Both the position numbers and the translations under genes were made by a program. Below are positions 1 to 64,000 of a stretch of DNA of 64,000 bases, in pieces (the first letter of the stretch is position 1; each line of letters starts with the position of its first letter). The stretch lies in NCBI RefSeq assembly GCF_963921235.1, contig NC_086097.1, forward strand, positions 170,936,001-171,000,000. The letters run 5' to 3'. The notes below the pieces were generated by a model, which saw only the letters and a list, made by a program, of their open reading frames with translations, made no database searches and was not told where the DNA came from. Origin of the DNA: Mobula hypostoma. Lineage: Eukaryota.

Positions 1-179
1 GTGAAATTCAATGCCATAGGTAGAGATTGAGATGATGAACAGAGATTCATTTAAGAAGCTCACTTCATGAGAAGCCAACAGGATGAGGCTTGACAGGCTG
101 AATGGCCAGAGATTGATGGGCTGAACGGCCTCCCCAAATGCAGTACAGCTGAGCGTGAGGAATTTCATGTGGAACATAA

Positions 180-1520
180 ATAGAGTTTATATTATTTGTT
201 ATACATGATGCTGGTGAGGCTGCACTTGGAGTATAACGTTCAGTTTCAATCATCCTAGTAGAGAAACAATGTTGTAAAACTGGGAAGAGTGCAGAAAAGA
301 TTTACAAGGATGTTGCCAGGATGCAAAGGACTAAGTTATAGGGAGAGGTTAAGCAGACTGGGACTTTATTCCTTGTAAAGTTGGAGACTGAGAAGTAATC
401 ATACAGAGAGATGTCTAAAATCATGAAGGACATAAATAAGGTGAATTCACATGTTTTTTCCCAGAGTTGGGGTGTAAGTTGAAAGTAAAGGGGGGAAACA
501 TTTAAGAGGAACTTAAGGGACAGCTGTTTGGCACAAAGGCTGGTATCTATGTGGGATCAGCTACCAGAGGAAGTGGTTGAGTTTGATACACTAACAATGT
601 ATAATAAACAGTGGACAGGTACAGTACATGGACAGGAAAAGAGAGATGTTTTCCAAACACTGGCAAATGAGACTACATTGGATGGGGCGTCTTAATTGGC
701 ACGGAACAGTCAGGGACAAGAGTCTGCTTGTACTGCATGACTAATGTCAATAAGATGACCCCTCTTCTAAATGAAGAACATAGATTCAACATATTCAGAG
801 AGCTTAAATAGGTTGGTTCTTATTCTTTGAAGTTTAAAAATATGATAGATATTGTTCATGAAAAAGACAAGATCCAAAGGACCATGGCAAAGTAGATGAG
901 ATTTTTTTTACTAGTGAGACAGTTTCAGACAAGGGGACAAGGTTTCAGGATAAGGCACTGATCAATTAAAACTGAAGCATTCAAAGATCTATTCTTGCAG
1001 AGAATGGAAAGCCTCTAGAATCATCACCCAGGAGAGTTATTGAAGCTAGTTCATAAGAGGCATTTAAAGGTAAGGTAGAAAAATCTTTGAATGATAGGAG
1101 GATTGAAGGTTATAGGGAACTGGCATTGAAGATGAGTTGAGGCTGTGGTCTGTCAACCTAGTCCATCAGGAATAGATAGGGATGATATGGGGGGGATGTT
1201 TCCTATGGTGGGGGTATCCAGAATTAGAGGGCACAGGCTCAAAATTGAGGGGCGACCTTCTAGAACAGAGGTAAGGAGGATTATTTAACCAGAGAGTGGT
1301 GAGTCTGTGGAATGCTCTGCCACAGACTGTAGTGGAGGCCAAGTCCGTGGGTATATCTAAGGTGGAAGTTGATTGTTTCCTGATTGGTCAGGGCATCAAA
1401 GGATGTGGTGAGAAGGCAGGTGTAAGAGTTTGAGTGGGATCCAGGATCAGCCATGAAGGAATGGTGGAGCAGCCTCAATGGGCAGTATTGGCTAATTCTG
1501 CTCCTATGTCTTATGGTTTT
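180..1520 (+). mobile_element. Tandem decayed CR1 LINE 3' fragments
   Basis: CR1 ORF2 C-terminal remnants (VQKRFTRMLPG-like at about 290-320), ending in the CR1-type tail aattctgctcctatgtcttatgg at about 1495-1516. Confidence 0.75.
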
Positions 1521-1744
1521 ATGTTCTAATGATGATCTGGTAGATCTGGTGACCTACTCTTGCTTTTAGGTTCTGAAATTCTTGGATCTTTACTTAGGGA
1601 TTGACTGCATTTCTGAAGCACCTTATTGGTTGTAAAGGTTTCAGTGTGTCCTGTCTGATCACTCCAGCTCTGAATATGATCAAATGTTTTGGGTGCTTTT
1701 TATCTCTGCCCTGTGAAATTCTATGCCACTATATTTGGAACTGG

Positions 1745-2215
1745 AATTCCAAATTGGAATTGGCATTGGTTTATTATAGTCAAATGAACAAAGATACAAT
1801 GAAAATCTTGTCTTGCATACTGTTCATATGGATCAAATCATTACATACTGCATCGAGGTAGAAGAGGGTAAAACAGAATAAAGTAGAACAGCTGTAGAGA
1901 AAGCAGGTGAATAATAAAGAGCAAGTTCTTAACGAACTAGATTGTGAAGGTCAACCATTCAATTTATCGTATTAGGGAACTAATTAATAATCTTATACAC
2001 AGTGTGGTGGAAGCAGCCCTTGAACTTGTTGATACATCCTTTCATGCTTTTGCATCTTCTGTAAGATAGGAGAGGAGGGAAAGGAGTATGATTGAGGTGT
2101 GTGGGGTCTTTGAGTATGCTGGCTTTGTACAGAGGCAGTGAGAAGTATAGACAGAGTCCATAGAAGGGAGGCTGGTTTCCATGTTGTGTTGAGCTGTGTC
2201 CACAACTCTGTGTCA
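1745..2215 (-). mobile_element. Rex1/Babar-type LINE 3' fragment
   Basis: Minus-strand ASILKDPTH remnant and an aataaaccaat tail; same family as 8850-9430. Confidence 0.65.
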
Positions 2216-2249
2216 ATAACAATTGTTCTCCATTGACAATAACCTGCAG

Positions 2250-2501
2250 ATAACACTGCCGTAATCTTGACGAAGAGAGCTGGCTTCAGCCGACATGAGC
2301 AGGCTGTCTATTTCCTGCCTATTGTGATTGTGGACAACGGTGTTCCAGCACTGAGCAGCACCAACACTCTTACCGTGCGAGTTTGCAGTTGCGACGATGA
2401 AGGCGTGGCCCACTCATGCAATGCTGAAGCCTTTGCCCTTCCTGCTGGCCTCAGCACTGGAGCTTTCATTGCTATACTGGCCTGTGTGCTAACTCTGCTA
2501 G
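2250..2501 (+). CDS. cdh7: Penultimate coding exon of a type II classical cadherin (CDH7-like): end of EC5 and start of the transmembrane helix
   Basis: Acceptor cctgcag|AT at 2249/2250 and donor CTAG|gtaagt at 2501/2502; 252 bp, phase 1-1. Translates (D)[83 protein letters not shown] and joins in frame to the 9482 exon. Confidence 0.93.
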
Positions 2502-2667
2502 GTAAGTGGATCTATTGGTAATGGAACTGGTTTTATTATTGTCATGTGTTGTCAGATACAATGAAAACCCTTTTCGTCTGCATGCCATCCAATCAGATCA
2601 TGCCATACGTAAATATATTGAGGTACTACAAGGAAAAGCAGAATGCAGAATATAGTAAACATAAGTG

Positions 2668-2820
2668 ATTCTGCAGAATCTGGAAATCTTGAGTAACACA
2701 CACAAATACCGGAGGAACTCAGCAAGAAAGGCAGCATCTATGAAGGGGAATGAACAGTTGACGTTTCAGGCCAAGTCCCTTCATCAGGATTTGCTGAGTT
2801 CCTCTAGCATTTTGTGTTTG
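2668..2820 (-). mobile_element. Short Penelope terminal-repeat derivative with hammerhead core and a short inverted arm
   Basis: Minus strand 2755-2790 reads atc-CTGATGA-agggacttggcct-GAAACGTC-aactg; 2791-2817 is the reverse complement of about 2698-2725. Confidence 0.7.
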
Positions 2821-3549
2821 TGGATGAAGAAAATAGTGTTGAAGCTATAGGGAAAGTACTTGCAGCAGCATCACAGGCACATAGCATTAGTGACACATTT
2901 TGGATCAAAACATACATTAACTATAAATTATACAAGTAGGTAAATAGCTGAGTTGATGTGTCATTGTCCTGCAAGTTGTTGCAAACATCTGGAGTGAGAG
3001 CATTTGTCTGTGGGGAGACTGTAAGTTAGATAAAGTCCCAGCTCAGTCAGTACTGGGAGCACTTGCTGGATAATTAATGCTGACTTTAATGGCATTTATC
3101 ATTATTAGTAGAGATCCAGCAACTTGAAGTGGGCAAGACACAGCCAGCAATTTTTAACTGGCACTGTGTGTGCAGTTATTTCTGCTGCTCCACTGTTTAG
3201 AAAATCAGATTGCTTGGAACATCCTTGAAGGACAAGCTAGTTTTAGAAAAGTGCGGAGAAGATTAGCTTGATTAATTTCTGGAAATGAAGCATTTCCTTA
3301 AGAGGAATAGTTGGGTCTTTATTCCCTTGAGTTTGAAAGGTTTCACAGAGTAGGTAGAAGTCATTGAGAGCTACAGCTTAGGAACAATTCCATTAGTCCA
3401 GTGAGTCTGTGCCAAATATCATCCACCTGTTTATTCTAATCCTATGTTAATTCCATTTATTATTCTCCATGCTTTTTCATTAATAGTGTGAAATATTTCA
3501 TAATAAAGGAATTACAGGGTAAATATTGACACAAAGATAAGGGGGCATA

Positions 3550-3975
3550 AGAGACTGCAGATGCTGGAATCTGGAGCAAAATTAAAAATTATGGAGGAAC
3601 TCAGCAGGTTGGGCAGCAAGTGTGGAGAGAAATGGACAGGTGACATTTTGGATCGAGACCCTTCATCTGGACTGAAAGAATAGAGGGAGGATAGCTAGTA
3701 TAAAAAGGTGAGGAAAAGAGGGGTTAGCAAGAGCTGCCCAGTGATTGGTAGATGTTGGTGAGGAGGAGATGATTGGTGGGGTACAGTCAGGTGGGGAGGG
3801 AAAAGTGGAAATAATGACTCCTGCCTTTCACCCCTCCTCTCCTGGAGACATATAACACCTATCAGCTCTTGCTTCACACTTCCTCTCAGCTCTCTATACT
3901 GGTAGTCTTCCCTCAACTCTTTCAGTCCAGATGAAGAGTCTCAAACTGAAACATCAAATATTTCCCTCCACAGGT
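3550..3975. mobile_element. Foldback element built from two inverted Penelope-like terminal repeats
   Basis: Degenerate ribozyme-like motif cagtcCAGATGAag.gtctc...aaa on the minus strand at 3637-3678 and on the plus strand at 3919-3958; the internal purine-rich and pyrimidine-rich arms are mutually reverse complementary. Confidence 0.6.
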
Positions 3976-4649
3976 CTGTCCCAAACATAAGGGATTTTAG
4001 AACTGGGTTAAGGGGAAGGATATCCTCAGAATATCTCCCCTCAGAAGATCATTAATGTTTGGGATTCTTTACCCCAGAGAACTGTGGAAACAAAGCCATT
4101 AAAAAAAAGTTGAAACATATCGAATTATATGTATATGGATGGAAATTAGGGGCAGCAAGGATTATGACATCTGACAGGAAAGCAGAACTGATGATAAAGA
4201 TCAGACTAGCCATGGATTTATTGGATGGTGAAGAAGGCTGTGTATGGACAACTTGAGATGAGTTTTACATAAAGCTCATTCATAATGATCAATTTCTCAG
4301 CCAGGGTTCAACTAAAACAGATTGGTGCTCCTGTTCTTCACATCCCTTTCCCATTTCTGTTACACCGTGAGGCAGATTTCTGAATTACTGAGGCACGATA
4401 TGATTACATTAGTGCTGCCCTGTGAATGCTAAGTGTGTGAATTATGTGCCTCCACATTACACACAGCAAGGAGTAAAGACTGGTTGTGGAAAGGTAATTA
4501 CAGTTGTGCTTTTAACAGAGAATCACTCAATGTCCAAACATATCCAGTTTCCATTTGGAACCTCTGAACTGTGATTCCAAATGAGATGAGATGAGATAGA
4601 GGTGATGAACTTGCTGCCGGAGAGGCAAACCAGTTGACCATTTTGGAAC

Positions 4650-5430
4650 TAAGACTGGTATTGGTATTGGTGTATTATTGTCACATGTACCAAGATGCAG
4701 TAAAAAGCTTGTCTGTTCATAGAGGTCAAATCATTACACACTGTATTGAGATAGAACAAGGTAAAATAATAACAGTACAGAATAAGGTGCAAAAGCTACT
4801 GGAAAAGTGTAGTGCAGGAAAATGAAAAAATGCAAGATCATAATGAGGTAGATTGTGAGGCTGAGATTCCATCTTGCCTTATAAGATGTCCAATCAAGAT
4901 TCTGATAACAGTGGGATAGGAAGTAACCTTAAGCCTGGTGGTATGTGCTCTCAGGCTTTTGTATCTTCTGCCTGATAAGAGAGGGGAGAAGAGGGAAAGT
5001 CCAGGGAGGGTGAATCCTTTGATTATGCAGGTTGCTTTACTGAGGCAGTGAGAAACATCAACAGAAACCAGAGAGGAGAGGCTAGTTTCTGTGATGTGCT
5101 CAGCTATATCCACAACTCTGCAGTTTTTTTCAGTCATGTGTGGAGTAGCTGCCATACTAAGCTGTTATGCATCCAGATAGGATGCTTCCCATGGTTCATC
5201 AATAAAAATTGGTAAGGGCCGACAGGGACTTGCTGAATCTCTTTATCCTCCAGTCATTAGAGACATTGGTGATTTTCTTGACCATAATATCAATGTGGTT
5301 GGACTAGTACAGGCTATTCGTGATGCTTACACCTAGGAACTTGAAGCTTTCAATCATCTCAACCTCATCACCATTGACGTAGTAAGGAGCATGTGCACTG
5401 CCCCCCACCCTTTCTGAAGTCATACTTGAT
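4650..5430 (-). mobile_element. Rex1/Babar LINE 3' fragment
   Basis: ORF 4838-5155 contains KATCIIKG...PLLSGRRYKSLRAHTTRLK, the typical Rex1 ORF2 C-terminus. Confidence 0.75.
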
Positions 5431-5519
5431 AAGGTTCATTTTTGTTGAGGAAAGGGATTTGGAACTAGATTGTGTCAATCTGAAACCCTCAAGATGAGCC
5501 ACTGAGTGTGTTGAGGTAG

Positions 5520-6890
5520 ATTTCAGGAAATATAGGCTGGTAAGTCTGACATCAGTAGTGGGAAAGTTATTGGAAGGTATTCTAAGGATCAGATATCTAA
5601 GTATTTGGATAGACAGTGACTGATTAGGGATGGTCAGCTTGGCTTTGTATGTGTGTGGTAGGTCATGTCTTTTTTGAAGAAGTTACTAGGAAAATTGATA
5701 AAGGCAAGGCAGTAGAATTTAATTAGGCATTTTACAAGGTCCTGCATGCAAGGCTGGTCAAGAAGGTTCAGTCGCTCTGCATTTAAATGAGATAATAAAT
5801 TGGATTAGACATTGACTTTGTGGGAGAAGCCAGAGAGTGGTAGTAAATTGTTGCCTCATTGTCTGGAGGCCTGTGACTAGTGAAGTGTCACAGGGATCGG
5901 TGATGGGTCTATTGCTGTTCGTCATCTATATCAACGATCTGGATGATAATATGGTTAACTAGATCAGCAAATTTACGGATGACATCGAGATTGGAGGTGT
6001 AGTGGACAGTGAGGAAGACTACTAGAGATTGTAGTGGGATTTTGGACGAGTTGAAAAAATGGGCTGAAAAAGGGCAGGTGATATTTAATGCATACAAGTG
6101 CAATGAGATGCACTTCCGTAAAACTGACTCGGGTAGGTCTTACACCGTGAACAATAGGGCACAGAAGAGTGCTATAGAACAAAGAGATCTGGGAATACAG
6201 GTCACAGGAATAATTAATCTAAAGTGGTGTCATAGGTCAATAGGATTGTAAGGAAAGCTTTTGGTACATGGTCTTCATAAATCGAAGTATTGTGTACAGG
6301 AGATGGGATGTTATGTGAAGTTGTGTAAGACATTGATGGGGCCTAATTTGGAGTATTTTGTGCAGTTTTGGTCACCTATCAACAGGAAAGATATAAGTAT
6401 TGTTGAAAGAATACAGAGAAAATTTTCAAGGATGTTGCCAGGACTGGAGGACCTGAGTTATAAGGAAAGGTTAGGTTAGGACATTATTTCTTGGAACATA
6501 GAAGACTGAGGAGAGATATGATAGAGATATATAAAATCATGAGGGGTATAGATAGGGCAAATGTAGGCGGGCTTTTTCCACTGAGGTTTGGTGGGACTAC
6601 AACTAGAAGTCATAGGTTAAGGGTGAAAGGTGACAAGTTTAAGAGGAACATGAGGGAAAACTTCTTCACTCAGGATGTCGTAGGATGTGGAACAAAGTGC
6701 CAGCACAAGTGGTGTATATGAGCTTGATTTCAACTTGTAAGAGAAGTTTGCATGGGTACATGGATGGTACAGGTATGGAGGGATATAGTCCTGGTATAGA
6801 TCAATAGAAATAGGCAGTTTCAATGGTTCAGCATGGACTAGATGGGCCACAGAACTTGTTCCTGTGCTGTACTTTTCTATGACTCTATGA
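5520..6890 (+). mobile_element. CR1 LINE, decayed RT and 3' end
   Basis: YRLVSLTSVVGKLLE, VSQGSVMGLLLFVIYINDLD..KFTDD, LEYFVQFWSP, ERIQRKFSRMLPGL; tail ttctatgactctatg. Confidence 0.85.
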
Positions 6891-7364
6891 AGGAACCAAG
6901 GGTTATAGGGATCAGACAAGCTGTGATGTTGTTAAATGGCTGAAATTCTGATAAAAAACAAAATTTGGTGACTTTAACTCAAGGCATATCCATTATAATT
7001 GATTTCTCAGCAAAGGTGCAATCTGGCATCTCATTACAGGTGCACAAAACTTTGACTTGGAGTACAATGTGTAGTTCTGTTTGTCACACCATAAGTAAGA
7101 TATGATTAAGGTAAGGTGAAATACATCTGTGGTGAAGGGATAATTTCAAATGCGATGCTCGGGAAATGATTTTTTTCTATATGGAGAGTGTTAGGAGCCT
7201 AGAATTATGGTGGCAGAGGTAAATAGGACAGAGGTTAGCTCTTAGATAGATACATGAATGTGCGAAGAATAGTGGGATATAGGCATTGTGTAGGCAGAAG
7301 GGATTAGTTTAGGTAGGTATTTATTTAGAGACGTAATTAGTTTGACACACCATCATGGGTCAAA

Positions 7365-8310
7365 GGGCATGTCAGTATGGATTAGCAACAACATCTCTTC
7401 CAAGTTCACCATCAGCACTGAGGCACAAGAAGGCTGTGTGCTTTGCTCCTGATTTACTCACTTTATACCTGTGGCTAAGCACAGCTCCTTTGCTATATTG
7501 AAGTTTGCTGATAACACCATTTTTGTTGGCTGAAACAAAGGTGGTGATGAATCAGCATATAGGAGGGAAATGAAAATCTGTTTGAATGCCACAACAGCTA
7601 CCTCTCAGCCAATGTCAGCAAAACCAAAGAGCTGCAGAGGGAAGGAAAAGAGGTACATGAGCCAGTCCTCATCAGGAAATCAAAGGTGGAGAGGATCAGT
7701 AGCTTTAAATCCCATGGCACTAGGATATCCTGGGACCAGCATACAAGTGCTATCAGAAAGGTGGCACAACAGTACCTCTTTTATTATCTTAGAAGTTCAT
7801 GTAGATTGAATATGTCATCAAAATCGCTAACAAACTTTTATAGATGCACAGTTGAGAGTATCCAAACTGGTTATGCCAAGGCCTGGTATGAGAATACCAA
7901 TGCCCAAGAATGGAGAAGTCTGCAGAAAGCATGGATAAAGCCCTCCCCACCACTGAGCATGTTTACATGGAATGCTACCAGAAGAAAACTGCATTCATCA
8001 AGGACCCCCACCATCCAGACCATGCTCTCTTGCTACTGCCATCAGACAAGAGGTTCAGAAGCCTCCTCCCACACCACCAGGTTCAAGAACAGTAATTACC
8101 CTACAACCATCAAGCTCCTGAACGGGCGAGGATAACTACACTCCCCACAATTCTGAACTGATTCTACATGATTCTGTTGTATTTCTTTATTTTCCTGTAA
8201 ATGCCTGCAAGGAAATGAAACTTAACACGGTCTATGACAACGTATGTATGTACATACTGTATGCATGTGTACATACATATGTACTGTATATGTACATTGA
8301 TAATAATTTT
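7365..8310 (+). mobile_element. Rex1/Babar LINE fragment
   Basis: KFADNT, then ORF 7686-8135 with TNFYRCTVESIQTG..AWY and TTRFKNSNYPTTIKLLN. Confidence 0.8.
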
Positions 8311-8849
8311 TACTTTGTCGTTCCTGTGCTGAACTTTTCTGCTTTTCAATGTTACCTGCTCTTTGTTCTATAGAGGGGATGCAGAAGATGTCCATGTGGA
8401 TGTTCCCGGGATTGGACAGCTTGAATTATAATAAGGGATTAGATAGACCTGAATTATTTTCCCTAAAGTAAGAAGGCCGAAAGGTGACCTGTAGAGGTCT
8501 ATAAAATTATGAGAGGCATAGTTAGGGTAGCTATCACAGTCTTTATCCCAGAGTAGAGGCTGCAGTTTTAAGGTGAGAGGGGAAAAAATGGAAGGGGATC
8601 TGATGAATAAGTTTTTCACAGAAGTTGTGGTAGATATGTGGAGTATGTTTTCAGACAAAGTGGTAGAGGCAGGTACAATTGTAAAGTCTAAAAGACATTT
8701 GGACAGGGATAGGAAAGTTTAGTGGGATATGTGTCAAACACAGTCAAATGGGATTAACATAGTTGGGCATCTTGTTTATCACGGACAAATTGGGCCAAAG
8801 GCACTGCTTCTGTGCTGAATAATGTCAATGAGTCTATTAGACCCCATCT

Positions 8850-9430
8850 TCAATTAGAATTGTAAATGGTTTATTAGTATCACATTTGCTGAAGTACAAT
8901 GAAAATCTTGTTTTCCATACTGTCCACAGTGCATTGAGGTAGTACATGGAAAAATAATAACAGAATACAAAATAAAGTGCAACAGCCACAGGGAAAGTGC
9001 ACACGAGAGAAAATCTGCAGATGCTGGAATCCGAGCAGCACACATAAAATGCTGGAGGAACTCAGCAGGCCAGGCAGCATCTATGGAGAAAAGCATATCA
9101 ATGTTTCAGGCCAAAACCCTTTCACAGGCAGAGAGAATGCAGTGCAGCTAGGCAATAAGGTGCAAGATGATAATAAGGCAAATTGTGAGGTCAAATCCAT
9201 CTTATTACACGAGGGAACCATTCAATGGACTTATAACAGTACAGTAGAAGTTGTCCTTGAGCCTGGTGGTAGATGCTTTCAGGCTTTTGTAACTTCTGCT
9301 CGATGGGAGGAGAAGAAGAAAGAATGTCTGTGGTGGGTGGTAGACAGAATTGATTATGCTGTCTGCTTTTCTGAGCGAGAAATGTAGACAGAATCCATAG
9401 AGGAGAGAAGGTATAGTTTCAAAGGGTGAA
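8850..9430 (-). mobile_element. Rex1/Babar 3' fragment interrupted by a short Penelope-derived insert (about 9006-9128)
   Basis: LLPSSRSYKSLKASTTRLKDNFY on the minus strand; the insert atctgcagatgctggaatcc...gtttcaggccaaaacccttt matches the Penelope terminal repeat. Confidence 0.7.
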
Positions 9431-9481
9431 CCGGCCTCCTGATGCAGCACAATGTGACTTATTTTCACTTTTGTCCCACAG

Positions 9482-9975
9482 TCCTCGTTCTGTTTATTGT
9501 GACTCTGCGCCGACGTAAGAAGGAATCATTGGTATTCGATGAAGAGAAAGACATCAGAGAGAATATCGTCCGCTACGATGATGAAGGTGGGGGTGAGGAG
9601 GACACAGAGGCCTTTGACATGGCAGCTCTGAGGAACCTCAACTTCATTCAGGATGTGAAAACCCGACGAGACGTGACGCCAGAGATCCAGCTGTTCTCAA
9701 AACCGCCCCACAAGATGTCCCCTGAGAACATCATCTTTGGGGAGTTTATCTGGGAGAGGATGAAAAGTGCAGACACTGACCCCAGCGCCCCTCCTTATGA
9801 CTCGCTACAGACCTACGCTTTTGAGGGGAACGGCTCGGTGGCAGAGTCACTGAGCTCCTTAGAGTCCATTAGTTCAGCATCAGACCAGAACTATGATTAC
9901 CTCACTGACTGGGGACCCCGGTTCAAAAAGCTGGCGGACATGTACGGCAGTCCGAAGGACAGTGCAAACTCTTAA
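9482..9975 (+). CDS. cdh7: Terminal coding exon of CDH7-like cadherin: end of TM plus cytoplasmic domain with p120- and beta-catenin-binding motifs
   Basis: Polypyrimidine tract and acceptor ttttgtcccacag at 9481. Reads [15 protein letters not shown]...[31 protein letters not shown]...[10 protein letters not shown]...EFIWER...[24 protein letters not shown]...[22 protein letters not shown], stop TAA at 9973-9975. The [20 protein letters not shown] and EFIWER segments match CDH7 as I recall it; paralog assignment not tested by alignment. Confidence 0.93.
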
Positions 9976-10850
9976 TCACACTGGCTAAACAATCGCACTG
10001 ATTTTGTATTCTTGTCAGTTGCAGGACAGTGTCGGAGAAACAAGAAAAAGTAACAGGGAACCATTTTTTAAGAGTCTTGCTTTGCCTCTTTTTAGGTGGT
10101 AACTGCATCATTTGAATTCCCATGGAAACCATTCAAAGCAACCAGTTCATGAGCGCAGTGTTTGAAATTTCTCAATATGAATGTGTTGGATAGCCACCGT
10201 GCTGGGTTGCAAACATTACCTCTTCTGATTTGTACAGGAGAGTTTATCTTTTTGATTTGTTAGGCATTGATCTATTTATATTAATGATTCAAACCCTTCT
10301 CTTACATATTCCAGCCTTGGCACTGGGACATTGTAGGCATGGGGTTTGGTGGGATAACTCTTTCCTTGGCTAGAAGAGGCATGAGGGGATGAAAAGCCTC
10401 CTTCTGTGCAGTAAATTTCTATGGGAATAAATGTTTCTTTTCCCCCTTCAACTCCGGAATGTGTGGATGAAATAAAGCATGAAGGAATTTAATTATAGTA
10501 AATTAACAGAACATTTTTCATCTCCATTAGACACTTAAGAATTACAAGGAATTGTTTTTTACTGGGCTGATATGCTTGGTGAGCTGCTTGGCCAACAAAA
10601 AGAAGAATAATAAAAATTGTTTCTAAATGTCAAAATTGGAAACTTCATCGTATGTCATAATCTGTGGGAAGAAAATTCTGGTGCAGTTTTGTAGACAATC
10701 ATTACTCCATGGTTCAGTAGATTTGCTTCCATTTGTAGATATATGAATAATAAAAAAAATGGGTTTTGTAATAGGATATTAAAAAGTGTCATTACAATTG
10801 GTCATACCTGTATAGTTTTCAATAAAATAATGTAAATGAATATAGTTTAT
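9976..10850 (+). other. Probable 3' UTR of the cadherin gene
   Basis: AT-rich, largely non-repeat sequence directly after the stop codon; the end point is inferred from the polyadenylation signals. Confidence 0.6.
10426..10826 (+). terminator. Cluster of candidate polyadenylation signals (AATAAA)
   Basis: AATAAA at 10426, 10471, 10609, 10749 and 10821; which are used cannot be told from sequence. Confidence 0.5.
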
Positions 10851-12339
10851 GTACCTAGTTCATCAGTGTGCCTTTATTTCAATTTATACCATTCCATTAG
10901 GTTTTTCCCTTGTCTTTATCTTTAGTATTTCCACACACCCAGCTTTTCCCTCTGGGAGGAAAAGTTCAACAACTGGAATTGGATTACCTGTGAATGTCTC
11001 TTTAAGAATGGGTAGAACTGGATACAACCTTAAATTCTGTCCTGATGCTGGGATTCGACACAAAACATTGACTGTTCCTTCACCTCTGCAGATGCTTTTT
11101 GAAGTCTCTTGTGTCTCCATAGAACTCTCAAAGCATGGAATGAGGTTGTTTGGTCCATCTTGCCTATACCAGCTCTTCATTTTTAAGTAACTGTTGAGCT
11201 TCCGATTGAATATTAAACCTGCTTCCATCAGAAAGCTCATAATAAAAAACACCTTTTGGTCAACCCTCTTGTCCCACGGTTTCTGAACATGTTCAGCAAT
11301 TCCTGAGGGTGAACCTTCAACACCTGAGTATTTGGTGCATAACTTTGTGAGTTGCTGGTACAATTCTAAAGCCCTCTTCAAGAAAGCTAATGGTAAACAA
11401 GATTTTTGCCTGGTTTGCACTTCAACATTGGTTGTTGGGATCTTTCAGGAAAGTAGCATTGAGGCATAAGTCAAGCACAAAGTTAAGGATCAATGGAGCA
11501 GTCTGGACCTTGCCTCAGAGAGTGTAAGGGAGGTATGATCAGTGCTAGAATTGTTAGTCAGGTCCATAGGCTATGAACAGGGAAAAAAATCAACAAAATG
11601 AATTTCCGCAGAATATTTCCATGCCTTTCCATTCAGATATTTCCAGAAATTAAGTGAAATGGGCCTTCAGTTCAACTGGTCCAAGCCAACCAAAATGCCC
11701 ATCTGAACTAGTCTTATCTGCCTGCATTTGGCCCATATCCCTTTGAACCTTCTGTATTTGACCAAGTGTCTTAAAATTTTTAGTGTACCTGCTTCAACTG
11801 CTTCCTCTGGAAGTTCATTTCATGTGCAAATCGCCCTCTAAGTGAAACGGTTGCTCCTCAGGTTCCTCTTAAATCTCTCACCTCTCATCTTAAATCTATG
11901 CCTTTTAGTTCTTGATATGCCAATCCTGGTAAAAAGATTGTGGACGTTCATCCTAGCCATGCCACTCGTGATTTCATATGTCTTTGCCGGATCATCCCTT
12001 ATTCTCTTCGGCTCCAATGAATAAAGTCTAGCCTGCTCAACCTCTCTTTATAATGAGTGTTACTGAACAGAGGGAACTTGGGGAAGAAGTATCTAGTGTC
12101 GTGAAAATAGGAGCTCGGGTAGACAAAGTATTGTGAATGGTAAATGGCATAATTTTCCTCATTGGCAGAGGCACTGAGCATAAGATTTGGGAACCATGTT
12201 ACAAAACATTTGGTAGGCTGCACTTGGAGCATTGTGTGCAGATCTGGTCACCACACAAGAGGAAGACATGATTAAGCTACAGTAGGTGCAGAAAAGGTTC
12301 ACAAGGTTGTTACCCAGATTGGAAGTCTTTTTATTTGGA

Positions 12340-12540
12340 GATACAGGTCCCTCCGGCCCATCAAGACCGCATGCCACTCAATAACACCCATGTGGCCAAT
12401 CCGTATGTCTTTGGAATGTGGGAGGAAACTGGAGCACAGGAAGAAAACCCACACAGTCACAGGGAGAGTGTACAAACTGCTTACAGGCAGCGGTGGGAAT
12501 CAAACCTGGATTGCTGGTACTGTAATATCATTACGAAGCC
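12340..12540 (-). mobile_element. tRNA-derived V-SINE (HE1-like)
   Basis: Minus strand has a box-B-like ggtttgattccc followed by the V-domain gtttgtacactctccctgtgactgtgtgggtttt...ctccagtttcctcccacattccaaagac. Related pieces at about 24490-24600 (+) and 53435-53580 (-). Confidence 0.7.
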
Positions 12541-13097
12541 CCTAAGGTCTTGAGTGACCAGGAGAGGGTGGATAGTACAGGTCTATTTCAAAGTTCAAAG
12601 TGAATTTATTATCAAGGTATGTATACAGTATGTTACCATATACTACTTTGAGACTCATTTTCTTGCAGGCATTTACAGCAACAAAATTTTTCAGAGAGCT
12701 ATATATAAACAAAGACTGACAAACCACACTGTGCAAAAGAAGGCATATTGTGCCAATAAACATATCAATGAGAATATGAGTTGCAAAGGTTTTTGAAACT
12801 AAGTCTATGGATCAATTTTCCCTGGTGCAAAGGATGCTGAGAGGTGGTAAGATAGAGATCTATTAAAATTGTGTGGTGCACAGACAGGGTTGATAACCAG
12901 TGCATGGTTCCAATGATAATAGGGGCGCCTAAACTAAAGGGCACAGGGAAAAGATTTATTTGGAAACTTGAGCGGTAAGTCTTTCATAAAAAAAATAGAG
13001 CTGGTATTGGGAACGAGCTGCCAGAGGACAGAGCTGAGGCAGGTCAGTTAAGAAGTATCTGGACTGCTACTCATGTAATCATAGAGAGATATATAAT

Positions 13098-14480
13098 TCA
13101 GAGTCAGAATCTGGTTTATTATCATTGGCATGTATTGTGAAGTTTGTTAATTTAGCAGCAGCAGTTCAATGCAATACAGAATATAGAAGGAAACAAAAGT
13201 AAAAATAAATAAATAAGTAAATCAATTACAGTATATGTATATTGAATAGATTAGAAGTCATGCAAAAGCAGAAATAATGTATATTTAAAAAGTGAAATAA
13301 TTTTACGGGATCAATATCCATTTTGGAATCCGATGGCAGAAGGGAAGAAGTTGTTCCTGAATCACTGAGTGTGTGCCTTCAGGTTTTGGTACCTCCTAAC
13401 TGATGGTAACGGTGAGAAAAGGGCATGCCCTGAGTGCTAGGGGTCCATAATAATGGACACTGCCTTTCTGAGACACCGCTCCGTGAAGATGTTCTGGGTG
13501 CTTTGTAGGCTAGTACCCAAGATGGAGCCGACTAAATTTACGACCCTCTGCAGCTTCTTTCAATCCTGTGCAGTAGTCCCCCCATACCAGACAGTGACGC
13601 AGCCTGTCAGAATGCTCTCCACGGTTCATCTATAGAAGTTTTTGAGTGTTTTTGTTGACATACCAGATCTCTTCAAACTCCTAATGAAGTATAGTTGCTG
13701 TCTTGCCTTCTTTATAGATGCATCGATATTTTGGGACCAGGTTAGATCCTCAGAGATCTTGACACCCAGGAACTTGAAACTGCTCACTCTCTCCACTTCT
13801 GATCCCTCTATGAGGATTGGTATGTGTTCCTTCATCTTACCCTTCCTGAAGTCCACAATCAGCACTTTTGTCTTACTGACATTGAGTGCAAGGATGTTGC
13901 TGCAGCACCACTCCACTAGTTGGTCTATCTCACTCCTGTATGCCCTCTCATCTTCATCTGAGATTCTACCAACAATGGTTGTATCATCAGCAAATTTATA
14001 GATGGTATTTGAGCTATGCTTAGCCGCACATGGGTATAGAGACAGTAGAGCAGTAGGCTAAGCACACACCCCTGAGGTGAACCAGTGTTGATCATCAGCG
14101 AGGTGGAGATATTATCACAAATCCGCACAGATTGCAGTCTTCCATTTAGGAAGTTGAGGATCCAATTGCAGAGGGAGATACCAAGGCCTAGGTTCTGTAA
14201 CTTCCCAATCAGGACTGTGGTAATGATGGTGTTAAATGCTGAGCTATAGTAAATGAACAGCATCCTGACATAGATGTTTGTATTGTCCAGGTGGTCTAAG
14301 GCCGTGTGAAGAGCCATTGAGATTGTGTCTGCCATTGACCTATTGTGGTGATAGGCAAATTGCAGTGGGTCCAGTTCCTTGCTGAAGCAGGAATTAGTGT
14401 AACCATGACCAACCTCTCAAAGCATTTCATCACTTTTAGATGTGGGTGCTACTGGTGATAGTCATTAAGGCAGATCACAA
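13098..14480 (-). mobile_element. Rex1/Babar LINE, 5'-truncated RT and 3' UTR
   Basis: [68 protein letters not shown]; tail aataaaccagattctgactctga. Confidence 0.88.
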
Positions 14481-14569
14481 TAAGACGAGGATTTTTCCCT
14501 GTCTCTGTGTTGCTACTCCTCTGAGATTTCTCCCAGTTAATAAGTTCTGCAAAAGTAAGGGCAAGGGCA

Positions 14570-15840
14570 GTATTAATGCAGGAGTGGCTGTGGGACGTTC
14601 CAGGGTTTAGATGTTTTAAAAGGCAAAAGAGGTTGGGGAGTGGCACTGTATAATGTAACAGCTGCAGAGAGTGAAGGTCAGTAGTGAATTCCTGAGTCAG
14701 TAGTGGGGCTAGAAGTCAGAAAAAGGAATGGAGCAGTCACTCTAACAGAGTATTCTATAGGTCCCCAGCAACAAAGATACTGAGGAGCAGATCAAGCGGC
14801 AGGTTTTAGAGAGATGTGAAAATAACCGGGTTGTTGTTATGGGTGACTTCAACTTCCTTATTACACTTCCTTAGTGCAAAAGGTTTAGATGGGGCAGAAT
14901 TTGTTATGTGTGTCCAGGAAGGCTTCCTGATACAACATGAGGATAGGCTGACTAGAGGAGAGGCCATTCGGCATATAGTACTAACAATGAACCTGGTCAG
15001 GTGACAGATATCTCGGTGAGTGAGCATTTTGGAGACAGTGACCACAACTCCGTGATTATTCCCATAGACTTTCACAGGGACAGGAGCAGATTGCATGCCA
15101 AAGTACTTAACTGATGAAGGGTGAATGGCAATGCTATAAGGAAGGAACTTGGGAGCACAAATTGGGAACAGATGTACTCAATGGAATGCACAACGGAAAT
15201 GTGAAGTTTATTTAGGGAGCTTGTATGGGGTTCTGAATAGGTTTGTCCCTTTGAGACAGGGAAAGGATGGTGGAGTGAAGGATCGTGGTTGACAAGAAAC
15301 GTGAACATCTAGTGAAATGTAAGAAAGAAGCACAGCTATAGTTCTGGAAGCAAGGATCAGACAGGGATTTCGAGAGTTATAAGGTAGCCAGGAAGGAGTT
15401 TGTAAGACCATAAGATCATAAGATATAGGAGCAGAAGTAGGCCATTTGATCCCTGCTTAAGGGACTTTGGAGAGCTAGAAGGGGGCATGAGATGGCCTTG
15501 GCAAATAGGATTAAGGAAAACCCCTAAGCATTCTCCATAATCATGAAGAATAGGAATATGACCAGAGTAAGTATAGGATCGAACAGCGATCAGAGAGGAA
15601 ACATATGCCTGCAGCTGGAGGAGGTAGGAGAATTCAGTATTCACCAGTGAGAGGGACATTGATGAATGTGAGCACAGTGTAGAACAAGCTAATATGCAGA
15701 AACATGTCGACATTATCAAATTCTGGAAACCTGAAAAACATTAGGATAAAGAAGCATAAAGATATACCCCAGGTTGCTACAGAAGCGAGAGAGGAGATGG
15801 CTGCACACTTGTGGTGATCTTTGTATCCTCACTAGCCACA
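14570..15840 (+). mobile_element. CR1 LINE APE-endonuclease and linker region, decayed
   Basis: VVVMGDFNF (ttgttatgggtgacttcaacttc), EFVMCVQEGFLIQ and FGDSDHNS endonuclease motifs. Confidence 0.75.
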
Positions 15841-16907
15841 ACAATAAAAATATCATAGAGTCATAAAACACTATGATACAGGCCCTTCAGCCCATGATGA
15901 ACTATAATTCTGCCCATTCCCATCGACCGGCATGTGGACCATAGTTCTCCATACCCCTCCCATCCATATATTTATCCAAACCTCTTAACTGTTGAAATTG
16001 AACCTGTTGGAGCTTATCCACATTACTCGTCCCCTCTTTCTCCTTAGGCTCAAGCCTCAGGCAAAGAAGAGAGCATTGCAAGCAAAGCAACATCTGATAT
16101 AAGCATTACCATTGAAAGCTGGCTGTAAACAATACCTCACTCTGTAGTTTGTGGGGAGGCCACCTCCATGATGTCAGTTTTCACTGTTAGCTGTTGCCCC
16201 AGAGTCTTCGTGCAAATGGGCATCACGGTCTGCCTGAATGAGTTGGGATGAAAGGACCTTTGATCCTGTCATTTACTGATTCAAAAATGAAAGGAGTGAG
16301 AAGAGGAGGAATATATGGGAAGACAAGCCTGCAACAATCTGTTGGAGGTGTGCAGTAGGTCAAGCAGCATCTGTTGGGGAAATGGAATTACTAATGTTTC
16401 AGGTTGAAATCCTGCAGTGGAGATGTGAGATGTCCAGTATAAAAAGGAGGGTGGGAGGGCTGATTGTGGACTGGGACAAGGTGAACAGTGGTGGGCAGAT
16501 AGAGCCTGATATAGGAGAGGGAAGGATAGATGGAAGGTGGTGGCAGAAAAGAAAAGAGAAACAGATAGAAGGAGGTGGAGGGGGAGGAAGGTGAAGAAGG
16601 CTGGGAAGGGAAGTTAAGGCTGTTTCCTTTAGTATGACAGCAGAAAATATTGGAAACACTCAGCAGGCCGGTTAGCATCTTTGGGAAACAATACAGTTAT
16701 GTTTCAGGTCAATGTATCAGAACTGGGAAGGGGAATTTTACTTAGTGATGCAAAGGTTACATGAGAGAATTAAGAGATGTACTTGTAGCCTGGGGAAAAG
16801 TACACACTCAGGACAACAAATACTTTTTTAGGTTTTAATTCCTTTTCTGTTTTAGATGTTTAAGTGCCAGAAGAGGGTCGCGAAAGAAAACGATCAAACT
16901 TAGAACC

Positions 16908-17763
16908 AGACAAGAGGAATTTTGCAGATACTGGAAATTCAAGCAACACAAAAAGTTGCTGGTAAACGCAGCAGGCCAGGCAGCATCTCTAGGAAGAGGT
17001 ACAGTTGATGTTTCGGGCCGAGAACCTTCGTCAGGACTAACAGAAGGAAGAGTTAGTAAGAGATTTGAAAGTGGGAGGGGGAGGGAGAGATCCAAAATGA
17101 TAGGAGAAGACAGGAGGGGGAGGGATGGAGCCAAGAGCTGGACAGGTGATTGGCAAAGGGGATATGAGAGGATCATGGGACAGGAGGACCAGGGAGAAGG
17201 AAAAGGAGGGGGGGAACCAGAGGATGGGCAATGGGTATAGTCAGAGGGACAGAGGGAGAAAAAGGAGAGTAAGAGAAAGAATGTATGTATAAAAACAAAT
17301 AGCGGATGGGGTATGAGGGGGAGATGGGGCATTAGTGGAAGTTAGAGAAGTCAATGTTCATGCCATCAGGTTGGAGGCTACCCAGACGGAATATAAGGTG
17401 TTGTTCCTCCAACCTGAGTGTGGCTTCATCTTTACAGTAGAGGAGGCCGTGGATAGACATGTCAGAATGGGAATGGGATGTGGACTTAAAATGTGTGGCC
17501 ACTGGGAGATCCTGGTTTATTGCAGAAATGAGTTTGGTGAGGCAGGAGCAAGCTGAGACAATAGGTCTGCCAGGACAGGCAGGTTTGTGGATCTTGGGTA
17601 GGAGGTAGAAACGGGAAGTGCGAGGTGTGGGAACTATAATGTTGGTAGCAGTGGATGGGAGATCCCCTGAGCGGATATTGGCGCTCCCGATGTGGCCTTC
17701 TTTATATTGGCGAGACCTGACGCAGACTGGGAGACCGTTTTGCTGAACACCTACGCTCTGTCT
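16908..17763 (-). mobile_element. Rearranged Penelope-like element: terminal repeat, GIY-YIG C-terminus, RT fragment and an inverted GIY-YIG piece
   Basis: Minus strand: DLPVATHFKSTSHSHSDMSIHGLLYCKDEATLRLEEQHLIFRLGSLQPDGMNIDF (17330-17512) and RFYLLPKIHKPACPGRPIVSAC (about 17530-17670). Plus strand 17680-17763: SRCGLLYIGET*RRLGDRFAEHLRSV. Confidence 0.88.
17002..17039 (-). ncRNA. Minimal type I hammerhead ribozyme motif in the Penelope terminal repeat (CpG-decayed)
   Basis: tagtc-CTGACGA-aggttctcggccc-GAAACATC-aactg. Confidence 0.6.
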
Positions 17764-18514
17764 GTCGTGACATCACTGTCTCCCTTAAAGGCACAGACAA
17801 CTATTCTAGCATTACCCGGATGGATGCCTAAGTACACTTTTAACGATACTGAATAAGATCCTATGGTCACCAGGTTACATACTCTTGACACTTGAATAAA
17901 CCTGCAAGTGTTGTGCTGCCCGAATAGGAGCTAGGCAACAAATCATACAGATGGGGTTGTTCTTTGTGAAGGAATGGGGTTAAAATGAAATATGAGAGCA
18001 TTGTCCAAGGTAATGAAAAGCCTGGTAAAGGTAGATGGAGAAAGATTTTTAATATAAGTGTTTGTTACTATCTTGAATCCACTACCAAAATGTGGGGAAA
18101 TAGATTGAATAAAAGGAACACTGCAGGTGCCAGGAGTCTGAAATAAAATTAAGTCACGACATTTACATTAGACTAATGTTGTTTGATTACAGCTCTACCT
18201 TCTGTACCATAATTCCAAGCAAACTCATCTCCAAATTCCTAATCCTAAGCCTCAATACCACCCGTTGCAATGGGGTCCTGGACCCCCTGACCAATAGAAA
18301 GCAATTAGTAAGGATAGGCATCATGATCATCCTCAGCACTGATGCTCCATAAGTCTGTGTTCACAGGCCCCAACTCTACTCTTTCTACATTCACAACTGT
18401 GAGGCCAGATTCTGCTTAACTCCTTCTACAAGCTTACGGGTGACACCACCATATGTGGGCTAATCACAAATAATAATGAAATTGAGTACAGGAGAGAGAT
18501 AGTAACATGGTACC

Positions 18515-19360
18515 CATAAGACCATAAGATGTAAGGACAGAATTAAGCCATTCAGCCCATCAAGTCTACTCCATAATTCCATCATGGTTCGTTTATTATC
18601 CATCTCAACCCTATTCTCCTGTCTTCTCCCCGTAAACTTGGATGCCCATACTAATCAAGAAACTATAAACCTCTACTTTAAATAAACTCAATGACTTGGC
18701 TTCCACAGCCTCCAGTAATTCCACAGATTCACCCCTTCTGGCTAAAGAAATTCCTCCTCATCTCCATTCTAAAGGGATGTCCTTGTATTTTGAGGCAGTG
18801 CCCACTAGTCATAGACTCCTCCACTATAGGAAGCATCCTGTCCATGTCCATTCTTCTTAGGCCATTATGATATCGATAGGTTTCAATGAGATCCACCCTC
18901 ATTCTTCTAATCTCCAGTCAGTACAGGCCTGGAGCCGTCAAATGCTCCTTATATGTTAACCCTTTCATTTCAGGGATCATTCTCATGAACTTCCTCAGGA
19001 CCTTCTCCAATACCAACACGTCTTTTCTTAAAACTGCTCACAATTTCCAAGTGTGATCTGACCAATGTTTTATAAATCCTCAGCATTACATCTCTGCTTT
19101 CATATTTTTAACTTTGCATTTGCCTTCCTTACCACTGACTAAATCAGCAAATTAACCTTTAGGGAATCCTGCACGAAGATTCCCAAGTCCCTTTGCATCT
19201 CTGGTTTCTGAATTTGTTCCCCATTTAGAAAATAGTTAACGCCTTTATTCGTCCTACCAAAGTAAATGTCCACACAATTGCACACTATATTCTAACTGCA
19301 ATTTCTTTACTCATTATCCTTCTGCAGACTCCCTGCATCCTCAACACTACCTGCCCACCC
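18515..19360 (-). mobile_element. CR1 LINE 3' fragment nested in a Rex1 fragment (18170-18510 and 19360-19540)
   Basis: The CR1 tail ccataagaccataagat starts at about 18515; flanking Rex1 RT remnants continue across the insertion. Confidence 0.75.
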
Positions 19361-19884
19361 TGAACAACAACCTCACTGTTAGCAAAACAAGAGTTGGTCA
19401 TTGATTTCAGGAAGGGTTGGTGCATTTTCCACTTACATCAATGGTGCTGAGATCGAGACGGCTGAAAGTTTTAAGTTCCTCAGAGTGCATTATACCAATA
19501 GCCTGATCTGGTGAAGCCAAATAGACGTCACCACTAATTACCACTTGTATACAAGGACACTGAGGTCTCTTTAAAACATCAACATCTCCTGATATATCAC
19601 CAATTTAAAAAGAAACACTCTGCTTCTTTAGCTTATGCACCAAAGTGTATGGCCACACATTTTTCCACATTGTATTCGAGTTTTCACAGAAAAAATGTTT
19701 TCATATTTCCTTAGAAGCCTTTTTACATATTCCTCCCTACTCTCAGACCCATTTAACTTTGTATTATTGGCAACTTTAGAAATTTGATATTTGGACCTTT
19801 CAGTCAAATTACTCATAAACATTGTGAGTAACTAGGACCCATGCCCTACTCTTCTAGACACAAGAACACGAGAACCTATCATCA

Positions 19885-20014
19885 AACAACAGGAATTCTG
19901 CAGATACTGGAAATTCAAGCAACACACATCAAAGTTGTTGGTGAACGCAGCAGGCCAGGCAGCATCTCTAGGAAGAGGTGCAGTCGATGTTTCAGGCCGA
20001 GACCCTTCGTCAGG
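19885..20014 (-). mobile_element. About 130-bp Penelope terminal-repeat insertion with an 11-bp target-site duplication
   Basis: ACCTATCATCA at 19874-19884 and 20015-20025; the interior is near-identical to 16908-17036 and 62628-62765. Confidence 0.85.
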
Positions 20015-20016
20015 AC
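19981..20016 (-). ncRNA. Minimal hammerhead ribozyme motif
   Basis: gtc-CTGACGA-agggtctcggcct-GAAACATC-gactg; stem I GTC/GAC and stem II AGG/CCT. Confidence 0.65.
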
Positions 20017-22539
20017 CTATCATCAGTCTGGTTTCAACCTGAAACTCTGACCACCCGTTTCCCTCCACGTCATGATGCTGCTCCAGCTACTGAGATCCTC
20101 CAGCAGTCTGTTTGTTGCTCAACACTTAATGGACAGTTAGACAGGTGCATGGATAGGAAAGGTTTACAGGGATGTGGGCTAACTGTATATAAATGAGACA
20201 AGCTTAGTCAGCAATGATGAGTTGGGCTGCAGGGAATGTTTTCATGCTGTATCTCTATGGCATTTTGATTCTATAAATGAATCTCTATGACGGTTACATG
20301 AGCTGAAAGCGAATATCACGACTGGCTAAGGGAGCTTCGAGCTTCCAATTGTTACTAACAGATGAAGAGCTACCCTTGCACATCAATGTGAAGTTGCGTC
20401 TGATCTTTTCCTTATATGACACTTCACTGCAGAAGGCTTCACACTGCAGTGCAGGTTAGAGGGAGACAAACCAAGAGGCAGATTTCAGAGAATGAAACAA
20501 TAGAACTATGATCAGAGTTAAAAGAACAAGCAAAATAAAAAAAATATGGTTCGAATTTAATTCCATCTGCAAAATCACCATTACACCTAAAAAGATATTT
20601 AAAAGATAAAGACACCTATCCATGATTTTTGTGGTTATTGATAGCATGCCACATCACAATGTCAAATAGCATTGTCCATTCTTCCAAGTATACTATATGT
20701 GCCTTTTGATGTATAAATTGTTTCCATCTTCAGTCTGATTAGAAAGTTTCACCGAGTGGGAGAAGAGACAAGAACCAGGAATGGAGTACCAGAGGTGGAC
20801 TAAATTATGAGAAAAATATATTTGCATTGATGCCATAATGAGTTCCTCCGGCAATAACTCTTTATTAAATCCTTCTTTACCTATTAAATGGAGAACAAAT
20901 GCTCGATATAAAATGTAAGTTTTGTTTTCCAATTTTACTAAATTGTTAAACTGGGATAGTTTGTAAATTATCCCAGCAGTCTCCTTTCACCATCTACAAA
21001 GGAACTAATGCTTCATTAGTGAACACAAAATCACAGTTGTAACCTATGGTTATCACACAAAGACAAATGCAATTACACCAGCTTTCTACATCAGTGTGAA
21101 ATCACATCAGTACCAGGTCACAGAACAGGACTTCTGCTCTGATTGATTTTAGAAGCAGACACACAACATGCACATTAAAAATATAAGTTAAATATAAATT
21201 ATACAAAATTATACAGGAAAAAACACAATTCAAACAAAAAAAAAGTCCATTGCAGTGTCATAGTGGTCAAGGTGGTTATAATGTTGCTAGACGAAGATAG
21301 CAATCAGGGTTGTCTAGGTTGTCTATATCTGAGTAGTTGAAGGGAAGCAGCTGTTCTTAAACCTGGGATAGTGTGAGGTAGTCAGGCTCCTCTACCTGCT
21401 GCCCATTGGCAGATGGCATGGTCCAGATGGTGGGAATCTTTGATGATGAATGCTGTCTTCTTGAGGCCTTGCACCCTCAGATAATACCAATGGTGGGGAG
21501 GGAAGCACTCATAATATATTTTACTGAGGGCACTACTCTCTAAATTCTTACTTTCTTGTGCTTTCATTTTCCTATATCATGATGCAACCAGTCAAGATGT
21601 AAGAGAGAAGTTAGAGGGAAGGGGATTGATCTGAGAGCTGGCATGAACTCGAAGGGTAGAATAGTCACATTAGGAAAGCTGAGACACCAGACTGAAGCAA
21701 CTCTGGCTCGGCAGGATCATGCATCCAGCTGTTCAAGCAGCCAAGCTCGAGAAACAAGTTCAAGGTCGAAGACAAGACCAATAAAGCAGGTCTGTCAGGT
21801 TACTGCATTTCACAATTTTAAACAAAAATTCCTTTGCTTGAGGGAATGGGAAGAAACTAAGAAGAGGAGAGAAAGAAAGTTTTAAATAATACAGGATACT
21901 GACAGTATGTCCACAACACTCCAGAGGAGACAAGCCTCTCCATCACAACCTTTCAGAAGCCACAACCAACTGTTTAAAGTGATCATCCAAAACAGGGTGT
22001 GGAGATGGCCAAGTAGAGCAAGATATGCCTGTGAATTGATTCCTGTCATGGAGCTGATCAGGCTTGGAAACTGGTCAGCCAGCAACCATGAAGGGAGAAA
22101 GGCAGATTAAGGCTTCATTTTGATACATTGAAAACACTGAATCAGAAACAGGTTTATTATCATTGACATATCACAAAACTTGTGGCAACAGAAAATTGCA
22201 AAAAAAAAGCTATAAGTTACAAAAAAAAAGATAATGCAAAAGATAAAAAATGAGGTAGTATTCATGGGTTCAGAAATTTGATGGCAGAGGGGAAGAAGCT
22301 GTCCTTAAACAATGAGTGTGCATCTTCAGGCGAACCCCCTTCCTAATGTAATGAGAAGAGTATATGTCCTGGACAGTGAGGGTCTTCGGAGTAGGAAATA
22401 GGAGTAGGCCTAGGTCATTTGGCTCTTGAATATGCTCTGCTCTTTAATGACCATCAAAATTCAATATCCTTTTCCAGCTTTCTCCCTATAGTTAATGAAT
22501 GTGTTCCAGAAGCTAAGAATAATAAACACAAGAAATTCT

Positions 22540-23790
22540 TCACATGCTGGGAATGCAAAACAAAGCATACCAAAATGCTGGAGGATCTCAGCAGATCTGG
22601 CAGAATCAAAGGAAATGAACAAGCAGTCAATGTTTCGAGCTGAGGCCCGACTTCAGGACTGGAAAGGAAGTGGGTAGATGCCAGAATAAAAAAGGTGGGG
22701 GGGGGAGGAGAAGGAGGTTAGCTAGAAAGTGTTAGGTGAAGCCAGGCAGGAGGGAAAGGAATTTGAAAAGAGCGGAAAGTGGACTATAGGAGAAAGAGAA
22801 GGGGAAGTGATAGGCAGATGAGAAGAGGTAAGAGGCCAGAATGGGAATAGAAGAATAGGGGAGGGGTGGGACTATTTTACCAGAAGGGGAAATCAGTATT
22901 CATGTCTAGAGATTGGAGGCTACCCAGATGGAATATAAGCTGATGATCCTCCACCCTGAGCATGGCTTCACTGTGGCACATGAGGAGGTCATGTACCGAC
23001 ATGTCGGAACAGGAATGGAAATCAGAATTGAAGAGTTTTGCCAGAGGAAAACTCAGCTTTTGGTGAATGGAACAGAGGTGCTAAACAAAGCGGACCCCCA
23101 ATTTATAACGGGTCTTACCAATGAAGAGGAAGTCACATTGAGAGCACCAGATACAATAGATAACCCCGGCAGATTTGCAGGTGAAGTGTTGCCTCATCTG
23201 GAAGGATTGTTTGGGGCTCTGAATAGAGGGGAGGGAGGAGGTAAACAAGCAGATGCAGCGCTTTGGCCACTTGCAGGGATAAGTGCCAGGCGGTAAGTTT
23301 GTGGAGGGACGAGTGGACGAGGGAATCGCAGAGGGATCAATCCCTGCTGATAGCGGGGGCAGGGGAGTAGAGGGGGGGAGTAAAGATGTGTTTGGTAACA
23401 GGATCACTTTGGAGGCCGCGGAAATTGCAGAGGACAATGTATTGGATGTGGAGGCTTTTGTAGTGGTGGCTAAGGACAAGAGGAACTCCATCACTGTTAA
23501 GGCAGCGGGAAGCTGAGGTGCGCATGAATGTTCAGGAAATGGAGGAGATGTGGGTGAGGGCAACATCAACGGTGAAGGAATAGAAACCACATTCTTTGAA
23601 GAAAGAGAACATCTCTGATGTCCTGGAAAGGAAAGCATCATCCTGGGAACAGATGAGGCAGAGAAAAAGGAAATGAGAAAAGAGAATAGTATTTTTACAG
23701 GAGGCAGGGTGGGAAGGGGTATAGTCAAGACAGCCATGGGAATTGGTAGGTTTATTAAAGACGTCAGTTGATAATCTATCTCCAGAGAGT
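22540..23790 (-). mobile_element. Penelope-like element, 3' half (RT C-terminus, GIY-YIG endonuclease, terminal repeat)
   Basis: LSTDVFNKPTNSHGCLDYTPSHP, FTCKSAGVIYCIWCSQCDFLFIGKTRYKLG; degenerate ribozyme motif cagtc-CTGAAGT...GAAACATT-gactg at 22624-22662. Confidence 0.85.
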
Positions 23791-24954
23791 TTGCTCCTGT
23801 ACATTGCAGCCTCCCTACCAGGTGATGATGCAATTGGTCAGAATGCTGTCTATCATGCATCTATAGAAATTTGCTAGAGTCTTGGGTGACCTACTGAACC
23901 TGCTCAATCTCTTGTTAAAGTATAGCCGCTGATGGGTTTTTCTCATGATTGCAACAATATGTTGGGCTCACTTTATACGACCACCCTCAGTATCCAAAAG
24001 TTTCCCTTAGGTCTATTTTTTTTAAACCTTTCCCCTCTGGTTCTTGGTTTTGCATGGCTTCACCCAATCTATGGACTTGATATAGGATGAACCCAGTCCT
24101 TACTGAAGAATGGAACAGACTTGAGAGGCTGAAGGGCCTACTCTTACTCCTAGTCTTTCTCCCTCATGCCAATTCTAGCAGAAAGATATTATAATATTAT
24201 ATTATTACAACATTAGCTATGACCTGTGCAAGCACCTTCTGCAGCAGGGCAAGATCGATGAGACTGCAGTGTTTCAAAGCAGAACCTCACTTAACAGGCA
24301 AAATAATATTGCTTTAATTTAAAATATTTCTTAATGTGTTGAAGAAAGGCAAAGTTTGATTAAGGCACAAATGTATTAATAAGATATAAGCATTCAACAC
24401 CAAAGGAACAACCCACTGCCCATGAATAATCCAATTTTATCATAACTTTTCCATTTTAAATGGAATTATTTCCCTCTTAGCCTAGCAACCAGGGCAGCAA
24501 AATGGTGCAACAGTCACCGCTTCTGCTTTGCAACTCCAGGGATTCATGTTCAATCCTGACTCCTGCTACTGTCCATGTGGAGTTTGAATGTTCTCCTTGT
24601 ACAAGACATTGGGGAGGTCACTATTAGAATATAGTGTACAGTTTTGATTACCCTGCTATAAGATAGATGCCATTAAACTGGAAAGAGTGTAAGGAGAGTT
24701 GCAAGAATGATGGCCGCACTCGAGGGACTGAATTATGGACTAATGCTGAGCAGGTTAGGATTTTGCTTGTTGGAGCGTAGGAGACTGAGAAGTGATTGTA
24801 TGGAGGCAGTGCATAGACAGGGTGAATATGCACAGTCTTTTTCCCAGGGTTGTGTAATCAAGAACTAGAGGGCATAGATTTAAGGAGAAAGAGAAAAGAT
24901 TTAGTCAGAACCTGAGGGGCTACTTTGTCACCCAAAGGGTGGTCCTTAAATGGA

Positions 24955-25285
24955 ATGGGGTTTGCTGGCTCGGGGCCTGGGCAGCTTGCAATCACTAAGG
25001 GAACAATGAATTCAAGATTGATCAAGACTTTTTACAGGATAATCTCAGGGTAGCAGTCCATCACCTGAAGCTTAATAGAAGTTGGATGATGCAACAAGAC
25101 AATGATCCAAAAGACAAGAGTGAATCAACAACAGAGTGATTTTTAAAAAAAGAAAATTTGTGTTTTGGAATGGCTGAGTCAAGCTCCTGACCTTAATCCA
25201 ATGGAATTGTTGTAGAAGGCCCTGAAGCAAGCTGTTCATGCCAGGAAGCCCACCAACATCCCAGAGCTGAAGCAGTTATGTAAGG
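24955..25285 (+). mobile_element. Tc1-like transposase fragment
   Basis: WMMQQDNDPK...VLEWLSQAPDLNPMELL..LKQAVHARKP, covering the second D and the E of DD34E; no TIRs seen. Confidence 0.8.
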
Positions 25286-25835
25286 ACTCCTTGTGCAGGA
25301 TTCCTTAAATGTTAACTTGAAGTTTGAGTCAGTGGTAAGGAAAGCAAGTGCAATATTAGCATTTGTCTCAAGAGAACTAGAGTATAAGAGCAAGGTTGTG
25401 ATGCTGAGGCTTAATAAGGCATTGGTCAGACTGCACTTGGAGTATTATGAGCAGTTTTGGGCCTCTTATCTAAGAAAAGATGTGCTGGTATTGGAGAGGG
25501 TCCAGAGGAAGTTCATGAGAATGATTCCAAGAAAAAAGGGTTAACCTGTTAGGAGCATTTGACATCTATGGGCCAGTATTCACCAGAATTTAGAAGAATG
25601 AGGGGTTTCTCATTGAAACCTATTGATTATTGAAAGGCCTAGACAGAATGGATGTTTCCTATAGTGGGTGAGTCTTGGGCTAGAGAGCACAGCCTCAGAA
25701 TACAGGGACATCCTGAGATAAGAAGAAATTTCTTTAGCAAGATGGTAAATGAATCTATGGCTTTCATTGCCATGGACAGCTATGAAGGGTCATTGAATGT
25801 ATTTAAATTTTTTGTTTGAGTGGTTCTTGATTATT
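25286..25835 (+). mobile_element. CR1 LINE 3' fragment
   Basis: ORF 25293-25544: VVRKASAILAFVSRELEYKSK...LEYYEQFWASYLRKDVLVLERVQRKF. Confidence 0.8.
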
Positions 25836-25959
25836 CAGTTACCCTCCCCCATATTTTGCATATCCCTATAAGACCTCCCCAGTTCTCCTGTGTTCCATAG
25901 AAAATAGTCCCAACTTATTCATCTTTTTGTTATAAATACAAATTCAAATTGTTAAGAAA

Positions 25960-26670
25960 ACTACCTCTCCTTCAACGTCGCAGAAACAAAGCAGCTGGTT
26001 GTGGACTACAAGAGGAATGGAGACAGACTAACCCCTATTGACATCAATGGATCTGGGGTGAACAGCTTGAAATTTCCTGGCATGAAAATCACCGGCTGTG
26101 TGGAGAAAAAGGCACAAGAGCACCTCTTTCACCTCAGATAGTTGAAGAAGTTTAGTATGGACCCCCAAATTCTAAGAACTTTCTACAGGAGATCAACTGA
26201 GATCAGCCTGACTGGCTGCATCACTGTCTGGTATGGGAACTGCACTTCCCTCAATCGCAGGACCCTGCAGAGAGTGGTGCAGGCAGCCCAGTGCATCTGT
26301 AGATGTGAACTTCCCACTATTCAGGACATTTACAAAGACGGGTGTGTAAAAAGGAAGGATCATTGGGGACCCGAGGCACCCCAACCACAAACTGTTCCAG
26401 CTGCTACCATCCGGGAAACGGTACCGCAACGTAAGAGCCAGGGCCAACAAGGTCCGGGACAGTTTCTTCCACCAGGCCATCAGAATGAATAATTCATGCT
26501 GGTACAATTGTATTTCTATGTTATATTGACTGTCCTATTGTACGTACTATTTATTACAAATTACTATAAATTGCACATTGCATATTTAGACGGAGATGTA
26601 ACGTAAAGATTTTTACTCCTTATTTATATGAAGGATGTAAGTAATAAAGTCAATTCAATTCAATTCAATT
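25960..26670 (+). mobile_element. Rex1/Babar LINE 3' end
   Basis: ILRTFYRRSTEISLTGCITVWYGNC; tail aataaagtcaattcaattcaattcaat. Confidence 0.8.
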
Positions 26671-26786
26671 ATCTTTCAACCATACATGAATACAGCCGAA
26701 CAAAAGAGCCTTCCTCTGGAACCGAGGTTGGAAACGAACGCAGCACATTCAAAACAGTGAGCAAAAAAAAGTCACGCAAAAAGAAC

Positions 26787-26811
26787 ATATATATATATAT
26801 ATATATATATA
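26787..26811. repeat. (AT)n microsatellite
   Basis: Perfect AT dinucleotide run. Confidence 0.9.
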
Positions 26812-28666
26812 GCTCAAGTCCCTGAGCGACATGTCCTGCAACTTCTCAGCAGTGCACAAACATATGCATGCAATCCAGCCTGTCATTCCACCAATCGAAC
26901 ACTGGAGGGCAGCACTGATTGGAGAGGCCAGCCACCAACTGAGTACGGATGCCACGCTACACTGCATCTGGCATCTCCTCTCCTGGTCTGCAGCAGCAGG
27001 CAAGCCCTCAGCTTGTGGCCTAGTCCTCAGAACAGCAGAGGACACACAGCTCCCAGTCAGTTTGTCGCACCATGAAACAAGGGAAACAGGTCTGCAGCAT
27101 ATTACATCATCAATGTCCAACAGGGTCTTGCAATCGCATGAGAAATATCCAAGATAAATACACTGCACACTACCTTTGCACACCAACTTTGATGCCTTCA
27201 ATGCCTTGCTACAGAGGCAATATCATGGTCTGCACCCAGTCCAGCACCTCCATCAATGAGGAGCTCACTGATGGGGTACACCTGCAGTATCCGAAGTTCT
27301 TGGAGTCCAGCATTGTCTTACAAACTTACAAGACATTTAACAAAGAAAAAAAAACTCAGGTATAAATCAGGTCCTCAAGTCCTTGCAACATCAATGTAAA
27401 TTTTCTCTGCATTCTTTCAAACTTACTGATATTATTACTGAGGTAGATGACCAGATCTGCGCACGATAACTTAATTTGGCCTCACCAAAGTCTTATACAA
27501 CTTTGATAAAACATTCTTACTCCTGTATTCAAGTTAAAAATGGTAAATTGATAAATTGGTTTATTACTGTCACATGTTCTGACATATAATGTAAAACTTT
27601 ATTTTGCATATCGTCCATGCAGGTCATTTCATCACATCAGTACACTGAGGTGGTTTAAGCAACGTAAGAGGGTAGAATATAGGGTTGCAGTTACAGAGAA
27701 AGTATGATGCGAACAAATAACAAGGTGCAAGACTATTTTGAGTAAGATTATGATGTCAGTAGTCCATCTTATTGTAGAACAGGTCCCAGTATTCTTACAA
27801 CAATCTGGTAGAAGCTGTTCTTGAGCCTGGTTATAAGTGCTTCAAAGATTTTGTACCTTCTGCTTGATGGGTAGAGGGAGAAGTCAGAATGATTGGGGTG
27901 GGAACAGGTCACTGGTAATGCTGGGTACTTTACTGAGGCAGCAAGAAGCGTAGACAGAGACCAAGGAGGGGAGGCAGTTTCCTGTGATGTGCTGGGCGGT
28001 GTACACAACTCTTTACACTTTCTTGCAGTCTCAGGTAGAACAATTGTCATACTAAGTCAAATATGGAGCGTCTCTAAAAATTGTAGTGGTTTATTGGAAA
28101 CATGCTGAATTTCTTTACACTCCTGAGGAAATAGAGTGGTCAGTTTTGTGGGCTGGGTCAGCTTCAAATGCTCATGGAAATCCAATATAAACTGAACGCA
28201 AGTTTTCTGGAAATTTCCCAATCCGTTTTGTTAGTTTGCAACAAAATCAAGCAGGTTAGACCATAAGACCATAAGACATAGTAGCAGAATTAGGCCACTT
28301 GGCCCATTAACCCTGCTCCGCCATTCCATCATGCATGATTTATTATCCTTCTCAACCTCATTCTCATACCTTCTCCCCCTAACCTTTGACACACACACTA
28401 ATCAAGAACCTATCAACCTCCACTTTAATTATACCCCATGACTTGACCTCCAGAGCCGCCTGTGGCAATGAATTCCACGGATTTACTACCACGTGGCTAA
28501 AGAAATCAATGTTCTAAATGGACATCCCTCTGATCTGAGGCTGTGTGCTCTGGTCTTAGATTCACCATTGTTACAGTGGTCTGATTTTGGATCAATAGAC
28601 TCGGGCAAGAATAGACTTGGACAAGCACAGGCAGAGGATCTTTTAGTACATAGCTAGTGAGCTGAG

Positions 28667-28866
28667 AATGGGTCCAGAGTTAGTGGTATGTTCCTCGTGT
28701 GACATGTGGGAAACTTGAGAGACCTCCAGTCTCCCTGATAACTGCATCTGCACAAAGTGCACAGAGCTGCGACTCTTTAGAGACTATGTTAAGGAACTGG
28801 ATCTGCTGCTCAATGTCCTTTGGCCCATATAGGAAAATGAAGAGGGGATATATAGGAGCTACAGGG
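28667..28866 (+). mobile_element. CR1 ORF1 N-terminal remnant (zinc finger plus leucine-zipper-like segment)
   Basis: MGPELVVCSSCDMWET*ETSSLPDNCICTKCTELRLFRDYVKELDLLL: a CxxC...CxxC pattern followed by leucine-rich heptads. Confidence 0.6.
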
Positions 28867-30385
28867 ATACCAAGTCTCATCAAACTCCTGATGAAGTATA
28901 GCAACAGGCATACCTTTGTCATGATTGTATCAATATGTTATGCCCAGGATAGATCCTCTGCGATGACAACCTCCAGGAAGTTGAAACTGCTCACCCTTTC
29001 CACAGCTGACCCTTCAATAAGGGTTGTTATGTGCTCTCTCGACTCCCCCTTCCTGAATTCCACATCAGCTCCTTGGTCTTGCTGATGCCAAGTGCCAGGT
29101 TTTTGCTATGAGATATATTTCCAAGTCTGGATGATATAAGTCTTGATGGGGAACATGCAAGTGGTGGGATTCTCACAAATCTGTTGCTCCTCATCCAGTA
29201 GGTTATGGCTGTTGTGGGTATGGGGTGGGTAGCTGTGAGTAAATGTAAGCAGGTGAACAATTGCAGATGAGACACATTGCACCCACAGTGGAGGGTACAG
29301 CTGCTTTGATTACAATTAAATAGTACAACTTATTCTCAGATGTTCAGACCTAGAGGTGACTGCTCTTGCTGAAAACTGGTGCAATAGTAGTTGGCAGATC
29401 ATGGAATTAATCACACTCTGTTGGGAGGAATCCAATTTCAATGCCCACATTCTTCCAGAGAGCAAACATAATCCAACTTGGAGATCAATCTTTTTTTTTG
29501 CAAGTTACATTAACAGGAAATATATTAGTTCCTGGCCAAGGTATGTTCTCCCTGACAAAAATTAGCAAAGTGATTTACCAGTCTGGGAAAAAAAATGGTT
29601 AACCTCAGAGTGCCAGATTCTTTCTTCAATGTCAGCAAGTTCAACTCAGTATTATGAAAAAAATTGCTCTGGTTTGAGCAGATGGAATGGAAGTATTTGA
29701 AAGGAGCTTTAAACAACTACTTAACTTTCAGTCAATAAAAATATGAAGGGACCTAATTATAGGGAGAGGTTGGGCAGGCTAGGACTTTACTCCTTGGAGT
29801 GTGTGAGATAGAAAGATAATCTGATCGAGCTGTTCAAGATCATGAGGAGCAGAGAATGCGTGAATGAACAGAATCTTTTCCCCACAGTTGTGAGATCAAA
29901 AACTAGAGCGATTAGGTTTAAGGTGAAAGAGGAGGAATTTACCAGGAACCTGAGGGGCAAATTTTACACACAGAAGGTGGTGCATATATGAAACAAGCTT
30001 CCAGAGGATGTAGTTGAGAGAGATACAGTAACAAAATCTAAATGACATTTGGACAACTACGTGGATAAGTCATCAAATTAGTCAGTTCCATCTTGGGTAC
30101 TAACCTCCGCAGTACCCAAGACATCTTCAAGGAGTGGTACCTCAGGAAGGTGGCATCCTTTATTAAGGACTCTCATCACCCAAGGCATGACCTCTTCTCA
30201 TTGTTACTGTCAGGAAGGAGGTACAGAAGCCTGAAGGCACACTCAGTGATTCAGGAACAGCTTCTTCCCCTCTGCCATACGGTTCCTAAATGGACATTGA
30301 ACCCATGAACACTACCTCACTTTTTTAATATATATTAGTGCAAAAAACAGAAATATTTTTAATCTATTCAATATATATGCACACA

Positions 30386-31975
30386 CAGTTCCTATAAAAA
30401 GTACTCGCCCCCCGAAAGTTTTTATGTTTTATTGTTGCAGCATTGAATCACAGTGGATTTAATTTGGCATTTTTTTTACACTGATCAACAGAAAATGATT
30501 CTTTTGTGTCAAAGTGATAACAATCTCAACAAAGTGATCTAAATTAATTTCGAATATAAAACACAAAATAATTGATGGCATAAGTATTCATCGGCTTTAA
30601 TATGACATGCCAAATCATCACTGGAGCAGACAATTGGTTTTAGAAGTAGATAATTGGTTAAATGGAGATCACCTGTGTGCAGTCAAGGTGATTTAATTGA
30701 TTGTGGTAAAAATAAGCCTGGATCTGGAAGGGCTAACTGTTGGTGAGTTGGTATCCTGGCAAAAACTACACCATGAAGACAAGCAAACAAACACTCCAAG
30801 CAACTCCATGAAAAAGTTTTTGAAAAGCACAAGGCAGGAGATGGATACAACAAAATTTTCTAGTTACAGAATGTCCCTTGGAGTGCAGTTAGGTCAATTA
30901 TCAAGAAATAGAAAGAATATGGCACAGCTGTTGTCTGCCTGGAGCAGGCCGTCCTCAGAAACTGAGTGACTGTGTAGGAAAGGGATTAGTGAGGGAGGCC
31001 ACCAAAAGACCTATGACAACTCTGGAAGAGTTACAAGCTTCAGTGGCTGAGATGGGAGAGACTGTGCATCTAAGAACTGTTGCCCGGGTGCTTCACCAGT
31101 TTCAACTTTATGGGTGACCAGCAAAAAGAAAGCCACTGTTGGAAAAAAAAACACTCACATGAAATCGCAGCTATAGTTTGCTAGAAGGCATGTGGGAGAT
31201 TGTGAAGTCAGCTGGAAGAAGGTTTTATGTTCTGATTAAACCAAAATTGAGCTTTTTGGCCATCAGACTAAATGCTATGTTTGGCAGAAGCCAAACACAG
31301 CACATCATCAAAAACTCACTATCCCTACCGTGAAGCAAGGTGGTGTGGGAATGCTTCACTGCAGCAGGCCCTGGAAGGCTTGTGAAGATAAAGGGTAAAA
31401 TAAATGCAGTAAAATACAGGGAAAGCCTGGACAAAAACCTGATGCAGTTTGCAAGAAAACTGCAACTTGGGAGAAGATTTGACCCCAAGCATCAAGACAA
31501 AGCTACACAGGAATGGCTTAAAAACAACAAAGGTAATGTCCTGGAGTGACCAAGTCAGAGTCCAGACCTCAATCCAAGGGAGAATTTGTGGTTGGACTTG
31601 AAAAGGGCTGTTCGCTCACGATCGTCGTGGAATTTGACAGATCCTGAGCAGTTTTGTGAAGAAGAATGGAGAATAATGCAGTGTCCAGATATGCAAAGCT
31701 GATAGAGACCTATCCACACAGACTCAAGGCTGTAATTGCTGCCAAAGTTGTATCTACTAAATACTGACTTGAAGGGGGTGAGTAATTTTGGAATCAATTA
31801 TTTTGTGTTTTATATTTATAATTAATTTAGATCACGTTGTTGAGATCTGTTTTCACTTTGACACGAAGAAGTTGTTTTCTCTTGATCAGTGTCATAAAAG
31901 CCAAATTAAATCCACTGAGATTCAATGTTGTAAAACACAAACTTCCAAGGGGGTAAATACTTTTTCTAGGCACTG
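30386..31975 (+). mobile_element. Near full-length Tc1-like DNA transposon with about 210-bp TIRs and a decayed transposase
   Basis: The left end CAGTT...(30386-30600) is an inverted repeat of the right end (about 31768-31975) ending CACTG|TA. Transposase runs from ATG 30773 to TKY* at 31767 with KKVLCSD*TKIELFG, VWECFTAAGPGRLVKIKGKINAVKY and [14 protein letters not shown]; multiple frameshifts. Inserted in a Rex1 3' UTR (30070-30385 and 31976-32095). Confidence 0.92.
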
Positions 31976-32229
31976 TACCTATGGTTATTTATTTATTTAT
32001 TTTTCTTTTCTATATTACCATGTATTGCATCAAACTGCTGCCACTAAGTTAATAAATGCCACGAGACATGCTAATGATAATAAACTTGATTCTGATAGGA
32101 AAGAGTTGGAAGGATGTGTACCAATCACAGGCAGCGTAGACCAGCTGAGACAGGCATCTTGTTTGGCATGGATGAGCTGTGATGTTGATGATGATTGAAA
32201 ATCAATGACTTGAAGAGACAGTTCAGATC

Positions 32230-34626
32230 GTCATGTGATGGAAAAGTATAGTGATTATACTCACATTTATACGGATGGTGCAAAGGAACCTGAAACAGGA
32301 GTGACAGGGTTTGGGGTGGTAATACCAGCAAAAGAAATTGGAATCAGCAGAAGAACATCTAATAAGTTAGGGGTGTTTACAGTGGAGATGCTGGCAGTGT
32401 TGGTTGCGTTGCAATGGGTGCAGAAAGCCAGACAAGCCAAAGCATTGATATGTTCAGATTCATCCTCAGTTCTAGCAAGTTTAAGGTCTTTTCACACAAA
32501 CAGTCAGCAAGATGTACTTTATGAAGTCCTTCAGTTAGTTACAATAATTGCAAATCAGGGAGGTCAGGTAAAATTTCTATGGGTTCCAGCACATGTAGGG
32601 GTGAAGGGGTATGAGAGGGTGGATGAGTTGGCAAGGAGGGCGTTAAAGAAAGAAAATGTGGAAATGCACATTAGTATCAGTAAAGCAGAGGTTAAGTGTG
32701 TAATCTAGGAAAAAGTCAACCGAATGTGGCAAGAAAGATAGGACAGGGAGGGGAAAGGGAGGCATTTATATCAAATACAAAAGAGTGTTGCAGTTACTAG
32801 GGTAGGTAATGGAAACAGAAGAGAGGAAATTGTGTGGACTAGGTTAAGGCTGGGGCATTGTGCATTAAACAAAACATTGAAAATGATAGGGAAACACCAG
32901 ACAGGATTGTGTGAGGAATGTCAGGAAGAGGAGTCAGTAGAACATGTAGTTCTGAGTTGCAGGAAATATGGGATACAGAGAGAGATGATGAGAAATAAAT
33001 TAAGGGAGTTGGGGATGCAGGAATTCACATTAAAAGGGTTGCTGGGCATGGGTGAGAGAGCACAAGTCCTGGTATTTTTAGCGTTTTTAAGGAGTACAGG
33101 GGTTTTTTATAGAATATGACGAATAAACAGGAATAGGATGGATGGTCAAAGATGGGAGGGTGGTGTAGGTTTGTATATATATATGTGTGTGTGTGTATAT
33201 ATGTATATGTGCGTGTGTGTGCGTGCGTATGTGTGTGCGTGCGTATGTGTGTGCGTGCGTGTGTGTGTGCGTGCGTATATATGTGTGTGCGTGCGTATAT
33301 ATGTGTGTGTATGTGTATGTATATATATGTATGTGTATGTATATATGTGTATGTGTGTGTGTATGTGTGTGCGTGCGTGTGTGCGTGCGTGTGTGCGTGC
33401 GTGTGTGCGTGCGTGTGTATATATGTATGTGTATATATATGTAGATGTGTATATATGTATGTGTGTGTATATATATGTATATGTGTATATATGTATGTGT
33501 ATGTATATATATGTATGTGTATGTATATGTATGTGTATGTATATGTGTATGTATATGTGTATGTATATGTGTATATATGTATATGTGTATGTATATGTGT
33601 ATATATGTATATGTGTATATGTGTATGTGTGTGTATATATGTATGTGTGTGTATATATGTATATGTATGTGTATGTATATGTGTATATATGTATATGTGT
33701 ATGTATATGTGTATATATGTATATGTGTATATGTGTATGTGTGTGTATATATGTATGTGTGTGTATATATGTATATGTATGTGTGTGTATATGTGTGTGT
33801 ATGTATATGTATGTGTATGTATATGTATGTGTATGTATATGTATGTGTGTGTGTGTATATGTATGTGTGTGTGTGTATATGTATGTGTGTGTGTGTATAT
33901 ATGTGTGTGTATGTGTATATATGTGTGTGTATGTGTATATATGTGTATGTATGTGTGTGTATGTGTATGTATGTGTATGTATGTGTATGTATGTGTATGT
34001 ATGTGTATGTATATGTATGTATGTGTGTGTGTATATGTATATGTGTGTGCGTGCGTATGTGTGTGTGTGCGTGCGTGTGTGCGTGTATGTGTGTGTGCGT
34101 GTATGTGTGTGTGTATATATGTGTGTGTATATGTATGTATGTGTGTGTATATATGTATATGTGTGTATATATGTGTATGTGTGTATATGTATGTGTATGT
34201 GTGTGTATATATGTGTATGTATGTGTATATGTATGTGTATGTATATGTATGTATGTGTATGTATGTGTGTGTGTGTATATGTATGTGTGTGTGTGTATAT
34301 GTATGTGTGTGTGTATATATGTGTGTGTATATGTGTGTGTATGTATGTGTATATATGTATATGTGTATGTATGTGTGTGTATGTATATGTGTGTATATGT
34401 ATGTGTGTGTATATGTGTGTATACGTGTATATGTATGTATACGTGTGTATGTATATATGTATATGTATATATAAAATGTATATGTATGTATATGTGTGCG
34501 CGTGCGCGCGATTGGGTGAAGGGATTTAGAATGTATGTTTAGTGCACATTCTGGAGCAGAGGGTGGCGGTAATGCACCATTAAGCTGGATGCCAACCGCC
34601 GTAAAACAAGATACAGACAGACAGAC
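32230..34626 (+). mobile_element. Nimb/I-clade LINE 3' portion: RNase H, C-terminal zinc knuckle and a 3' UTR with an expanded microsatellite
   Basis: IYTDGAK...EMLAVLVAL...ICSDSSS...FLWVPAHVGVKGYERVDELA (RNase H) and TRLRLGH...CEECQEEESVEHVVLSC. One frame 32235-33119 with two TAG stops. 3' end ggtggcggtaatgcacc...accgccgtaaaac plus an (ACAG)n tail; near-TSD AGACAGTTYAGATC at 32216-32229 and 34627-34640. Confidence 0.88.
33172..34510. repeat. About 1.3-kb compound (TG/TA/CG)n microsatellite
   Basis: Almost uninterrupted alternating pyrimidine-purine sequence. Confidence 0.97.
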
Positions 34627-34754
34627 AGACAGTTTAGATCTTGCATCTTGTATAGATTCCCTTTAGGAACAGAAACCACACAGGTAAATAAATTTAATTG
34701 TGCTAAAATGAGTTAAAGTTTGTATTGGATTAATGAAAAGGCTTGTAATGTAGT

Positions 34755-35191
34755 CATAGTCATACTTTATTAATTCCTGGGGAAACTGGTTTTTGTTACA
34801 GTTGTTCCATAAGTAATAAATAGTAATAGAACCATAAATAGTTAAATAGTAATTCGTAAATTATGCCAGGAAATAAGTCCAGGACCAGCCTATTGGCTCT
34901 GGATGTCTGACCCTCCAAGGGTGGAGTTGTAAAGTTTGATGGCCACAGGCAGGAATGACTTCCTATGACGCTCAGTGCTGCATCTCAGTGGAATGAGTCT
35001 CTGGCTGAATGTACTCCTGTGTCCACCCAGTACATTATGTAGTGGATGGGAGATATTGACCAAGATGGCATGCAACTTAGAAAGCATCCTTTTTTCAGAC
35101 AACACCGTGAGAGAGTCCAGTTCCATCCCCACAACATCACTGGCCTTACAAATGAAGTTCCATCCCCACAACATCACTGGCCTTACAAATG
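34755..35191 (-). mobile_element. Rex1/Babar 3' fragment with a 36-bp tandem duplication at its 5' junction
   Basis: RMLSKLHAILVNISHPLHNVL...TERHRKSFLPVAIKLYN; agttccatccccacaacatcactggccttacaaatg at 35119-35154 and 35156-35191. Confidence 0.8.
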
Positions 35192-36202
35192 CCAAAGTGA
35201 ACATTAAGTTTGAGGAATTTAAAATTGTATGAAGGAGTAAGAAATTGATAGAGGGAATATGGGATCCAACAAGGGACAAAACAATTGATTGTAAATGTCT
35301 CTTTAGATATGTGAAGGTATGTGGCTTGTATAGGAGTTTGATGGAGAGTCAGCAAGCCTCAAAGAATATCTGGTGACTTGCAACTGCCCTCTGAAATAGA
35401 CCAGCAAATGTCTCAATTCAAGGGATGGATACTAAATATCGGCCCTGCCGTTATACCCAGGGAGAAAAAAGAAAAGGATCCTTTATTTTTAAATTTCCAT
35501 TTGTGTTATATAGGGAATTAGGGGTCCAATGAAAAGGTGGAATTTAAGATATTAATAGTAAGGATGTAGCACTGGAGAGATTAATGGGACAAAAAGATGA
35601 CAGCTCCCCTGGACCTGATGGCCTACATCTTAGAGTTTTAAAGGAGGCAGTCACTGAGATGGTTGATGCATTGATTCTAATCTATTGAATTCCCTGGGAC
35701 TGAGAATGATCCCCACAGACTAGAAGGTAACATATGCAACCCTGTAGTTGTTGAAAAGAAGAAGAGCTTGACGTTAGTAGAGAGAACAGAATTTATTATT
35801 AGTCTCATTGTAAGAGCGAATAAAGAAAATCATGATATGTGGCAGAGTCGGCATGAAATTGTGAAAGAGGATTCTATTACACATATCTAATTGATTAGTT
35901 TATTATTGTCTCTTGGACAAAGATTTAGTGGAAAGCTTTTGTTTGCATGGCATTTAGGCGGATCATGCCATACATTAGTATGTCAAAGTAATGCTGTTGG
36001 CCAGAAGGGATGACAGTCTATAAATTAGTGGATTTGAATGAATCAACGTCAGGGAAGCACTCAAACCAGTTGTCTTTGTTTCACCACCACCCCCATTTTG
36101 TGAATTCTGAACTTTCTTTTATGGACTTTGTTTCTCCCACCCCCCCCCACCCGTTTTGAGAACAGATTCTAAATGTGAGACCATTCTCAGGTTTAGTCCT
36201 GC

Positions 36203-36302
36203 TAGTCCTGACGAAGGGTCTCAGCCTGAAACATCGACTGTACCTCTTCCTAGAGATGCTGCCTGGCCTGCTGCGTTCACTAGCAACTTTGATGTGTGTT
36301 GC
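36203..36302 (+). mobile_element. Short Penelope terminal-repeat copy beginning with the hammerhead motif
   Basis: tagtc-CTGACGA-agggtctcagcct-GAAACATC-gactg (36203-36240) with stem I AGTC/GACT, followed by the family tail. Confidence 0.8.
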
Positions 36303-36581
36303 CTGTAATCCTGTTAGACTCTGTCTGGATTGCCTAGTTTAATTGATTTGGATAAATCAAAGTTGAAACAACACAAGTAGACAAGGCTGGGTTGGGGTGG
36401 GGGGTGGGGGGGACAGTAGAACCATGAAACAATGTTAGTTGTAACCTTGGACTAGGACCAAAAAGAAGGTAACCCAGGTAGGACAGGTGACTTGAGCTAA
36501 TGGTTCAAATGATTATTATCAAAGTATACAACTCAGTTCTCTGGGTAGCAATGAAACTAAGAACAAAAAGAAAGGGAGCTC

Positions 36582-36914
36582 GATCATCAACCCCAAAAAT
36601 CCCACCTCCCTGCAAAAAAAACATGAACAAGAATGAAACAAGTGCATCAACCCCAAAATATCCCCTCCCACACAAGAACTGTGCAAAATAGATCAACCAC
36701 ATCAACCCCCAAATCCCTCCTCCCGCACAAAAAAACGAGCAAAATGGATCGGGCAGATCAACTCCCTCCTCCCTCCTCCCACACAAAATAAAAGTGAATA
36801 AAACAGATCAGGCACATCGACCCTCAAATCCTTCTTCCTGCACACAAGAAAAACAAACAAAACAGATCAGGCATATCAACCCCCAATTCTCTCCTCCCTG
36901 CATTAAAAAAACAG
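36582..36914. repeat. Degenerate minisatellite, six units of about 55-60 bp
   Basis: Recurring unit agatc.ggcacatcaacccccaaatccctcctccc.gcacaaaaaaa. Confidence 0.7.
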
Positions 36915-36944
36915 AAGTTGGCTGAAATAACACAGAATATATAA

Positions 36945-37800
36945 AGATTCAAGATTCAAAGATTCAAAAAACTTTATTGTCATTCTAACCGTACATCAGC
37001 TCTGCAGGGCAGAATGAGACAGCGTTTCTCAGGAGCAGTGCAATCATAACATAACTAACGCAACACTAAATAATAAACATAACAATAAGTAGTAAAACAC
37101 AACAGCCACATGTCAGTTAAAATCAAGTTATAAGTGTCCAGTGCAAGTTAAAAGTGTCCAAAGCAGAGTCAGGTCGAGCAGCTATTTAGCAGTCTGACTG
37201 CCTGTGGCAGGAAGCTGTTTAGTAGCCTTGTGGTTTTAGTTTTGATGCTCCTGTAACGTTTGCCTGATGGCAGAAGAACAAACAGTTCATGGAGAGGGTG
37301 TGAGGGGTCTTTAATGATGTACCGTGTCTTCTGGAGGCATCGACTCTGAAAGAGGTCTTGGACAGAAGGTAGGGAGACCCCAATGACCTTCTCTGCTCCC
37401 CTAACCACCCTCTGCAAGGCTTTTTTGTCGACAGCACTGCAGCTGGAGTACCAGGTTGTGATGCAAAAGTCAGCACACTCTCAACCACGCCTCTGTAGAA
37501 TGTAGTTAAGATGTTAGTGGGGAGTGATGCTTGTTTAAGCTTCCTTAGAAACTGCAATCTCTGGTCCCGTTTCACAATCCCAGTGGTGTTCCTGGACCAG
37601 GTGAGATTGTCTGAGGTCTGCACCCCAAGGAACTTGATGATTTCCACTCTCTCCACTGTGGAGTCGCTGATACTGAGAGGTGTGTGCTCTGGCTGAGGCT
37701 GTCTGAAATCGACGATCATCTCCTTGGTTTTGGTGACATTAAGCATCAAGTTGATATCACTGCACCAGCTCTCTAGGTGTTTGACCTCCTCCCTACAAGC
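36945..37800 (-). mobile_element. Rex1/Babar LINE 3' portion
   Basis: WCSDINLMLNVTKTKEMIVDFR, KFLGVQTSDNLTW, FYRGVVESVLT, IIKDPSHPLHELFVLLPSGKRYRS; (GAATCTT)n tail. Confidence 0.88.
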
Positions 37801-38284
37801 CTGAAAAATAGAGTCTATAGTCCAAAGACTGCATCCAAAGCTCAGAAAAACCTGGGACAGCAGCAGGCTCTTCCCTCTCTGGTAAAGATGGGCAACCGGC
37901 ACTTGCCCTCCACACTCACTTTGATGCTTCAATTTCCCTCATCACTTTAATCGGTGAACAATGGGAACTTTAGATGGTGAAATAGAGCCAAACATCAGCT
38001 TGCGCCTTGTCCTGCAGCCTGTCTACCATGAGGTGCGTTCACACTGCATCTGCCTCCTCTCAGACTGCAGAGCACTAAAGCACCCAAACCATCTCCAAAT
38101 AACAAAACACAGGCTCCAGCACTTCCAGAATCACATTCAAGATGAGAAACAATTGTAAAAGACATAAAAGAAGTGGGGAAAAATGGTTTTATGATCTACC
38201 CAGAAGATGTCAATCAAAGGAGCATTGTATGCAGGCTCCATCTTGACCAGAAGGTTGGGGATTCACTAGTTCAACTGATAAAAG

Positions 38285-38870
38285 TCCATAAGACATACAA
38301 GCAGAATTGGGCTATTCAGCCCATTGAGTCTGCTCCATCATGGTTGATCCCAGATCCCATTCAACCCCATATCGCCTTCTCGCTATATCCTTTGATGCCC
38401 TGACCAAGCAGGAAATAATGAACTTCTGCCTTAATTGTACACGTGGTCTGTGGCAGAGCATTCCATGGATTCATAACTCTGGCTAAAAAAAATTCCTTTT
38501 TACCTCTGTTTTAAAAGGCTGCCCCCCAGTTCTGAGGCTGTGCCCTCTAGTTCTGGATACCCCCACCATAGAAAACATCCTCTCCACATGCACCCTTTCT
38601 AGTCCTTTTAACATTCGGTAGGTTTCAGTGAGATCCCCCCCGCCCCCCGCATTCTTCTGATTTCCAGTGAGTACAGGCCCAAAACTATCAAATGCTCCAC
38701 ATATGTTAACCCCTTCATTCCCAGAATCATCCTCCTGGACACTCTCCAATGATGATACATCACTTCTGAGATATGAGGCCCGAAACTGTTGATAATACTC
38801 CAAGTATGGTCTGACTAGTGTCTTATAAATTCTCAGCATTATCTCCTTGTTTTTATATTCTCTTCCCCTT
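38285..38870 (-). mobile_element. CR1 LINE 3' fragment
   Basis: ORF 38483-38839: MLRIYKTLVRPYLEY...SRTRGHSLR. Confidence 0.8.
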
Positions 38871-38876
38871 GTGATA

Positions 38877-41310
38877 TCAGAATCGGGTTTATTATCATCT
38901 GAATGTGTCGTGAAATTTGTTAACTTAGCAGCAGCAATTCAATGTAATACATAATATAGAAGAAAATAAATGAATTACAGTACACATATATTGAATAGAT
39001 TAAAAATTGTACAAAAACAGAAATAATATATATTAAAAAAGTGAGGTAGTGTCCAAGGGTTCAATGTTGATTTAGGAATTGGCTGGCAGAGGGGAAGAAA
39101 CTATTCCTGAATCACTGAGTGTGTGCCTTCAGCTTCTGTACCTCCTACCTGATGGTAACAGTGAGAAAAGGGCATGCCCTGGGTACTGGAGGTCCTTAAT
39201 AATGGACACTGCCTTTCTGAGACACTACTCCTTAAAGATGTCCTGGGTACTTTGTAGACTAGTACCCAAGATGGAGCTGACTAAATTTACAACCCTCTGC
39301 AGTTTCTTTCAGTCCTGTGTAGTAGCCTCCCCACCCCCTCATGCCAGACAGTGATGCAGCCTGTCAGAATTCTCTCCAGGATCCATATATAGAAGTTTTT
39401 GAGTGTATTTGTTGACATACCAAATCTCTTCAAACTCCTAATGAACTATAGTCGCTGTCTAACCTTCTTTATAAAGTTAGTTAAGTTGAAGTCTGTCCCA
39501 AGCCTTGTAGGCTCATCAGGCCAGTGTTTATGCCGGTTTCCGTGGAGTGAAGCGACTGAGAGTACTAGACTCTCCACCCCACTGGATAGGACGTCAGTCT
39601 ATCGCAAGGTTACCCCCAACATTTTGCTGGTACCCATTTTCAGCTGGGTGGACTGAAGTAGTGTGTGGTTAAGTGCCTTGCTCAAGTACACAACATGCTG
39701 CCTCGGCTCGGGCTTGAACTCACGACCTTCAGAGCACTAGTCCAATGCCTTAACCACTTGGCCATGTGCCACACTCTTTCTTTATAACTGCATCGATATG
39801 TTGGGACCAGGTTAGCTACTCAGAGATCTTGACAGCCAGGAATTTGAAAATGCTCACTCTGTTCACTTCTGATCCCTCTGAGGATTGGTATGTGTTCCTT
39901 CATCTTACCCTTCTGTAAGTCCACAATCAGCTCTTTTGTCTTACTGACGTTGAGTGCCATGTTGTTGCTGTGACACCGCTCCACTAGTTGGCATATCTCG
40001 CTCCTATATGCCCCCTCATCACCATCTGAGATTCTACCAACAACTGTTGTATCGTCAGCAAATTTATAGATGGTATTTGAGCTATGCCTAGCCACACAGT
40101 CATGTGTATATAGAGAGTAGGGCAGTGGGCTAAGCACACACCCCTGAGGTGCGCCAGTGTTGATCGTCAGTGAGGAGGATATGTTATCACCAATCCACAC
40201 AGATTGTGGTCTTCTGGTTAGGAAGTCATTGATCCAATTGTAGAGGGAGGTACAGAGGCTCAGATTCTGCAACTTCTCAATTAGGATTGTGGGAATGATG
40301 GTATTAAATGCTGAGCTATAATCAGTGAACATCCTGGCATAGATGTTTGTGTTGTCAAGGTGGTCTAAAGCCATGTGAGGAGCCATTGAGGTTTCATCTG
40401 CTGTTGACCTATTGTGGTGATATGAAATTTGCAATGGGTCCAGGTCCTTGCTGAGGCAGGAATTCAGTCTAGTCATGACCAGCCTCAAAGCATTCCACCA
40501 CTGCAGATGGGAGTGCTACCGGGTGATAGTTATTAAGGCAGCTCACGTTATTCTTCTTTAGCACTGGCATAACTGTTGCCTTTTTTGAAGCAGTTGGGAA
40601 CTTCCACCTGTAGCAGTGAGAGATTGAAAATGTCCTTGAATATTCCTGTCAGTTGGTCAGCACAGGTTTTCAGAGCCTTACCAGGTACTCCATCGGGACC
40701 TTCCACCTTTCGAGGGTTCACTCTCTTTAAAAACAGCCTAGGCTTCTGAGTCAGAGATCACAGGGTCATCAGGTGCAGCAGGAATCTTCACAGCTGCAGT
40801 TATATTTTCCCTTTCAAAGTGTGCATGGAAGGAATTGAGTTCATCTGGTAGTGAAGCATCACTGCCATTCATTCTATTGGGTTTCATTTTGTAGGAAGTA
40901 ATGTCTGTCTTGCAAACCCTGCCAGAGTTGTTGTACATCCAATGTCACCTCCAACCTCATTTGAAATTGTCTCTTCACCCTTGAAATAGCCCTTCGCAAA
41001 TCATACCTGGTTTTCTGAAAAAGGCCTGAGTCGTCAGACTTGAATGCCAAAGATCTATCCTTCAGCAGACGATGTACCTCCTGGTACATCCACGGCTTTT
41101 GGTTTGGGAATGTACAGTAAGTCTTTGTGGGCACACACTCATCCACATAGGTTTTAATGAAGTCGGTAACAACTGCAGAATATTCATCCAGGTTCGAAGA
41201 TGAATCCCTGAATACAGTTTAGTCCACCAGTCCTGTAGGCTCTTCTGTGCCTCTCTTGTCCATACCTTTTTTGGTCCTCACTACTGCTGCTGTAGTCTTC
41301 AGTCTCTGCC
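38877..41310 (-). mobile_element. Rex1/Babar LINE, about 2.1 kb of 5'-truncated element interrupted by a SINE
   Basis: ORF 39820-40488: [45 protein letters not shown]; upstream FPNQKPWM and DASLPDELNSF. Confidence 0.92.
39475..39777 (-). mobile_element. Full-length tRNA-derived SINE with a CORE-like central domain
   Basis: TSD TTCTTTATAA at 39465-39474 and 39778-39787; box A TGGCCAAGTGG and box B GAGTTCAAGCC; ttgagcaaggcacttaacc...aaaatgggtacc resembles the MIR CORE; short AACT-type tail. Confidence 0.85.
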
Positions 41311-41379
41311 TAGTATTGCAAGTGATCTATCGATAGTAATTGCCTAGTGATTCTTTTTCAGACTGGTTAAAATCTCTCA

Positions 41380-41845
41380 AAATGATGCCAACATTGCATT
41401 TGCCTTCTAACCTTCTGGGAGTCTTGCACAAGGATTCCCAAGTCCCTCTGTACCTCTGATGTTTGAACTTTCACCTCATTTAGATAATAGTCCGCTCCAT
41501 TGTTCCTTTTACCAAAATGAACGATCGTACATTTCCCAACGCTATATTCCATCTGCCACTTTTCTTTTACCTATTCTTCCCATTTGTCTAATTCTTCCTG
41601 CAATCGCATTGCTTCCTCAGGACCACCTACCCCTCCACCTATCTTCGTATCATCTTTGCCACAAAGCCATCAATTCCATTATCTAAATCACTGTCAAACA
41701 ATGTGAAAAGTAGCATCCCAATACTGACCTGAGGAACACCACTAGTCACTGGCAGCAACCTGAAACAGCTCCCTGTATTCCCCTTCACTGCCTCCTGCCT
41801 GTCAACCATTCCTCTATCCATGCCAGTATCTTTCCTGCAATGCCC
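41380..41845 (-). mobile_element. CR1 RT fragment
   Basis: VTSGVPQ, DLDNGIDGFVAK, MEYSVGKCTIVHFG. Confidence 0.8.
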
Positions 41846-42189
41846 TAGGAGTCAGGAGCTCCAAATGCGTAATGGTGGTAACTCTGTAGGAGTCCAACTA
41901 TGGCAGGTTTGAGGTGCCCCACAGACACATGAGGAACTGAAATAGGACCACAAGGGGCATGTGGCCTGCAGCTGAATCTCCTTCTTAACTGGTAATATCT
42001 TTTCTGATCTCTGACTGTTTGTGGAAGGTCAGGAAAACTTGGCTGGTGAGCACACAAGGTATTTGGTGTATGAATTCACATATTAGTTTAGGCAATAAAG
42101 GTACTTATCAGTAAATACAGAGCTCTCTGTGTCTCACTGATCATTATTCCAAGGTGTGACTCTTGTAACTGCACAAAAAGTCACTTCCT

Positions 42190-43735
42190 CTGGCAGCCAC
42201 CTTTGGCAATAAATTCCATAAATTCGCTACCCTCTGGCTAAAGAAATTCCTCATCTCTGATCTTCTATTCTGAAGCTGTGCTGTCTGGTTCTAGACTCGC
42301 CCACTTTCACACCATTGGGTTTTGGTGTGGATCGCATGCACTTAGGAAGGTGCGGACTTTAAAGATCAGACAACAGGCTGCAATAGCACACACAATGCAA
42401 GGATAGTTATTGTGTGACTGAGGTGGAAAATGTTCAGAAACAGTGCAAAAAAAAAAGGCAGAATAACAAAAATTACAAAAAGGATATATATCATCAGACC
42501 ATTGGGACTGCAGCTCCAAAACATCAGTCTGAAATAGTAACACCTCACCTTTCCATACCCCTTCTCCCTCTTCATTTACACCAAAATGAGCCTTTAAGTC
42601 AAGACCTCCTTACTTGGAGAAAAAGCGTAGTCCATTCTTTGGAATGCGGGGGGGAGTTGTTACCATGAGCCTGGAAAATTACACAAAAACCAAAACAAAA
42701 TATTTCACATCCCTCTTCACAATCACAACTGCCCACAAATACGTTCATCACAATGAGATTACGATGACATTGCGCAACAAAATCAGTCGACAACTAATCA
42801 TTTTCCAGGAGCCAGCACTCTTCCCCATCCCCCAAAATGAACTCTTCACTGAGCCAGCATAGAGCATGTCCCACCGCAAATGGGCATCTTTTTTTAAAGA
42901 CACCCCACCCATCAGTCGGGTAGTCTCGCTGAAACAGGAAGCAACAACAAGACAGATGCTTTACAGAATGTCACTGTCCTGGAGTGTGCAAGTACCAACA
43001 AAAGTGTTTACGCTACATGTTAGCCAAGTGTGTGCACCCGATAAGCTTAATATCAGCACTGCCACACAAGGATAATGAGAATTACAGGGCTACTGGGTCA
43101 GTGGGGCGGGAGGGAGAAATTACTTGTGCAGATCTGGTCCGTCAAACCCACAATGGGAAACATCCTTTCCACATCCACTCTATCTAGGCCTTTCAATATT
43201 TCTTATGTTTTAATAAGATTCCCTCCTCGTTCCTCAAACTCCAGTGAGTACAGGTCAAGGACAATCAAATACTCCTCAAACATTAACCGTTTCATTCTGG
43301 AATCTTTCTCGCGAAATTCCTCTGGGCCCTCTCCAAAGCCGGCACATCTTCACTTAGGTAAAATGCCTAAAATTGCTCATAATACTCTAAGTTCATTCTG
43401 GCCAATGCCTTGTAAAGCCTTAGCATCACATCTTTGTTCTTGTATTTTTGTCCTCTTGGGAAAAAAAGGCAAATGCAATATTAACATTCCTTGCCACCAG
43501 CTCAACCTGCAAGTTAACCTTCAGAGAATTCTGCACGAGGACTCACGTAATGCTGCACCTCTATTTTTTGAATTTTCTTCCCATTTTAAAAATAGTCTAT
43601 GACTTTGTTCCTTCTACCAAAGTGCATGACCATGCGCATCCCAACACCGTAGTCCATCTGCCCATTCTTTGCCCGTTTTCCCAAGTCTTTCTGCAGACTC
43701 CCTGCTTCCTCAGCAATCCCTGCCCCTTCACACAC
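42190..43735 (-). mobile_element. CR1 3' fragment split by an unrelated 842-bp insert (42305-43146)
   Basis: CR1 sequence ...ctagactcgcccac | cccacaatgggaaacatcc... is continuous across the insert; compare the uninterrupted copies at about 18810 and 38550. Confidence 0.75.
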
Positions 43736-44094
43736 TTTCAGAGGTTCAAAGGTCCAATTTAATGTCATAGAAATGTATACAACATACATCCTGAAATGCT
43801 TTTTTTCCGCAACCATCCACAAAAAACACAACCACACTTGGAGTATTGTGTGCAGGAATGAAAGGGTTATGGTATGAAGAATGTCTGGCAACTCTTGGGC
43901 TGTATTCCCTGGAGTTCAGGAGAATGAAGGGGGATCTCATAGAAACATCCCAAATTACTAGTCTGGTATTTCATCTCTTGCAGATATTGAGAGTGGCTAC
44001 AAAGAAACAGAATAGAATCAGTGAAAAACTAAACACAAAAGTGGACAATCAACCAATGTGCAAAAGTAGATGAACTGTGCAAATAAAAAAACAA

Positions 44095-47000
44095 ATAATC
44101 ATCAAATATGCAAAATTTGTTAATACTCCCAACAATATTATATTACCACAATATTTAGGAAAACTTGAAACATTTGAAGAACTACACACAGGAACATAAC
44201 ACCAAACACAGATAATTACCTTTGTGTCTAATATCTGGTTATACAGGGTGACACACAATCACGAAGCAAGATGGAGGATTAGGAATACACTTACATAACT
44301 GAAGACATGCAAACACTGAAGTTACAATGGATATGATCAAAGCAGTTATAAAAAAAGTACTCTCAACTGGAAAAGTACCAGCAGTGATAATAATAGTTAT
44401 TGGTATTAAAAATTGTTAACTTTCATTTGTACCTATTAATATATCAATAATTTTCTTAAAAATCCTGAAAAAGTTCTCCTGTAGGTAAGAGAATGTAAAA
44501 CTTGTATCTTACCTAAAGGAGAAACCACAAATAGCCTTTCAAAGTATCGTCCTATTATTGTTTACGAATTATATATAAAATTGTGACATCATGCATCTTG
44601 CAACTAATCACCACTTAGATAACCATAATATACTTACAGAAGAGCAGAAAAGGTGCTGTAAGGGTATGAAAGGATGTAAAGAACAACTGGTAATAGATTC
44701 TGTAATTCTAAACCAAGCCTGGCAGAAAAGCAGAAATCTTTCATGTTTTATTGACTACCAAAAAACCTGTTCTCCAATTTACTGAATTGGGTGAAAATTG
44801 GGTATCAAATCAGAAACAACCAAATGAATTATACCTTGACACACCTTCTATACATGGATGATTTGAAATTATATGCTCTTTCATCAGTGAAGCTAAAGCA
44901 ATTAGTTCAAATATTAGAACTATTTTCTAAAGCTGTAAACATGAACTTTGGACTAAATAAGTGCAGCACATTAAACATAAAGAGAGGTGCAATAGAGCTA
45001 GTAGAATATAAAACAGTGGCAGAATACAATGCAACCGATGGATGAATATGAAACACAAGTATTTGGGATATTGACAAAGAAAGAAAATAGATCATACTGT
45101 GACAAAGGGAAAGCTTTCAACAGAATTTACTTCACGGCTTAAGAAAATCTGCCAAACAGATCCCAATGGTAAAAATATAACAAAGGCAATAAACCCTCTC
45201 ACTATACCTTTTTTAAAGTATTTTTTGGCATAATACCTGAAACCAATCCGAAAAATTTAAGAAAAATAAGAACTGAAATGATTAATTTTAGACAACACTA
45301 TGTGCTCTCGAACACACTTAGATTAACAATACTTGGGATGGAAGAGGAATAACGGACATTAAAAAATTTACACAACAGTCATACAAAACGTCTAAGGATA
45401 CATTTTCAACAATGAAGACAGGATTCAACACTCCACGTGACATGAGCAATTCCTTTAAACTTAAATAAAAGCACAACTCTGATAAAGAAGAAACTATCAC
45501 TACAGAAGGAAAAGTGAAACAATGGAAGAGCATGATCTTCTGTGGAAGACATCTTCATGATCTGGACAGACTAGGTGTTGACAAGGAAGTGTTGAATGCC
45601 TGGCTCAGTGTTGGACAATTAAAAAATTGAGAAATTAGTTTGCTTGGCCCAACGTTTCCTTCTATAGTGATAATTTCTTCACTTTCTGGGTTGTGCTTTC
45701 ATTTAAGTTTAGTGATGTGTACCTCTTCCCAGAAGCAGAGGGGTTCCTTGTGACAATGCAGAACCAGGTGGTTAACACAACAAATGATCAAAAATACAAA
45801 ATGAAAAGCCAACAAATTCAGGATGATAAAACAGAAAATGCCAAGAGAAACCAGAAACAATCCAACACATAACAGGATCTTGAACCTGGTCAACTGTCAG
45901 ATCTCTCAGTGGGAGAGCATTTTGGAGATAGTGATCACAATTCTATCTCCTCTTCCATAGCATTGGAGAGGGATAGGAACAGATAAGTTAGGAAAGCGCA
46001 TAATTGGAGTAAGGGGAAATATGAAGCTATTAGGCAGGAACTTGGAAGCATAAATTGGGAATATATGTTTTCAGGGAAATGTATGGCAGAAAAGTGGCAA
46101 ATGTTCAGGGGATATTTGCATGATGTTCTGCATAGGTACATTCCAATGAAACAGGGAAAGGATGGCAGAGTACAGGAACCATGGTGTACAAAGGCTGTTG
46201 AAAATCTAGTCAAGAAGAGAAGAAAAGCTTACAAAAGGTTCAAAAAACTATGTAATGATAGAGATTTAGAAGATTATAAGGCTAGCAGGAAACAGCTTGA
46301 GAATGAAATTAGGAGTGCCGGAAGGGGCCAAAAGAAGGCCTTGGTGAGTAGGATTAAAGAAAACCCAAGGTATTCTACAAGTATGTGAAGAGCAAGAGGA
46401 TAAGACGTGAGAGAATAGGACCAATCAAGTGTGACAGTGGAAAAGTGTGTATGGAACCAGAGGAGATAGCAGAGGTACTTAATGAATACTTTGCTTCAGT
46501 ATTCACTATGGAAAAGTATCTTGACGATTGTAGGGACGATTTGCTGCAGATTGAAAAGCTTGAACATGTAGATATTAAGAAAGAGGATGTGCTGGAGCTT
46601 TTGGATAAATGAGATAAGTCTCAGGGACCGAACAGTATGTACCTCAGGCTACTGTGGGAGGTGAGGGAGAAGATTGCTGAGCCTCTGGCAATGATCCTTG
46701 CATCATCAATGGGGATGGGAGAGTTTCCAGAGGATTGGAGGATTGCAGATGTTGTTCCCTTATTCAAGAAAGGGAGTAGAGATAGCCCAGGAAATTATAG
46801 ACCAGTGAGTCTTCCTTCAGTAGTTGGTAAATTGTTGGAAAAGATCCTGTGAGGCAGGATTTATGAATATTTGTAGAGGCATAATATGATCAGAAACAGT
46901 CAACATGGCTTTGTCAAAGGCAGGTCATGCTTTACAAGCCTGATGGAATTTTTTGAGGATGGGACTAAACACATTAATGAAGGTAGAGCAGTAGATGTAG

Positions 47001-48725
47001 TGCATATGGATTTCAGCAAGGTATTTGATAAGGTGCCCCATGCAAGGCTTATTGAGAAAGTAAAGAGGCATGGAATCCAAGGTGACATTGCTTTTTTGAT
47101 CCAGAGTTGGCTTGTCCACAGAAGGCAAAAATTGCTTGTAGACAGGTCATATTCTGCATGGAGGTCAGTGACCAGTGGTGTGCCTCAGGGATCTGTTCTG
47201 GGACCCCTTCACTTGGTGATTTTTATAAATGACCTAGATGAAGAAGTGGAGGGATGGGTTAGTAAATTTGCTGATGACACAAAGGTTGGGGATGCTGTGG
47301 ATAATTGGGAGGGTTGTCAGAGGTTACCTTGGGACATTGATATGATGCAAAACTGAGCTGAGAAGTGGCAGATGGAGTTCAACCCAGATAAGTGTGAAGT
47401 GGTTCATTTTGGTAGGTCAAATATGATGGCAGAATATAGTATTAATGGTAAGACTCATGGCAGTGTGGAGGATCAGAGTGATCTTGGGGTCCGAGTCCAT
47501 AGGACACTCAAATCTGCTGCGCAGGTTGACTCTGGGTTAAGAAAGCATATGGTGCATGACCTTCAATCGTGGGATTGAGCTAATGAGCTGAGAAGTAATG
47601 TTACAGATATATAGGGCCCTGGTCAGACCTCACTTGGAGTGCTGTGCTCAGTTCTGGTCACCTCACTACAGGAAGGATGTGGAAGCCATAGAAAAGGTGC
47701 AGAGGAGATTTACAAGGTTGTCTCCTGGATTGGGGAGCATGCCTTATGAGAATAGGTCAAGTGAACTCGGCCTTTTCTCCTTGGAGTGGCAAAGGATGAG
47801 AGGTGCACTGATAGAGGTGTAGAAGATGATGAGAGGCATTGATCGTGTGGATAGTCCGAGGCATTTTCCCAGGACTGAAATGGCTAACATGAGAGGGCAT
47901 AATTTTAAGGTGCTTGGAAGAAGGTACAGAGGAGATGTCAGGGGTAAGTTTTTTTTTTACACAGAGAGTGGTGAGTGCATGGAAAGGGCTGCCGGCAACA
48001 GTGGTGGAGGCGGATATGATACGGCCTTTTAAGAGACTTTTGGATAGGTACATAGAGCTTAGAAAAATAGAGGGCTATGGGTACCCTAGGTAATTTCTAA
48101 AGTAAGTACATGTTTGCCACAGCATTGTGGGTTTTTTGTTTGTGTTTCTATCTTGCAGCAATATAACTGAATCTGATTACCTACACAGGCATAATCAAGT
48201 GGCAAAAATCATTCATCAAAAACTTTAAACTACAACTCATAAAAGACAGCATTCCTTACTGTAAAATCAAGACTGATTAAGTTTTGGAGTCAGAACCTTA
48301 CAAATTATATTGGAACAGATCAATTATTATGGATAGGACAATCTATAATAACCATCAGGATGTAATATTACAGGATAAACAAGCAAGATATAGCAATTCC
48401 AAACAGACGTTACATACAGAAATCAATAAGTGAAAAACATCAGAAATATGCTGAATTAAAAGAGGAAATTGAAAGACTATGTAACTTGGTCAGGGTATAC
48501 ACTGTCCCAATGGTAATATCTATGACTGGTATCATCCTAAAGTCACTACACTATAGCATTAAACAATTAGGCCTACACAACAATATTTATGTAAATCTCC
48601 AGAAAGCCACAATACCAAACACCACTAGAATAGTCTGAAAGCTCCTAGCAATTGAGAACTGAATGTGCTTGGCTATGCCCACATTTCAGGTTTTAGCAGT
48701 TTGAGCTGAGAAAATTTAAAATGAT
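44095..48725 (+). mobile_element. R4/Dong-clade LINE with restriction-like endonuclease, decayed and interrupted by a CR1
   Basis: NWKS, ILTEEQKRCCKGMKGCKEQLVIDSVI, THLLYMDDLKLYA, NFGLNKC, LFPEAEGFL..MQNQVVNT, KCQEKPETIQHITGSC | SNITESDYLHRHNQVAKIIH, IAIPN...EKHQKYAELKEEIERL, VPMVISMTGII, NLQKATI. Confidence 0.82.
45883..48149 (+). mobile_element. CR1 LINE, 2.27 kb, 5'-truncated, with a 6-bp TSD
   Basis: ATCTTG at 45877-45882 and 48150-48155; GDSDHN, NYRPVSLPSVVGKLLE, SQHGFVKGRSC, SGVPQGSVLGP, SKFADDTK, LECCAQFWSP. Confidence 0.92.
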
Positions 48726-49555
48726 GGTGATGGATAGTGGAGGTCCTTGATCCTGTTTTCTTGTGGAAGCCTATGTTTAACAGTGGATATGTTCAACAGC
48801 GGGGAGGGTTTTCCCTGTGATGGACTATGCTGTGTCCCTTACTTTTTGTAGGCTTTTTCATTCATGTGCACTACTTCCATACCCATGCCATGATGCAACC
48901 AGTCAGATTTTGCACTGTGCATCTTTAGAAATTACTAGGCTTACCATAGCCCTCTATTTTTCTAAGCTCCATGTACCTATCCAAAAGTCTCTTAAAAGAC
49001 CCTATCATATCTGCCTCTACCACTGTTGCTGGCAGCCCATTCCACGCACTCAGCACTCTGTGTTTTTTTAATAAAAAAAACAAACCTTACCCCTGACATC
49101 TCCTCCGTACCTACTCCCCAGCATCTTAAACCTGTGTCCTCTTATGGCAAACATTTCAGCCCTGGGGAAAAAGCCTCTGACTATCCACACAATCAATGCC
49201 TCTCATTATCTTATACACATTTATAACAGATGATCTGTTGGTCAAAGTGAGCATAAAAGGCATTGAGCTCATCTGGGAGTGAAACCTTGTTATCACACAT
49301 GTCGCTTGGTTTTGCCTCATAGGAGATGATAGCATTTTAGGTACAATGGGTCTGCTTCTGGCTTTCAGCTAACCTTTATGATACTCAGGATTCCTGCCTC
49401 TTAAATCTTTTCATTGCAATACCCCAGTCTCTCTCCAGAAGAGTGCTCACCCAAGCAGCATGAACCAACGTTCTCAGGTAACCTGACGTTAAACATCCAA
49501 CTTATTTTTTACCAATTCCATCCTGAAGCAAAAACGACTGTGCCTCAATTGTGCC

Positions 49556-49571
49556 TTGCCATCTGGTGGCA
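49556..49571 (-). promoter_or_regulatory. CTCF-like motif
   Basis: Minus strand TGCCACCAGATGGCAA matches the CTCF core CCASYAGRKGGC, in non-repeat DNA. Confidence 0.5.
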
Positions 49572-50629
49572 TTGGCATGGAGGCAGCAGATGATCACAAG
49601 GCCTTTAATATGCATCTGCATGCTGTTCAGGTCTCCCATTGAGAAATGTTGACACAGAAGCTGCCTTGTAAACATTGAGTTTGGTCTAGCACTTAGTTAA
49701 AGTTTATTGCCTGTGCGTCTCATCAAACAGCCCAGCGCTTACGCTGCCTTCCTCACTGTTCTCAGCTGTTTAGACTCAGCGATGATGTTGAATGGGTGTT
49801 TACGGGAACTCCACTGTTTATCAGCTGTGTATTTTGGCTTCAATCCCTGGCTGCAGAGAGAAAATGATGGGGTTCAAACTCATCCCGTGTTGTACATGCT
49901 AAGCATGCGACATTATAAATTCTGCTTAGTCAACCTCATTTCCGGGCTCTGTAAGCTTCAATGCAAGTACGTCACTGTATTCTGCTTTTAGCACACACAA
50001 CAGGGGGCAAATTTCTCAATTCTGATCACCTCATTTGCGTTCATTTTCAACAGTGAGTAGACTTTCAAATAATGTCTCTAATTCTGCAGAGCTTTTTCTG
50101 GTTATAAGAACGTTAGGAATATGAATGAGAAAAGAAACAGACAATTAGGAATATGCCATTCAGAATTTGGAATTTGGTTGAACATTTAATGGTATTCCCT
50201 ATCTCAGTACCATATTCCCAATCTCTACGTAAACCCTGTTATGCCTTCCGTGTCTTTGTCCTCCATACGTGTATTCAGTAATTTGGCCATGGGAGACCCT
50301 GTCATAAAAAAACTTCACGCATTCATCAAGAAAAAATTCTTTCATCTCATGCCTAAATCTCCTACCTTGAAACTTAATCCAGTGATCCTTTGAAGTTGAC
50401 CTTCTAGTCAGGGGAAACCTTCTCCCCACAGGTATTACAGCAAAGATACTAGCACGGATGGAAGATTGGCGGATTGTCAGGAGGCAAAGAGTGGGAGTAA
50501 AGGGAGCTTATTCTGATTGGGTGCTGGTGACAACCAATATGAGGGCTGCTTCTTGTTATGTTATATGATGATGATTTGGAGGACGGAATTAATGTTTTTA
50601 CGGCCATATTTACAGATGATAGAGATAAA

Positions 50630-51453
50630 GCAAGAGGTGGAGTGGAGTAATGATGGTGCTAAATGACGACTCCTTTGCTCACATCTTTGGTAACAGCTCT
50701 ATTTCCATCTTTAATATCTTTATTTTTTCCTTTTAAGGGTTGTTTGGAAGACTCTGACCTGGAGTTACATGATGACTTCAGTTCTTTGCAGGAATGGGAC
50801 CCACTCTCAGGGTTTTATAACCGACCGTTGTTGTTTGGCACATCAAGGGCTCGGCCTAAGAGTCTGGCTTGGATTTGGAAGCCAAGGATCTTGGGCCTCG
50901 GCAGATGGGCGGATCGAGGGTCGGTGTCATGGCAGGAGACCGGTGTGTCGTCGGAGGAGTTGGTGGGGAGGGGGAGGATATCTGCTGTGTACCTGGAAAC
51001 TCGAAATCTTTGAGATCTTCTGGCACAGAGCTTGAAAAAAGCGACATAACAGACTTTTAACATCATAAACCAGCGAGTTGTTTGTTATGTCTCCCTGCTC
51101 GCTGTGAAACGGAGACACTTCCTTCTCCCTTATTAGGGAGAGAGAGGGAGCCTGAGGTATGTCGTATACTGGGTGAAACGCGAAATCTTTAGGGTAACTG
51201 TAAGTCTGTGTCTTTGCTATTTCTTTGCTCACGCTTGAGTGCTCAGTGGCGGGTGCCAATGCTTTTTTTCTGCCAGTTGGGGGAGGGGAGATTGTCACTT
51301 GCTGCCGCTTATGCACAGGAGGAAGAAGAACTGGGGGGGCGGACTTTGGCATTCTAACATTTAACTGTCGTTCATTCTTTGGGGCACTCCTCTGTTTTCG
51401 TGGATGGTTGCGAAGAAAAATCATTTCTGGTTGTATATTGTATACATTTCTCT
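50630..51453 (+). mobile_element. About 820-bp non-coding interspersed repeat, probably a non-autonomous LINE-dependent retroelement
   Basis: Its 3' part (ggggcactcct.tgtt..gtggatggttgcgaagaaaaa.catttc.gg.tgtatattgtatacatttc) recurs inverted at about 52835-53210 and 43737-43830; no coherent ORF. Confidence 0.6.
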
Positions 51454-51454
51454 G

Positions 51455-52180
51455 CACACAAACTGTACACAATACTCCAAGTGTGGTCTCACAAGCAGTT
51501 TATAGAGCCTCAACATCACATCCCTGCTCTTGTATTCTATACCTTTAGAAATGAATGCCAACATTGTATTTACCCTCTTCACCACTGGAGGTTAACCTTT
51601 AAGGTATCCTGCACAAGGAATACCAAGTCCTTTTGCACCTCTACATTTTGAATTCTCTCCCCATCTAAATAATAGTCTGCCTGTTTATTTCTTCCACCAA
51701 AGTGCATGACCATACACTTTCCAACATTGTATTTCATTTGCCACTTCTTTGCCCATTCTCCTAAACTATCTAAGTCTCTCTGCAGGCTCTCTGTTTCCTC
51801 AACAGCACCCGCTCCTCCACCTATCTTTGTATCATTGGCAAATTTAGCCACAAATCCATTAATCCCATAGTCCAAATCATTGACATACATCGTAAAAAGC
51901 AGCGGTCCCAACACTGACTCCTATGGAACTCCACTGGTAACTGTCAGCCAGCCAGAATAGGATCTCTGTCGATCAGCCAATGCTTCAACCATGCTAGTAA
52001 CTTCCCTGTAATTCTATAGGCTCCTACATCGCTAAGCAGCCTCATGTGCAGCACTTGTCAAAGGACTTCTGAAAATCCAAGTACACCACATCTACTGCAT
52101 CTCCTTTGTCTACCCTGCTAATAATTTCCTCAAAAAATTGCAGAAGTTTAGTCAGGCAGGATTTTCCTTTCAGGAAACCA
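51455..52180 (-). mobile_element. CR1 RT fragment
   Basis: LGPLLFTMYVNDLDYGINGFVAKFANDTKIGG...WQMKYNVGKC. Confidence 0.85.
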
Positions 52181-52225
52181 CTGCTGTTTCAATTGTGTTG
52201 TAGCACAAGAAGGAGAAAAGTGTGA

Positions 52226-52242
52226 CTCCCCATCTAGTGGCA
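52226..52242 (-). promoter_or_regulatory. CTCF-like motif
   Basis: Minus strand TGCCACTAGATGGGGAG, one mismatch to the core. Confidence 0.35.
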
Positions 52243-55069
52243 GCACCCAACTCCTGTCCATGTGCCCAGGATGCAGAATAAACCCATGCTGGTGAACAAT
52301 ACATCGATAGGCCTGTGATGTGATCAATGTGTTGCAAATAAATCCGTGAACAAATTAAAGAAAAGCCAGCTTTGAGGTGTTGCGATTTGAGAGATCAAAT
52401 ATAAAGTGAGAGAAGATGGTTATAGGCAGAAGCCTTAATAGTGTTGATGTGCTGATGGTGCTTTAGGAGCAAGTCCATGGCTCTGTGAAAGTGGCTGCAC
52501 ATATTAATAAGATATTACGGAATGAACATTGCATGCTTTTATTAGACGAAGCACTGGGCTCAAGGGTAAAGAATGTAATGTTGCCTTATAATAGAACTCT
52601 AGTTAGTCCCCATCTGGAGTACTGCATTCAGTTCCGATCATCTCATCATAGCAAAGCTGTCAAGGCTTTGGAGATGGTGCAGAAAAGGTTTACCAGGATG
52701 CTGCCTGGATTAGAGGGCATATACTATAAACACAGGGGTTGGACAAACTTGGCTTGTTTTCTCTGAAGTGGTGGAGGCTGAGAGAAGATCTGATTTTTGA
52801 ATTTATAATCAAAGAATGTATAAATTATACAACTTCAAAGGTTTCAAAGGCACATTTAATGTCAGAAATGCATACAATATACATCCTGAAATGTTTTTTC
52901 TTCGCAACCATCCACAGAAACAAAGGAGTGCCCCAACGAATGAACAACAGCTAAATGTTAGAACCCCAAAGTACCCCCCCAGCTCCCCTCCCTCCTGAGC
53001 ATAAGCGGCAGCAATCAATGAATCCCCTCCCCCAACCTGCAAAAAAAAAGCATCAGCACCCACCACCAAGCTCTCAAGCATGCAGCGAAAGCAATAGCAA
53101 AGACACAGACTTGCAGAGCTCCAAAGACTCTGCTTTCACCCAGTATTTGACATACCACAGGTTCTCTCTCTCCCTACTGAGGGAAAAAGCGATGTCTCCG
53201 TTTCAAAGAGATGTCACCTTGAGACTTATAAACTTCTAAGAGTAGATAACTGGTATCTTTTTCCTAGAGCCAGTATGTCAAATATAAAGATGAAGATTAA
53301 GTATATTTGTCATATGTACATTGAAACATAACCACGAAATATATTGTTTGGTCAATAAACAACACAGTCCAAGAATATGCTGGGGGCAGCCTGCAAGTGT
53401 AGCCAACAGAGCACATCCAGAAATTACTACCCTAAACTGTACATCTTTTCGAATGTGGCTGGAAAGTGGAGTACATGGAGGAGACCCACACGGTCACAAA
53501 CTCCTTACAGGCAGTGCCAGTAATTAAGCCCTGAATCACTGGCACTGTAAAACCCTGTGCTAACCACAAAGCTACCATGTCCCCTGTATATTATATTAAT
53601 TCTAGAGGGATTCATTTAAGGTGAGCGGGGATAAAGTTGAAAGCAGATGTGCAGGGCAATTTTTCACTCAGACTGATGGGTGCCTGGTGTGGTAGTGGAG
53701 GCAAATACAACAATGGGTATTTTAAAGATAGACACATGACTGTGTGGAGAATGGAGGGATGGTGGACATTGTGTAGGCAGAAGGGATTAGTTTAGATAAA
53801 TACTTAGATACTGGTATAGTTAGTTTGGCACTACATTGCAGGCTGAAGGGCCTTTTCTATGTTCTGCTTTCTGAATGAAGTCTGAAATGGGTCACTTTGG
53901 TAACGCACAATGTAGGTGGGTTTGCTGAGTTCTTCCAGCATTTTGTGTGGGTTTTTTGGATTCCCAGCATCTGCAGATTTTCTTTTGCTTGACATAGGTG
54001 GGATGACACCTCCAGCGTTCAGTTTTAACTGAATTCCTTACTCAACTAGGGCAGTTTAGCACTTCTAGTCATAGATAATAAAGCTCCCAACCCAAGGCAC
54101 TTCCAATGTTACTGTCACTTCTACGAACATGGAAGTGTGCGTGTGTGTGTGTATAATGTATGATGAATAGAAATGGATGGTTAATGGTGATGTGGACTCA
54201 GTGCCAGCGGAACTCAACAAGTCAGGTAGCTTCTATGGAGGCTAATGAAGTGTCGATGTTTCAGGCTGAGACCTTTCAGGGCTAGAAAGGAAGGGATAAA
54301 AGAAAGCCAGAATAAGAAGGCGGTGGAAGGAGGGAGGTGATATGTAGAAGAGCTAAAGGGCTGAGAAGAAGGAACCTGATAGTAGATGACAGTGGACCAT
54401 GGAATAAAGGGAAGTAGGTGGAGAACCAGAGAGAGGTGATAGGCAGGTTATGAGGGCAAGGGAGGGGCCTGTTTCCAAATTGTATCTCTCTAGAAATCTC
54501 TAACTCCAGTAATTGAAATGATTAAAGCCATTTGATAAAATGCAAATAAATAAACACATAAGTTCCCACATCCTTCCCCAGAATCTTGTCACCCTCCAGT
54601 TAAATAGATCAGGGATATTGCACGAGTTCAACCTCACCTGATATAAGATAGTAGCAGACTCCCCACCACCAGCTTTTAGGTGAAGTTCAATGGATGACCA
54701 TATTGGAAGAAATAATTTGTAAGTCAAGTGAAGCATATTGCTGTGTGCTCAAGTACAGTGAGGTACAGCAGTGTTCATCCAATGACTTCTGTGTATTCCA
54801 GATATGACCCAGATTGGACAGTCATGTGTTGTGCTTATTTTGCAGTTGTGTGAGACTGTCACTGACATTCTGCAATAATCAATCTTCAGGTCTCAAGATG
54901 TACATAGAATGTGTATTGTCTTGCAAATAATCACTTTGTTGAAGATATTTCTGAGTATATCAATAATGTGTCTTGATGTATTTTGGTAGACAATATGAAA
55001 AATCATTGCTCTTTATAGAGTCACAGAGTCACGTAGAAGAAACAGGTCCTTCAGCCCATCACATATATG

Positions 55070-57222
55070 CTAACCAAGTGCTAACCAAGTACCATATCCG
55101 ATGTGGACTTTGGTGACAATGGATTTCCATATAGACCTATCCTTCGTTTTTTGGATGACTTCCATTTCCTCGATGTGTAGCCACCTGGCTATGCTTTTGA
55201 TGTACATAAGCCAAAGTCTTCCTCTAGGTTTGCTCCCCTCAATCTTTCCAGAGAGTATGAGTTTTTCTAGTTCATCTTTCCGCATGACGTGTCCTAGGAA
55301 TCTGAGTTGTCTTTCTTTTATGAGTGATCGAACTGCTTGGGCTCTTCTGAGAACTTCTTCATTTGATGTGTGTGTGTGTGTCCATGATATTTTTAACATT
55401 CTCCTGTAGAACCATAATGCAGTTGCTTCTAGTCGCTTTTCCATTGCTGGAGAAATGATCCAGCATTCACTTCCATAAGTCAGGATAGAATAAATGTACC
55501 ACTGCAGTATTCTGTTTTTAGTGTATGTGCTCATCTTTCTGTCTGTTAATATGGTCTTCATTTTTTGGAAAACTTCTTTCGCCATTGCTATTCTGTATTT
55601 GATATCTGTGTCGCACCTGCCATTACTTGTTAGGCTGCCAAGGTATTTGAATTTGTTGACTTGTTTGATGTTTGTATTTCTGATCTTGATCAAACATTGT
55701 GGGATGTTTGTCTTTCTGGAGATGACCATGCTTTCTGTCGTCTTGGTGTTGATTAAGAGGCCTCTGCGATTACTTTCTGCTGCCACTATAGTGAGTAGTT
55801 CTTGAAGTTTTGTTTCTGAGTCAGCTATTAGTACGATGTTATCAGCATATCTGATGTTATTTATATTATGGCCTCCAATTGGGAATCCTTTGATGTCTTT
55901 GAAACTTCTTAAGATATTTTCACTATACAGGTTGAATAAGTCTGGCAAAAAGACACAACCTTGCCTGACTCCTCTCATGATATTCACATACTCACCCACT
56001 TCTTCTATTCTGATGGATGCTGTCTGGTTCCAGTATAAGTTTCTCAAGAAACGTATATCTTTCCCATCTATGTCAAGATCTTGAAGCATTTCCAGAAGAT
56101 CTTGCTGTCTGACAGTGTCAAAAGCTTTTGTATAGTCAATGAAACATAGGTAGATGTCTTTTTGTACCTGGATGGCTCGTTCACAGATCATCCATAGCAT
56201 GAAAATTGCATTTCTGGTTCCAGTGTTTTCCACAAAGCCGCATTGTTCTTTACTGATGTCTGGTTTTATACAGTGTCTTGTTCTCATCGCGATTACTCTG
56301 AGAATAATTTTTGTCACGTGGCTCATCAGGCTTATTGTACGATGTAACTCGCATTCTGTTGCTCCCTCTTTCTTTGGAAGTGTGACGAACACTGATTTAC
56401 TTAAATCATCAGGTATCTCCCCATGATCATAGATTTCATTTGCTATTTCTGTTATTTTCTCTATTCCAAAATCTTCTAAGGCCAGTATCATTTCAACAGC
56501 GATGTTGTCTGGACCAGTTGTTCTGTTATGTTTTGTTTTATTTACGGCCGCTCGAATTTCTGATTTTAGAATGCTAGGTCCTTCAAGATTCTTCTTCATG
56601 TTCGGTTTTTCTCCTCTTTGGTCTTCAAAAAGTTCTTTTATATATTCTGTCTATCTGTTTAGGATTTCCTCTTTGTTCATAATGTTCTTTTGCCTTGATG
56701 CATCCACTTGCTGAGCAAGGTAATTTCCCTGTTAGTTCTTTAATCTTATTGTGCATCAACTTTGTTCCAGAGTTATGGGTTTGTAGCATTTCTATCTTGG
56801 AGCATTTCTCACTTAGCCATCTGTCTTTAGCTTCTCTGCATTTTCTTTTTATTGTCTTATCAAGATGTTTGTATTCTTCGCTGTCTCTTAGTTTGATTGT
56901 CTGTTTTTGTTGCATCAATTGTATTATATCTTCAGTTATCCATTTCTTCTTACTTTTCCGTTCTTTTCGTGGGATGGTTTCTTTTGCAGCTACAACCATG
57001 GATTCCTTCAGTATGTCCCAGGAAGATTTGCCTCCTTTATCCTGCATCAATTGAAAAGTTTTTCACCTTGATTGTGTATTCTGTTTTCAGATGAGGGTTG
57101 TTTTGTAGTTGTTGATAATCCAGTGATTCTGATCTTTTTGGTTTCTTTAATTTTCTCATCTTTATTTTCATTTTGCAAATGACTGGTACGTGGTCGTTTC
57201 CACAGTCTGCTCCAGGGTAGCT
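55070..57222 (-). mobile_element. RTE-clade (BovB-like) LINE, 5'-truncated, with a 509-codon open RT frame
   Basis: End of endonuclease YPGADCGNDHVPV, then TGPDNI, HRTISLMSHVTKI, EQCGF..NTGTRNAIF, CFIDYTKAFDTV, GVRQGC..PDLFNLYSE, NNIRYADNIVL (YADD to YADN), FKYLGS, RQLRFLGHVMRK; frameshift near 56625. Confidence 0.93.
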
Positions 57223-57513
57223 TTTAGATTGAGTTGTCGAGTTTTTGCATATTATACTGATCTAATTTACCAGCACTTGGTCCATAGCCTTCTATGCTTT
57301 GGTGATTCACCTGGCACTTTGATACTGTTGTGACAGTTGCCTCCCTCCAACACCCACTCAGATAAAGTATTTCAGATTCCGAAAAATGTTCTGCACGTCT
57401 CATCAAAACCCCAAAGTTCTAGACCACTCTGTTTCGAAAAAGAGCTTTTCACTATTGGTACTATTATAACTTTTTTGTGTGTGTGATCTTGATTGCACGC
57501 ACAAACGCACGCG

Positions 57514-57514
<1 letters not shown>

Positions 57515-57570
<56 letters not shown>
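57515..57570. repeat. (CA)n microsatellite, about 28 units
   Basis: Perfect CA run. Confidence 0.95.
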
Positions 57571-57574
<4 letters not shown>

Positions 57575-59289
57575 CCACCACTCTAAATAAAACTAAGCCG
57601 GCTGATCCTGTCTCTCCTCATAACTGCAACATTTAATCACATCCTACACACCCTTGTCAATTTTTCTGTACTCAGCATGGGAAAGCTATTAAAACTCACT
57701 CAAATCAAGGTCCCTTATTAGTCATGTTTAAAGCACTGGGTTTTGTTTGGCCAACTATTTACTGAGAGATTGAATTCAGGATCCAGGCCAATCTCATGAA
57801 ATTGATGCTAAAGTGTGAATTCCATTCTCTATGGCTTGATGACTCACGTTGAGCTCCAGCATTAACAGTAATTACATAGTTTTCCCCTGTTGTTGAGCTT
57901 TCACCCAGTTGCCAAACCAATTTAATGAGAAAACTATCACTAACATTTCTAAGGCTGGTTTGCCCCTGGTTTAAAAAGTGCATGTGAGGGACCAATTAAA
58001 AGCTTGAATCCAGCACACATTGTTCTCATTTCTCAGAGGATGTACTTAAATTCTCCCAAGCACTCATGGATAATGTAAGATCCTAGAGCATGTTATTGAT
58101 AAGGTACAGGAGGAACTGCTTGGCAATGATATCCTTGCTTATGTTTCTTCTGAATTCCTCCCAATCTCCCTTGATCTATTACTGATATGACTAGGAAGGA
58201 TGGATGGATCCCAGATATTGAATGAGAAAGATTCCTGAATGCTTCAAAGAATAATCAAGGGCACAGCTTGTATCGAAAGAACAGACAGAGGGGTTGGGGA
58301 GGCTCCACTAGTTTAAAAAAGGAAATCAAATCCTTCGAAAAAGGTGACATAGGATTGAAAGATGTAGAATCTTTATGGGTAGAGTTAAGAAACAGTAAGG
58401 ATAAAAAGACTCTGATCGGAGTTGTATGCAAACCCCCAGCCAGCAGCCAGGAAGTGGAATACAAATTTCAATGGGAAATAAAAAAAAGTGATGTAATAAG
58501 GACAATGCCACAATAGTCAAGGGGGATTTCAGTATGCAATTAGATTGGGAAAATCAGGTTGGTGCTGGATCCAAAGAGAGGGAATTTGTGGAATGCCTAC
58601 GAGGTGGCTGTTTAGAGCAGCTTGTGGTGGCATCCACTAGGAAAATGGCAATTCCAGATTGAATTGATTTTGGATTAGAGAGTTTAAGGTAAATGAACCC
58701 TTAGGAGGCAGTGATCATAATATGATAGAATTCACCCTGCAGTTTGAGAAGCTAAAGTCAAATGCATCAGTATTACAGTAGAGTAAAGGGAATTAGAGAG
58801 GTATGAGAGAGGAGCCGGCCAAGGTTGATTGGAAGGGAAAACCAGCAGGGATGATGGCAAATCAGCAATGAGTGGAGTTTCTAGGGGAAATATGGAAGGC
58901 GCAGGAAAAATGATTTCAAAAGATGAATAAGTATTCTAAAGGCAGGATAGGGCAACCATGGGTGATAAGAGAAGTGGAAAACAACATAAAGCAAAAGACA
59001 ACATAAAGGTAAAAAGAGGGCATATAATATAGTAAAGTAAGTGGGAGTCTATAGGATTGGGACGCTTTTAAAAACCACCAGAAATAAGAAAGCAATAAGG
59101 AGCAAAGAGATGAAATATGAAAGTAAGCTAGCCAAAAATGTCAAAGAGAACACCAAAAGTTTTTCAGATATGAGTTTTTTTAAAAAAAAAAAGGCAAGAC
59201 TGGATATTGGACTGCTGGAAAAGGACGCTGAGGAGGTAGTTATGGTGGACAAACTTGAAAAGTATTTTATGTCAGTCTTCACAGTCCTC

Positions 59290-59965
59290 CTTCAAGAGAT
59301 AAGAAGGGTGAGCAGCTTCAAGTTCCTGGATGTCGACATCACTGAGGATCTATCCTGATCCCAATATATTGATGCAATTCCAATAAAGGCACAACAGTGT
59401 CTATATTTCATTAGGAGCTTGAGGAGAATTGGTGTGTCACCAAAAACTCGCAAATTTCGACAGAGGTACCATGGGGAGCATTCTAATTGGATGCACCACC
59501 ATCTGGTATGGAGGGACCACCGCACAGAATCAGAAGAAAGCAACAGATTTCTAAATTCAGCCAGCTGTATTATAGGCACCAGCCTCTTCAGCATCCAGGA
59601 ATCCATTAAAAGGCAATGTCTCAAGAAGGTGGCATCCATCATTAAGAACCTCCATTCTCTCCTCATTGAGAAGAGAATACCAAAATCCTACCTCATCAAG
59701 GAAGAGGTAGAGGAGCAAGAAGACATTCAATGTTTAGATACAGCTTCATTCCCTCCGCCATCAGATTTTTGAATGGACAATGAACCCATGAGCACTTCCC
59801 CAGTATGTTTCCCCTTTCATTTTGCATTACATATTTAAGTTATTTTTATATATACTTGTTGTAATTTATAGTTTTTATTACTATCTGTTGTGATGTTCTG
59901 CTGCTGCGAAACAACAAATATCATGGCATATGACGATGATATTAAACCTGATTCTGAATATGATT
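59290..59965 (+). mobile_element. Rex1/Babar 3' fragment nested in CR1
   Basis: RVSSFKFLDVDITEDLS, CLKKVASIIK; tail attaaacctgattctga. Confidence 0.8.
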
Positions 59966-60864
59966 CTGTGGAAGGCACTAGCAGTCTGCTAACAATTCAA
60001 GAGTGTTAGGGGGTAGAAGTGAGTGTAGTTGCTATCACTAAGGAGAGGGTGCTAAAGAAACTGAAGGGTCTGAAGGTAGATAAGCTACCTGTATCAGATT
60101 GACTACACCCCAGTGTCTGTAAAATGCTCTTTTAAGAATCATTAGACTCTGAAATGGTTCCAGAGGACTGGGAAATTGAAAATTTCACCCCACTCTTTAA
60201 GAAAGGAGGAAAGCAGAAGAAAGGAAATTATAGGCCAGTTAACCTGACCAGTGGTTGGAAACATGTTGGAGTCTATTACTAAGGATGAGGTTTCAGGGTT
60301 CTTGAAAGTAATGATAAAATAGGCCAAAGTTTCTTATGTCAAAGTCTGCTTGACAAACTTCTTGGAATTCTTTGAGGAATTAACAGGCAGGAAAGACAAA
60401 GGAGAGTTGGTGGATTTTTTTTTTGAATTTTAATAAGGCTACTTAACAAGCTAAGAGCCCATGGTATTACAGGAGAGATACTAGTATGAATAGAAGACTG
60501 GCTGATTGGCAGGAGGCAAAGAGTTGGAATATAGGAGGCCTATTCTGGTTGGCTGATGGTGACAAGTGGTGTTCTGTAGGCCTTGATATTGGGATTGTTC
60601 CTTTTCATGTTATATGTCAATGATTTGGTGATGGAATTGATGGCTTTGTGGCTACGTTTGTCGATGATACAAAATAGATGGACGGGCAAGTAATATTGAG
60701 GAAGCCGGGTCTGCAGAAAGACTTGGACAGATTGTGAGAATGGGCAAAGAAGTGGCAGATGGAGTAAGGTGTGCAGAAATGTACGGTCATACAGTTTGGT
60801 AGAAGGAATAAAGGTGAAGGCCATTTTCTAAACTGGGAGAAAAGTCAAAAATCAGAGGTGCAAT

Positions 60865-62535
60865 TGTATTATTTTTTGTAACTCGAAACCATAAAGCTAA
60901 TTGAAAGGAAAAAGACAGGCAGAGGGTATCAATCTACCTTTCGTACTGGGTTGATGGTAACCTTAAAACAAATCCTGACAAATCCATTCTTCTTGGCTAC
61001 TGGGACCACTGGTATTGCCCAGGGGCAATTTTTCCAATAGGCTTTACCTTTTCGCCAGTATAAGGTCTTAGCTGGGTGTCTACAGACTTCAGTTTAGAAT
61101 ATTTGGAAGGCCATTCAAATTCATTTTGTGGAAGGAATGAAACAGCTGAGCAAGTGTTCAATTCCACTTTAATTAATTTGATATTTACTTCTGGAATAAG
61201 CTCTATTGCTTGCCTATTGTTAGTTTTCATATTTAAATCTTAAGGCTAGCCAGTCCTGTGTTACTCTCATCATTATCAGATTTTTCATCAACAAAAAAGA
61301 TCAGTAGTCTTTCTGAAACTGCATTTTCACTTTTTAACTTTTTCTCTTTTCTGTGCAATTCATTTATTTTTGTATGCCCGATGTACTCTTTGTATGTGTC
61401 CTACTTTGTTGCATTTTCTGCAAGTTTTTCCTTTAAATCTGTATTAAACTGGTGTATGTTAGACCCTGCCGCAACAGTAACATAAGTTTATCAGCCAGGC
61501 AGGTTTCTGCCTAGAGCCGATTCTGCAATTTTGTTCACATTCACTTTCACTCCTAACTATAACTCAGTTGTATCTCTTCATGTGGTTTCCATTGAAACAT
61601 CAATTTCTAATGCTCTTTTAAATGTAAGTTGCGCTTCAGTTAGGAGTCATTTGTGAATGCTTTCTTGTAGGACTCCACAAACTAAATGATCTCTCAGTAC
61701 ATCATTAAGCCCATCACTTAACTGGCAATAATCGGACAATCTCTTCAATTTTGCCACGTGTACTGAAATGGACTCTCCTTTTGGCTTCTACTTATGAAAC
61801 CTAAAGTATTCTACAATCAAAATGGGTTCAATTCTAAATGTTCCTGTATTATATCCATAATATCAACAAAGCTCATTTCGGCTGATTTGGTTGGAGCTGT
61901 TAAACATCGAAACAAACTTTATGCCTTTAAACCCTAATGCCCTCAACAAAACTGGTACTTGTTTCTCATTGGCTGTTGTATTTGCTTTATAAGGCTGCTT
62001 AATTAACTCAGTCAGCATATCCCAGTTATTTGTCGTGTAATCAAACGTGTCAATTTGTCCAATGTAGCCAGCCATTTCTGCTCTTTTTTAAAAATCATTA
62101 TTATCACCTGGTGTTTATTGTTTATGAACCAGAGAATTTTTTAATTTTCTGACGCCTTTTAAACTTGTTTATCTTCCCTTTCGTGAAGAAAATATGCTAC
62201 TCCAAAGAAAAAGAAAGTTCTGTGCTTTTATAAAACTTTAACATCTTGATGCACTTCAACAGAAAGATAGTTGTCTCTACTTAGTTTAAAAATTTCTCAT
62301 TGACACTTATGTTTTGTAACTCTAAAAGGAAAAAAGACTGGAGCCCAGAACTTGTTTTAGTTTCATTTTTACTTTAAGTAAGGTATGTATATATGCATGA
62401 TGTGGTAGGGTCATGACCAATTTACTTATCTTTATATATAACCCGTAATGATTTATTTAAATGAAGAAGAATGTTTATTTAAGCAATATATTTACAATGT
62501 TACTCAAATACTACTGAAATATTAAATACAAAACA
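60865..62535 (-). mobile_element. Internally deleted Gypsy LTR retrotransposon (5' LTR, gag, protease, start of RT, tip of 3' LTR)
   Basis: 5' LTR about 62307-62535 starting TG; gag MAGYIGQIDTFD...LRDHLVCG, zinc knuckle CRKCNKVGH, degenerate protease ELNTCSAVS, RT start FVRIC.FKVTINPV; the LTR-end sequence ttttgtaactc...aaaggaaaaagac is repeated at about 60872-60920. Confidence 0.8.
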
Positions 62536-62556
62536 AAAGGAACTTGGGAGTCTTTG

Positions 62557-62763
62557 CAACACACATCAAAGTTGCTGGTGAACGCAGCAGGTCAGGCAGC
62601 ATCTGTAGGAAGAGGTGCAGTCGACGTCCTGACGAAGGGTCTCGGCCTGAAACGTCGACTGCACCAGGCACCTCTTCCTACAGATGCTGCCTGGCCTGCT
62701 GCGTTCACCAGCAACTTTGATGTGTGTTGCATGAATTTCCAGCATCTGCAGAATTCCTGTTGT
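62557..62763 (+). mobile_element. Foldback Penelope-derived insertion with a 13-bp TSD
   Basis: TTGGGAGTCTTTG at 62544-62556 and 62764-62776; arm 62556-62627 is the reverse complement of 62652-62730 apart from a 7-nt insertion and one mismatch. Confidence 0.9.
62626..62661 (+). ncRNA. Minimal type I hammerhead ribozyme with intact catalytic core
   Basis: GTC-CTGACGA-AGG-gtctcgg-CCT-GAAACGTC-GAC; predicted cleavage after C62656; palindromic ACGT in place of a closed stem III. Confidence 0.75.
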
Positions 62764-64000
62764 TTGGGAGTCTTTGTGCAGGATACCCTAAAGATTAACT
62801 TGCAGATGGTGAGGAAGGCAAATGCAATGTTGGTATTCATTTCAAGAGGTCGAGAATACAAGAGCAAGGATGTGATGCTGAGCCTTTATAAGACAATGGT
62901 CAGACCATACTTTTGGGCCCCTTATCTAAGAAAAGATATACTGGCATTGGAGAGGTTCCAAAGGAGGTCCAATATAATAATTCCAGGAATGAAAGCGTTG
63001 ATCTATGAGGAGCATTTGATAGTTCTGGGCCTGTATTCAGGAGTTTAGAAGAATGAGGTAGTGGTGGAGGGATATCTCATTGTAACCTATCAAGTACTGA
63101 AAGATCTGGGTAAAATGGATGTGGACCAGAGGGCACAGCCTCAGAACAGAGAGACGTCAATTTAGAGCGGGTTACGAGGAATTTCTTTATTAGAGGGAGA
63201 TGAATCTATAGAATTCATTACAACAGATGGATGTGCAGGTAAAGTCAATGGGTATTTTTAAGGATTTTTGGATAGTTCCTTGATTAATCAGATGATGGGG
63301 AGAAGGCAGGAGAATGAGGTTGGGAAGGATAATAATTTCAGCTATGATGCAATGACGGAGCAGGTACAATTGGATAAATGGCCTAATTCTGCTCTTGTGT
63401 CTTTTGGTCTTATGGTTTTTTTTTTTAACGTTCTTCCAGAAATGAGGGATTCATGGATAGACAGGAGAGGTTGGGAAGAAGTCTGATGTGTATAAGATTG
63501 TCAGGATTAAAGAGAGTCCATAGTGGTAAGATGTTCTGAATGTCCTATGGTTTAAGGACCATGGTGTTTTAATTCAAAGTTTTGGACCAAAAATACAAGC
63601 AGATATGAGGAAAACATTTTTACATCATGTGGCTATGATGTGGAACTCACTGCTTCTAGGAGGGGTGGAAACAATGGTGTGTACTTCAGAGAGAAGTGGA
63701 TAAGTATTTGAAGATTCAAGTACATTTATTATCAAAGAATGTATAAATCATAGAACCCTGAGATTTGCTTGCTCACAGGTAGCCACAAAGCATGAAACCT
63801 GAAAGAACCCAATTAAAGAAAAAAAATAAGTCTAACTCTTGATGCACAAGAAAATTTTAAAAAAGTCATGCAAACAATTGAAGCGATGAAGTGAATTGAA
63901 CAATTCAAGCATTCTGAACAATAATTGAGTCCTCAGATCTGAAACCCAGAGCAGCCCAGAGTAGGCCCAAAGCCTCATTGTTCAGTTCATCACATTAGCT

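Follow-up and report, generated by a model that had tools for sequence, protein, structure and literature searches.

Dispersed minimal hammerhead ribozymes (min-HHRs) derived from truncated Penelope-like elements (PLEs) have already been described, and the link between motif and element is published (Cervera and De la Pena, 2014; PMC4209133). According to that study, the min-HHRs of metazoan Penelope pseudo-LTRs (pLTRs) have a type I core lacking loop III, palindromic positions 15.2-16.2, an unpaired base before stem II and a short stem I. Full elements carry them in each of the two flanking repeats, and most are solitary, dispersed motifs left by truncated copies. Among fish elements, Xena, Poseidon and Neptune were reported with min-HHRs; ~4,000 minimal hammerheads were counted in coelacanth and 9,000 in Xenopus tropicalis, and the main-text results name no cartilaginous fish. 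Canonical endonuclease-positive PLEs of the Neptune/Nematis type (Craig et al., 2021; bioRxiv 10.1101/2021.04.23.441226) encode a reverse transcriptase (RT) followed by a GIY-YIG endonuclease at the C-terminus in one ORF. For PAc, the Poseidon element of Anolis carolinensis (Frangieh et al., 2024; PMC11167929), a hammerhead at the pLTR-ORF junction and two 3′ ends defining a tail were described, and uncut RNA is the apparent template. In both of the latter reports the role of the hammerhead in PLEs is called unresolved. Among vertebrate genomes, that of axolotl is also known for a vast number of type I hammerheads, in its non-LTR retrozymes (126,247; PMC7229834).

The window analysed here is a 64-kb stretch of the Mobula hypostoma genome. 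Its motifs have the anatomy of the min-HHRs, with no loop III, palindromic positions 15.2-16.2, an extra base between 9 and 10.1 and a stem I of 4-5 bp, and here too full elements have one in each flanking repeat, and most copies are dispersed and solitary. Compared with the families of PMC4209133, stem II comprises 4 bp and not 7-8 bp as in the schistosome families, the youngest subfamily carries U at 11.1, and the copies form a homogeneous, not a highly variable, population. The motifs are very probably the 3′ ends of 5′-truncated copies of a 3.5-kb Penelope-like element, in whose terminal repeat lies a minimal type I hammerhead with cleavage predicted only for the dimer or with the assistance of protein.

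Hammerhead copies in the window

A sequence-only reading had listed 11 sites of a minimal hammerhead family. All of them were found at the listed positions and strands, and a profile built from nine recovered all 11, including the held-out sites at 3919 (E 1.3e-6) and 11037 (E 1.2e-7), whereas the best match in the reversed window had an E-value of 6.8. A second-round profile gave 17 window matches at E<1e-3, with none at E<1 in a reversed 864-kb control. The sites are thus real, but the motif is not free-standing: it makes up the leading 36 nt of an element end of ~135 nt that is conserved. All 11 sites are 3′ ends, consisting of the pLTR hammerhead and a ~100-nt tail, of one Penelope-like lineage. 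A whole-window repeat search was dominated by a microsatellite.

The young, 5′-truncated copy at 62626..62765 (+) combines the full tail with a minimal hammerhead whose C3 is at 62629 and whose cut is predicted after 62656. It is the only window copy with all core bases and a palindromic helix III, and of the 11 sites the only one to match the full minimal-hammerhead descriptor. An inverted fold-back arm of the same insertion lies at 62556..62627 (-; second-round profile match 62544-62627), with a 13-nt target-site duplication (starts 62544 and 62764). Another young copy at 19884..20016 (-) starts 3 nt before C3, has the full tail and an 11-nt target-site duplication (starts 19874 and 20015), and carries G16.2>A. 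It is abutted in opposite orientation by an older decayed copy at 20030..20121 (+; E 2.2e-10), which was added in the second round. The young copy at 36203..36305 (+), also with G16.2>A, starts 5 nt before C3 and has the short, tail-less 3′ end.

The copy at 16906..17518 (-) comprises a C-terminal endonuclease coding piece, a pyrimidine-rich 3′UTR, hammerhead and tail, and is 91% identical to a young unit. An RT coding piece is attached at 17521..17677 (-), and, as part of the same rearranged insertion, a segment from the GIY-YIG motif region lies inverted at 17680..17762 (+). The old copy at 22524..23788 (-) contains thumb, Cys linker (decayed, at 23081-23300), GIY-YIG remnant, 3′UTR, decayed hammerhead and tail, the remnant having 69% DNA identity to a young unit. 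In the tblastn search ORF pieces were confined to 17338-17762 and 22889-23768, adjoining the 17002 and 22624 copies, in agreement with the earlier statement that two copies are attached to GIY-YIG/RT remnants. These remnants were recognized by aligning them with intact units; Pfam assigned a relevant family to 0 of 5 pieces.

The copy at 2657..2790 (-) belongs to an older subfamily and has intact core boxes, a broken stem I and a short inverted arm (2788-2824, +; second round). Old copies with A at core position 4 were found at 3547..3678 (-) and 3919..3975 (+); the inverted match of 72% between 3637 (-) and 3919 (+) suggests a single insertion with two head-to-head arms. Further copies are a decayed older one with tail (9003..9128, -), a strongly decayed one (11037..11096, +) and a decayed one with a pyrimidine-rich remnant upstream (54152..54286, -). 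Second-round additions absent from the original list also comprise two decayed copies (16333..16416, - and 16641..16712, -) and a tail-only fragment (53922..53987, +). Four of the sites in the window are situated shortly upstream of the last exon of a cadherin gene on the plus strand, probably within an intron.

The Penelope-like unit and its protein

Complete 3.5-kb units were found in five of 20 fetched loci, with same-strand hammerheads as direct repeats 3.5 kb apart; one locus (L055) has three in tandem. The order is hammerhead, a single ORF for RT and GIY-YIG, pyrimidine-rich UTR, hammerhead. Together with the contiguous coding remnants in the window, these units bear out the proposed tie to Penelope. 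The frame of one locus (L059) spans 1043 aa from stop to stop, with Pfam matches to RVT_1 (E 0.0037) and GIY-YIG (E 0.0011) that both score below the curated cut-offs. DKG, RT and Cys-linker motifs follow in order in all seven ORFs inspected. A total of 495 homologues was found at E<=1e-30, the best named one being from bamboo shark (71%); they carry PF00078 and often also PF01541. A PDB sequence search gave no matches.

RT followed by C-terminal GIY-YIG in a single ORF, tandem or partial-tandem pLTRs, 5′ truncation, adjacent inverted copies and an optional 30-40-bp tail are shared with the canonical endonuclease-positive PLEs, as is DKG (bioRxiv 10.1101/2021.04.23.441226). A CX2-5CxxC zinc-finger motif links RT to endonuclease in 7/7 ORFs, a feature of Neptune that is shared with Nematis. 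The lineage is likely of the Neptune type. The linker also sets the clade apart from that of PAc, with which the junction hammerhead is shared; the Mobula frame opens in or after the tail, that of PAc at stem II. PAc has been characterized biochemically, the Mobula family is known from its sequence.

Fold, mutation pattern and catalysis

Core boxes, stems I and II and the palindromic helix III positions were all found in the descriptor search. An Rfam search gave 27 matches at E<=5, none of them to a hammerhead family. Neither the monomer nor the two-copy cofold has the hammerhead fold as its predicted minimum-energy structure. In 14 hand-picked related rows, whose near-invariant stems give low power, none of eight pairs had a two-sided change and pairing equalled that of shuffles; stem changes were one-sided G-U/A-U only. 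Cleavage is predicted for the dimer or in the presence of protein only.

Subfamilies differ from one another mostly in ways that hammerheads tolerate (N7, 9.1, loop II, G-C to G-U, U-G to U-A). Among the core positions of 113 sampled copies, variability peaked at N7 (0.58, A in 19), with neighbours at <=0.14. This pattern suggests that the motif is likely kept under selection in the source elements. One old subfamily has A at core position 4 (U4A) and appears to have been amplified while bearing it. No precedent for U4A was found in passages of PMC3088659; a natural U4C variant is described there as still compatible with viroid infectivity.

Alternatively, the motif could be hammerhead-derived but have lost catalysis in this lineage, being retained as a protein-binding, promoter or splice-acceptor-adjacent element. 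The missing compensatory changes (14 rows, low power), the core hidden in the predicted folds, the U4A subfamily and copies that span the cut site without ends piling up there would all fit, as would the unimpaired in vitro insertion by hammerhead mutants of the lizard Poseidon element (PMC11167929). This explanation is nonetheless considered unlikely, as subfamily variation is mostly of the tolerated kind, the related lizard motif cleaved with protein present (PMC11167929) and the U4C variant supports infectivity (PMC3088659). For the preferred reading, a putative ribozyme in truncated PLE ends, the most likely role would be slow trimming of tandem or read-through transcripts, two copies pairing via the palindromic helix III.

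Compared with the youngest type over 37 nt, five young copies have 14 differences, of which eight are CpG transitions, as the sequence-only reading had noted, one is the older C11.1 state and five are others (two at the junction base). CpG decay along the element is balanced (C>T 212, G>A 235; p 0.30). Among genome-wide single mutants the wobble-keeping C15.2>T (2,202) is no more frequent than the helix-breaking G16.2>A (2,479), and G8>A (1,795) amounts to ~4.5% of the unmutated copies, which are estimated at 40,000, with a CpG background of 4.9-5.5%. On these mutation counts, inserted copies decay as neutral DNA. The tolerated N7 C>T (2,950) exceeds G8>A 1.6-fold, which is attributed to an older T7 source; weak selection on copies could also account for it. 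In small samples, an excess of sense-strand G>A was seen near the 3′ end (C>T vs. G>A: UTR 6 vs. 30, tail 6 vs. 23). cDNA editing or selection for dead ribozymes was rejected as a general effect, since the ORF has no such excess (73 vs. 75, 123 vs. 106) and that at the helix III CpG is 1.13-fold genome-wide.

Copy ends, copy number and significance

In 600 kb of random genome, coverage of the element climbs from 0-1 near its 5′ end to 32 at the hammerhead. The 3′ ends form two peaks ~35 nt apart (55/126 at +84..+105, 63/126 at +128..+132), matching the 30-40-nt tail between the two RT start sites of PAc (PMC11167929). Following published work on related elements, reverse transcription would be target-primed and start from one of two tail sites. 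Every copy longer than ~100-135 nt would then traverse the hammerhead, so that the motif becomes far more numerous than the ORF. The 5′ ends accumulate at -30..+3 of C3 (51/126 rows; at -5..+3 in 6/33 unselected young copies), which is the front edge of the ribozyme and not the cut site, and otherwise form a continuum out to full length. A copy that spans the cut site implies that the template RNA was uncut there or re-ligated, as for the apparently uncut template of PAc. An inverted neighbour was found in 44/126 rows; among the loci examined, close pairs are mostly inverted and same-strand neighbours mostly whole 3.5-kb coding units.

The accumulation of 5′ ends at the ribozyme front, the target-site duplications on some short copies and the reported origin of retrozymes from pLTRs (bioRxiv 10.64898/2026.07.22.740005) could also point to a separate non-autonomous, SINE- or retrozyme-like element of 100-135 nt that starts with the hammerhead and depends on protein borrowed from Penelope. 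This is improbable given the continuous 5′ ends, the occurrence of short and ORF-bearing copies in the same two young clusters and the lack of head-to-tail arrays of short units among the loci examined. Axolotl retrozymes, by comparison, have canonical motifs in short tandem non-coding repeats, whereas the Mobula motifs are of the minimal kind, lie dispersed and belong to a coding element (PMC7229834).

The 3.48-Gb genome contains 50,271 exact and 81,769 core-intact motifs (23.5 per Mb), with none in reversed controls; ~500,000 copies including decayed ones are extrapolated. The full minimal-hammerhead descriptor matched 17 times in 600 kb of random genome, four times in 200 kb of neighbouring sequence and once in the window (reversed controls 0). 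The core is kept in 34 of 113 sampled copies, core and helix III pair in 25. The very large population suggested earlier therefore exists as motifs but not as demonstrated ribozymes: with the full descriptor in 1/11 window sites and ribozyme-breaking CpG mutants about as frequent as tolerated ones, most copies are decaying fossils. Contigs of four runs (X1, X5, X9, X19) overlap the motif; contigs cannot reveal RNA ends or level. Host co-option of many dispersed motifs for processing host transcripts, for which the 81,769 core-intact copies, the relative rarity of G8>A against N7 C>T and the cadherin sites could be cited, is very improbable in view of this core loss, a helix-breaking G16.2>A no rarer than C15.2>T and the reported lack of in vitro cleavage by single min-HHRs (PMC4209133).

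Only the copy number of the truncated PLE ends is unusual, ~80,000 intact-looking motifs exceeding the published 4,000-9,000. It also exceeds that of the most abundant Naiad (nearly 37,000; bioRxiv 10.1101/2021.04.23.441226), and the density is about five times that in axolotl (~4.5 per Mb in 28.21 Gb; bioRxiv 10.64898/2026.07.22.740005). No report of this family in cartilaginous fish was found in the largely open-access literature covered. A tentative joint reading combines the highest hammerhead density among the reports compared (~24 core-intact motifs per Mb) with an undescribed Penelope step, in which tail-started reverse transcription might often halt or fold back at the ribozyme front edge instead of the cut site, owing to an RNA start, splicing or a hairpin at that point.

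With young, near-identical copies in the tens of thousands, besides intact units and several older subfamilies, the family gives statistical power on where templates start and end and on which core changes the source element tolerates. Raw counts of ribozyme motifs in genomes can consist mostly of retrotransposon fossils. The spread of the old subfamily with a U4A core would, if true, mean that amplification in vivo can do without canonical cleavage.

Motif copies in the window

The 11 stretches assigned to a hammerhead motif by the sequence-only reading (starting at 2755, 3637, 3919, 9095, 11037, 17002, 19981, 22624, 36203, 54250 and 62626) were all found in place, and among the better-kept copies the likeness extends ~100 nt further downstream of the 36-nt motif (68-95% alignment). 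A profile of motif and tail trained on nine sites recovered all 11, the two held-out sites at E 1.3e-6 and 1.2e-7, with no match below E 6.8 in the reversed window. With the second-round profile, the window has 17 matches at E<1e-3, six of them new (two fold-back arms and four copies); a reversed 864-kb sample has none at E<1. The five young copies differ from the youngest type at 14 places in all, 8 of which are CpG transitions. Two window copies have duplicated target sites, 11 and 13 nt long, and no duplication was detected at the four others tested. At 19884-20121, a young copy abuts an older, oppositely oriented one that belongs to the same lineage, consistent with accounts of copies inserting into or next to older ones in the accessible text of a review (PMC6765202).

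A classical cadherin gene has its last coding exon in the window at 9430-9975 (+; Pfam CADH_Y-type_LIR, E 1.5e-33), and four motif sites are located upstream of this exon, three of them antisense. At 55070-56650 (-), an open frame of 526 aa contains a reverse transcriptase domain (RVT_1, E 6e-27) and may belong to an RTE-type LINE. Remnants of other non-LTR elements lie at 39820-40515 (-; RVT_1, E 4.6e-20), 37219-37938 (-; ALKBH8_N, E 2.3e-12) and 7563-8135 (+; by eye). Due to a degenerate TA/TG microsatellite of 1.4 kb at about 33120-34530, long low-complexity frames occur; Rfam miRNA matches originating from it were rejected as spurious.

The Penelope-like element and its abundance

The proposed tie to Penelope is real and was correctly interpreted: the family's only ORF remnants in the window adjoin the copies at 17002 and 22624, the two attachments having been noticed before, and whole units were found in the genome. 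Searching the DNA for an N-terminal coding piece yielded 20 loci, five of which carry same-strand motifs 3.5 kb apart flanking the coding region. One locus (L055) has three motifs in tandem and another (L059) a stop-to-stop frame of 1043 aa. The element protein matches RVT_1 and GIY-YIG in Pfam, both under the curated cut-offs, and the DKG, RT motifs, CX2-5CxxC linker and endonuclease motifs follow in order in all seven inspected ORFs; the available text of bioRxiv 10.1101/2021.04.23.441226 gives this linker as a mark of Neptune and Nematis. Among 7,993 scored candidates, 495 homologues were found at E<=1e-30, the best named ones from a bamboo shark (71% and 67%), which makes a cartilaginous fish the probable host.

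In a random-genome sample (600 kb at regular positions, 13 large contigs), 5.2% of the bases align to the unit; its coverage is 0-1 close to the 5′ end and climbs to 32 over the motif. For the survey of ends, 138 motif matches were filtered at 85% identity (126 kept, 12 dropped). The 3′ ends fall at +84 to +105 (55/126) or +128 to +132 (63/126) from C3, position numbers such as C3 and G8 following the standard hammerhead scheme, and 44/126 copies have an inverted neighbour (fold-back arms each counted). Unit structure, 5′ truncation, two 3′ ends, inverted neighbours and target-site duplications match the hallmarks of Penelope-like elements (PLEs) in the published texts available.

The suspected very large motif population was borne out by 50,271 exact matches of the 31-nt motif in the 3,475,679,493-base genome, 98,092 with CpG decay permitted and 81,769 requiring core, helix III and family-type stems, with 0 matches in the reversed-sequence controls of all three. 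The second-round profile had 128 matches in the 600-kb sample, 88 spanning the motif; scaled from this sample of large contigs only, motif-derived sites would number roughly 500,000. Published counts of minimal hammerheads (min-HHRs) are about 4,000 for coelacanth and 9,000 for Xenopus tropicalis (PMC4209133, accessible text), and axolotl has 126,247 canonical hammerhead motifs (PMC7229834, likewise), a comparison that is only rough because counting methods differ.

Ribozyme evidence and state of the copies

The young motif has two core boxes, an extra base ahead of a 4-bp stem II, a stem I of 4-5 bp and a palindromic ACGU where helix III would be, which is the anatomy of the min-HHR in the available text of PMC4209133. 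A minimal-hammerhead descriptor matched 17 times in 600 kb, four times in 200 kb of neighbours, once in the window and never in reversed controls; the Rfam search matched no hammerhead family. Covariation did not emerge from 14 hand-picked rows: two-sided change was seen in 0/8 pairs and pairing equalled that of shuffles. Among 172 copies, clustered by downstream columns alone, subfamily differences sit at N7, the bulged base, loop II and wobble-compatible stem II positions, and N7 is most variable in 113 unselected copies (0.58, A in 19; neighbours <=0.14). This pattern of variable positions lends a hammerhead indirect support.

An old subfamily with A at core position 4, seen in 6/12 copies in two clusters, counts against this. 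This form has 106 genome matches, 30 of which retain the majority stem I 3′ arm. In the A-at-4 subfamily (L123-L152; window 3637-3678 and 3919-3958) the stem II U-G is replaced by U-A; apart from these two features it is hammerhead-compatible.

The core would be buried in the predicted folds of the young motif: an alternative rod has -10.7 kcal/mol, stems I and II by themselves only -6.7, and once 20 bases from upstream are included a predicted hairpin masks the first core box. In the reference unit L044, bases immediately 5′ of the motif are predicted to pair with the first core box (2600-2625), and several fold-back junctions lie near -13, inside this inverted match. According to the accessible texts, monomers of related min-HHRs showed no activity and their dimers only weak activity (PMC4209133), and a related PLE hammerhead required protein (PMC11167929).

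The core bases are all intact in 34/113 sampled copies, the helix III pair too in 25/113. Along young copies, CpG decay is symmetric between C>T (212, 4.9%) and G>A (235, 5.5%; p 0.30). Counts of single mutants in the youngest background are 2,950 for N7 C>T, 1,795 for G8>A, 2,202 for C15.2>T and 2,479 for G16.2>A, compared with ~40,000 copies free of mutation (scaled up from 80 counted by eye among the first 100 exact matches listed). The helix-breaking G16.2>A shows no depletion and G8>A is near background level. T7 outnumbers A8 1.6-fold, which fits T7 as the state of older source elements; weak selection on copies may also contribute. The proposed ribozyme-motif population stands in motif abundance; the dispersed copies, given their incomplete cores and undepleted helix-breaking mutants, are mostly not functional as ribozymes. 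At three CpG sites in the 3′ UTR and tail of the unit (-283, -133 and +66 on the L044 reference), G>A outnumbers C>T (11 vs. 2, 19 vs. 4, 23 vs. 6), possibly from subfamily structure; ORF CpG sites lack this excess.

Transposition and 5′ ends

Structure, truncation, two 3′ ends and decay of the element are observed. By analogy with the Poseidon element PAc (PMC11167929, available text), target-primed reverse transcription would begin at one of two tail sites, so that the motif is present even in short copies, and copies across the cut site would derive from RNA uncut there. Following the accessible text of PMC4209133, paired motifs in a tandem transcript would join via helix III, with slow trimming.

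Of the 126 surveyed copies, 51 have 5′ ends at -30 to +3 of C3 vs. 32 across the next 410 nt; ends further downstream are missing because copies were picked by motif. Among 33 unselected young copies, six begin at -5 to +3 (three of them in the window), four further downstream and none at -31 to -100, and in a coarser count 17/90 starts fall within a single 50-nt bin. The 5′ ends pile up at the front edge of the motif, ~30 nt away from the predicted cut, and the published texts available do not account for this. Candidate causes would be an RNA start, a splice acceptor following the pyrimidine tract, for which Drosophila virilis Penelope is a precedent (PMC4209133, accessible text), or the predicted hairpin upstream of the motif.

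In listings of openly available papers, no report of this PLE family in cartilaginous fish was found. The family is a very abundant member of a kind already described.

What the first reader, a model, noticed from the sequence alone, without database searches (positions are those of the whole stretch)
62544..62776. TSD-flanked hairpin element holding an intact hammerhead core in its loop
Seen: a roughly 207-bp insertion with a 13-bp TSD folds into a near-perfect stem of about 72 bp. Its loop holds CUGACGA, stem II and GAA, and all core nucleotides (CUGACGA, GAAAC, GUC) are unmutated. The inversion junction (cagtcgac|gtcctgacga) lies within 3-5 nt of the predicted cleavage site. Known: Penelope-like elements carry minimal hammerheads with a palindromic stem III that work as dimers, and they often show 5' inversions. 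Inference: the structure arose by template switching at the ribozyme cut site. If transcribed, the RNA could adopt two mutually exclusive folds (long dsRNA hairpin or active ribozyme), acting as a self-inhibited ribozyme or a source of small RNAs against the family.
Basis: partly seen in the sequence, partly recalled or inferred. Interest (0 to 1): 0.8.

Follow-up and report, generated by a model that had tools for sequence, protein, structure and literature searches.

The report
Ordinary two-armed Penelope retroelement insertion
The hairpin is real, but it is one of more than 15,000 similar head-to-head scraps of a Penelope-like jumping gene in this genome, likely made by copying the element's RNA from both cut DNA strands; its short arm runs past the predicted ribozyme cut site instead of stopping there, and the ribozyme motif is predicted to be folded shut.

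Summary
Observation confirmed: a 13-bp target duplication, a 73-pair stem with a 7-nt bulge, and an intact minimal-hammerhead core. It is a head-to-head, 5'-truncated pLTR insertion of a Penelope-like element (PLE). The genome holds at least 15,374 such short pairs, 49 with this exact junction, on different flanks and subfamily backgrounds.
In 171 of 174 pairs one arm carries the long 'tail' end and the other does not, and either arm may reach further in. This fits priming at both target nicks.
About 78% of arms pass the cut. Ends pile up at the hammerhead's 5' edge (39% in 10 nt), not at the cut (6% in 8 nt). A small single-base excess at the cut exists (493 vs 198 and 114).
Helix I is shortened to 3 bp, and the hairpin wins by about 10 kcal/mol. 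Expression was not testable. Inverted pLTRs, tails, minimal hammerheads and siRNA from inverted Penelope copies are published, and this scan noted the edge pile-up before on other DNA of this genome.

The parts
62544..62556 (+). left copy of the 13-bp target-site duplication, inside a decayed CR1-like LINE fragment (LINE label from recall of the translated flank)
62556..62627 (-). inverted arm: PLE pLTR from the short start (about +67) to -3/-5 relative to the predicted cut; no tail
62626..62627 (.). 2-nt overlap (GT) at the junction, shared by both arms
62626..62766 (+). sense arm: PLE pLTR from -31 to the long start (about +103), last 3 nt shared with the TSD
62626..62659 (+). minimal type I hammerhead motif: 3-bp helix I (62626-28 with 62657-59), core 62629-35 and 62649-51, stem II 62636/37-62648, palindromic ACGU 62652-55, predicted cut after 62656
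62666..62672 (+). 7-nt extra in the sense arm (register ambiguous, 62661-62667 also fits); slippage or a locally templated patch
62732..62766 (+). 35-nt PLE 'tail' between the two start sites, present on this arm only
   Evidence: PMC11167929
62764..62776 (+). right copy of the target-site duplication
16910..17762 (-). longer copy of the same family in the window: RT and endonuclease remnants, 300-nt 3' region, hammerhead, tail; links the unit to the PLE reading frame

Best explanation
This is a head-to-head, 5'-truncated insertion of a Penelope-like retroelement, one of thousands here, likely made in one event by twin priming and likely inert. Inferred steps: the element's GIY-YIG endonuclease nicks both target strands about 13 bp apart; one nick primes reverse transcription at the long start (about +103), the other at the short start (about +67), on uncut sense RNA, probably the same molecule or two of one subfamily; the long cDNA stopped at -31, the 5' edge of the hammerhead and the family's commonest stopping zone; the short cDNA stopped at -3 to -5; their 3' ends were joined through 2 shared bases and filled in. 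Shown: the TSD, the two arm ends, the overlap, family membership and copy numbers. The hammerhead is carried along as part of the pLTR. If the locus were transcribed, the hairpin is predicted to dominate and block cleavage.
For: The arms align to the 3' end of a full-length copy with a 964-aa frame, at 94% and 90% (L218, frame). Pfam: GIY-YIG E 9.5e-4 in L218; RVT_1 E 2.5e-5 and GIY-YIG E 6.5e-4 in L219. Inverted pairs by anchor gap: 743, 1934, 3928, 6742, 2027. Exactly one long-tail arm in 171 of 174, none with two. The short-start arm reaches further in 78 of 147 long/short pairs (61 the other way, 8 ties, p=0.40), which a fold-back of one cDNA cannot give. With this exact junction the tail is on the -5 arm in 11 and on the -31 arm in 13 of 24 scored loci; 21 have their own TSD; 18 of 22 scorable have matching arms, on 6 subfamily backgrounds. 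Arms agree at four variable sites in 76 of 100 pairs against about 18 for random pairing. 78% (CI 76-81) of arms pass the cut by 6 nt or more (weighted; raw 244 of 348). In vitro, the Anolis PLE protein cuts and extends both strands, starts at two sites that define the tail, and prefers unprocessed RNA (PMC11167929, parts 1-2 of 4 read).
Against: All Pfam hits are below the curated cut-offs. No intermediate was observed; the mechanism is read from end products. For this one copy a fold-back of the long cDNA gives the same sequence. PMC11167929 saw no difference in start site between strands, so the one-long-one-short rule is not explained by it. GTC occurs at both -3..-1 and -31..-29, so a jump from +1 to -29 on cleaved RNA cannot be excluded for this junction. 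Exact ends at +1 are in excess (493 vs 198 and 114). The 174 loci are the first listed on one contig, and gaps under 31 or over 180 were not searched.
Confidence: 0.8

Rival explanations
1. Template switch at the ribozyme cut: the short cDNA ran off cleaved RNA at +1, jumped across helix I to -29, added 3 nt and was joined to the partner.
For: Exact ends at +1: 493, against 198 at +3 (control pattern 18) and 114 at -2. The repeated GTC makes this path formally possible.
Against: It needs two extra steps, while read-through to -5 plus a 2-nt overlap needs none. No regional excess at +3..-5 (26 of 348 arms; ratio 1.0). 0 of 35 unselected arms in 664 kb end there. By eye about 40 of the first 100 rows at +1 are joins through GTC overlaps. 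No reads began or ended at the cut in Anolis (PMC11167929).
Confidence: 0.08
2. Fold-back (self-priming): one cDNA, primed at the long start, turns at -31, pairs with itself at -5 and copies itself back to +67; or self-priming on an antisense template as proposed in PMC3846280.
For: This copy's geometry allows it (tail on the arm that reaches further). Arms usually match (76 of 100).
Against: It cannot make the 78 of 147 pairs, or the 11 of 24 same-junction loci, where the tail-less arm reaches further. It does not explain why the second arm ends at a fixed start site.
Confidence: 0.08
3. The hairpin is itself a mobile MITE-like unit, and the 49 same-junction copies descend from one master.
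For: Some junctions recur (-35/-28 in 6 of 174, +5/+17 in 5 of 174).
Against: The same junction sits on 6 subfamily backgrounds with arms matching within each copy, and in both tail polarities. The recurrent junctions inspected coincide with short overlaps.
Confidence: 0.02
4. A functional self-inhibited ribozyme or a selected small-RNA locus.
For: The core is unmutated; a transcript would be long dsRNA; inverted Penelope copies give siRNA in flies (PMC3681739, passages).
Against: The copy is young (1 substitution between arms), so an intact core is expected. About 11% of short pairs (21 of 174) share the layout. The ribozyme fold costs 9.6-10.9 kcal/mol and helix I is 3 bp. The site is a decayed LINE.
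Confidence: 0.02

Closest known systems
EN+ Penelope-like element insertion units: pLTR, adjacent inverted 5'-truncated copy, 30-40 bp tail at one end, TSD (PMC8557442 and PMC3846280, passages read)
   Same: Head-to-head inverted pLTR, overlap at the junction, tail on one arm, TSD, parent frame with RT then GIY-YIG.
   Different: Reduced to the two pLTR ends with no reading frame; TSD 13 bp against 8-10 bp in the rotifer examples; at least 15,374 short pairs, enough to measure end positions.
Minimal hammerheads of metazoan PLEs (Cervera and de la Pena 2014, PMC4209133, parts 1-2 of 4 read)
   Same: Core boxes, extra base after A9, palindromic 15.1-16.1, short helix I. That paper already notes pairs of motifs 100-700 bp apart on opposite strands, and low activity that needs dimers.
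   Different: Helix I cut to 3 bp; U at 11.1; the cut site is paired into the hairpin in this copy.
PAc (Poseidon, Anolis) in vitro system (Frangieh 2024, PMC11167929, parts 1-2 of 4 read)
   Same: Two internal RT start sites bounding the tail, both strands cut and extended, uncleaved RNA as the main template.
   Different: It reports no strand difference in start site and does not treat inverted products in the parts read.
L1 twin priming (recalled; no paper read)
   Same: Two target nicks prime two cDNAs that are joined by short overlaps, giving a 5' inversion.
   Different: In L1 the second primer lands upstream, so the arms do not overlap in sequence; here both start within about 35 nt, so the product is a near-palindrome.
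Non-LTR retrozymes (10.64898/2026.07.22.740005, part 1 of 5 read)
   Same: Non-coding, PLE-related, type I hammerhead.
   Different: Retrozymes are tandem repeats with a hammerhead in each unit; this is a single inverted pair.

Membership tests
EN+ Penelope-like element insertion | Parent element encodes RT followed by a C-terminal GIY-YIG endonuclease | tested here: met
   964-aa and 808-aa frames; GIY-YIG E 9.5e-4 and 6.5e-4, RVT_1 E 2.5e-5, all under the curated cut-offs; DKG, YIDD and IGET motifs visible
EN+ Penelope-like element insertion | The unit is the pLTR end, contiguous with that frame | tested here: met
   Hammerhead about 300 nt after the stop in L218-L229 and in the window copy
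EN+ Penelope-like element insertion | Inverted 5'-truncated partner and a 30-40 bp tail at one end | tested here: met
   This copy +67/+103; 171 of 174 pairs have one long end
EN+ Penelope-like element insertion | Target-site duplication | tested here: met
   13 bp, single in paralogous host LINE copies; found in 143 of 174 pairs, 13-15 nt in 102, no chance control run
Neptune clade of PLEs | Zn-finger-like linker between RT and EN, and placement on an RT tree | tested here: inconclusive
   A CxxxxCxxC motif lies in the linker; PMC8557442 gives this motif to both Neptune and Nematis; no tree was built
Minimal type I hammerhead (min-HHR) | CUGANGA, GAA, A15.1-U16.1, H17, palindromic helix III bases, extra base after A9 | tested here: met
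   sequence
Minimal type I hammerhead (min-HHR) | Helix I of 4-5 bp | tested here: not met
   3 bp (-1.9 kcal/mol) in this copy against 5 bp (-4.0) in the full-length copy
Minimal type I hammerhead (min-HHR) | G10.1-C11.1 pair | tested here: not met
   U at 11.1 here and in 120 of 132 scored arms
Minimal type I hammerhead (min-HHR) | Self-cleavage as a dimer | not testable with these tools
   needs an RNA assay
Non-LTR retrozyme | Tandem units, each with a hammerhead | tested here: not met
   single inverted pair
MITE or self-amplifying hairpin | Copies share one internal structure by descent | tested here: not met
   140 junctions in 174 pairs; one junction on 6 backgrounds

The most novel reading that the evidence does not exclude
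The thousands of short hairpins record the unresolved PLE cycle. One protein dimer primes both target nicks on the same uncut RNA, one at each start site, and both cDNAs tend to halt at the 5' edge of the hammerhead because something fixed lies there: a 3' splice-site-like run (branch-like motif, pyrimidines, AG at -47..-31) held by splicing factors, a partner RNA paired to helix I, or the RNA's own 5' end. A minority of ends at +1 would record cleavage in vivo.
Probability: 0.3. Interest if true: 0.55.

Novelty: new member of a known kind. Interest (0 to 1): 0.25.

Why it matters
The single locus matters little. The family statistics bear on an open question, how PLEs make inverted repeats and tails (called undefined in PMC8557442). 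The one-long-one-short rule with no tie to inner reach favours twin priming over self-priming, and the stop zone at the hammerhead's 5' edge gives a precise target for the existing in vitro PLE assay.

Tried and rejected
Rfam scan: no hammerhead model among 22 matches at E<=1; the mir-1791 hit is below its threshold and reflects the hairpin. Pfam on the window's 146-aa remnant gave nothing useful. Expression: no RNA holder listed; the runs laid were contigs of uncertain kind, with no listed piece spanning the locus and no usable ends or splice joints, so this is no evidence either way. Exon-1 test: junction inserts of 4 nt or more showed no shared foreign sequence by eye; 18 of 35 match nearby element sequence, so copying of a spliced RNA is not supported. 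Two-template test: only 3 of 100 pairs differ at two or more variable sites (61 expected at random), so mixed templates are rare (one search used one wrong site). The first reference copy had a CpG change at -3; breakpoints were redone on a CpG-intact copy with the same result. L160 was dropped as a duplicate of L138 (174 of 175 kept); 6 of 30 same-junction loci lacked an anchor and were not scored. Literature searches for a published pile-up of PLE 5' ends at the hammerhead edge, or for twin priming in PLEs, listed no paper on it by title or abstract start (open-access library only). The 2017 paper on dimer cleavage by PLE hammerheads was not held and is recalled only. Supplements were not read; Fig. 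S2 of PMC11167929 may bear on end positions.

Full report
Positions are counted from the predicted cut: +1 is the base after it (62657), -1 is C62656.

Observation. The 13-bp repeat is exact and is a real duplication: the insertion sits in a decayed LINE fragment whose other copies carry the 13-mer or a variant once (34 of 67 hits reach the site). The stem has 73 pairs, one G.U and a 7-nt bulge; z -19.9. The core bases are as stated. The junction leaves only 3 of 5 helix I pairs, and position 11.1 is U, the family majority (120 of 132).

Identity. The window holds several other copies of the unit. One continues upstream through 300 nt into endonuclease and RT remnants. That C-terminus drew 156,785 first-look candidates in the genome, of which 150 were scored. 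Twelve long loci gave frames up to 964 aa with weak Pfam RT and GIY-YIG hits below cut-off and the expected motifs. The finding's arms align to the 3' end of that element. It is a PLE pLTR fragment, Neptune-like by the linker motif only.

How common. The exact junction occurs 49 times. Pairs with both junction ends in the hammerhead zone number 2199; those with an intact core in the loop and a partner ending within 14 nt of the anchor number 828. With anchors at +41..+52, the gap bins hold 743 (31-60), 1934 (61-90), 3928 (91-120), 6742 (121-150) and 2027 (151-180), 15,374 in all. Flat arm ends would give a steady rise to about 4824 in the last bin. Two arms ending at the cut would give a gap of 80, which is not the peak.

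Where arms end. I mapped both inner ends in 174 loci, the first 15-50 listed per bin on contig C1, weighted by bin count (redone on a CpG-intact copy). 5.9% end at +3..-5 (CI 3.9-7.9; density 1.0 times the flanks, CI 0.64-1.51). 39.5% end at -26..-35 (CI 35-44). 78% pass -6. Raw counts are 26, 120 and 244 of 348 arms. There are 140 different junctions: 67 with an overlap of 2 nt or more, 34 with 0-1, 73 with inserts. As an unselected check, 60 evenly spaced 10-kb stretches plus the window (664 kb) held 35 other arms at 84% identity or more: 12 end at -21..-41, 3 at +36, +12 and -7, 20 further upstream (-93 to -1979, two cut by the stretch edge), none at +3..-5. Several of the 12 are simple copies without a partner, so the pile-up is not a product of inversion. 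Against my reading: whole-genome exact-end counts give 493 at +1, 198 at +3 (control 18) and 114 at -2. I ran these after an earlier scan note claimed such an excess. By eye about 40 of the first 100 rows at +1 are joins through GTC overlaps, so part of the excess is microhomology; a small true excess remains possible. This copy's arm does not end at +1.

Mechanism. Outer ends fall in two groups, near +65 and near +102, about 35 nt apart: the published tail. 171 of 174 pairs have exactly one long end, none two. The tail does not predict which arm reaches further (61 vs 78 of 147, p=0.40). For this junction the tail is on either arm (11 vs 13 of 24), on 6 backgrounds with matching arms in 18 of 22. 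So each hairpin formed anew, and a single folded-back cDNA cannot make them all. Twin priming fits and agrees with the in vitro results for the Anolis element (PMC11167929, parts 1-2 of 4 read). Arms agree far above random pairing (76 vs about 18 of 100), pointing to one RNA or one active subfamily at a time. Why cDNAs stop near -30 is open. A branch-like motif, pyrimidine run and AG lie at -47..-31 in this family, and a pyrimidine run with AG lies just before helix I in the few older-family copies printed. In D. virilis the intron end maps to the 5' end of helix I (PMC4209133, parts 1-2 of 4 read). No splice joint or exon sequence was found here, so this is a lead only.

Function of this copy. 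The hairpin pairs the cut-site bases with probability near 1; helix I has about 1e-4; a ribozyme-compatible fold costs 9.6-10.9 kcal/mol. Expression could not be tested. siRNA from inverted Penelope copies is published (PMC3681739, passages).

Known versus new. Inverted pLTRs, one-sided tails and TSDs (PMC8557442 and PMC3846280, passages), minimal hammerheads and opposite-strand pairs (PMC4209133) are known. The searches named under Tried and rejected showed no paper on the edge pile-up or on twin priming in PLEs. Earlier notes of this scan report the pile-up on other DNA of this genome; they are not independent support. Verdict: a real, ordinary member of a known kind, interest 0.25, carried by the family statistics and not by this locus.

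Noticed in passing
L218:5890-5908; window 17037-17055 (-): Branch-point-like motif, pyrimidine run and two AGs directly 5' of helix I; a pyrimidine run with AG also in older families. In the window copy the first AG is changed. It coincides with the stop zone of cDNA ends.
   Followed up: partly
window 16910-17762 (-): Rearranged family copy: an endonuclease piece in the opposite orientation, an RT piece and the endonuclease end joined by an internal deletion.
   Followed up: partly
window 19886-20016 (-) and 36203-36305 (+): Simple copies of the same family that begin at -31 and -33, with no inverted partner seen.
   Followed up: partly
G000:C2:52447961-52980683: Ten copies of one identical junction type within 530 kb, probably a tandem segmental array.
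   Followed up: no
rows: Many arms read from +1 straight into -26 or -29 onward in the same direction, as if the hammerhead body were skipped between GTC repeats (17 of the first 100 rows for the -26 form, by eye).
   Followed up: no
L222, L228, L229, L253, L259, L274: Long head-to-head pairs with arms of 0.4-3.2 kb; the same layout extends far into the reading frame.
   Followed up: partly
window 33163-34582: Long AT/GT-type simple repeat that draws sub-threshold miRNA model hits.
   Followed up: no
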